DNA of 53,164 nt, filler included, from Catajapyx aquilonaris (Eukaryota): the NCBI GenBank assembly GCA_000934665.2. It is 2 parts of 2 records of this genome, joined end to end, with 100 filler letters (N's around TTAATTAATTAA, not from the genome) between each part and the next. Parts side by side here need not be neighbours in the genome. Positions count along the whole stretch, not along the records: positions 26,636 to 53,164 come from JYFJ02005191.1; 1 more part is not named here. The stretch is one strand, 5' to 3'. Made by a program: the position numbers and the translations under genes. Below are positions 1-53,164 of the stretch, piece by piece. How positions within the stretch are numbered: position 1 is the first letter of the stretch; each line of letters starts with the position of its first letter. Under the pieces are notes generated by a model, which was not told the origin of the DNA, made no database searches, and worked only from the letters and a program-made list of their open reading frames with translations.

Positions 1-2199
1 AAGGGGGCCCCGCAGTGAGCATGAAGGTAAACAAGGTCATGTAGACTTGTGGGCGTGGCTTGGCCCCCCGCCATTCTCGGCCTTATCGTGGAACCATAAA
101 CAAGGGCCCCAGCAACCAATGAGTTTGTTGACACTAGTTCATTTGGTGTTCCACTTCAGTCAGGTTTAGACGTGTTTGGAACGAGCTGGCTAATTTGTAG
201 GCCATACTTACCTTACACTTACCTTGGTCATCAGTAAATATGGTGAAGACACCTCGAGTCGTGGACAACAGGGTGGACGGATATACCTTGTTCGAAGCTA
301 CTGTGATGGAGCAGGTGGAACTCCGAGGTCCACAGACTGACCCGGAAGGACACGTAGACGCTGTGAAAAGAGCAAAGGAGGGGTGGAAGAAATTGGAGCG
401 GGATCTCAAGCGCTCATGGCAGAGAAAAGCAGATGTCAGCTTGACTATGGTGGAGAGGCAGAGGTCAGTCTGGGAGACCACCAGCATCAACAGGGGACGC
501 CCCATGAACCCAGGGTTCGTCCTCTACTACGTGGATGCCAGGCCGGTCAGTGGATTGGTATAATTTATTAGCTCTTGGTATCATAATTATATGCTGTCAC
601 TACCAGTGGCATATGTCAATTCCGTTACTGTTAGAAGTTGTTTAGGAAACTGATCAGTGTCACTAGGGCAGAAGTTCCCAAACTTTTTGAGTCGTGGAGC
701 ACTTTTCAGGAGAGATATTCGTGATGGAGCACTAACATCATCGACGGCGTAATCAGAAAAAAATTCTGGAGCGGAGGGGGGGCAGNCAAATTAGTAAATG
801 GGAAGGTGAGGGCCGAAAGGGCGCCGCAGGCGAAAATTTTTTGGGTTCAAGGTCACACAAGCTACAGAGAGATTTGAATGGGTATAGCTTTTGAAGAATT
901 CCTTTTTTTCCCCAACCTCTTCGCGGAGCACAGTTTGGGAAACTCTGCACTAGGGTATAGTCTGATATCACTTCTGCCAGCACATGCTGACACACTTTTC
1001 ACTACAGGTCATCTCGTCACAGTTCCCGAAGGGGAATCCCGATGAATGGATTGCCGTTGCCCTGCAGAGGTGGGGCAAGCTTCCAGCAAGTTGTGTGCTA
1101 GAATACCAGACTGAGGCTCGAGCGCACCCAAAATATTTTGTTGCCCCGACAGGCTCCACGAAGGTAAGAAGCCAACTCATGCTTGTATTCCGACAGAGTG
1201 TGTACAACCTGGCACATGCCATTTGCAGGAGATATACAAGCAGTTGTGCGAGACATCCTTTAGCATCCTGGACAATGAGCACATCGTTGCTGGCGAGAAG
1301 AGAAGGGTTCAACTGAGGGAGGAGGCCAGGAACGAGAAGAGGCAGCCAAAGGCTGTTCGCAAGGCCTCAAAGATGTCCGAGAAGACCCAGGACCATCCAA
1401 GAACCTAGGAGAGGATTGGCAGCGCGTTTTCAGGTGATGATGGCTGACTGGCGCACAATGCCAAGGATGAGAACCCGAAGGACGATGTTTTGGAATAGAA
1501 TCAGATAATATTACTCTATTTATATAAAAATGTGTGGCTATGTTTTAGGACAGAAATATCAATTGAATTGGAATCACAATAAAAATCTAACTGTAATTCT
1601 TGAGTGTAACTTTCAAACTAAGGAGGCATATCATAGCCATTTGAGGTTTACTTTATTATTCTGTGTATGTGTGCAGTTTTGTGACCCAAATCACTGCAGC
1701 CCATCCAAAAGACAATAAGAGGCTGGTTTTTCATCCTATGCCAGCCATCAGTAGGCTACTCCATGACAGATCCACCCAAAAAAATTCCAGATGTCACCCT
1801 ACCTGTTCAGAAATTTACTAAATTTAACACGTGTTCAGATGGACACCAGTAGTACGTAGGAATATTTTCAAGTAGCAGAGGTCAATAGGTCAGGAGGAAA
1901 AATAATAAAAAAGAAAAGGCACCTTTTACAACATTATGGCTGATATCTCCCTAACTATTCCGGTACATGATAGCCTAATTATGAAAAGGAGCAATATGTC
2001 ATTTTATTCGCAACATTATGTAGAATCTAGCACACACCTGGAAAGACTTTAGTAGTGTAAACTACCTGCAAAAAGTGGGAGGTCACTGACATGATCTTTG
2101 ACCTCTTGAGCATGACCGGTATGAGAAATATGTAAAAATATCTCCAGTAAAACTTCGATAAGTCGAACTTCCGTAAGTCGAACTTCTCTACAAGTCAAA

Positions 2200-2740
2200 G
2201 AAAATGATGAGCTCTTATAGGCACATCACCTGATTCAAAACATTTCCTGAAGACCATCAGAAATTACAACTCGGCCTTCCAGATGACATCTTTTGGGGCC
2301 AACATTGTTAGAGAAGGGGGCTTCATGCCTATACATTCAAAGTGCAAGGGCAAATTTACCATCGCATGGGATCACTCCTTCCCTCAGAAAATCAGAGTCC
2401 GCGGTGTCTGCAACTTTACTTCATGGGGAACATGCAACAGCAGAGGGAATACCGTTGCACCTACTTAAATGGCACACGCCTCCACATCACACTGCAACTT
2501 CAGGAGATGATCCATTCCACTCACACTTACGTCAAAAGCTTCAAGCTTGCACTTGAGAGTCCTCCTCCTCTCGAATTTGACTTGGTCATAGATATACAGA
2601 CAAGCGACCACAAGGCGAGCATCGTGGTCGATTCAATCAACCTTCTTGCAATGAGATTGCTGTCACAATGAGTGGTCAGGAGCATGGTAATAAGAGGGAT
2701 ATTGTGTTGAAGCTTCGAGACAACACGGTTCATCTATTCA
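2200..2740 (+). mobile_element. Helitron RepHel N-terminal remnant (frameshifted)
   Basis: Across frames reads YNSAFQMTSFGA..GGFMP / FKVQGQIYHRMGSLLP..LQLYF / GEHRGRFNQPSCNEIAV / RDIVLKLR, the motif order typical of Helitron Rep N-termini. Confidence 0.75.
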
Positions 2741-2814
2741 ATTATGAATGTAATTGGCTATACCAAAAGGTGAAAAGCACAAGTGAATACAGACATACAC
2801 GTCCCAGCATTCCC

Positions 2815-3786
2815 CTAATACTGCTCCTTCCCTGTCACATGAGTAATGTAGGCCTTACGGGACCAAGAGATAACATCTGAAACGCAAAGTTTTTGCAGGA
2901 GTCTCAGGTAGGCCCTGCCACACAACTTCCTCAATATTTTATTGTTGGCAGGGTCCCAAGACCCGAGAGCCCCTACTACAATCGCTTCAACATGAACCTG
3001 CCGGTACCGGGCCTTGAGTCTTTCTGCCAGGGCAGCGTACTTCTCCTCTTTACTTCTTCTAGCCTCCTCGAAAGCCGTCCTCCGGTTCTCGAATGGCACC
3101 GTCACGTCTATGATGATCGCCGTGTCGCCACTCACCAGGACGAGGTCAGGTCGCTGGGGACAGTCTGCAATGACCTTCTGGTTGTCTCCAAGGATAGAGA
3201 ACTTGAGCCTCGATGCCCTCCGCACACGCTCCACCACCGCGTTGTGCCTGTTTTGGTAGAAAGCTGCATGGCACATGCAATGGCCGAGAACATGAGGGAG
3301 GGTTTCACGGGGCTCTGGACACCGTCGGCATCGCTCCGGCTGGTCGATCGCCCATGGTCGGGCCCCACTGAGGGGAACCAGGTTCAGACGAGCTCTGTGT
3401 ATGAACCGCCAGTCCGCAAACGTCGTAAAGCGTCCATTGGAGATAGAGTGGCTGGAGGCAGAAGACATGGCCACACACTCTGCCACCTTCCCCTGGTTGG
3501 GCTTGGACCTCAACTGCTCGTCGAGTTGGCGCTGAATCACGCCACGAATCGTCCTCGCCAGCACCTTCCTCATGCGGGAACGAATAGTGAAGGCCCCCGC
3601 GACGATGGCCAGCTGTGCCTCCACCCCCGTCCAGGAAACCCCTAATCGAGATGTAGCTGACCTGGCGGCGGTCCAGATATTCTGGTGCGCATTGCTACGC
3701 AGGCGGAACTCCCCCTTGTTGCAGCCGTTCAGAAAAGCCAATACGTCTGCCTCACTGGCCTGCTCCCTGCTCAGACGCGCCTCCAC
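2815..3786 (-). mobile_element. 5'-truncated restriction-like-endonuclease non-LTR retrotransposon (Utopia/NeSL, R2 group): CCHC finger plus endonuclease
   Basis: Uninterrupted 323-aa ORF with DWRFIHRARLN, CRRC..ETLPHVLGHC, RHNAVV, RPDLV..IIDVTVPFE..KEEKY and VGALGSW. Confidence 0.9.
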
Positions 3787-3904
3787 TGTAGAACGAAGGT
3801 CAGCTCCATGTTACTGGTATGCCAACATTGTATTTGTATAGCCATAATTACTTCAAAGGTTACTACTAAATCAATGAGTCACTCCTATGGAAAAGTTTTT
3901 CATA

Positions 3905-3932
3905 ACCCGAGCAACGCCGGGTATCCTGCTAG
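3905..3932 (+). mobile_element. Helitron 3' terminus
   Basis: GC-rich hairpin ACCCGAGCAACGCCGGGT followed by terminal CTAG and then T. Confidence 0.75.
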
Positions 3933-4366
3933 TCAACTCATATTTGAATAAGGAGTAGTGGTCAAGGATGTTTCACAGTCAGATGGAGATCAATTTTCCA
4001 CATGTTGCCATAAAATTACACGAAGCCATGTGTAATCTCTATATTATGTGAGTGAGACAGATCTAACGGTAACTTTACAGAATTGGCATAAGTCGGCGAT
4101 AAAAGATTTAATTTCTATGTAAGAACTGTATGAACTACAAGCATTGCAGCAGGGAGAAAATTTTCATACTTCTGGGAGAACAACAAATCATAATTATTCT
4201 GGAACTAAGTAATGAACTGTTGGATTTCTGAGTTTTCAAAATTTAAAAAGTGTTTTTTGAGTGCATTTTGTGGACTGGAGTGATACTATATGAGTAATAT
4301 GACTATTAAACCCCAATATACAGTGAGTAATGCAGAACTTTCAGAACGCCCTGTGTTTCACGAGAT

Positions 4367-4925
4367 TGTGATGTGGGGTAGTGTCAGTACCTGTGCACAC
4401 CTAATGGACACTTCCATGTGGACTGTGGTTAGCTGTGCAACACACCCTTGAACACACCCCAATGACCCCATGCCCTGGGTGGACTTGACCACTGTACCCC
4501 AGGATCTCGGGACGAGCTCCATGTCTTGAAAAGGGGAGTGTGACGAGTCCCTGGTGAAGGAAGTGCCAATTCCAATCGGAAGTCACGGAGGAAAAATATT
4601 GGCAGCCACACCTGCGGAAGCCGGGTTATGCAACATGGTGAAATCGGGATATAAGAGGCTGCAATTTAGCAAGAAAAAGAGAAGAAAGGAGGCAGAAGCT
4701 AGAGTTGAAGTGCAAGATAGAAGCAGAGGGAAGAGAGTTAGCTGGACATCCCAGACTGGAGGATGGCCAGGTGTGAACCAACCCCCTAGTCAGAAGATGG
4801 GAGCCGCTGACTGTATGGGAAAAGAAGCATGACGTGGTTGAGTATCACGACTGTATCAGTAGATTAAGGGATTAATAAACTGTAAATAAGGAGTTCCAGC
4901 CTGTTTAGTTGAAGACAGCGTCACA
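4367..4925 (+). mobile_element. Probable solo LTR
   Basis: TGTGA...TCACA termini, AATAAA near 4874, near-TSD AGAT/ATAT, GC-richer than flanks. Confidence 0.55.
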
Positions 4926-5334
4926 ATATCAAAGGTAAAGCAGGTGACAGAAATAGCAACACAAAATTGCATGTGAAGTACAGTATATTCTCATAATGTT
5001 GCAAAATGAGATCTGCAAGAATATTAAAGTTGCCATAACCACTTTCTAATTTTGAAATTTCAAATATTGCAATATTTTGTGCAAAATTGCTAATTTGAGC
5101 CACGAGACCTGCTTGGGCTGCATTGGGCTAATTGGAACTTTATCTATGAGAGGTATTAGTTTTGCCTCCAATTTTGCATAAAGAGTGTTATGAAATTGAA
5201 ATGTAGCCTACATGTGAAAACCATTGTGCTTTTTCCATGTCTACATAAGATTCAGTATGTGTGCTTTTCTCTACAGCTGCAGGAGAATGACAATAAATGT
5301 GGCGCTACAGGCACAGGTGTTGTAACTCTGTCTG

Positions 5335-5870
5335 GTGATAGATACATTAACGGGCATTTGGCCCGCACGATTGCTGGTCATGGACCGTATACCTTGCAAA
5401 TCTGCTTTAGGTTTAGGCCCCCTGGTGGAGAGTTATGTGAATGTGGGAATGGCGCTCAGGACGTACAGCACCTTCTTCTATCATGTACTTTGGATATTGT
5501 GTTGAGGGAAAGAATGAAATTGATAGCGGTTGCGACTAAGTTGGCCCTGGGTTGACCCTGTTCTTTTAAATTGGTGTTGGAGGGAGTTTGACGGATTTTG
5601 TCTCGTCGTTGATGCCTTCATGGCTGATAGGAATGGTTAGTTAGATCTTGGGTTTTATGGTTTGAGGTTTTAGTTTTTAAGTTGAAGTTTTTTTAAGGTT
5701 TAGGTTTAATATGGTGCCTTAGGGACCTGTTTGTGGTTGGCTCCGTTTATGTATTGCGTTGCTATGGCAGGTCCATAGTGGTCCTTGCTGGCCGCTTGCG
5801 GCTGGTGGGGACAGTTGAATAATGAAAGAGCCAGGGGGCTGCAAGGTGAGCCCCCCTTATCAAATAAAAT
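5335..5870 (+). mobile_element. 3' end of R1/I-group non-LTR retrotransposon
   Basis: AGHGPY..FRF..CECG..DVQHLLLSC zinc knuckle typical of ORF2 C-termini, followed by a GT-rich 3' UTR-like stretch. Confidence 0.6.
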
Positions 5871-6191
5871 TGTGAAGTACTCGTATGTATTTTGGTTTTT
5901 GAGTAGCGAATCCATTATAGACAGGTTTCACTGTGTATGCAATACATGAATCTTTTTTTAAATTAACCTTTTGCAAAAAAACAGGAACATGCTTTGGGAC
6001 ATTTAGAGTGCAATAATGCTTTCAGAATGTTATCTCCATATTGATAGAAACAAAATAATGAAAAAAATTAACATGGAAACCATTGTAGTTCTAAACCATT
6101 GTTGGTGTCTTGTTTACTCAGTTGACTTAAGGCGTTAAATGTCATAACATTTACTTTTCATATTGCATATGCATGTTAATTAGTCTGAGAA

Positions 6192-6265
6192 ATGACCGTA
6201 ACATACTCAGCGGAAGTCTCCACAGTCCGTGGAAGATACGGAGTTTTTTGGAAGTTGCTTTACAG
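6192..6265 (+). CDS. BEST: Bestrophin coding exon 1
   Basis: ATG start; [24 protein letters not shown](R); donor AG|GTGAG. Confidence 0.92.
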
Positions 6266-6926
6266 GTGAGATGCAGCTTAACTGAATAATTAATAGTCCA
6301 CTATTAGCAATGAGAATAAAAGTAAAAATGCAAAAATGATCTGACCAAGTTGCAGGATATGTCTCCATTTAACTTTTTGTCAGGTTAATGACTAAGGTAC
6401 AGTAGTACGAGTATTATTATGTCAAAAAGAGAGAATATCTTGTGGCTATACAACTGGCATCAGAATTTGAGTAAGGGAAAGGTTTTTTCTCCTGTCCTAA
6501 TCTTCACCTTACGCGTATCTCTAGCAAGCCGATGATTGTAAAATGTTGCGATACATTTGTCCAAATTTTTTTTTTACATATGGCACACATGCAAAAAAAT
6601 ATGAGCCCACTTTTTATACCATAATAATCTGAACTACAGAGAATGGAATAAAAATTGGACCCAGAAATTTTTGCATGCATCTTATGCACCCTAACTGGAT
6701 TTTTAATTATTGAAAAATTAAGGATGTAAAAAATGTCTAGACCTTGATTTACCTTGTAATGAAAATGCAGTAGGTAGTAATTATAGGCCACAGCCGCTTC
6801 CTTCCTTACCTATCCTTGCCTCAATTCCAATGAAAAAGTATAGTAAAAATGGAAAGAGTTCCAGACAAAAAAATTGGGAGAAATCCCCCCCCTAATAAAG
6901 CCCAAAGGGCTGATAATGGGGTATCA

Positions 6927-6957
<31 letters not shown>

Positions 6958-9900
6958 ATGCAGTAGGTAAGCTTACTGTAGAATAATTCAACTCGATACT
7001 GGATGATTTTACTTAGGCTAAACTGGATTCAAATGTGAATATTCATTCTGCACTTACTTGTTAGTGTGAGTGACTTTAACGCAGTAATACGTATAGGTAG
7101 TGCAGCTTGTATGTAGGAATCTTTTGATGCACAACAAAATAGCCTATAGTGACTGACACCCTCAATGTATCACTTATACCTATATCTTCAAATTTCAGGT
7201 GGCGCGGAAGTATTTACAAGTTGCTGTGGCCAGATATGATACTATACACTGTCGTTTACTTTACATTATCATTTACTTATCGGTTTGCACTCAGTGAAAA
7301 TGGAAAGCGGTAAGTACATTTTGTTACAGTAAACATTGAAGAATTCATTTTTATTCGTACTGCACCTGATTGTAATGCTGTGATTATTATCAAAATCATG
7401 ATACAGATATTTTGAGAAGGCTGCCTTACACTGTCGTCAGTACTCTGACCTCATCCCAGTCTCGTTTATCTTGGGATTTTACGTGGGAATGGTGCTCAAA
7501 AGATGGTGGGAGCAGTACAACAGCATTCCATGGCCTGATTCACTTGCCATGTATGTGTCTTCATGTGTACACGGAGAGGTGAGGGAAATATATACAATAG
7601 AAAGCTTCTCTTGCAGTATTTATAGATATTCAAGATTTTGTTCAAATTTCATAATTGCAAAAAAAGTAGGATAGTTTCATTATGCAAGGAAAACCACTCA
7701 AAAACTGTTTCTTCTCTTAATTTCTTAACTACTAAAGGCTATAAAAAAATAGAAACATGCTGGTTGTACATAATTATGCTGCAGTGTTGCTGAACAAGTG
7801 GATTTCTAGAAGTGCAACCTATTTTGTGGCTTTTTAATATTACTTATACTGAAGCATGACTCAAGATTTGACAGTTTCACTTAGAGCCTATGCTACAAGA
7901 TTAAAAGCAAGCGAAAAAAAAGTGTTGTTTTTATTTTTGTGGTAGAAACTGATAGAACATCATAATACGACAGGTCTCATTATTATTTATATCTTGCATG
8001 AAGAAAATGGCAAGAGGTTACAAGAGGCTATGAACCAAATAATAGAAAAATAATAGCCGAGTTTTCTGCAGTATAATGTGGGGGAGGGGGGTGTTAATTG
8101 GCCACTTGCATTTAAATATGAAACCTTTCTTCTTCATGCATTCCAACAGGATGAACGTGGACTTCTCATGCGCAGAACAATAATGAGATATGCTCATTTA
8201 TCGTTTACTCTGAGTTTAACAATGATGTGCAGCCAGATAAAAAAGCGGTTTCCTTCATTTGATCATTTTGTGGAAGCAGGTATGAGTTGTTGGTTTTCAC
8301 AGCATAAACCACATATTTATGGTAATGAGACCACAGGCTACTCCAGGTACAAATCTGGAGATAGTAGGAGGCACATTTTCAGGCTAATTTAAATCAAGGT
8401 TCTTCTACTGGAGAGGCTCAAGAAAAAAAAATGTATGAGGGATCACACCGAATTTATTGTGCCCTGCTTGCAATCACTATTTTCTCGAGGCTTACTTGAG
8501 CATAATAATTTTCATTCCTTTATATTTTTAAACACGGACTACAGTTATAATTACAGTATGTGGAGATGGCAAATCTATATGTCTAGTGATTGCCTCATAT
8601 CAAGAGCTAATAACTTGATGCAGGTAATACAGTAAAACCTCGATATAACGCTCCGCATATAACGCTTATTTTGGGTTCCCTTGAAGAGCGTTATATTGAG
8701 GTTTTACTGTAACACAAAAAAAACTGGCCTATTGGTTTTATTATTCATGATGTCTATGATGTTTACACATAGTTCCAGGCTCTTTCAGCACACCTCATGA
8801 GGTCAATAACATGTACATGACATTTACAGGCATGATGACGGAGCAAGAAAGGTCAATATTAGTAGAAATTGAAAAAAAGACAAATTATAGAATCTTCTGG
8901 GTTCCTTTGGTGTGGTCCACTAGTGTTGTCACACGAGCAAGAAAAGAGGGCCGAGTGAGGGATGACTTTGCCATGACTTTGGTACATAAAGAGATTGGAA
9001 AGTTTTGGATCATGCTGGTATGGCTACTTACCATGGATTGGGTTTGCATACCTTTAGTGTACACTCAGGTAAGATAGTCTTGTTTCATTATCCCTGGTTT
9101 CAGTTCTCTGTGGTTTGAAATTATTTAATAAATATTTAATAAAAATAAATACATAGAAAAAGTAATGTAGAGCTGATTTTTGGCACACTTGCTATATTTG
9201 GTGTAGAGAACAACATATTTAAAGTCCCTGCCTCCCAGGTGCCAGCGTCATAGTTTTGTTGTAGCAAAACAGGGCCTAAATAACAAAATCACTGATGCAA
9301 CTGCTCTATGCTCAAAATATCTGTCATTATGCCCTCGTATGGTGCCCAAATGAACAGGGAGGGACTGCTCACGAAGAAAAAATGTTGTAATTGACGTGAA
9401 GTGCACTTATAAAGAAACAAATCCTATATTTCCCCACAGTACATACTGTATATTGAAGGTGTACAGTTTGCACAATAAGAACCACACAATGGTCGAAAAG
9501 TGTCAGAGAGCCTGGACCTAAAGTTGGGAGCCCACACTTTTAGCTTTCGAATAGTACATCATTGATCTCTGTGCAATGAACGGTTGTCGTGAATTGATGC
9601 CATACCTCCGGCCACCCGGTGCACCACGCTTCTGCATTGGGAATCATGTCTCAGGCAACATAGCTATAAAAATAATATAAGTGACTTATTTATTTTACAA
9701 ACAATAATATTGGTCTAATACCCAGGGCCGTATTCATACGTTTTCGCGGGTAGGCATTGGTCATTTGCTGCCCCCTCCTCCACCCATTCCTTCTGTAAAA
9801 TTAATATGCAGAATAAGCACGCAGGTAATACGTAGTATACTGTCAAACAGGGTGAGATTGTGACACATTTTGAGGTTTTTATTACGGGTAAACCAGAATA

Positions 9901-11280
9901 ATTGATATACTGGAACGAATTTAATACACAACATTGCTTCACATCTCACCTTTCAGTTCATATGTGAAAATAATTTTTATATGCTAAGGGAGGGGGATTA
10001 TAAAAATTCTTCACCGTTGAGTGGGGTCTAATTATTGTTCCAGTCATTTAAAAATCTTGATGTGAATAGGAAATGTGTCGCTGGCACATTCGCACCCCTC
10101 TGCCTATAAAATGAGCACACCTCAATATGCAAATAAAACATTTTGAATACAAATAACTTACAGACAATTTTTTTTTCTTCCATTGTTCAAGGATCGGCAC
10201 TACAATGATAATATGAGGCACCTTAGATTTAAAATTTTATAGAAAGAAATAAACAATGAAATAAACTTTATCAACCTTTACGACACCAAAAAATATTTAT
10301 CAGAATGTTACAAGACCGAAATATAGAACTGGAAACGAAATGCAAACAAATGAACTACTAACTGAAGGACCTTGAAATACAAATAGAAAATATTGAAACC
10401 TGTGAAGTGGACACGGCACAGAGGTAAATATGGAATTTTAAAAACCAACTAAAAACTGAAACCTAAGATTTCATGTCTACTATGTTAACACCACTCCGAT
10501 TTTTATTGCTGGACTTATCTTCATCTTCACCTGATCTTTTTCGTACCACAGCTCGTCTGGTAGCTTTGGCCACATCCAATATTTCCCTTATTTTAATTTT
10601 TTTTTAATGTTGATTTCTGCAAAAGTTTCTGACCAATCTTAACGTAAACTCATTCCATCACTGTTACACACAAAAATCAGTGAAATAATGGGGAAACCCG
10701 GGAAAAACAGTAGCACAATCTCACACTGTCAAGTACACTTTTTTCTCATTGCATCATAGCTTAAACACAAATCCGGGTAAAAAAAAACGACCAGTCGTAT
10801 TTCTACCTTCAAGAGCATTGTAATCGAAGAATTAACTTTGTTTAACTCACGAGAAACAATCGTCCAATCCCACTAACCAACATATACCACCCAATGCAAA
10901 ACTTGAAAATTAAACATTTTTAAAAAATGTAATTTTACGGCCTAATCACACCAAGTCGCGAATTTTACTCGTCATTGCCAACCTTGACCATCCTTCAATG
11001 TAGTGAAACATGCCCAGGGACACCCCCTTCATCTCGTGCAGAGTTCAGGGTCACCTCTGACTTCGTCTCGGGTGGTATTTCCAATAGACTAAACCACCCG
11101 GGGGAGTTCACTAAAAATGGCCACAGCGTCAGATGCACTGCACCTTGCACATCCCCTCCTGTCATCCTGCCCGTGGGCCCGGGCGATACGCTAAATAGAT
11201 ACCATGTACTATGTATACACCAACAGCTAATAATAAAGGTCCATGCGATAAACCCTGATGGGTGAAAGCATTACCCAACC

Positions 11281-11354
<74 letters not shown>

Positions 11355-14300
11355 GTGAAACATGCCTAAATTCGCTAGTTTACGTCTGCTCCCAGTAGGG
11401 AGCACTGTTGTCCAAAAAATGTGCTGGTACAATCTCACCACGTTTGACGGGTATTTATGAAAATAAAACCCTTGCTCTTATTGAATAATTCTTAAGCGGT
11501 TGTTTTTACTGTATACAAAACTAACCGTACAAACTAACGTACGAACTAATGTGGCGGGGAATACGACCCAGCCACAATTTTTCCACACTACCAGAGACAG
11601 TTTCGCCCCCAAATTTGCCGCCCCCAAAATTTGCCACTCAAGGCAGTTGCCTACTTTGCCTATTGGGAAATACGGCCCTGCTAATACCACATATGGTGCT
11701 TGACAAATAACAGCTTTATAACATTTCAGATTCAGAGAGTAGTAATATGGTACTGATGACATATCAGATATTTTATCTCTGAAATATGGAAATACATCTC
11801 AATTTAGAAGACTGAAATCACATTGTGCTTCACCATTTACAAAAATCAGTCCTCTCCATCATCACCAGCTCCATCATAATTATGTAACATTTAAACATGT
11901 ATATCCTTTCCAATTTTCACACATCAAATGACACTCCAGTCCAGCACATACAGTCACACCTGTTATAACAAGTGTGGGTGTTTTTGAGCAGTGTGTGGGT
12001 CTTGTGCAAACTGCACACTTTTCGATATACAGTATATTTACGATGAGGAAATATTAGATTTCCTCGGTGATCATGCAAAACCTCGTATGTTCCATTGGTT
12101 TTTGCTGGAGATACGAGGTTTTGCATGATCACCGACGATTTGCTACTTTATCAGTGCACTTCTTATCAATTACAACATTTTTCTACTCCATGAGCAGTTG
12201 CTCCTTGTCCATTGGGGCACCATTGGATGGCATGGCGATGGATATTGTGAGCGTAAAGCAGGTGCATCAGTGATTTTGTCACTTAGGCCCTTTTTGCTCC
12301 AAATAACTGATCTGGCACACCTGAGAGGCGAAAATTTTAAATACAGTAGAACCTCAATTATCCATCACCCACGGGACTGGGGCATTGTCGGATAACAGAA
12401 AAGGTCGGATAATCTGAGGAGCAAAGGAAAACAACAAAAAGCATACAAAATCATGAAATAATGTACAATATTACGCTTTTCTAAGAAATAGTGAAGTACG
12501 TATTTATCTTTTACGTACACACTCTGCTGTTTAAAATTTAACTAAGGCAATACAAAACAAATGATTAGTAGTCCTCCATTACAGTATTTGATGAGAAAAC
12601 ATACATTTATTGCTGGAGCGGGATAGTCGGATAAACGGGGTTCTACTAAGTATGTTGTCATCTACATCAAATAGAGAAAGTGTGCCAAAAATCAGCTCTC
12701 CATAATTTCAAGATACCTACTATGGCTGCGTTATCAGCAGTTCCTCTAATATTGAACTATCATGTTTTATGCAAGATGGTACCAAATTCAATACTGTACC
12801 AATAAAAATATGGTTAGGATATTCTAGGTTATACACTGTATCTATCACAAAGGATTGTTGAATTTACAAGCATGTGTGTGGGATTCTAGGTAGTCACTTT
12901 AGCTGTGTACACATTCGTCTTTGCATCATTGATGGGGCGACAATATTTGGACCCAAATCAAGAGCTCGAGGGATTTGAAACTGACTATTATATTCCAGTC
13001 TTTCCATTTCTTCAGGTATAAGTAGTGACCATAAGTTATATAATAGCAAAATGTATAATAAATGGGTCATTTGGTCAGTTTTTCTTTTACATGGGCTGGT
13101 TGCGAGTGGCAGAGAGCATGGTAAATCCTTTCGGTGAAGATGACGACGACTTTGAAATTAACTGGCTGATAGACAGAAACCTGCAGGTGTCATACCTAAT
13201 TGTGGATGAGATGCACAATGATCACCCTGAGCTGATCAGGGACCAGTACTGGGAAGAGATTTTTCCCGTAGAGCTGCCTTATACTGTTGCAGCAGAGCAG
13301 TTTCGAAGTCAAGCACCTCTAGGTTCAACAGCTGTGCTTGATGAAGAACTTGCTGAAAGGCCTCTCACTAAAACAGAACATAAATCTATTCTCTCTGCAG
13401 TTAATGAAGAAGATGGTGAGACTCCCCAGGTATGTGCAGATAGAACTCACTTGTCTTCTGGGGAGTCCTTCATCTCTGATGAAAACATTCAGGGTATATG
13501 TAACAATCTGACAACTGTGATGCACAGAATTGCTTGAGCTGAACCGTGATCTATGTCAATGAGGAGTTGAATTTTATCAACATGACATACCTAGATTTGC
13601 ATATTTTTTTCTATGGAATTCTATTTCTCTGTTGCAGTGATATGAGGAGAGAAATTATGATCAGAAATTTGCATATTTCTGCACATACAGGGTGAGTCAG
13701 AAGTCAAAACTCTTTCTCATCCACCTGCCAAGTCAATCACAAATGTCCTGGAACATTCTTGTAAATAATTTGACAACTTTTACAATAAAAGGCACCCTTC
13801 CCTTCAATACATTCTCTACAGTCTCTAAGTCAACATGGTGGCATAAGCAATATGTTGGTGCATTGCAGTTTTCATCTCCCTTTCCTAGAACTAAACATTG
13901 TGCAGCCCTAGCTAGAGCCAAACTATTGTTTATCTCCCTATCCCAGCAGGCAAGATTTTATAGCAAAACATACTGCAAAACCAATCAGAATGTGTGAAAA
14001 AAAGGGGGTAAGCTCCAAGCAACTCTACTGCATCTGCAGAATCTTACTAGCTCATATTGATCAAGGATCCCTTCCAAGATTGAATTTGCCATTCGCCTGG
14101 GTAATTTTATATTGAAAATTGTTCCTAATAACATTAGATGAAAAAGTGAAATTCAGTTTTTAAATAATACCGTATGTTGCAGCTGAGTAGTGAAAACCTG
14201 CACATGTAATTTTTATGACAGCGATATATGATGGCCAATTTCTGTGAGTTGCCCATTGCTCACTTAAGCTTATTATTTAATAAAACAAAAGTTGGCTGAA

Positions 14301-15223
14301 CACTGTGGCAACACCTAAAATGGGTATTACAATGTGGAATCATGCATAATATTGTACATGCATTTTAAATCTAATTAACATTATTGTTCATGAACATGCG
14401 ACTTTAAAATTGGGCCATAGCCTAAAATTGTCCAGAAAATAAAAATAAAAGTTCTGCTTGGTTCCTAGCGCGTTCTGTGGCCATTAAAAATGTAAAAAAA
14501 TTACAAATGCTCAATTTTCCAGCTCGGGTTTTCACTACACAGACAGCAGATATTTAAAACTTAGTTTAACTTTGACATCTAATGTTATTAGGAACAACTT
14601 CCAATAAAAATTATTGTGGGCGACCACAAAATCAATCCTGGAACAGAGCCCTTACACAAACAGATCATTATAAATACTAAGGGTGGAATTTTCCTCCCAC
14701 TGCTAGTTACTGCTAACTTAGCAGTGGGACGAAAATTCAACTGGAAGTCTTTTACAAAGGTCAATAGTTATTTGAGTAGGCTACAAGTAGCTTATCAATG
14801 AAAAGAGCTAACAACATCCTACTCACAAGCAATAATTTAGAAAATACTCCAAAAATTGTCTGTTTATGTGCTGACAGTAACTCATTGTCAGCCCAGTCCA
14901 ATCTAAATAAATTGGCTGATGTCATGATTAGGTGTTTTGTGGAGTTTCTGAAGGCTGTCTTTAGCAGAGGCAGTAAAAACCACCCATATTGATCACTTAC
15001 AGTTCTGCAAATAATCGAAAAGTATTGCTGCCTGTGAGGCAATAAACTTGTTCCAGTGAGCTGTCACTTATTAATTAATGAGTAATAATTTTGAAGGGAA
15101 GGAGGAAATGACAAAAATCACTCCCACATTTACCAGTCAGCCAGTTCCTGTGGGGTATAGCAGCCTCCAGGTCGACCTCATTGTATACCAGAATGCATGC
15201 TTATAATTATATTAATAATAATA

Positions 15224-15279
<56 letters not shown>

Positions 15280-17404
15280 ATAAAGTAATACATGGAAATA
15301 ACAAAGTCTTATCTTCCAGACACGTAAGACTTTAAGCACAAGAATCCATTTTGCTCAGCTACATAGGACAGGACGTGATTATTCAAAGACAGAATCAGGT
15401 TTGCCACTAGAGTCGTCTTCTTTCATATTACAATATTCTTAACGATGTTTGTAAAAGCAATTCCATAATTTTGTTTAGACAAGGACCATCATGGCATTGA
15501 TCACTTCCCAAAACAGGCAGAAGGGTCACGAAGGGTATGCTTCATCTTCCTGTACATATCTAATTTGTGGGATAATAATCTGACATATTAACTTTATGTG
15601 TAATGCAGAATAAGCTTGATGACCACCATCAATCTGAACATAGTCGTGTAAGACTAAGAAAATCCAAGACCGCTGTGCACCCAATGTGGAGCACATCATT
15701 TGATACAGAAGGGCACCCACTATTGGCATTTACGTCTGCAACCAATACACCAACAAAAGCTGCAAAAACATATGACATGTGGAAACATAAGAAGCCTGCA
15801 CTTTCCCAAAATGCACGTGGTCAGCCTGTACATGATCAGCGGCAGCAATTCACTTTACAACCTTCTGAGAACAAAGAGCACCAAATTCAGTTCCCAACAT
15901 TATTAGGTCCTTTAGGTACTCCAGTGGACATATTTGATGAACCAACAACTTCACGGCAGGGGAAAGGAAAACCTTCTTCAGCAGTCTTTGCAAGATCTAT
16001 AGCAAGTCCTCCTGCATCAGTGTCTCGTGCGATGCTTCCCACACCATCAAAGCTTGCTGTTTTTAGTTCAATGTTACGCCGTGGGCCAACACAACATCAA
16101 AAATCACCAGTACCTTCCAAGAAAATTGTTACTTCACGTCAAGCATCACCACCTTCCATGCTTACCAGACCACTACTTTCTACTCATAAAGCATGTGTTA
16201 CAGACATACATAAGCCAAACATGAAAAAAGTAGTACCACAATCATCTTCCAAGAAAGTGGATCTTAAGATACATGGATTAAAGACTCCCCCAAGAACTGT
16301 CCATGGTTTGAGTTCTAGACTATCCCAAAGGTCTTCAGTAAGGAGGTACCCAGGACATCCTATTTTCTCATCACCTCTGCCTGAAGAAGATGAACCTCTT
16401 CTGGGCAGCCCATCTACAGAATCCTTCTTCACTCCATCTCATACTGAGTCGATGCTAACCACATCAAGGAGACGACAACATTTTGCTTCCAGGATGACCA
16501 TTGGTAGGGGATTGTCAAGGTATAACAGTAATTCTGTACACTCCTCCAGTGGGAAAGACAAATCAGGTTTATTCTACTTCATTTATCAGCAGGCCATCCA
16601 CAATACTGGATGAAGATGAATCCATCTGCACTGACGAGGGTTTTAGTGGCACTTCACATCAAGAACACATGATGTACCCTATCCAGGAACCAGGAACCTC
16701 TCCATCGGATGATCCATCTAGCCCTGTCCAAAAGAGGCGCAAGACAATACCACAAGACCACGAGATTTCTCAGGAGCATCCTAATACAGAAATGTGGTGG
16801 AGGAAAGGTCATGGATGGATCAAGTGTGATGACATCGAAGATCATCAAGATAGGCGGAAATTGAGATACAAGCTGAGGAGAGCTGATGTGTTGAGAGATG
16901 AGTGGCAAAAGCATCAAGTACAGGAGAAGAAATGGATGCAGAGAAGGTGGTTGCAGCTGAGAAATGTATTTGCAACTATGAGAAGGAGAAAGAGTCTCAA
17001 GGCTGAAGAAGAACTTAAGAAAAGGGCTCAGGAAATGAGGGCTAAAAGAGAGGAAGATAACAGAAGACGGAGAGTTGAGATGGAGCGACACAGAACTGAG
17101 ATGGACAAGCAGAGAATAGAGATGGACAGGCAAAGAGCAGAGATGGAAAGGCTTAGGCAGAGAGCAGAGGAGGAGAGGCAAAGAGCAGAAACTGAGAGAA
17201 AAAAATTAGAGATGGAGAGACAGAGATTAGAAGTGGAAAGGATGCGAGCAGCAGGTAGGATACTGTGTGGTGCACAGTCTTAGATCTTTTTCAAAATTGC
17301 CCTTCTCTTCTGCTTTTATTCCAGTTCGACACCAAAGCAGGTCACCATCCCTTTCAAAAAGCCCAACAGGTCATGCACCTGCCCGGAAAAGCCAGGGCAA
17401 ATAA
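6192..17404 (+). CDS. BEST: Bestrophin (calcium-activated chloride channel), proposed 12-exon model of ~996 aa
   Basis: Exons 6192-6265, 7199-7309, 7407-7578, 8150-8279, 8830-9068, 12890-13015, 13079-13429 (core) plus 15320-15398, 15479-15534, 15609-16519, 16593-17254, 17325-17404 (inferred). All introns GT-AG and phase-compatible; total 2991 nt. Confidence 0.8.
7199..7309 (+). CDS. BEST: Bestrophin coding exon 2
   Basis: tttcag| [12 protein letters not shown]...[10 protein letters not shown](R) |gtaagt. Confidence 0.95.
7407..7578 (+). CDS. BEST: Bestrophin coding exon 3
   Basis: [26 protein letters not shown]; neck residues equivalent to I76/F80/F84 retained; donor |gtgagg. Confidence 0.95.
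8150..8279 (+). CDS. BEST: Bestrophin coding exon 4
   Basis: [14 protein letters not shown]...[13 protein letters not shown](G), containing the RFP motif. Confidence 0.95.
8628..8711. mobile_element. 84-bp Tigger/pogo-type MITE
   Basis: TA|CAGTAAAACCTCGATATAACGCT ... AGCGTTATATTGAGGTTTTACTG|TA. Confidence 0.8.
8830..9068 (+). CDS. BEST: Bestrophin coding exon 5
   Basis: [29 protein letters not shown] |gtaaga. Confidence 0.95.
9838..11453. mobile_element. pogo/Tc1-type non-autonomous element nested in the hAT element
   Basis: Imperfect TIRs TACTGTCAAACAGGGTGAGATTGT / ACAATCTCACCACGTTTGACGGGTA bounded by TA. Confidence 0.7.
11015..11352 (+). mobile_element. Short non-LTR retro-insertion (SINE or 5'-truncated LINE) with (TAT)n tail
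   Basis: 14-bp TSD TAGTGAAACATGCC at 11001-11014 and 11353-11366; tail of TAT repeats at 11281-11352. Confidence 0.8.
12064..12135. repeat. 72-nt hairpin with a 25-bp perfect stem
   Basis: TCGGTGATCATGCAAAACCTCGTAT ... ATACGAGGTTTTGCATGATCACCGA. Confidence 0.85.
12342..12650. mobile_element. Tigger-like MITE (second, inverted copy at 20622-20980)
   Basis: TACAGTAGAACC.. / ..GGTTCTACT termini; interior matches the reverse complement of 20622-20980. Confidence 0.75.
12890..13015 (+). CDS. BEST: Bestrophin coding exon 6
   Basis: VVTLAVYTF...GRQYLDP...[11 protein letters not shown] |gtataa. Confidence 0.95.
13079..13429 (+). CDS. BEST: Bestrophin coding exon 7 (Ca2+ clasp)
   Basis: [46 protein letters not shown]. 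Donor CAG|GTATGT at 13430; unspliced, the frame stops at 13537. Confidence 0.93.
14065..14650. mobile_element. Decayed MITE-like inverted repeat
   Basis: TAATTTTATATTGAAAATTGTTCCTAATAACATTAGATG (~14102) versus CATCTAATGTTATTAGGAACAACTTCCAATAAAAATTA (~14576). Confidence 0.55.
15224..15279. repeat. (GAT)n microsatellite preceded by AAT repeats
   Basis: Seen directly. Confidence 0.95.
15320..15534 (+). CDS. Two putative small bestrophin tail exons (15320-15398 and 15479-15534)
   Basis: cttccag|[16 protein letters not shown]|gtttg and gtttag|DKDHHG..GSRR|gtatgc; phases 0-1-0 link exon 7 to the 15609 exon. Confidence 0.55.
15609..16519 (+). CDS. Putative bestrophin tail exon, S/P/T/K-rich low complexity
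   Basis: Open frame of ~300 codons after the tgcag acceptor; donor AAG|GTATAA at 16520. Confidence 0.65.
16593..17254 (+). CDS. Putative bestrophin tail exon with E/R/K/M-rich heptad-repeat helix
   Basis: Tandem acceptor TTTATCAGCAG (exon start 16590 or 16593); 21-nt repeats encoding [21 protein letters not shown]; donor GCAG|GTAGGA. Confidence 0.65.
17325..17404 (+). CDS. Putative terminal bestrophin exon
   Basis: Strong pyrimidine tract plus ccag; [26 protein letters not shown]. Confidence 0.55.
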
Positions 17405-17443
17405 TTTTTATATCCTGCAGAGTTCTATTTTGTCACCTGAAAA

Positions 17444-17453
17444 AATAAATAAA
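17444..17453 (+). terminator. Overlapping AATAAA poly(A) signals
   Basis: AATAAATAAA about 40 nt after the proposed stop. Confidence 0.5.
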
Positions 17454-17526
17454 GAAAACATACAGATTGAGGATCTCACGTGGTCCCTCAAAACCCTGAA
17501 AATGTTCATGTGCAAATAAGTTACAT

Positions 17527-19069
17527 GCATTAAATCGTCAACTTTTATAAACTTTCCAATTGAAGGTACATGACTGAAGTTTAACCTAAAGAGCTTCCCA
17601 CAAATGGCATGCTGCGAGGCACTTAACCTCCATATTGTCATCCACATGCTTCAAAAAGACGTGTGGTAATGACCAACTAGCCACATGATTAAAGCCATTA
17701 ATTACAAATTATTGTAATAATTTATTCTGGAGGTACATTTGCAAATCATGCCTTGGCATTCACACATTCGTAAAAGCCATTAACATGTCTACTATGGCAT
17801 TCACATATGCAGACAAAAAAAAAAACAACTATTGCAACAATACAAGAAAATAAAAACCTTTAAGCTCTCCTGATGTCTATTATAATTGAGTAACCCTTGA
17901 ACATTTTAAGTGTCTTTCCCCCATTTCTAGAAAAAAGTTAAAATGGTTTTAAATTGTTTTTCATAATGCAAATTGTCCTGTAGTTGTAGAATCACCCATA
18001 TAACTTAAGCACATCCTCCTGTATATTTTAAACATATCTAGATTACCTAGATAATACATAATACAATATAAATGCTTTGTAAATAGTGTTAGACTGTGTT
18101 GTATATAGAATAATGACAAGAAAAAGTCTGCATGTAACGGAGGACTGACCGGTAAAATGGTTAGCTTGCCACAAGCCTGTGCCCTCTTAGGCCAAGTTGC
18201 ATCACATATTTCGTTCGAAACCCTGGAGTTACCAAATAAGAATGGTAACCCCAGGGTTTCTAGCAAAACCAGTGAAGGTGTAACTTCCTGATACTATGAT
18301 TACTGGGTAGCCTACCATATGAATCGGCAACTGTCCCTCTCAAACTGCATGCCAAAGTTTGGTTTATTTAAAATACTGTATAAATTGCAATTTTCTCAAA
18401 TTAATAAGAGATCTCTGCTCCTCGTTGGTGCATATCTGAAGGAGCACTGCCATCTATTACAAGCTATTGTCTGACTCACATTCTACCCATTGGGGCCGTC
18501 CATAAATTACATAGACAGGAAAGGGAGGTCCTCAATTGTATATGTTTACAGCACTTTTGTAGTAGGATTTGTGATTTTGAACCAATTAACCAGTGACAAG
18601 GTCGAAGAGGGGGGATGATACAGGCCGATTGTACATGTAAATAAGGGGGGGTGTACATGAATGGTGCATATACAAGTGTCTACTGGGGGGGGGGATTGAA
18701 AATAGTGAAAAAAGTGTCTACACAATTTATGGATCCATGGTTTTTATTTTCTTGTATTGTTGCAATAGTTTTTTTTTTGTCTGCATATGTGAATGCCATA
18801 GTAGACATGTTAATGGCTTTTACGAATATGTGAATGCCAAGACATGATTTGCAAATAATGTACCTCCAGAATAAATTATTACAATAATTTGTAATTAATG
18901 GCTTTAATCATGTGGCTAGTTGGTCATTACCACACGTCTTTTTGAAGCATGTGGATGACAATATGGAGGTTAAGTGCCTCGCAGCATGCCATTTGTGGGA
19001 AGCTCTTTAGGTTAAACTTCAGTCATGTACCTTCAATTGGAAAGTTTATAAAAGTTGACGATTTAATGC
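17527..19069. repeat. ~330-bp near-identical inverted repeat (17527-17858 / 18739-19069)
   Basis: Arms are reverse complements with few differences; spacer ~880 bp. Confidence 0.92.
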
Positions 19070-19426
19070 TTGGGTGATCTCACATGGAATTACCCGGATG
19101 GTCCTATTGACAAACTGTCTGAAATTGTACACATGTGTACATACCATACAAGTCCACAGATGTTCACTTCAAATTGCATTCAGAATGCTGCATTAAAAAA
19201 TTATTGCATGGCCAACCTTTTCATATCATCAACCATTGTATTATACGAGGTGCATCAAGGAAGTAAGTTCCATTTTTTAAATTAGAAAAACTACAATGCA
19301 CCCCCAGAAGTTGTATTACATACCTCAGAAAGCTTCAACTGTCTACTTTTTTTCAACATAGGTTCCAGCCAAATTAAGGCATTTGTCACTGAGTTACAGA
19401 AGATATTGTATGCCTATGTCATAGAA

Positions 19427-19952
19427 CAGGGATATTCAACTGGCGGACCGCAACGTAATTTTGTCAGGACCGCGACGATATACAGGACAGTTTGAAATAG
19501 CATTAGAAATTACTAATTCATGATTTTTTGGAAAAAGTGCTACCAATTATATTAAATACACACTCATTCAAATCTTCCACTTTCACCTAAGCTTGTGTGA
19601 CCTTCAACCCCCTCCCCCCCCAAATAAATAAATAAATTGGCTCCCCACCCTTTATGGCTTGTTCACCTTGTGCTTATGAAATGGGCCCCCTCCGATTTTT
19701 CTGCCTACGTGCCTGTACAGGACATCATAAAGGGCGAAAATGTCTTAATATGTCCTGTCTTGATAGGCTCTTCTACCCTTGCTGCACATGTTTCTATTTT
19801 CAAAATTGAAACATGTGGTACCATATAAAAATATCAAATCCATATCCATATCTTTACGCGGGGGGGGGGNGGGGGGGGGGGGGGGTCCGGACCTTCAATG
19901 GCCCAGGAAAGGTAAATACTGGCCCTTGTCATAAACTAGTTGAATACCCCTG
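19427..19952. mobile_element. hAT-type MITE
   Basis: TIR CAGGGATATTCAACT / AGTTGAATACCCCTG; exact 8-bp TSD TCATAGAA. Confidence 0.88.
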
Positions 19953-20621
19953 TCATAGAAGTTTGCCACCAGCCATTTTCCCGCTGGACTGCAACTTCTC
20001 GTCATCATCAAACCTCTGCTTTGCATACGATCTTCATGCCCATGGACAGGTGGTAATCGCTAGGCTCTAAATCCTGGTTCTAAGGAGGGTGATCAAACAA
20101 TTCTCATTTGAATTGTCGCGTCAGAGTTCCAGTGCGCAAGGCACTAGGCGGGCGATACTTGTCACGCAAGAAAAACACCCCAGAACTCAACATACCACGA
20201 CATTTCTTTCGAATGGCCATCCTTAACCTCTGTAATGTCTCACAATAAACCTTGGGGTTGAAAAAACGTACCTGCATGTTGAGTTCTGGGGTGTTTTTCT
20301 TGCGTGACAATTCTCGCCTGCCTACTTGTCCTTTCGCACTGGAACTCTGCCGCAACAATTCAAGTAAGAATTGTTCGTTCACCCACCTTAGAACCGGGAT
20401 TTAGAGCCTAGCGATTACCACTTGTCCATGGGCATTAAAAAATGGTATGCAAAGCAGAGGTTTGACAATGACGAGGAGTTGCAGTCCGGCGGGGAAATAG
20501 CTGCTGGCAAACTTCTACATGAAGACATAGGCATACAAAATCTTCTGTAACTCTATGCCTCAATTTGGCTGTAACCTATGTTGAAAAAAAATAGACAGTT
20601 TAAGCTTTTAGAGGTATGTAA

Positions 20622-20980
20622 TACAGTTGAGTCCCGTTTATCCGACCTCCAATTATTATCAGACTCCTCGGATTATCCGACCCCTCAGACTGTCCCGCTC
20701 CAGCAATAAATGTATGTTTTTTCATCAAATACTGCAATGCTGGTCTACCAATCATTTGTTTCGTATTTCCTTAGATAAATTTTAAACAGCAGTGTGTGTA
20801 TGTAAAAGATAAATACTTCAATATTTTTAGAAAAGAGTAATATTGTAGGTCATATTATTTCGTGATTTTCTAGGCTTTTAGTTCTGTTTTCCTTTGCTCC
20901 TCGGATTAATTATCCGACCTTTTCTGTTATCCAACAATGCCCCAGTCCTGTGGGTGACGGATAATCGGGGTTCTACTGTA
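20622..20980. mobile_element. Tigger-like MITE
   Basis: TA|CAGT..ACTG|TA; the empty site is visible in the opposite arm of the mariner fold-back. Confidence 0.85.
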
Positions 20981-21048
20981 CAACTTTTGGGGGTGCATTG
21001 CAGTTTTTCTAATAAAAAACAGAACTTACTTTATTGAGGAACCTCGTA

Positions 21049-21743
21049 TACAGGGTCATTGGAAAATAATGTCCCAATTTTAAAACCCTATAACTCGGAA
21101 ACTTGTAGACATATCTTAATGATTTAAGTTTTAAAATGCTAATCGTAAATGTCTTAGGTTTTGGTGTCACCTAAGTTTGTTTCTATATGAACTTCATTTG
21201 TCGCTCGAAAAATGTAAATACGATAATCGATGTCTTGCATAACCCAATCAGACATATCTGAAGTCACCATTGTGATCCTATCCCTTAGGTGTTAGAGATG
21301 CCGGATCTTTTCACCATTCATGTGTCTCCACAAAAAAGTCATTTGGGGTAGGCTAATATCTGGGCTTCTGGGGGTGCTAGGAATTGGGAAACTTCTCATT
21401 CAAGACTTCGCACACAAGGGGTGCTGAACAAATGAAACTTTCCTACACAGGATTATTTCATTCATGAGGTGACTTTTTATGTGCATCATTAAGAACAACA
21501 TGTGTGGTGTAAAGATCCATCATCTCCAGCACCTACGGGATAGGATCACACCGTTAACTCCAGATATCATTCAGTGGGTTTGGCTTGAGACCGAATACCA
21601 TCTTTTTTATTTTCTGAGCAACAAATGAAGCTCATGTCGAAACAAACTATGGTGAGACCAAAACTTTAGACATTTCTTAGCATTTCAAAACTTAAATCAT
21701 TAAGATATGTCTGAAAGTTTTCGAGTTATAGGGTTTTAAAATG
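21049..21743. mobile_element. Tc1/mariner-type fold-back MITE, right end eroded
   Basis: Starts TACAGGGT; TTTTAAAACCCTATAACTCG..GACATATCTTAATGATTTAAG is mirrored near 21690-21743. Confidence 0.7.
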
Positions 21744-22560
21744 AAGCAGTGAGAACCAGAAGTTGTTAAGTCCATTTTTGCCATTTTTCAGGAGAGCAGT
21801 TTGAAAGTTTCAAATAATAATCTTTGACATACCTTTCGTTGACATTAGAGTCTCGGCAATTTTTCTGTGATATCACTACGATTGTAAGTTAATGAAATGT
21901 AAATATGGAGTATCTAGTGCAGGGGTTCCCAACCTTTTTGCACCCGCGACCCCCCAAATCACCTAAAATTTCTCCACGGTCCCCCTTGCAAAAATAACAT
22001 ACATAAATCTTTAATGAAGCAGCCAAACATCTTTAATGAAGCAGCCAAACAATACAAGAAATTTCCCCACAATATTAATACAAAACACCAAATATGGTAC
22101 AATGCCTCTCACAGCCCCCCTGGAGCAGGGAAATAATATCTCCTAAATTAATTTTAGTCCCTTTATTAGGCCTGAATGTGATGACAATAATTTATTCTAA
22201 ATGCATTTTTTGTGAAGGCCCTTTTTGGACTTATCAACATCTGGCACGAATTTTCTCTTCAGTGCTAAGAGTATCCCAGTCTGAAAAGGGGACTTGTAAT
22301 CATCTGGCCGGGATAAAACATTTTTCTATGAAAATATGCCTGAGGCCTAGAATTTGCCATTATCTCAAAATCCAATTGAAATATCAGTAGTGGTTTGTGA
22401 TTTTTTTCATTAGGTGCTTATTTTTTAAGCAGTTACTATGGACCAGCTACTTTAGAAGTTATAAATATATTAGCTTAAATAACATGCTTTGCCATTGATT
22501 TACCTATCACAGAAGTTTAATGCAAATTGATACATATTAGTTCCGCCACCTTCACTTCTT

Positions 22561-24072
22561 ACAAGGGAAGGTCACGGGGTGATAATGTCGGATCTTGATG
22601 AAATTGGACATGCTAATACAGGACAATATATGATGCCCAAAAATGAAATATTTCGTGCTGACGTCCATATTTGCGAAAGTTATGACGTCTTAAAGTTCCA
22701 AAAATAATACATTTTCATACTCCATGGGATTACATTAGCAACCACATATAATGACATTGAAGTGTGTAATCAGTTTCTAGACCTTTTCTCATTGGAAAAA
22801 AGTCCTACAGAACTGCTCTGGCCGTCCGTCCGTGCGTCCGTCAGTGGACAGGTATAAAGGCCTAAACCGTAAGAGATAGCGACAAACAGTTTTCATATTC
22901 GGATTGAGAGTGACCAAAATAGGTTTCTTGGTCAACTTCTGGTGACCCGCCACTTCCGGTCTTCCAGGTTCACTCTATCCGCACAAGTCTATACTTTAGT
23001 GAATGGTTCATACAGAAACACATATTGCAATGTGCACAACAAAAGAAGCTCATCTCATCACATTTAGCACACTTGCATTTTACCCACTTTCAGTTTTCTG
23101 CGCCAATGTTCGGTGAAATGATAAAATATGCATTTTACTCTTGTGGATACTTTTCAGAATCAAATGCACCATTCACCACACCAATCGAGTTCTGCTTTAA
23201 CAACTTATCAAGTGACAAGTGTGCTAAATGTGATGAGATGAGCTTCTTTTGTTGTGCACATTGCAATATGTGTTTCTGTATGAACCATTCACTAAAAAGT
23301 GAACTGCATATGTGTAAATAAATTGTGTATTTGGTACAATAAAAATATGGGAAAACCACGTGAGCGTGATTCGATGAGACCTTTTCTCATTCTTTCAGGG
23401 AGCATGTGAATCGATATATCGTAACCTAGGCAACATATCGATTCCAGTATCGGCTTGGGCGATAACATCATGGCGGCCGATGACGCTCATTTCAAACATG
23501 TCTAACGTCAGGAATAAATTCCACTGCCCCTGTGCCAGAGAGTCAGGTAAAACCCGGAGCAAATCCCCGAAAAACACGGTCAGGAATACACGGAAACTAA
23601 CTTCGAAATCCAACGATAACCCGCCCGTAAAGTATAGACTTGTGCGGATAGAGTGAACCCGGAAGACCGGAAGTGGCGGGTCCCCAGAAGTTGACCATGA
23701 AACCTATTTTGGTCACTCTCAATCCGAATATGAAAACCGTTTGTCGCTATCTCTTACGGTTTAGGCCTTTATACGTGTCCACAGACGGACGGACGGACGG
23801 CCAGAGCAGTTCTGTAGGACTTTTTTCCGACTTTTTTCCGATGAGAAAAGGTCTAGAAACTGATTACACACTTCAATGTCATTATATGTGGTCGCTAATG
23901 TAATCCCATGGAGTATGAAAATGTATTATTTTTGGAACTTTAAGACGTCATAACTTTTGCAAATATGGACGTCAGCACGAAATATTTCATTTTTGGGCAT
24001 CATATATTGTCCTGTATTAGCACGTCCAATTTCATCAAGATCCGACATTATCACCCCGTGACCTTCCCTTGT
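22561..24072. repeat. Compound inverted duplication (22561-22998 / 23628-24072 and 22995-23075 / 23216-23296)
   Basis: Outer arms of ~440 bp with scattered substitutions and (CCGT)n tracts; inner arms of 81 bp are perfect reverse complements. Confidence 0.92.
23080..23321 (+). mobile_element. C-terminal remnant of a pogo-like DDE transposase with Cys-rich tail
   Basis: QFSAPMF..MIKYAFYSCGY..FTTPIEFCF..CAKC..CAHC..CMNH. Confidence 0.55.
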
Positions 24073-24163
24073 TAGTATTAATGCCCTACACCTGTTAACA
24101 GAAAGACAGGTTAATATTAGGATAGAAAAGCTACATATTCCAACTTTAAGAAAATGTCCTGTA

Positions 24164-24169
24164 TTTATT
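24164..24169 (-). terminator. AATAAA poly(A) signal of RBFA
   Basis: TTTATT on +, about 40 nt past the RBFA stop. Confidence 0.5.
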
Positions 24170-24208
24170 GCTACAAGATATGAACACATGTATCAAAATC
24201 ACTGAAAT

Positions 24209-24874
24209 CTACCTGTAAAAGTCCTCCTCGTCAACATAATCTTCACTATTGTCCTCCATATCCAAATAATCACCATCTTCTTTATCCAAAAGAGTGATCT
24301 TATGTCTCCTTCTCTCCTCTGCTTCTTCTTGATTCAACTGTGACTCTGCCAGCTGCCCTGAAATCCTGTCGTCTCTAAGGCGTGCTGCCTTTGCCTTCCG
24401 CAAATATTGTGCAAAATCAGCTGCCCTTCTCCCTCCTTCCTGTGATGGCTCCTGAATTGTGGTGGGTTGGTCAGGAAGAGATGGACAGTCCCGATGCACT
24501 GCACGTCCTTTGTTCATGGCTTTCACCACTCTTTCCAAAATAACTGCCCGCTGCAGTCCCAAAATATCCGTTCTTAATTTTGGCAACTGCGGGTCATCTG
24601 CAACAGTAGATATATTCACTTCCTCTAATGTTGTCTCTTCAGGTCCCATGTCCGCCTTGGCCAGCAGGGCTTCCACCTGGGCACCTTTCCCCTGAGATTT
24701 GTCTCGTATGAATCGGATGGGTGGCACTACGCCTATGACCCTTAACTGGCTCAGTTCATGCCTCAGCGCAAAGCTGGCCTCCATTAGAAGCGATTCGAGT
24801 TCAGATTCAGGAGTGTCTGTTTTAGACGTGTACCAGAAAATGTTCACTGCGTTTATGTCCGGGGCTACTTTGAC
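24209..24874 (-). CDS. RBFA: Mitochondrial ribosome-binding factor A, last coding exon (upstream exons not found in window)
   Basis: Acceptor ctcctttcag| then VKVAPD..NIFW..LRHELSQLRVIGVVPPIRFIRDK..VEALLAKADMGP, the metazoan RBFA signature; acidic tail and TAG. Confidence 0.88.
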   Translation of the reverse strand, partial: VKVAPDINAVNIFWYTSKTDTPESELESLLMEASFALRHELSQLRVIGVVPPIRFIRDKSQGKGAQVEALLAKADMGPEETTLEEVNISTVADDPQLPKLRTDILGLQRAVILERVVKAMNKGRAVHRDCPSLPDQPTTIQEPSQEGGRRAADFAQYLRKAKAARLRDDRISGQLAESQLNQEEAEERRRHKITLLDKEDGDYLDMEDNSEDYVDEEDFYR

Positions 24875-26535
24875 CTGAAAGGAGAGAAGCAAAATAAGGG
24901 TCACAACAGGAATGTAAAACATATCACTTGACATGTGGAAAAAAGTAATAGTAAATATTTGCTCAAGATACAAATTTAGTACAGGTAGCCCCAGTTTATG
25001 AACGACTCGACTTATGGCGATCCGTACTTACGAACAGGCTCCCAAGGCTCCACGGACGGAAAATTTATAATTATTCCTCCACTTTTAATCACTTCTGCAT
25101 ACGTAGACAGACACCCAGTGCTGTCGTGGCGGGGGTATGTGGGTATACAACGTATACCCAGTTGAGAAAACTCATAAAGTGAGCCTATATGCGGGTATAC
25201 GATGCGTATACCTTACACCCTGCAAGGCTCTCAATAAGGCTGATTTCGTATATCCTCTAAAATAAAAATTAGAAAGAAATTTGACTCAACCAGCAACTAG
25301 AATTTTCGGCAAAGCGGGGAAAAGGAGGTGGGGGGTATCCCTCTTAACATGGGTCCTCCTGGTGTGGTTGGGATGGGTCTTCCGTCCTCCAGATGCGTCC
25401 CATTTGGAGAAACTGAGGCCTGCTAGAGGAAGGCAGTTGTGGGCTAATTGATGGAGTCTGCTAAAGCAGGCAGGTCAAAAGATTGGGTCGGAGACTTTTT
25501 TGCCTAGCTGTGACACTTGACAAATTAGGGTACTACTTCCTGTTTTTAATGGCTCAAAACAGCTCTGCTGGTAAAATAAAGGGAAAAAAGGGTCAGTTGA
25601 GGTTTGAACACTCGACATATCGTTTCGGATCACTGTTGTCTACAAAAGTGCAGTGAAAAAAAGAGAGAAAAACGGTGTGGCAGCGAGTGACAGTCAGTAG
25701 GCCTGCTCCATCCTTTCATGTTGTTTTATCCCTTATTGCATGAGTACAGCTCAGTGGTTCCCAAACTGTGCTCCGCAAAGCCTCTCCCATGTTCTCCATG
25801 AAGATATTTGAAAGGAAAATAACATTAATGTGACAAGAAAAGTCAAAATCTACAGACAGCTTCGCAATGGGTACAGAATTTAGAGAAGAATCAGATTCTG
25901 ACATACTCGTACCTCGAGCTATCATGAAGTAGGTTCATGTTCATCTGCCACGTTTACTTGATAGTTTCGACTGTTACTTTCTGGAATAACTTCATGAAAA
26001 AAGCTTCTGTGACCCTGAACCACAAGAAATTTTTTGCATGCGGCGGGCTCTTTCCCTCTTTACTTACGCTGCAATATTATTCAACCCTTATCTACACCCT
26101 GCCGAATTTTTCCCTCGGGTGCAAACACTACAAAGAGGATTTGCACCTCGAGCGCATACCCTGCCAAAAAATTTCCGCGACACCACTGCCGACACCTACA
26201 GTAGTTCAACACAAGTACTGCATAATCAATAACTAATTGGGTAACTACGTTCTACATGCATATAAACAGACACACATGACGTTAGTGTTTCATTGGAGCA
26301 AAATCTTTATGCTGTATACAGGGTGTCCTTACTAGTCGCCCTTCCATCCGGCAGTGCACTCATTGGTCCAAAACAAGTCGTAAATGTAGGGAGGAGAAAT
26401 GTCGAGGCAGTAACCGGTAACGAGATAAACAATGATCAAGATGAGGTCGCCCCTAAGACAATCGCGGCCACCCACCCACCGGCTTTTGTGCGGGAGGAGC
26501 GGCAATCGGTTTGACTCCCTCAAGTGTAGGGGTTG

Positions 26536-26635
26536 NNNNNNNNNNNNNNNNNNNNNNNNNNNNNNNNNNNNNNNNNNNNTTAATTAATTAANNNNNNNNN
26601 NNNNNNNNNNNNNNNNNNNNNNNNNNNNNNNNNNN
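26536..26635. other. Artificial assembly spacer (N44-TTAATTAATTAA-N44)
   Basis: Exactly 100 nt, with a six-frame stop linker in the middle. Confidence 0.95.
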
Positions 26636-26918
26636 TAACCTTGCCTACGTTACAACTCGAGAACGACTTGCAGAGGTTTGGATGTTACATCACGTGACTT
26701 GGGAGTCCATTTTGAATCCAAACTTCACAGTAGGAGTGATAGTAATGAAAACCAATATTTATCATTTTAACTCCTGGTGGTCCTTTTAAATGCAATTAAT
26801 TTAAATTTTAATGTCACTATAACACTGTTACTCTCTTCTGACGCCACGGGATGGGGTATGTTTAGCTCACGCTGGGAGGCGGAACAGTACTATTAATACT
26901 ATCTCTCACATTTCACAG

Positions 26919-27588
26919 CCGTTGACGACAAAAAAAAATATGTACGTCGTGGGTGGATTGGTGTGTGCCTCCGCATTGGCTCACGATGGCTTCACTGCCA
27001 ATTTTTGGTCTGACTTATTTTTTCATTTAGTCGCATACGGAAGCCCTCGGCGGGCTCTAACGTCAAGCGATATATCAGACCCGACCGAACGGGATTTGGT
27101 AACACAGGTATGTAAATAATTATACCATAACCAAGACTATACACCAGCATAATGCCTTGTCACTAGCTGTTTTGTAAGCATGTCTTCATTCAATATTGTA
27201 TTCCCTTGTTACAGATTGAAATGTCCCCATCTATTCTGGATAGCCCCCCCCCGATGACCTAATGACGATTTTGGCAGCTACTGGGTACAAGAGCCTTGTG
27301 ACACCAGATTGTACCATGGATCACCAACTTTTATTGCGTCCATAGAATCGGCAGATGCCTAGATGATTTCTGCAAGGGGCTGGAAAGGATAGGAGTGCAT
27401 GAATTGATCAAGAAGTACCCCGAGCAGCTGAGACCTGTATTCTGTGGGAGAAAGGCAGCAGCTCTCAGCGCCCGAAAGCTTTCGGTCTTGTTCAAACCTA
27501 ATTTCACGTCACCAGAGGGCAGCAACCAACGGAGTGAGCAAGTGCGAGCACTGCACTTCTTCCGGACGTTTCTGGAAGAATGCGAAGG
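26919..27588 (+). pseudogene. G2E3-like HECT E3 ligase fragment (spliced remnant)
   Basis: YVVGGLVCASALAHDG..NFWSDLFFHLVAYG..DISD..Q|gtatgt, then LDDFCKGLERIGVHELIKKYP..PVF..LFKPNF.SPEGSNQR..FFRTFLEECE|gtaaa; the segment between is disrupted. Confidence 0.65.
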
Positions 27589-29109
27589 TAAATTAATCAG
27601 TGGAGAGCAGGGCGATGAAGTTCAGATATGCCACATTTACTCGAATCTAAGGTCATCTTTTTGACTTTTAAAAATACCAATAAATGCTGCATAATAGAAT
27701 CAGGTAGGCCTTACAAAGCATTCTGTGTGGGTGGGTGTGGGCGGGCATTGCTATTGTCACCGTTTCGTTCTTCATATATCTATTCATATGTCATCTATTG
27801 CATCATCATGCTGATTCTTTTTAACGCTTGATGAATCCTCACTTTTGTATTCTTATCTGTTTTCCCAGCAGGCTTTGAGCCTCCTGGCTACCTATATTAA
27901 ACCGGCGCAACCCGCTCCTTGAGGCCTTTATCTCTCAGGAGAATATCCTGGAGGAACTGGTCATTCTTCCCTCTCTCTCTCATCATACTGTTCCACCATT
28001 CCTTCAGCATGTATCATTTTACAATGACCATTAAAAGAGGTGTTGAAAGCATCCTACCATCTTTACTTTACCGCTCGGTCACAAGGGCATTATAAGCATG
28101 TGGACAGCAGAAAACTAATAAAATAATACTCATCAATGAGACACACTCTTCCCTTTTCTCCCCTTGTCCTAAATACATTTATTGTTCATATTTCAGCGCA
28201 ATTATATTATCTTTTACGGCGAATATACATCAAGAAATTTGAAGAAAGCCGCAACATTCACTACCATTAATGAAAGGTGTCAGTTATTTACTTGCGGTTC
28301 CGTGCCGAGAAAGTCAAAAAATATGTCAACATTCTACACATTATTTTTTTTGAGTATGTTTTCTTTCTTTCTAATTCCTCATTAAGATAGGCAATGGAAA
28401 GTTAACATTACAAGTCCTATTTCTGCCTCCATATGTTACCTTTCTTTTAGTTTTGGTCTAGAAAGACTACGAAAAGGTGATAATTCCGACCATTGCTCCC
28501 ACAGGAAAGGACGCCTTTCTTTTTTTAAGCAGTGAGAAAATGTGTAGAAATAGAGCGCTTTACTAGCTCGAAAATCTAATGGATATGCAAGGGAAAGGTC
28601 TGCCCGGGGAGTGTTAGGAAATATGAAAAAATGTATAGTAATGTCATTGCCAGGCTTTCGAATTTTTGAACACCTGAAAGGCTAGCGGCAGTGCACAGGC
28701 TGTTACCATGGGAGTTAAGAATGTTGCAGTCAGAATGTTTGGATGTCACACTGCCTCGTAAAGTGTACCACAGCAGAAGGACATTGTTGATAACAGAGTG
28801 GACAATATATCATCACTAACTTATGATATAGGATTTATTGAGAAGCCCTGTGATTCAAGCTCGAGCAGACAGCACGTTCTTTTTGGGCGCTTCCAGCAAC
28901 CAAGGTCGACTACCTACTGCATCAAATTGGGCACGTCGGGCGCTTGGGATAAAGCCCCTTTGAGTGTTTGTAGTGAGCACCCAAGCGCCCTACCCATAAT
29001 AAAGGTGAGCGGTGACAGTCCAGTCCATTGAGTCGGGTGTGATTTAATTACTGGAGGTCAACACGAATTTGGACCTTGTTTGATACCGTCCTATTCCGAG
29101 CGGCACAAT

Positions 29110-29510
29110 GGCCTTCAAATTCAAGAATCCAGTATTCAATGCCTGCGGGAGGAAGTTGGTGAGCTGGCCTTGAAGGTGCGCGACCTGGAAGACAGATCAA
29201 GACGCTCAAACGTCGTGTTCCATGGGATCGAAGAGTTACCAAGGGAGTATTTTGCATCGTTGACGGCCAAGATTCATGAAGTGTGTAAGAACCATGGCTG
29301 GTTCACGGATGACTATATGCCAGTGATTGAAAGGGCACATAGATTAGGCCCGATCAAGGGTGGTCAAAATGCAAACCAGGGGCGTCCAACGCAAATTATT
29401 GGATTATAGGGATAGAGTCTATCTTTGGGGCATGATTAGGGCCAAACCGGCCAAGGAGGTTAAAGTATCATTGGACTATTCTTGGCAAACTCGGCAAATA
29501 CAGGCAAAGT
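29110..29510 (+). mobile_element. LINE (CR1/L2/L1-type) ORF1 remnant
   Basis: KVRDLEDRSRRSNVVFHGIEE..IERAHRLG..RPTQII, frameshift, then LLDYRDR. Confidence 0.8.
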
Positions 29511-29513
29511 TGT

Positions 29514-31654
29514 TATGTAGGACCTTTGCCGGATGTGACTATGTACGATGCCGACGGTATGAGTGTGAAAGAAAGGGAGAAGTTCCTGTCGTGGCATGCC
29601 TGCGAGAAGGAGAAGCTGGGAGATTCAGGTTACGTTCTCAAGGACCAGCTAATTGACTACTGTGCATCCGATGTCTCTATTTTGAAATCTGCTTGCTTGG
29701 AATTTAGAGAAATATTTCTCTCCGAAAACGGAATCGACCCTTTACTGGAAGCTATCACCCTCCCCCAAGCATGTCACCTGACATTTAGACGCAACATGAT
29801 GCCGAAAGACACAATAGGTGTATTTCCTGCAGCCGGATACAGGAGGGATAAACAGTCTGGGATAGCTTTAAAATTGTTGCACTGGGTAGATCACAAGCTG
29901 CAGCAGGATAACGGGCAGGCTCTGATATCTAATGTAGAGAATCCAGGTGAAAAGGTAGCATTAACTTTCCAAGGGAATGGATCTGAAGTACGTGTAGGGA
30001 ACTACAAGGTCGACGGGTACTACAGAGTAGGTGACGTTACGCATATCTACGAGTTTTACTGGTGTTACTATCATGGCTGTCCTATATGCTTTTCCAGTCG
30101 GAGGACCCCTCTGGATGAAGACCCATATTCCACCATGGATATTAGATATCAACGCACCATGCAAAGGGAGGTAGTCATTAAGCAGCGAGGGAGTGTTGAA
30201 TTACATGTGATGTGGTAATGTAAGTTCAGACCTTGACATCCGAGCTTTTATTTCGACTCTCCCGTCCAATATGGAGGCGATCAATCCTAGAGACAGCCTT
30301 ATGGGGTGGCGGACTGAAGCCTACAAGTTATACTTTAAGCCCGAAGAAGGAGAGAGAGTGGATTATGCCGATGTAACTAGCCTGTACCCGTGGGTGTGTA
30401 AATACGGAGTGTTCCCTGTAGGCCATCCTGAAGTTATTACCAGGGACTTCCCTTCTCTAAGTACACGGGGTGGTGAAGTGTCGAGTACACTACCGCCAAC
30501 TACTCTTGACAAACCAGTGCTCGGCTGTAAGATAGGGGGAAAGTTGATTTTCACTTTGTGCATGAAGTGTGCTGAAAGCTCTAATCAAACATGCCCTTGC
30601 ACTCATTCCGATAGCGAGAGAGAGCTAGTTGGAACTTGGATAACGTTAGAGCTACGCAAGGCTGAAGCGATGGGTTACAAAATTACAGAGTTTTTCGAGG
30701 TTTGGAAATACAGAGTAACTCAGTATAATGCCAGCACCGGGGATCCGGGTCTTTTTGCGCCATACATTAATACTTTTCTCAAAATGAAACAGGAGAGCTC
30801 CGGGTGGCCAAAATGGTGTAACAGTGAGGAGGATAAAGCCAAATACATTTCTGATTACCAGGCTCGGGAGGGGGTGACACTCGACTATGCCAAGATTTGC
30901 AATAACCCCGGTTTGAGAGCACTTGATAAACTAATGTTAAATAGTTTTTGGGGGAGGTATGCTCTGCATCCCGGCAAGCCGCAGACTAGAGTTGTGCACT
31001 CGGCTCAACAATTATGGGAGACTCTCCTGGATCCGGGATGCCAAGTATCATCGGTTTTGCCAGTTGGTGAGGAGACGTTGTATGTAACGAGCAAGCCGTT
31101 AGATGATGTACCTTTATGTCACCCCACAACCAATGTAATTCTAGGTTCTTTCACCACTGCCCAGGCGCGCTTGAAATTGTACGAGTATTTAGAGGAGCTG
31201 CAAGACCGCACGCTGTATTGCGATACTGATTCAGTGATTTATGTTACACGGCCTGGTGATAAACCTCTCCCGACAGGCGATTAACTAGGAGAATTAACCA
31301 ATGAGCTTGAGAGTAGTGGACCCGGGGCCTCCATAACGTTATTCTGTTCAGGGGGACCTAAGAATTATGGCTACGCTGTGAAAAACGACGATGGTATAGA
31401 GTCAGTCTACCTGAAGGCCAAGGGGATTAGACAAAATTATAGAACCTCGCAGCTAGTCAACCTCGAGACCTTAAAACAAATGGTGCTAGGAGAGGGCCCA
31501 TCATCATGCCAAATTAACGACCCCCGAAAAATTGAAAGGCTACAGGATCATACAGTAGTGGGGAGGGCGGTGAAAAAAGACCTACCAAATCGTGAACGAT
31601 AAAAGAGTTCGGCATGGGAATGACTCGCGACCTTACGGATATAAAGGGGGATAG
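29514..31654 (+). mobile_element. polB: Polinton/Maverick (adintovirus-like) protein-primed family B DNA polymerase, pseudogenised and 5'-truncated
   Basis: YCASDV, KVDGY..YEFY.CYYHGC, DVTSLYP, KLMLNSFWG, YCDTDS, GPKNY, KAKGI, DKR..PYGY; stops at 30216 and 31282 plus frameshifts. Confidence 0.93.
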
Positions 31655-32319
31655 CATAGATCGGAGTGAAAGTAGGAGGTACACAAAAAGATGACAGGCG
31701 TATTTACACAAGCAAAAAACACACCAGGCGACGGCGGGTTCGGGCGGTCTGGGGTTCACTTCGGCCGTCCGACACGCGGTAGAGTAGGGCCTGCATGCTT
31801 TATCGTTGACAGCTAGCCGGGAATTAGGTGGAGAAGGGCGGGAGTGAAGTTCGCTAGGCTAGGTTGCCCGGCGGAGACAGGAGTGCTGGCGGGACCTGTG
31901 AATGTGGCGAGGTGGTGACGGTCTGTCGGGTGGGGCTCTTGAGGAGTCGCAAAGAGTCTCCGAAATGCTAGGGTTGAATAAATTTTATGAGAGATTTCTT
32001 ATTATCCAGATCCTTCTTTTTTGCAGAGAAGACAAGTTATATCATGTTTGAGACAAGCTGAGATAACCTCCCACGTCACCACCAGCCTCACCCCCTTAGT
32101 CATTATCCACTACTCATTCTCACAAAGTAGCCTTTCAGACAAGATTCAGCAGGAATGCAACCCCTGAGAAAATGACGTAGTGAAATCCCATTCGTCCACG
32201 ACACGACCCTCCCCTCTCTCCTCACAAACGTCATCCCCCACAAACACTCCCTCTCACTCCCCTACACCCAAAATGCATTTAATTCTGTCAAGGAACCTCC
32301 TTCAGAGCACAGCAGGGCT

Positions 32320-32838
32320 ATGGAACCCAACAGCGATCGAGTGGTCATCACCTACCACTACGAGGCCATGAGCAACGTGGAGCGCGCCTTTTACTTTGGA
32401 GGTCAAGTTTTTAGGCCAGGTGATGCTTGGCCTGGTGTGAAGAACGAGGGAGGCTGCAGAGCGATCCATTTTTGTGCCACCACGGGAGCCCTCTCCACCG
32501 TCATGCATATGGCGCGGGCCAGGATAGTGGAAGCTGTCATCCAGGAGGTGGATATCAACCACGCTCTTTCGGCACTCCACGGTCACTACGACATGATGAC
32601 CTGCTGCCCCGGCTTTGCGAGGGGCCACTTCAACCAAATATTCTTCCCTGAAGTGTGGAACATTACACCTTTTTGTGACAAGTGTGGGCAGCATTCCAGT
32701 GCAACGCTGTTCGCGCGCTTCAGGGCCAAGGTATTCGGATGGAGTCTTCCTGAACCCAATCAAGACGACATAGACACGGAGATGGCACTTGATCCATCAC
32801 TCAGTGGGGAAGATGATGGCTGCTTTACAAACGGTTGA
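32320..32838 (+). CDS. Uncharacterised 172-aa Cys/His-containing protein inside the Polinton segment
   Basis: Intact ATG-to-TGA ORF with good start context (GCTATGG), located between polB and the ATPase; no family recognised. Confidence 0.5.
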   Translation: MEPNSDRVVITYHYEAMSNVERAFYFGGQVFRPGDAWPGVKNEGGCRAIHFCATTGALSTVMHMARARIVEAVIQEVDINHALSALHGHYDMMTCCPGFARGHFNQIFFPEVWNITPFCDKCGQHSSATLFARFRAKVFGWSLPEPNQDDIDTEMALDPSLSGEDDGCFTNG

Positions 32839-32979
32839 AGTGGAGTGTTACTTTTATTTTTCAAATCCGATGATGATTACGTGGTCGTGGGACTATACGG
32901 TCCTAGTTCTACTCTGAGGTTTTCATATATAACTATTTGTATTTGTGTAAAGTTAGTGCAATACAGTTTGTGTTCAGCC

Positions 32980-33235
32980 ATGGACGAGTACGCGTCTTCT
33001 TCCGTCTCCTTCCAGCATCCATTCACAGCAACTGCATCAGGACCAACCGGCAGTGGAAAATCCATATCTGTTGAAAACCTGCTACGCGAAGGGGACCAGC
33101 TTCTCAATTTAAAATTTGTGAGTATAATATGGTGTTATGGGGAATGGCAACAGGGCTATGGTCGCATGCAGCGTCAGTTGGGTGTAACATTTCACGAGGG
33201 GGTGGTCGATACGAAAGGTTTTGATGGCCCTGTTC
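32980..33235 (+). mobile_element. Polinton packaging ATPase (A32/FtsK-like), 3'-truncated
   Basis: FQHPFT..SGPTGSGKS (Walker A)..IIWCYGEWQ..Y..FHEG; TATATAA at ~32925; similarity lost before Walker B. Confidence 0.88.
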
Positions 33236-33857
33236 CTCAACAACCATGCAAGGAGGTGCGGAAAGACAGCATTGGACACTGGCCAGAATTTTCGGAAAAA
33301 AAAGGGTCGTTGCCGAATGCCAGGTTGCACCTAAAGTTGTGTGCGAAAAATGTAATATACACCATACTGTTTCACTCCCTCTTCCAATTGTTTCAAAATG
33401 TATCATGTGTAAATAAAACAAATGACATGTCCGTCTGTTTCATGGATTCTTCCCCTCACATGTCAAATGATAAGTGAATGTGCTGAGAAGCGTATACCGT
33501 AGGAATACCTGAAGAAGAAGTGTGTCGCGGACATTCCGAATCTCCTACAGATATTGGTAGAAAACTATAGTACTGAAGTGGAATTTCAACGTTACAGACA
33601 AATTCTACAATTATAATTTACACAAAAAACCTTATTTCATGAAAATTGAATAATATTTGAGCAATTTATGACATTTCTAGTAGAGTTACTTTCCACACAC
33701 CCTATAGTAGCAGTATGCAGAGAACGCGCAGCGTTGCCTGGGGGCAGCAGCTGGAGACAGTTGGTGCAGACGACGATGCTGACCCACCCTCCACACGGGG
33801 TCCCTGACGCTGACATGTAGCGCCATTACCGACGACACCTGGTGCGCAACAGTAGCA

Positions 33858-34255
33858 GTGGGGACCACACCCTTCAGCTTTAAACTGGACACAGGCGCAC
33901 AAGCAAACATCATACCCGCTGACATGTTGAGGAGGATGTGCCCCCAGCTCAAGTTACAACCCACCAAGGTTAACCTCAAAGCTTACAACAATGCAGACAC
34001 CGCCCTGGCCGGCATATGTACTCTCCCCTGCACATATGGGCGGGTGACCGAAGACCTCCAGTTCCTCATCACGGTGGACAAGCTGGACCCTGTTCTAGGA
34101 CTGCATGCTTGCTCCAAGGTGTTTGGTATGGTCAGCAAGAGGGATGGTAAGAAGACTCCACCGGGGACATATGTAACCGTACACGCGTCGCAGAGGGACG
34201 ACCCACATCAAGTCATACGAGCCTACCAAGACGTGTTTGACGGCCTAGGAGCACT
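33858..34255 (+). mobile_element. Ty3/Gypsy aspartic protease fragment
   Basis: FKLDTGAQANII..LKAYN..PVLGLHAC..YQDVFDGLG. Confidence 0.88.
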
Positions 34256-34262
34256 ACTCCCG

Positions 34263-34720
34263 TCCATTGGTAAAACCGTCTATCTGCACTTTGGCGCCGA
34301 AATGAGTTAACACTGCCTCGGAAATCACCTGTGCTGAATCCACCGGAAAACCGAACAGAGAAGCGTCTATCTGCACCCTATACGGAAATATAAGCGTGTC
34401 ACAATCATCTATCTGCAAGATATTGATGTAATGCCAAGGCAGAGCCGTCTATCTGCTGCTATCCAATCAGGGACGGAGGTTCTGGTCACATCGAAGATGG
34501 CGTCTCCAGCAGAAGTGGATAGGGCATGTGGGGCTTCCATTTGAGGCCCCGTTGTACCGGATCCTTTCAGTGGATTTGTTTGAAACGTGCCAGGTAAGTA
34601 ATAGAACTAGTCGTAAATCGTATGCGCAAGTAGTCTCGTGCGAAAAGAAAACAAGTGCTTGGATAAGGCGGGTTTTAAAATTTCCATTATTCTGAGCAGA
34701 TAGACGGTTTTGCCTATGGA
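34263..34720. repeat. Inverted-repeat-bounded element with iterated CGTCTATCTGC motif
   Basis: TCCATTGGTAAAACCGTCTATCTGC / GCAGATAGACGGTTTTGCCTATGGA; motif recurs near 34364, 34408 and 34446. Confidence 0.65.
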
Positions 34721-35439
34721 ATTAGGCGGACACATGGAAGAGGAAGGAAATGCAGCCTGCCAGCTAGGTGCAGATGAAGCAGCCCCTAACTTGCGTTTAC
34801 AAGTGGCTGCAGCTCCAGATGCACCAGGTAATTCATCCAGAGTAGTACGTTTAAAAATACAGAGGTTAAAATCAATTTTGGTACGCATAAGGGAAAATAA
34901 CTAGGCATACAATTGTATTTGAAATTGTAGATCAAAATGTCGACGAAGGTAATGTTGCTGGACCCAGCACACAGATCCACCCGCAACCCCATGATGCAGA
35001 CATTGAGCTGACAGATAGCTCACCATCAAGCGATTGGAAGCCATCTGATGAAGGTGAAAGCGATTCATCATTTGATGAGGGGTTTAAAAAGTTATGTAAA
35101 GAAGCTGGGGTGGTTCCCACACGTCGGATCCAAGCACATCCAGGAAGGCGGATACAAAAAAAAGGAAATTCCTTGTCTGCATCAGCAGCCAGTAATGATG
35201 CTCAGGGATAAACATGACCTGTTAAGAACTGTAATTTTGCATTAAAAGTTGCTGGATGGAGCTAATTATAAGTCAATGCTAACTGAGTAATTATTTTAGT
35301 GACAGATGTGAAGATGGTCCATCATCTGTGTTAACATCACCACCTGGAAGTGCACAGCCTGGAGCAGCAGCTTTTTCCATGATATGTTTCAGCTCTTTTG
35401 CACTTGATGAAAAATGACTGGAAGTGACATGAAAACCTT

Positions 35440-36206
35440 TGTGGTTATTTTTTCTCACTTGTTGGTGATCTTGTTGATGAAAATGGCCCTGTTTGGCAGT
35501 TTTATCTGTTGCTTCGAGACATCACCGACATTTTGTTGTGTGGACCAGTTCAGGTGGAGATATGTGTTGTCTTGAGGCAAAAGATAGCTGCCCATCATCG
35601 TATGTATGTTACTTTGTTTCGTGACACCCTGAAACCAAAACATCATTTCATGATTCATTACTCATCTATCCTTAAAAAATCAGGTTGTTTTCTGAATTTT
35701 TCATGCGATCGATTTGAAGCTAACCATCAGCCACATGTACAAGCTGCAAAAGCCACAAAATCCAGGCGAAACATAGCGCACACTCTGGCCATAAAAGAGC
35801 AGCTGAGGTGTGTATACAGGTTGATGGCACATTCAGGCTTATATCCTAAATTTGAAGAAGGGTCCGGAGGAGAAGTATTGTCAAGATCCTTCTCTGATTT
35901 TACCTGAACGTTTTAGGGGTACTATATACAAACCCAATATCTGTGTGGTAGTTGGTCTAGATAATGATAAAAGCCCTGAGTTTGGCATTGTGCAAAAAAA
36001 TATTACTAAACGAGGAGAGTGATGCGTGGTTTATTTATGATGCTCTCCTAAACGTCCACTTCTCTGAGCACTTCCATGATTATGTTGTAAAGCCTGGTGA
36101 TGGGAAATCATCTGTGCTGCTTACAAATCTTTTCGACCATCATCCAATTATGTGGAGTAGCGGATTTGATGGGAATGTCTATGCAACACTTCACCATGCT
36201 TTGTAA
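35440..36206 (+). mobile_element. EnSpm/CACTA-like (animal CMC) transposase C-terminal remnant
   Basis: LKPKHHFMIHY..G..FSCDRFEANH..NIAHTLA..Q. Confidence 0.7.
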
Positions 36207-36404
36207 AGGGATAGTAAGAAAGTGAGAATACATGTCTGACTGATGGTATTGTACATTATGTTAATGCTTCTGATGAAAATGTATTTCATGAGGATTATGA
36301 GAATGTGATATTTATAAATATCAAACACATTAAACATTAAATGTTAAGTTTTGATGTCAAACATGATTTTACAACATGATGCTGTAGTAAAATCATGTTT
36401 CCAG

Positions 36405-36899
36405 AAGAGACGGTCAAGCCAAGGAGGTAAGATTGAACGAAGACTGGCTCTGCAAAACTTGAAAGATGGCAATTCATCAAACGTGAATTTCAGATCCGAT
36501 GGGAATTTGGCCCACCAGGGGGAGGAGCAAGTGCTACTGCCAGACAGTATGCTTCAGGAGGTGGAAAAGGAGGTCATAACTCCTGCGGATGAGGTCCTAA
36601 CCATTGCAGATGAGGGTCAAGGTGATGTAATAAAGGACAACAGCTTACCCTGCAGCCAGTCCACATCTCCCACACCAACATGCGGCAGTAGCGGTAAGAA
36701 GAGGCTGGACAGGAGCGATGCCATAATGCACAACATCAACATGGTAGATGCACAGCTGGCCCAGGCCCCAGAAGACCGCCATGAAATATTTGTAAAGACA
36801 CTGGTTCCATTCTTACGCCTAGTGCCTCCTGAACTAATTGGCGCCTGCCAAATTGACTTGCTCACTACTGCTGTGAAATACTCTAGTGGCAGCCAGTAA
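36405..36899 (+). mobile_element. BESS-motif C-terminus (MADF/BESS protein, Harbinger-accessory-like)
   Basis: Low-complexity linker then DRHEIFVKTLVPFLRLVP..CQIDLL..VKY. Confidence 0.55.
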
Positions 36900-38199
36900 T
36901 GTAGTCAGTGTACAGTACCAGTTTTGTGCCATTTCACGTTAACGCCGGTTGAAAATGACACTTTAAAAATTAAAATTGAAAAATTGTGTTAAATACCCTA
37001 CGTCTACTGCAGTCCTTGCCGAAAAGAAGTGAAAAGAGGAACCTATCACCGTTTATTATCTTACACAGTATGGTACTTTATGAAGGCATACTTACTTTGC
37101 ATGCTCTAATTTTTATTATCATTAGGCAGAAGATAATGACAATATTAAATACTACGCCCGGAAGCAAAAGTGCCATGTGACATTAAAATTAATAGCTGAA
37201 GCGATAATATATTGAATACCAGGCTTCTGGGGCTGTTATCATGTCCTGCATATGGTTTCAGAAGTTAGCTTTCAGCTGAAACGCGTCATCCCCAATGAAT
37301 ACACGAGGAACTTGAAAGTCTGACCCAGGCTGTGTTTTTGGTGGTGGCAAAGGCAGGGTCCCAGCCTCCAGGTTCTTGGAGAACATGAGACGGAAACCAC
37401 AGCCCAGTACGCAGAAAGGAAGCCGTCAATGGGCAAATTCTGAGTCAACAGCTGGAAACATGGAGAGGGATATATGTAAGGCTGCATTAACTTTGAACCA
37501 GCCAATTTTCCCATAGGGGAAACTATAGGAAGCCAGGAGGCACACAAGCAATGGTTGCAGGAAGAATTTAAGAAGCAGAAAAGGAACAAAACCTAAGTGG
37601 AGAAATTAATGCCAATGACGTACGCCTCGCAGAGATATTTCATTAACAGCGGGCCAGTGGGGGGAATTGCCACCATCCGCAGGAAGAGTGGCCTTTTCTG
37701 TTTGAAAAGAGCACCATGATGGCCCACTTTGAGCAGCTAATGGGATCTCCAGCATAGGGAAGGTTCACCCAGGAGCTGGGCTCAAAAACGCCCCAGATAT
37801 TGTCATTTGCAAGAACATCAGGGAAGAGGGCAATCAAAGAAGCTTTGAATGCACTTGATGATGCTGAGGCCTTGGTCCAAAATAACATTCCTCACACTCT
37901 TGGTTTTCTCCATATTGTGACAGCGTACTTCGGGGAAGAACTGAATGTCCTAGGGCGCCATCATGATGTCAGGTCCAGGTACTCTTTCTGAAAAATAGCC
38001 GAATATTGAATCGGTTGCAATATGGAATTCAAATTAGTTGGAGTAACCTTTTCAAACACCTGTGGCGCCACTGCTCACATATTAATTTAATTTAAAAGAC
38101 GTATGAAAGATTCCTACCTAATTTTAATTACCGGAAAGTGCCCCAACCATCCCAGGTCCGGCACCGTACCTACGCGACCCATCCCAAACATCCAAACAC

Positions 38200-38835
38200 C
38201 CTTATCGATTCATTATCTTGTTACACAATCCTAACACTGGTGGTGATACACACTAACCCCGGTGCCACCGCACCGGACACCGCAGTAATAAGGGAAGGCC
38301 TTGCCTTCATCCCGGGAGGGGACTCCCTCCTCTCTGGCAACCACTGGGCCATCGTGACGGATGTCCCCTACCAGCACTACGACAGGTTGCTGGGTAGCCT
38401 GCAGAGAGACTACCAGAAATTTAACACTTTCCTTTCACCCGCCAGGAGGGACTTAAGGGGGAACGAGACGGACAACAATTTTGCAACTTTGATGCAGTAC
38501 CTCAAGGTCAAGGAAGGAAGCCATCTGCTTCAGGAAATTAATTGGCTTGCCCATCGCGTACAGGAACTAAAGCGGTTTTTTGCTGTACCAAGGCTAGATA
38601 GGGACAAACGTGGATTACTTAATGTGGGAGGCCGTGCGCTTAAACGGCTGTTTGGCACTATGGATGAGGATGACATGAACAGAATTAATGGCAAGTTAGA
38701 AGCCTTGGGGAGCCGAAATAACAAGTTGTTGCATTTGGTCAAGGAACAAGTCAGTGTTTTAGATTCGGTCAACGCACGTGAGGTGCGGACTGAAAAGCTG
38801 TTGGGGAAACTTGTTAATGTCACAGGGGATCTAAG
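38200..38835 (+). mobile_element. env: F-type (errantivirus/baculovirus-like) envelope fusion protein, N-terminal half
   Basis: Hydrophobic signal-like segment, NET and NVT sequons, furin site RDKR| followed by fusion peptide GLLNVGGRALKRLFGTMDEDD and a heptad region. Confidence 0.85.
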
Positions 38836-38899
38836 TGCTGCATCGGAGGAAGGGGCAAGTGCTAGTGATGATCCTGATACTAACAGTGAGAGAGACGGC

Positions 38900-39052
38900 G
38901 AAGCACATTCGAAATATGCTATTTTGGACGGCACCTTCTTTGAAAGTGTGAAAACTGGAGATGGAGGAGCGATTATTGCTCGCTGTCGCAAATGTAAAAA
39001 AGACATCAAGAGAAACATCAAGGCCACTGGAAATTTGAAGACCCATTTGCAG
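38900..39052 (+). mobile_element. BED zinc-finger fragment (hAT-type)
   Basis: ARCRKCKKDI..ATGNLKTHLQ followed by donor |GTTAGT. Confidence 0.7.
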
Positions 39053-39559
39053 GTTAGTCTCACACACCCAACCCACCCACACATATGGACATGGGGTGGG
39101 CAATATCATCAGATGATGTGAAAAAGGCGGCACATTTAAATTCTGCAGCATGAATTTTGTGAGTGCCAGATTTAATAAGAATATGTCGATCCTTTCGATG
39201 ATTTTTAAATTGTGATGTAAGTATTTTTTTGGCACCTTTCATTCAAATTATTTGCTCATGTATGTTTTGGCTTTTCGGCACTTTCGTCTATGAGCAGTGC
39301 TTCATAAGAGGGGTCTTTCCGGGAAACTGGAGGGAGATTGAAACCAGAAATAAGGACTGGAGAAATGTATTGTTTTTTGGGTCTTGGGGGCTATAATTAC
39401 AATGTACTGTTGCCATACAGCAAGGAGAGAATGAAACCTCTGACCAGGGCAGCTCTTTCCAAAAGCACCACAAAATGTACACGGAAGCAAGGGCAGCGTA
39501 GGGCCTACATTAAGGACAGTCAATGTACACCAGAAGAGTGTGAATGCATTTACAGTATG

Positions 39560-39950
39560 GGCATGCAGAAGGTTTTCCTGCTGCCCATGATCCACGGATG
39601 CTATCTACAAAGTTGTACGAGAGGACCGAGATGTGAAGCTCTTAGTATTCTGGGCGGACAACTGCACGGCGCAAAATAAGAACAGGATATTTTTCACTGC
39701 TCCTGTCACAATGGTGAATGAAAGTGGTGGGTCAGATGAGAGATGCCTGCGCTTTCTGACAACTGGCCATTCACAAATGAGTACTGACAGCCTTCACGGC
39801 AACATTGAATCGGCCATGATACGGCAAGTCGAGAAGGAAATTTATGATTTCCAGGACCGCATAAAAGTAATTGAGAATAGCCGCAAAGAAGTGATGGTAC
39901 TGTTTCTTCGGGTATGCGGAGAATCCCATAAGTGGAAGAACCCCTCCCCG
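39560..39950 (+). mobile_element. Sola-like DDE transposase remnant
   Basis: WADNCTAQNKN..FLTTGHSQMSTDSLHGNIE. Confidence 0.7.
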
Positions 39951-40377
39951 TGACCCAGGTGTCAATCCGTCACATAGTTGACGATCGCCTCCAGGGTGAG
40001 GGTGTTGACGGATGTAATTTTAGTCAGGAATCCACCAGCCTTGCGTCGATCACGAGGATGCGCATGATAATGCTGATCCAGAAGCCTGTTATTGTCTTGA
40101 TGAGGATGATGCTCTGCATTTGTAGTGTGTTAACATACCTCACCCTTGGTCGCTGAAGCATTTGGCCTTTTCGGATTGAGAATAAATGGTATACATGGAA
40201 ATCCCATGCATTTCTTACTTGTCACAACCCAGCCAATGAGTTGTTTGCATAGAACACGACACATCTGAACATACTACAACACTGTCTTTCGTAATGGGAC
40301 ATCTCGCAAAGGTCGGTATGAAAATGGGATATCTCAGAAACAGTGTTTCAGAGTGGGATGTCTCATATTTACTATTG

Positions 40378-41059
40378 TAATGGGGAAGTAGCCTTGGTCT
40401 GGGATTTGGGATTTTTGTTCATAACTAGCTAGCCCATGTCTGTAAACATACATTCCATCACTCTGTTGCATCAAAATGACATTACTTGATAAATTACGGC
40501 ACATTTAAAAGTGCCTTCAAAATTGGCGGGAAAAACGGGGCAGCCGGGTGGTGCCAATCGAAAGGGTACACTGAAATGCCTGGTTGACTGCGAGATATGA
40601 GGAATTTGACTTTGAATTAACCGCGGACACGACGGAAAGCATTCGCAAGGCGGCTGTAGGCCATCGACGTGGAGAAAGGGGGCCTTCATGTGCCGAATTC
40701 GGGTGACAGATAATTCCTACCAGTTGGCATCACTGCCACATACAAAGCGACTTGAGCGGCCTGGAATAAATACGCGCCCCGGCCGCTATCTTGCTCACGG
40801 AATGGGACGGTTGCTAACAACAGCGAAGCATTTTACAACAATGACGGGGCGCGTTCTATAACACCATTTTTGCGTTCATTTCACTTCGCGTGACGTCAAC
40901 ATTTTCTAGGGAAACAGTGACGTCACCATTTCCCTACGAAAAAACGCCAATATCTCCGGAACTGAAACTGATATCTTAAAACGGAATATGCCAACAAAAT
41001 CCAAAAAATATGGGCGAATTTATTATGTAGTTTCCAAAATGAAGGCTACTTCCCCATTA
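40378..41059. mobile_element. Non-autonomous TIR element (possibly Kolobok-like)
   Basis: 18-bp TIR TAATGGGGAAGTAGCCTT / AAGGCTACTTCCCCATTA. Confidence 0.6.
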
Positions 41060-41069
41060 TGGTGTTATG

Positions 41070-41375
41070 GCACTTGAACTCCTTGCCAAGAATTGAATCA
41101 CATTACTGCAGGAAAGACACTGCTAAGGAGTACTTGGATGGCCAGCTCAACATTAGAAAATTGTATAACATGTATTGCAACCTTTGTGATGAGAGTGGTG
41201 AAAAGAAGGTGACAAAGTATGTACAGGTATATTTTCAACACAGAGTATTATATTGACTTTCAAAAGCCAAAGAAAGACAGGTGCGACATGTGCAAAGAAG
41301 TAAGGATAGGGACATAGATGACTGTCAAAGAGCAGGGCATGGATCAGAAGCATCTGGAGGGGATGGAAGGTCCGA
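41070..41375 (+). mobile_element. Sola-like transposase N-terminal remnant (close copy at 44140-44450)
   Basis: LPRIESHYCRKDTAKEYL..FQKPKKDRCD. Confidence 0.7.
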
Positions 41376-41489
41376 TGTTATGAGAGAAATTGATTTCAGT
41401 AATGTTATTGATGATTTTGCACAACACAAATCCCGCAAGGTACCTTTGCAAAATTGATGTTTTAAATGTACTCTATGAACTTGGATTCA

Positions 41490-42050
41490 TTAAAATCAGC
41501 AAAAGCTCAGACACGTGCACAGACTGTGACAGCATTCAGAGGAAGATGAAAAGCAGCCAGGATCCTGCACAACGCCAGCAACTGGAAATGGAAATGCGTC
41601 TGCATGACACTAGGGCTGAGGCTTTTTATGTCTTGAAAAAGAATATCAAGGCTAGATGTCAGGCAAGCACACAAGAGTTCGCCATAGCGTTTGATTTTAT
41701 GCAGAATTTACCACTGCCAAACGTAACAACTACACAGGTTTTCTACAGCCACCAATTATGGCATTATGTGTTTGGCATCTATGACATTGGCAGTGGGAGC
41801 GCAACCATGTATACCTTCCATGAAGCCCAGGGTAGGCGCGGACAAAATGAGGTGACATCCATGCTGTTCCATTACTTAAAGTATACATTAACCCCAGATG
41901 TGAAGATGTGGTGGTTTTTCTCTGACGGTTGCCCGGCCAGAACAAGAATAACCTAATGTTGCATTGCTGTTACTGTCTGGTCCATATCTTGCATCTGGTT
42001 GAGGAGATAACACATGTGTTCCCCATACGTGGACATTTGTATCTTCCTTG
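41490..42050 (+). mobile_element. Sola-like DDE transposase remnant
   Basis: DTCTDCD..FDFMQNLPLP..FYSHQLWHY..RGQNEVTS..FSDGC(PGQNKN)..FPIRGH. Confidence 0.75.
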
Positions 42051-42329
42051 TAGCTTGAGAATTAGGCTTAACTATCATCTATCATAACCTTAGCCCTTTC
42101 ATGTCAAATGTGTTAAATGTGCCAAACCAACCTCGCTATATATAGAGCTTCGGGCCATCTTCCCAAAAGAGCCACTTTTGCATTAACGCGGGCATAGGTA
42201 CAGCATACGCAAAGGAACGAACCACAGTTCTCAATCTGAAGCTTACAGAGAAAAACCAACATCCGATTTGGATTCAGCACCCTCGAATTAGGTAATGCCT
42301 CAAAAAATTGTTGGCCAGTGTTATCGGCA

Positions 42330-42778
42330 CATAATGAGCAAATTACGGAGGCCATCAAAGCAAAACGTCGCGGAATGCTGAAGAAAGGGGTGAGACTTCT
42401 CCCGGACAATGCCCCAGCTCATTCTGCTCACCAGACAGTGACACTTGTGGCTAGTTTGGGCTATAAAATTCTGCCCCATCCGACTGACCTGGCCCCCAGT
42501 GACTATTTCCTCTTTCCTCGGCTGAAGAATCCAATGCGTGGGAAGCATTTTCGGAACGACGACGACGAGGTGATTTTCGAGGTGGAGCACTTCCTGAATA
42601 GCCAGAAAGAGGACTTTTACAACAAAGGCTTCCGCCAGCTCATCCATAGATGGGAGAATTGTATAACTTTGGGTGGTTCATATGTAGAGAAGGACTAACT
42701 CCACCACCAAATCTTGTGTGAGTAGCTCCCTTATTTCTTGTTCTTGGTGATGATCAAAACTTTATGACAGACCTTCGC
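42330..42778 (+). mobile_element. mariner transposase 3' part with probable right TIR
   Basis: KRRGMLKKGV..DNAPAH..DLAPSDYFLFPRLK..GFRQLIHRWENCI..GSYVEK. Confidence 0.88.
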
Positions 42779-42947
42779 AGTACTGGACAAAAAGTGTGTG
42801 TGTGTGTGTTTTTTTTTGGTAATATATGTTGGCAGGAGGTTAGAATAGAAGCTACTATTACATATCATACACTTCAGGATGGTTGAAAACAATGTCATCA
42901 TGATCTGACCTGAAGGAGAGATCTTAAACAGTTTTCCGTGATTATTA

Positions 42948-43274
42948 TGTGACCGTTTTACGTTAAAGTCAAATGAGGTACCTATTTGTATCCTTGCAAT
43001 TTTTTTATATTTTTCCTTTTTTGACTATGTTACCATTTGATCGAGGTTTCCCATCTTGCATTGCGACATGTATCTCCCCCTATATAAACCCCCGTTCTGT
43101 TACTATCGTGCCCTTTGGTTCAGCAGACACCTTGCTGGCCACTGGTCGTTCCCTCTCTCCTTCCTTTTCCTATTTACGCAACCCTTTTATCTTCGGCAAA
43201 TAAACTGTACTGAACTTGAACCCGTATCTTTGTGCACCTCATTCCGGTCACAAAATTGGTGTCAGAAGTGGGAT
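42948..43274 (+). mobile_element. 5' LTR (42948-43252) with tRNA-Leu(CAA) primer-binding site
   Basis: TGTGACCG...CGGTCACA termini, TATATAAA at ~43081, AATAAA at ~43199; PBS TGGTGTCAGAAGTGGGAT at 43257-43274. Confidence 0.85.
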
Positions 43275-43298
43275 AACGGTAGGACACCACTTTATCAG

Positions 43299-43395
43299 TT
43301 GAAGACCCTGCGCATGTGCTTGGAGACTCTTCGTAAGAACTACCGACAAGGTAGTTCTTACGAAGAGTCTCCAAGCACATGCGGAGGGTCTTCAA
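43299..43395. repeat. 97-nt hairpin with a 46-bp stem (one mismatch) and 5-nt loop
   Basis: TTGAAGACCCTGCGCATG...AAGAACTACC-GACAA-GGTAGTTCTT...GGGTCTTCAA. Confidence 0.95.
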
Positions 43396-43900
43396 ATAAT
43401 TGAATGGGTTAGTGCCATAACGTGCTAAGCCACAAAACCTTCATTCTGAGATATGGGCTTTCAAAAGTTTGGCTTAACATGGCAAATCATACAAAACAAG
43501 GAACATTATTCGTGATTTTCTCGTGATCTATGGGGAATTTTTCTAACTACGTGATGCCCACTTGTGAAGCACGATGGTGGGACTTTCAGACACGTGCAAG
43601 CTCAAAAAACACAAAAGTGTGGCTTAGCACGTTATGGCACTAACCCCTTCAATTGTTAATATTGCCTGTCTTTCGCAGTCGATTTCCTGTGTTCCCAGTG
43701 CGGTTGGTCCTCTCACTACCAGCAAGGTCAACAAGTGACATCTGGGTAATCTGCAATGCCCCCTCATCCTGTGCCACCTCTCCTCCTCCCACTAGATGGG
43801 CTCGGACAAGTCGCAGGTTGAAGACAGCGTGGCTGCGGCTAGACTCAGCATTAAGAGCAGTGTTACCCACACGCCGTTTTTTCTGACCATTGGACAAAGC
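43345..43900 (-). pseudogene. KIF23: Kinesin-6 (KIF23/MKLP1/pavarotti-like) motor-domain fragment interrupted by a MITE
   Basis: [41 protein letters not shown]; removing the MITE continues the frame as YLKTLRMCLETLRKN. Confidence 0.82.
43402..43650. mobile_element. MITE with AATT target duplication (Sola1-like)
   Basis: TIR GAA(T/G)GGGTTAGTGCCATAACGTGCTAAGCCACA; AATT on both sides. Confidence 0.8.
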
Positions 43901-44139
43901 GAGTTCTTCCCATTAACGCCTCAATTAGTTTGGCCCACGAAATAGGGGAAAAAGGACTGGATTTTCTTGCGGTAAAGTGATTTAATTATCACCGTTTAAT
44001 AGGTGGTATCAACCAGGCAAGAGTAACATATTACCACGATCAGAATGCATCTGGCTTCAGGACACCTGACTATAAAAGTGGGCAGCATGGAACCAGGTCA
44101 TTACCTGATGGGATGAAAAATGCGGTACAGGTGCAATTA

Positions 44140-44450
44140 AACTCCTTGCCAAGAATTGAATCGCATTATTGCAGGAAAGACACTGCTAAGGAGTACCTGG
44201 ATGCCCAACTCAACATTAGAAAATTGCGGAAAATTGTATAACATCTATTGTAACCTTTGTGATGAGAGTGGTGAAAAGAAGGTGACTGAAAGTATGTACA
44301 GGTATATTTTCAACACAGTGTATAATATTGACTTTCAAAAGCCAAAGAAAGACAGGTGCGACATGTACGAAAAAGTAAGGATAGGGACATAGACGACTGT
44401 TAAAGAGCAGGGCATGGATCAGAAGCATCTGGAGGGGATGGACGGTCCGA
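44140..44450 (+). mobile_element. Sola-like transposase N-terminal remnant (duplicate of 41070-41375)
   Basis: Direct nucleotide similarity; MYRYIFNTVYNIDFQKPKKDRCD. Confidence 0.7.
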
Positions 44451-45714
44451 ACACACACACACAAAAATAAGCAGATGTACAGTACGCCCTATGTTAATGG
44501 CAACGATGAATTAAATTTTGCTGTAAAAGTGTGGAAAAGCAACGTAATTGAATAGGTGTCTTTTAAAAGTATCCCTGTTTCCAGATTTTCCATGTAGCCC
44601 AGTTTGTGGATAAATCTGTGCACGTGGTCCCTGACGCATGGGTCACCAAAGACCAGAAAGAGTGTCAGTTTCCACCGGATGAATGGATAGGACTGGATGT
44701 AACTAAGGCGATTTTGGCGTCCAAACCATCTGTGCAATCCTGGCAAACGCTTACCATCGAAGTGGTATTTACCCGTGGTATGTATGGTTCTGCACTTATC
44801 TTATTTTCACCTGTGGCTGTAACTGTGTAGATTGCTTGCACCTCGCTCATTATTTTTCAAACAATCATTTCTAGCGGTTATGAAGAATATAAAACTGCCA
44901 GTAAGCACACACCTGGGGCTTCATTTGAGAGTTATCTATTTACCGGCACCTTTTCAAAACCGTAAAGGCCTGCATTAGTTCAAAAGGAATGCACCCATTC
45001 ACCGTAACAAAGTACTTGCAGCTAATGCTGTATTTTAATTACCTTTAAACCTTTAATTTCAGGATGTGAGAGAAATTTTAAAGAATTCAATACCTGGAAG
45101 GTTGGCATCAGCCCCCATTGAAAATGGAGGCTTTAATGCTACTGCTCGAAACAAAACTGGTCGAGGCTTTGATGAACCATGCAGTGAAAAAGTATGGAAA
45201 GTAAAATACTGGTCATTTTTTTCAGTTACATTAGATACTATGCCTTTTACAGGAGGAGGTGATTTTTTTCCCGTTACATTAGATTCACCATAACGTTTAA
45301 AAACCACGACCCCTTAAAACAAGTTCAATTCTTAAATGTGACAATGATGTTATCAATAACATGTCAATGTTCAACTTTCATTACATGCTTGAAACACATT
45401 TTTAAACAGGCCCAACAATGATGATTTTAGTGCCCTGGCACAAGCCATTGTTGGCACTTTCCCTGGTGAAGATAATGTATTGATGGAGATTTTTCCATTT
45501 ACTAGTTGAGAATTTGTCCACTTAACTCTCATCTTTTACACGCTTCCCCACAAAGGCAGGAGTTTTCCCCGCGGACTCCTTCTCGCCAGTCGCACTTCTC
45601 CTCCTTCCCCTCTTGTGTTTTATCACCACCGCTGGAGAGGGAGCTCGACCTTACAGCAAGCGCCTTACCTCCTCCTATGCTAACGCAAGTCCCAGAGGGA
45701 TCCGAGTCCTTGTT

Positions 45715-46170
45715 CCACCAGTATACCATCCATCCGCTACACCAGGTGAACAAGACAGATACTTCTAACCTTTACCAGATGCTCAGGGTTACGGCGGACC
45801 GTCTGGACAATAGGGACGTCGACACAGACATTATGTGCTTCCCCTTCCTTTATCCCAGCGGGCATTACGGCAAGCTTCACCCACGCAATATACACCTCTC
45901 AGACAGCGAGTTCGTCAAGTCCAGGCTTCTATCCTCTGACGCCCGCTACCGGAAAGATCAACAATATCTCTTTCACCTCCTGTAGGACGGCGAGCTCAGG
46001 GCCCTTTCCTCGGGCATCTTCAACACGCTCCAGAGCAGGCGGCCCTCCAACATGACGGCAGCAGCTTTTCTGGACAGCTTTCAGCAGAACGAATCCAGTA
46101 TCGGCCTGCACACGATATTTCTCAACATGCGCGGTACCAGGCAATATTGGTACCAGGCAATATTGGTACC
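45715..46170 (+). mobile_element. Helitron/Helentron Rep remnant
   Basis: DIMCFPFLYPSGHYG..RLLSSDARYRKD..YLF, in-frame stop, ..MRGTRQYW. Confidence 0.72.
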
Positions 46171-46399
46171 AGCGCACCAGCGATTGGAGATCTACTGGGG
46201 AGGCCTATTTTCATCTGATAGTGATTTGGATACACAAACCATTACACCAGCAACAGTACACACCTGACGAGCTCACAAGAGCGAAACCGCGGCCGTGTGT
46301 TAGAAAGATTATACATTAAGTGCAACGACCAGACATGTAAATAGTACGAGTGAGAGACAGGGACCAGCCCTGACGGGCTAACAGAGGGTCCACCCAACA

Positions 46400-47420
46400 A
46401 ATGCAATGACATATGAATAACCCATACTTGAGCAATGAAGTGTACAATTACCTCTGACGTGACCCAACAGCACAGTGACTTGTATTATGACCATACATAT
46501 ATAAGCAATTAGTGCACAGGTGTAACGTTGTTTGTCCTCCTCGTGAAGAACCACTGACATCATGGGAAGCAATCAAGGTTACTGTTATATGTGGGACGAA
46601 ACCAACGGCAAAAGAGGCGCCACAGAAATCTGCACTGCTCTTCTCTCGTTCATTAGAATAAAGCGGGCGAGGGGGTGAGAGAGTTTGCATTCTATTCTGA
46701 TAATATATTGCACCGGTCAGAACAGAAATCAGTTTGTCGTCGGGATGAACAGCCATGCAGCTACTAAATATGGTGTGACAATCACTCATAACTTTCTTGA
46801 GAAAGGACATACACAAAATGAAGGAGACAGCATGCAGTGTTATTGAACACAGAGCCAAAACCATGAAAGTGTTCACTCCAGACCAGTGGTTTGCCATTGC
46901 CACGTCTGCGTGTGTCAAGAAGCCATATTCTGTATGTGAACTGTCACATGCTGACTTCATGGATTTCAAAAACCTTCCCAAAGATACAAACATGATGATG
47001 AAGAAAACAACGGATGGCAATCCGAATCCCTGGATGAAGATTCGCAGTGTCATGTTTGATAAGAACAATCCAGACAGGTTTTGCTTAGGGTAGGTTTATG
47101 ATTCAATGCAATAATATTGCAAGGTGATATACGTACTTAGAATCTAACTAGCGTAATAATATTAATAATTTGTCACTGCTTCAACAGAAACGACTACAAC
47201 CAGAATGAATATGACGTTGTGGAGCTGTTCCAAAGTCCTACCAGAAAATCCACTCGTACAGCATGACGTCGGGAATACAACGCTGTCGATTCTCTGACGG
47301 AATTACACACAACTGACCTGAAACCGGCCTATAAGGAAAGGCCGCTGATTGGCACACCAAAATTCAAAGATCTGAAGAAATTGTGTGACCAAATGCAGAT
47401 TCCTTCTATCTACCATGCCT
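46400..47420 (+). mobile_element. Sola-like DDE transposase remnant
   Basis: CYMWDET.GKRGATEI..FYSDN..GQNRN..FLEKGHTQNEGDS..VIE. Confidence 0.72.
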
Positions 47421-48839
47421 TTTACAGGAGGAGGTGATTTTTTTCAGTTACATTAGATTCACCATAACGTTTAAAAACCATAACCCTTTAAAACACGTTC
47501 CATTCCTAAATGTGACATAATGACGTTATCAATAACATGTCAATGTTCAACTTTCATTACATGCTTGAAATATATTTTTAAACATGCCCAACAATGATGA
47601 TTTTAGTGCCCTGGCACAAGCCATTGTTGGCACTTTCCCTGGTGAAGATAATGTATTGATGGAGATTCATAAGTTGAAAGTTTTCAAGCATGTTTAAATT
47701 TCAAATTAATTTTTGTAGGAAGAATATTATGACAATTACTCCTTGCTCAACACGAGGCGAGATATCAGCACATTCAGGAAATAAGATTTTATAAGGTAAA
47801 ATACCTACAGTACAGAAATCTGATTCCGCAACTGAAAACTGCTGCCACACTTAAATACTCTGAAGTATATGGTCATGATTTGGTAAGCTGTTAAAAATCA
47901 GCACAGCATTTTTCTCTTCCTTTCTGCTTATGTTACTTATTTTTTATTTAACTTTCACTTTCAGATTGACATTGACTTCAGCACGATACATTCAAGACAT
48001 GCTCTGCAACTGTTTACAAAGTGGCAGGAAACAGCTGCAGAAGCAATTGGCTGGCAACAATTGCCAGAATGAACTTCAGCACGCGAAAGAAACCACAGAT
48101 CAAGGTGAGGACCTCCGCACTTCTTCCATTTATTAACGTGTATCATTCAGTTATTGCTGTTATCCAATGAAATTAAGCACATGGTATCCAACTGTTTCTT
48201 GTGAAACTGGCAGGTGAGCAGTATATAAATAAGTGGAAAAATGTCAATAAGTGGAAAGGTAAGTGGAAAGGGAAATTTTCCACTTACCAGTAGAAAATTT
48301 GTCCACTTATCTCTCATCTTTTCCACTTACGTTCCCCACAAAGGCCGGAGTTTTCCCCCCTGACTCCTCACCAGTCGCCCTTCCCCTCTTGTGTTTTGTG
48401 CAAGTTGATTGAGAGGTTGCATCAGCCTGGAAGTGCTTGGCACAATACATGTGAGGAAGTTGCACTGGGGAGAGTCGAAGCCAGTCGAAGCAGAAGTGCT
48501 GAAGTCTCAATGAGTTTTTTCGGCCCTGGACATTCGGGGGCACCGGCGGGGACGCTGCACCAGCAAAAACTGTGAGTGTGATGTGTTCACATGACTGTTG
48601 CATACTACCCAGCCCTCGCACTCGAATGGTGCCGCTTCTTAGGCCACTCTCGCTGAGATGGTGTGCATTTTGCGGCCATGCACCAACAGATCATGCCAGA
48701 GTGACAGACAAGGGTAAGTACAATGTGTATAATATGTAAAGCAAAATTGCAAGGGACCCAAATTTTTTAAACATAGTTAAGTCGAGTCGACATTAAGCCT
48801 GGATTTTCAGAGACTTTACTATCCGTACTCTCAGCAAAA

Positions 48840-49760
48840 GCGAAGTTGATGCAGCCCGAATAACGGCAAGCAGTACTGCTGCTGGATGAAATGTCCATAA
48901 AAGAGGGTGTGTGCTAAAACCAAAAGCTGGACACGCTGGAGGGGTGCGAATATTTCGGCTCCCTCGCAGTGAAGATGTCCTTAGGATCAGGCACAGATAC
49001 ACATGCCCTGGTGCTGATGATCAGGGGTTTGCAACACAACTGGAAACAGCCCATCACTTACTTTTTAGCCCACAAGGGAACAAGGTGGTGAGCAACTGAA
49101 GCTGATTATTCTGGAAGAACTGAAGATATCAGAGGAAATTGCGTTCTCCATTCGCGCTGTCACAATGGAACAAGAACCAAACAACTAATCACAACAAAGG
49201 ATTTTATGCATTACACCGGAAGAGCCATACGTGTACTTAGAAGATGGCAGAAAGGTATACCGTCTTCCTCTCGTGCCTCACCTAATAAAAAGTGTACAGA
49301 ATAATCTGTCCAAGTACCACTGCACTGGACTCGTCTTTAGTCATTCCGTGTTAGCAGCCATTGCGACCCTAGTGACACTCGAGATAATGCCACAAGCAGC
49401 CCTCCACACATCTGTCATCTGCGACTAAATGATGTCATATTTGACATGTTGAACAGTCATGTTTTTCAGGAATCATCCAAGAGGTACGCATCGGCAGTGT
49501 CGCCACGAAATCCCTATGTTTAGGACAAACTATAAGGAGCCATCCTCTGGGTATCGACATGGAAAGCTATCGGGCGGGAAAGTCAGTGGCACCCGGATTC
49601 AACGGACTTTTGCAGACGACCAGGGCAGTCCTATTGTTTTGAGATGATCTCGAGAGGGAGCATGTCGGTTACTTAGCCACAAACCGGCTTAACCAAGACC
49701 CCTTACAAAACCTATTTTTCATTGTACGTTTCCGTTAGGGATGTTGTGATAGTCCCACTG
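48840..49760 (+). mobile_element. P-element/THAP9-type transposase remnant
   Basis: VLLLDEMSIK, ALVLMIRGL..WKQPITYF, PHLIKSVQNNL, IFDMLNS, RLNQDPLQNLF; many stops. Confidence 0.78.
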
Positions 49761-49853
49761 GTTACGGTTGGTTGGGTCGCTGCCAAGAACCCGTGTGGAA
49801 AGAGGAGGAGGGCGAAGGCTCCTTAGCATTTAGCCAAGAAACCATGCGCACTG

Positions 49854-50990
49854 TGTAACAAGGCATGTTGGACTATATATTTTTTTGTTTGTAAGCTTGT
49901 ATTTTGGAAAGGGGCATTTCACGTTGAGAGTGTATAAATACAGGTAGGGAGGTCTTGAAGAGGAGACTCCTGGGGTAGAGTGGAAGGAGAGCGTGTGTGC
50001 TCTGTCCTTCGGGTTGGGGGTTGCGGTAGGCACCCATTCCCACTTCGCCTTTGGTGTACAAGAGTTGGAAAAAGTTGTAGAAGGAGATTGTACTTTGTGA
50101 AGTGAATAAGATCAATGTGAAATTCACCCTGGAGTTATTCAAAAACCTGCATCGATACGTTTGACCATTCGGTTGGAGACAGTGTTACAAGTGGTAGCAG
50201 AACTAGTGACGGTTCGGAACGGTGCTCTTGCGAGCGGTGGCGTTCTCGGGCAGGTACGGTGACTTGTGGATGACCAGGTGTCCCGTTTTATTTATCGCCG
50301 CCGTGGGGAAATGGCCGCGGATTTCGCCGGTCAACTGGCGCAGGCGATGCAGGCGCTTCTGCAGTCGCAGCTCGCAGCAGCAGATGGTACAAGCCGTCGC
50401 GGGTCAGACACGGCATTTCGCGACGCCGAAAGGGGATTCCTTTGATGGGACTCAGGCAGTGGGCGTCCGCGCTTGGCTATTCCAGTTGGAAGCTGGATTT
50501 GCTGCTTCGAGGATATACCCGATGACTCGCGTTTAGTGCACGTACAGGCGTTGCTGACAGCGGGTGCGTTACAGTGGTATGTTCACCACACCGCGACCGA
50601 CGGTGCGTTTTATGATTTCGCCACGTTCAAAGCGGCCATGGTCAGGGCGTTTGAACCTGCCCATTTTCAAAGCAATTTACGGCGTGATATGGCGGGACTG
50701 CAACAGGATTCTTCCGTGCAGTGCTTTGTGCGCGACTTCCTGGGCCTCGTGAACCAGTCCAACGACATGTGCGAATTGGACAATGTCATTTTTTTTTTTT
50801 TTTTTGAGGGCTCCGACGTCGTACGAGGGCGGAAATGATTTTCTGCGACCCGCAGACGCTGACTGAGGCCATAGTCATGGCCACGCAGTTGGAGAAGGCG
50901 CACCAGCAGCGGCAGATAAATCCGAAGCAACGACGGCAGGACCAGTGGGATGATCGTCCGCCTAGACGCGGACGGCCTAAAACTCCGTAT
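49854..50990 (+). mobile_element. Ty3/Gypsy 5' LTR (49854-50189), tRNA-iMet-type PBS and decayed gag
   Basis: TGTAACA...TGTTACA termini; PBS TGGTAGCAG at 50192; FDGT..RAWLFQLE, GALQWY, FKAAMVRAF, LQQDSSV. Confidence 0.8.
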
Positions 50991-51216
50991 GGCGAAATCA
51001 ATTGCATTTGCATGTTCTCGCATTATTGCGGAACGGAAGAAACAGAAAAAAAAAATTATGATCGGAAATGACGATATGGCATTTTAAATGTTGGAAAATG
51101 GTTGCACGTCTTAACTGGTATTGTCCGTGGCTGTTCCAATACAAAATTTCAAGATGAGTTCCCGTAAGGGTTCAAACAAGGATTAGGTAAGTACACAGGA
51201 CTTTCAGTATCAATCG

Positions 51217-52500
51217 AGAGCGAAGTATCGCCCAGCAGATGTTGAGACCAAAATGTACATGTCACCCCAACAATGGTCGAAGGAAGTAAGTATACCCGCT
51301 TGATTACATCTAGGCTACTGGTTAGCCTCATTCCCGAGCGAAGTATCACGCAGCAGATGTTGAGACCAAAATGTACATGTCACCCCAACAATCGTCGAAG
51401 GAAGTAAGTACCCTCATGATTTTATTGCTCTCTCGTCGTCGGATACCACTTTGCGCAATTCACCACAAGTACGGATTCCAAATATCACCACCTCACCTCA
51501 CCACGCCCAGAGCAACGGCATGGCGGAGGCGGCTGTCAAAATAGTCAAACTAGCCATCAAAAGATCGCAAGACCCTTCCTTGGCCCTGCTGTCCTATCGC
51601 TTCACTCATGATAATGGCGACATGCCAGCAGAGCTGCTGATGGGACGCAGGCTGCGATCAACTGTCTCTATGCTCCCCAATCTCCTAAATCCTCACACAC
51701 CCGACCTGGACGCTCTGGCGGACAAGGAAAGAAGTATTAAGGACGGGCAGAAACGTCGGTACGACGCACGCCATGGGGTGCAGCACCTGCCACCCTTGGA
51801 ACCTGGCATATCTGTATGGATAGCCAATATGAGGGCAGAAGGGACGGTCGTACAGGTCTCTGAGGAGCCTCGCTCTTTCCTGGTTGCCACTCCACATGGA
51901 TGTGTACGCGGCAACCACAGATTCCTCACATCTACTCCGCAGGCAGCGACGACGCCAGCAAAGGGGCCTTCGACCTCACCAGGGACCCCTAACACTGGTA
52001 CACCGCCTGGCAGCCACCACGCCAGTTCCAGAAGCCATGCAGCTGTCAACGCTGGAGCCTGTCACAAAGAGAACTGGAAGGGCGGTCCGCCCCCCTGATA
52101 AACTCAACTTATAGTGTATACTTTATGAAAAGGATGGAGATGTACTATTATCTGGAGCATGTACTGGAGCTCATTTCTCACCCAGACAAGGTAATAAAGG
52201 AAGGAACTGGAGAGCGACCCTAAGATGGCGGATCAAGCTGGATGGATGTTTTATTGCTCTCTCTAAAACCCGTCATAAGTAACTTTCACTTGTCCATAAC
52301 AACACAGTTAGCATCATTCCAGAGCGAAGTATCGCCCAGCAGATGTTGAGACCAAAATGTATATGTCACCCAAGCAACTGTCGAAGGAAGTAAACCCCTC
52401 GATTACATCTACCTCATTCCAGAGCGAAGTATCGCCCTACAGGTGTTGAGACAAAGTCACCCCAACAACTGTTGAAGAGAGCGGTACCTCCATTCCAAGA
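51217..52500 (+). repeat. Four copies of a ~100-118-bp tandem unit, split by a Gypsy fragment
   Basis: GAGCGAAGTATCGCCCAGCAGATGTTGAGACCAAAATG.. at ~51217, 51335, 52322 and 52422. Confidence 0.85.
51460..52300 (+). mobile_element. Ty3/Gypsy integrase C-terminus, polypurine tract and start of 3' LTR
   Basis: TTSPHHAQSNGMAEAAVKIVK..PAELLMGRRLRS..RTGRAVRPPDKL; AAAAGGATGGAGA|TGT at 52141. Confidence 0.85.
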
Positions 52501-53164
52501 GTAAACACATCATCCTTCACAGAACAACTGCACACTGCTTTTCACAACATAATGTAATTCAAGGCTGCCCAACAAATGCAATGTATTCCACACATGAAAC
52601 AGCCAGCTTTACAGATAGGCAGCACCACTTCAAACACATTCCAAGATGGACAAATAAATTGATGAAATTATGGTACCATTCAATAGCTGCCATTGATTCA
52701 AGCAGTACATGTTCATGATGGTGATTCCAGAATTCTCTACAACTTCAATGTATACCAAGGCTCAGAGTACTCTCAACATGGGGTGAGAGGTATTGTTATG
52801 ATTTACATGACTGCAGCTCTGAAGCAGTATACCAATCAAATAGTGTGTGCACCTCACTTTTTGTGATATCACATTGGAATGTAATACCTGCGAACCTCCC
52901 GCCCATCCGGTTTATCCCTCAGGGCGGTGGAAATAAACATTATTATCATCAATTTTCTTTTAAAAAAAAAAACGTGTGTGCAGGGATGCAATCCGTTCCC
53001 TATTGGACATTTTCAAAAGTAAAATTGTGGCTAGCATGGACGCTGCTCTTCCAAGATTTTGGACATCCTGGGAAGAGTCACTCAGACTGCTACTCAACCA
53101 ATTAGAGGACCAAAAAGCAGCTACCCCCAACAGTGACGTAGCCAGGGGGGGGGACAGGGGGCTG

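Follow-up and report, generated by a model that had tools for sequence, protein, structure and literature searches.

A one-way array of transposon and virus-like remnants in Catajapyx aquilonaris, a candidate unistrand piRNA cluster

The DNA analyzed here, hereafter the window, is a stretch of 53,164 nucleotides from an arthropod genome, Catajapyx aquilonaris, and the 26.5-kb piece studied is its right part (26636-53164), which is short and unplaced and is bounded by a spacer on the left and by the window edge on the right, because of which flanking context and promoter are not in view. What an earlier note on this DNA had called a gap left of 26636 consists of two runs of 44 N separated by a 12-base motif that carries stops in every one of the six frames; this spacer-like makeup most likely reflects an artificial joint of two separate pieces rather than an assembly gap. 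The features of the piece are as follows, in window positions.

26536-26635, no strand: spacer
27302-27661, plus: 120-aa ORF, earlier labeled HECT (label unsupported)
29032-29406, plus: probable fragment of LINE ORF1p-like type, RNA-binding part (126 relatives with E <= 0.001, the best at 1.3e-9)
29436-31281, plus: Polinton/Maverick-type protein-primed DNA polymerase B (Pfam DNA_pol_B_2, E 1.3e-5 and 5e-13; read-through)
32839-33474, plus: 212-aa ORF with a Walker-A-like motif (translation, by eye)
33783-34307, plus: retroelement aspartyl protease fragment (Pfam gag-asp_proteas E 1.3e-4, Asp_protease_2 E 3e-3; both below the Pfam cut-off)
35428-35904, plus: 159-aa ORF, weak lead to CACTA/EnSpm-type transposase C-terminal regions (Atlas)
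36348-36896, plus: 183-aa ORF, end BESS-like by eye (translation)
38339-38791, plus: env fragment of the baculovirus F/errantivirus type (Pfam Baculo_F E 1.2e-6, 27.9 bits)
38975-39052, plus: BED zinc finger (Pfam zf-BED E 5.4e-4, 20.4 bits against a cut-off of 20.6)
39591-39950, plus: DUF7869 ("Sola-like") transposase piece D, diverged, residues ~305-372 (Pfam DUF7869 E 1.1e-4, below cut-off; tblastn E 0.006)
41062-41305, plus: DUF7869 piece A, reference residues 119-198 (tblastn E 8.6e-6)
41417-42069, plus: DUF7869 piece B, reference residues 160-376 (homolog P0121 E 6e-53, 50% identity; tblastn E 5.6e-55)
42240-42695, plus: mariner transposase, C-terminal catalytic part (PDB SETMAR E 1.7e-21, Mos1 E 1e-13)
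43336-43900, minus: dead KIF23/pavarotti fragment (Pfam Kinesin E 8e-20; homologs at 62-71% identity)
43999-44362, plus: DUF7869 piece C, reference residues ~91-206 (tblastn E 1.6e-4)
45236-45621 (copy 1) and 47411-47667 with 48276-48397 (copy 2), plus: direct repeat unit (blastn 94% and 80% identity; alignment)
45506-45982, plus: 159-aa ORF, weak lead to Helitron N-terminal regions (Atlas)
46562-46828, plus: DUF7869 piece E, diverged, reference residues 295-388 (tblastn E 3.7e-4)
48795-49760, plus: P-element/THAP9-type transposase fragment (Pfam TNP-like_RNaseH_N E 2.7e-19, TNP-like_RNaseH_C E 5e-3)
50446-51068, plus: Ty3/Gypsy-type gag (capsid) fragment (Pfam Retrotrans_gag E 4.4e-6; Ty3_capsid E 3e-4 and 0.1)
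51364-52095, plus: 244-aa ORF, C-terminal half of a retroelement integrase by eye (translation)

Right of the spacer, all tool-supported transposon or virus-like coding remnants lie on the plus strand (13/13; Pfam, tblastn, PDB and a search for relatives), which upholds the co-orientation proposed in the earlier note. They comprise the ORF1-like piece, Polinton polB, the aspartyl protease, the Baculo_F env, the BED finger, five DUF7869 pieces, mariner, the P/THAP9-like fragment and gag, that is, 8 DNA-transposon parts (7 if the borderline BED finger is omitted), 3 from LTR retroelements, 1 LINE ORF1-like and 1 Polinton polB. The array was also rightly described as dense, truncated and devoid of an intact host gene, with these 13 fragments, which represent no fewer than 8 unrelated families, packed in 23 kb. 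Within the 26.5 kb that are visible, the bias can be followed from 29.0 kb up to 52.1 kb, the position of the last fragment with an annotation; ~10 kb of the piece is without annotation, its orientation being unassignable. Minus-strand transposon fragments, which in comparable numbers the earlier note had named as grounds for refutation, were sought by Pfam in 279 of the 280 stop-to-stop ORFs of at least 45 aa (ORF 26592-26786, which contains N, was excluded) and by six-frame read-through; the former gave no transposon family on the minus strand even at E up to 2, the latter no transposon domain. The only Pfam family match on that strand is Kinesin (43652-43912, E 8e-20), and no PDB relatives were found for the two largest minus-strand ORFs.

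The long-ORF excess, an annotation-free check, is confined to the plus strand, where we observe 12 ORFs of at least 150 aa (mean of 0.39 and maximum of 4 in 200 shuffles), versus 3 on the minus strand (mean of 0.65, maximum of 7), all three of which overlap plus-strand ORFs. In addition, the plus strand is purine-rich in 23 of 26 1-kb windows, with a skew of 0.034 in unannotated versus 0.064 in annotated parts. Of the internal repeat HSPs, 8 are direct and 3 inverted; a 40-bp TIR pair accounts for one of the inverted ones and small palindromes for the other two. A control, the window's other piece, shows mixed orientation (an R2 fragment on minus, Tc5 on plus), and its repeat pairs are inverted in 14 of 14 cases.

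With respect to the retroelement, LINE and Polinton remnants, relatives of the ORF1-like piece are mostly 200 to 350 aa long and match near residues 130-230; of 25 relatives scanned, a single one carries Transposase_22, and many show weak coiled-coil matches. The Polinton polymerase lacks its 5' part, the match covering profile positions 114-401 of 468, and lies in two frames. The Baculo_F match, above cut-off, covers profile positions 47-203 of 609, with Gypsy env at E 0.047, and this env piece shares one open frame of 341 aa with the BED finger (ORF 38096-39118). Retrotrans_gag (50446-50835) likewise scores above cut-off (27.3 bits). Among the DNA transposons, the DUF7869 pieces were mapped by tblastn with two full-length DUF7869 proteins as queries, which placed 5/5 on plus; piece B is the best preserved, and pieces A and C form a direct repeat (41070-41375 versus 44133-44450, 91% DNA identity by blastn). 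In the P/THAP9-like fragment, the RNase H-like N domain occupies 48795-49079 (TNP-like_RNaseH_N, ORF match 48918-49088, 70.2 bits on read-through), and around 49685-49760 the C domain has left a trace.

Several other labels of the earlier note fared less well. The putative HECT ORF at 27302-27661 has no match in Pfam (E up to 2), PDB or a search of 5.8 billion proteins, the last of which returned 157 candidates, none at E <= 0.001. The 32839-33474 ORF may be a Polinton packaging ATPase, a call made by eye from the translation; no tool recognizes it as such (Pfam gives only T2SSE at E 0.17, PDB no match), and its AlphaFold model is unusable (pLDDT 30). BESS at 36348-36896 (no Pfam match at E up to 2) and the integrase at 51364-52095 (neither Pfam nor PDB match; AlphaFold model unusable, pLDDT 33) are also by-eye recognitions, the integrase ORF being surrounded by short direct repeats (51206-51421 and 52307-52477). 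EnSpm and Helitron each retain a weak Atlas lead: the best clusters are unnamed for both (0.95 and 0.96), with DUF4218 on 12% of the members of one set for 35428-35904, which has no Pfam match, and DUF6570 on 11% of the members of one set for 45506-45982, which has neither a Pfam nor a PDB match. The units described as LTR+PBS do exist as direct repeats, copy 2 being interrupted by ~610 bp (47411-47667/48276-48397), but their LTR+PBS identity received no tool support.

The single minus-strand coding remnant is, as had been claimed, a host-derived KIF23 piece (Pfam, tblastn), so that the sole host-derived fragment is oriented opposite to the transposon remnants. It covers residues ~278-390 of ~860, is split by a ~260-bp MITE (40-bp TIRs at 43395-43434 and 43618-43657) with a stop codon at the MITE junction, and is terminated by a 97-bp palindrome (43299-43395). 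Tblastn with six full-length proteins found no other KIF23 exons in the whole window.

One-strand piRNA clusters are textbook knowledge, and the 26.5-kb piece has their layout: dense, truncated, unrelated and co-oriented remnants with no functional host gene. Clusters of this kind span tens to hundreds of kb and are defined by abundant, phased, 1U-biased small RNAs of 23-31 nt that come almost exclusively from one strand, together with a single long precursor that runs antisense to the transposons from a promoter at one end. By analogy, 26636-53164, or at least 29.0-52.1 kb, may well be part of a unistrand piRNA cluster (a transposon trap), a reading we hold tentatively and place slightly short of probable. 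From the layout we infer that the locus is transcribed and on which strand, that piRNAs are produced from it, and that orientation is under selection. RNA polymerase II would read the strand opposite to transposon sense, i.e., the window's minus strand, from a promoter past the right end of the piece, and the long precursor would be processed into antisense piRNAs against DNA transposons (the DUF7869 family, mariner, P-like) as well as against LTR retroelements (protease, env, gag), the LINE and the Polinton. Antisense insertions would be retained because they supply useful guides, and sense insertions would be lost, as the piRNAs made from them would be sense and of no use, or the precursor would terminate prematurely. 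The KIF23 piece would have the same sense as the precursor, so that piRNAs made from it would be unable to base-pair with the KIF23 mRNA. AATAAA (14/14) and ATTAAA (11/11) are equally frequent on the two strands, and thus there is no sign of terminators having been purged from the supposed precursor strand.

The best surviving alternative, which we nevertheless consider unlikely, is a transposon graveyard of the ordinary kind: a modest number of truly independent insertions would share a strand by chance, their apparent number being raised by nested or compound elements and by small local duplications. The 18 independent insertions of the earlier note were indeed an over-count: 13 remain if every tool-supported fragment is counted, and 9 events after conservatively merging protease with env, BED with piece D, pieces A with B, pieces C with E, and gag with the by-eye integrase. 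Direct duplicate segments do occur inside the array, and some of the co-orientation may come from local duplication (41070-41375/44133-44450, 91%; 45236/47411, 94%). The chance figure of 8e-6 given earlier was too optimistic, 4e-3 to 2e-4 being defensible for 9 to 13 events (two-sided P = 0.004 and P = 2.4e-4, respectively, before correction for windows scanned), and with 9 events about one such array would be expected by chance in 316 windows of this genome. Against chance stand the lower value obtained when every supported fragment is counted, the plus orientation of the two weak leads (EnSpm and Helitron) and of the three by-eye fragments, and the agreement in direction of ORF excess and purine skew over the whole piece.

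Transposons in introns show an established antisense bias, which is moderate overall and weak for DNA transposons. A second alternative, less likely still, holds that antisense copies were retained in a long minus-strand host unit (a giant intron or lncRNA) unrelated to piRNAs, with sense copies being eliminated since the splicing and polyadenylation signals they carry would disturb the host transcript. The one kinesin-derived, exon-like fragment on the minus strand agrees with such a unit; no flanking exons were found within the piece, which comes without flanking context, so exons could lie outside. However, most of the 13/13 bias here concerns DNA transposons, the minus-strand exon search found nothing beyond the MITE-interrupted KIF23 piece with its junction stop, and the polyadenylation signals lack strand asymmetry. 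That the array is instead the cargo of one large composite element (Helitron- or Polinton-borne captures) or a segmental-duplication unit, its shared orientation then stemming from a single history of capture or copying and not from selection at the locus, is very improbable: the Polinton polB, the possible Helitron N-terminal lead and a short, unplaced piece compatible with a multi-copy region would fit, but repeat comparison found no terminal repeats or element ends bracketing the array, and at least 8 transposon families show very different degrees of decay.

As regards the unistrand-cluster reading, flamenco-like clusters have the same one-way layout in the excerpt of PMC10643416 available to us, and an env-bearing retroelement fragment, as in Drosophila flamenco and flam-like loci, is present here too. 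In the excerpted sources, flam-like loci span 227 to 1,085 kb and are defined by Gypsy-family enrichment and antisense bias (PMC10643416; FlaHMM, PMC11400887), whereas LTR-retroelement parts make up at most 3 of the 13 fragments here (protease, env and gag). The label "flamenco-like" therefore does not apply in the strict sense of an antisense Gypsy/env bias as worded in that excerpt (PMC10643416), and the array is at best a candidate example of a known cluster type, well documented yet short of a discovery. According to the excerpt of PMC11400887, predictors based on strand bias are more prone to false positives when contigs are fragmented and unplaced, and the 26.5-kb piece is of this contig type.

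A broader proposition, which we regard as rather doubtful, is that in an arthropod beyond the well-studied flies and mosquitoes unistrand clusters archive DNA transposons (DUF7869, mariner, P-like) and a Polinton, not Gypsy endogenous retroviruses, and keep stray host fragments only in the harmless sense orientation. If true, such content would contrast with the Gypsy-centered fly clusters, would extend the flamenco model to another target class that includes a virus-like DNA element, and would bear on the generality of the trap model and on piRNA policing of Polintons. Confirmation by small RNAs would make this a sequence-predicted unistrand cluster in a poorly studied arthropod.

A further comparison is offered by the flamenco-like cluster of Aedes aegypti (EVE cluster 38), which in the available portion of PMC7161354 is described as ~143 kb long and 59% Gypsy, with a continuous antisense transcript and phased primary piRNAs shown and a putative Ci-site promoter. 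Compared with that description, the array here is visible over 26.5 kb, consists mostly of DNA transposons and is known from sequence alone, and its virus-like part is a Polinton instead of an RNA-virus EVE. The likeness to what that portion reports lies in a repeat-rich locus with nearly all transposons on one coding strand and mixed content, where LTR elements, a Tc1-type DNA transposon and MITEs are archived alongside virus-derived sequence (PMC7161354).

All of the transposon- and virus-like fragments supported by Pfam, PDB, tblastn or protein searches on the 26.5-kb right piece (26636-53164) lie on the plus strand (13/13), in agreement with the earlier note, which had placed every orientable mobile fragment right of the gap on +. 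The one-strand arrangement of transposon remnants is real and fairly strong. The Pfam scan took in 279 of the 280 stop-to-stop ORFs of at least 45 aa on this piece (136 on +, 144 on minus), the omitted ORF containing an N.

Plus-strand fragments of the right piece matched by Pfam or PDB.
29436-31281, +, DNA_pol_B_2 (Pfam)
33783-34307, +, gag-asp_proteas (Pfam, below cut-off)
38096-39118, +, Baculo_F and zf-BED, both in this ORF (Pfam)
39591-39950, +, DUF7869 (Pfam, below cut-off)
42240-42695, +, mariner fragment (PDB: SETMAR E 1.7e-21, Mos1 E 1e-13)
48918-49088, +, TNP-like_RNaseH_N (Pfam)
50446-50835, +, Retrotrans_gag (Pfam)

Pfam is underpowered here, since the mariner fragment, which is clear in PDB, went undetected by it. 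With respect to DUF7869, the protein search with ORF 41384-41953 gave two longer DUF7869 proteins among 215 candidates, and tblastn with these two returned five pieces, all on + (39594-39791, piece D; 41062-41305, A; 41417-42069, B; 43999-44362, C; 46562-46828, E), together with one minus match at E 0.89. For ORF 29032-29406 (+), a library of 1.84 billion yielded 126 relatives at E <= 0.001, none of them under 1e-10, with Transposase_22 present in 1 of 25 relatives scanned and weak coiled-coil matches in many; a PDB sequence search gave no match. The relatives are consistent with LINE ORF1p, with moderate support. In the unbroken 341-aa ORF 38096-39118 (+), the env (Baculo_F) fragment runs directly into the BED zinc finger. 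Either two elements happen to meet in frame here, or the ORF may be chimeric.

Several other labels of the earlier note did not carry over. The proposed HECT fragment (27302-27661) found nothing in Pfam, PDB or the protein search, and the BESS, integrase and Polinton ATPase labels are by-eye readings of motifs in the translations: Pfam gave no match for BESS at E up to 2, and neither Pfam nor PDB gave one for the other two, whose single-sequence AlphaFold models are unusable (pLDDT 33 for the integrase-like and 30 for the ATPase-like ORF). The EnSpm and Helitron labels come down to weak Atlas leads, with no match for the Helitron-like ORF in the PDB sequence search. As for the two "LTR+PBS units", the direct repeats are real (45236-45621 versus 47411-47667 plus 48276-48397, and 51206-51421 versus 52307-52477), and their LTR/PBS nature is a candidate assignment.

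The minus strand of the right piece yielded a single Pfam match among the 279 ORFs, Kinesin at 43652-43912. Raising the limit to E 2 added plus-strand matches to DUF7869 (E 0.05) and to Ty3_capsid (E 0.1), the remaining gains being unrelated noise on both strands, and a six-frame read-through with X at stops, which is less sensitive than the ORF scan, recovered the same families and no new one on minus. The two largest minus ORFs are without a PDB relative. Comparable numbers of minus-strand transposon fragments, which the earlier note had allowed it might have missed, were looked for by Pfam to E 2 and by read-through, and none were found.

The earlier reading of the minus-strand coding fragment as host-derived KIF23 is borne out, Kinesin being the sole minus family match and the ORF being closest to KIF23/pavarotti (of the 120 matches listed, most are 62-71% identical). 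When six full-length KIF23 proteins were compared with the window, residues ~278-361 matched 43900-43652 and residues ~355-390 matched 43422-43336, the latter weakly, with no further KIF23 parts anywhere in the window. A MITE-like element of ~260 bp, whose terminal inverted repeats measure 40 bp, splits the fragment (within 43299-43657), a stop codon lies at the edge of this element, and the fragment terminates in a 97-bp palindrome. The KIF23 sequence is a dead fragment. KIF23 as a live host gene carrying the array in an intron is ruled out by the single exon-sized, MITE-split piece. The palindrome beside the MITE-like element is close to perfect and is built from kinesin-derived sequence.

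Annotation-free checks give the same orientation. On +, 12 ORFs reach at least 150 aa, where shuffling gives 0.39 on average (at most 4 in 200 shuffles); on minus, 3 ORFs do so, where shuffling gives 0.65 on average (at most 7), and all three lie opposite + ORFs. Furthermore, + is the purine-rich strand in 23 of the 26 1-kb windows of the right piece, unannotated parts included. Self-comparison gave 8 direct and 3 inverted HSPs; of the latter, one is a pair of 40-bp TIRs and the other two are small palindromes. No orientation signal comes from poly(A)/poly(T) runs (5 versus 3) or tandem repeats, and searches for tRNA genes and Rfam families gave no matches and hence no orientation information.

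As to INDEPENDENCE and chance, the 18 independent insertions assumed in the earlier note are an over-count; we arrive at 9 (conservative) to 13 (liberal). The lower figure results from merging fragments that possibly belong to one element, namely protease and env, BED and DUF7869 piece D, pieces A and B, and pieces C and E; gag and the unverified integrase may also be one element. Pieces A and C have a common 310-bp segment (91% identical) that could be a local duplication. The two-sided chance of co-orientation is p = 0.004 for 9 events and p = 2.4e-4 for 13, both single-window figures, uncorrected for how many windows were read; notes exist for 316 windows of this genome alone. With 9 events, a single array of this kind could arise by chance. 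The surplus of long ORFs, the purine bias and the additional leads are all on +, which makes pure chance less likely than that figure suggests, and we regard chance combined with non-independence of insertions as a rather unlikely explanation.

The right piece is laid out like a unistrand piRNA cluster, both structural features of such clusters being found there, and the piece is a reasonable but unproven candidate. By analogy with published clusters, a precursor would be transcribed from the minus strand, starting beyond the right end of the piece, and would be processed into antisense piRNAs; we infer every RNA step, and hold this sequence of events to be tentative, close to a balanced call but slightly on the doubtful side. 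Against it, no promoter is in view on the piece, polyadenylation signals, equal on both strands (14 versus 14 and 11 versus 11), show no depletion on the strand proposed for the precursor, and false positives of strand-bias predictors are commoner on fragmented, unplaced contigs, according to PMC11400887. The layout is nearer to the Aedes aegypti locus, for which PMC7161354 describes a single antisense transcript together with phased primary piRNAs, than to flamenco. According to PMC10643416, flamenco-like loci span 227-1085 kb and their transposons run counter to transcription; antisense insertions are argued to be favoured by selection once a promoter is in place. The same paper defines the strict class by Gypsy-specific antisense bias, and the flamenco-like membership proposed in the earlier note fails on composition, because the fragments here are mostly DNA transposons and at most 3 of the 13 are LTR-retroelement parts. 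At best, the candidate cluster would be a further example of an already known type. Retention of antisense insertions in a long host transcript other than a piRNA precursor would account for the array in another way, and we judge it distinctly improbable. A composite mobile or duplicated unit is very improbable.

The window of 53,164 bases contains two single N and one 100-base block (26536-26635) consisting of 44 N, a 12-base motif with stops in six frames and 44 N, which, on our interpretation of the motif, is probably an artificial spacer between separate pieces rather than a sized assembly gap. The two halves would thus have no positional relation, and the array would concern a free-standing piece on which "+" is arbitrary and usable flanks are absent. 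The left piece (1-26535) is genic and carries ordinary host genes: bestrophin exons at 7143-13534 (+), in five ORFs with Pfam matches, and a 272-aa ORF with an RBFA domain at 24212-25027 (-). Long open frames lie 3' of the bestrophin gene at 15579-16610 (+, 344 aa) and 16498-17280 (+, 261 aa), both without a Pfam match and the former, the only one searched against PDB, without a PDB match. The two recognisable transposon remnants of the left piece are on opposite strands: a Tc5 transposase C-terminal fragment (22923-23318, +) and an R2-type endonuclease part, in a 331-aa open frame at 2818-3810 (-) that matches the C-terminal portion of R2 retrotransposon proteins (PDB E 7.6e-15). The method thus detects minus-strand elements where they are present. 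For the R2-type frame, Pfam yields just a weak, misleading L_protein_N match. R2 elements usually reside in 28S genes; Rfam found no rRNA near this fragment. All 14 internal repeat HSPs in the self-comparison of the left piece are inverted, and these pairs are probably MITE or foldback elements. Several are hairpin-like and 1-8 kb apart, examples of inverted pairs being 17524-17858 versus 18739-19072 (97%) and 22558-22998 versus 23628-24075 (94%).
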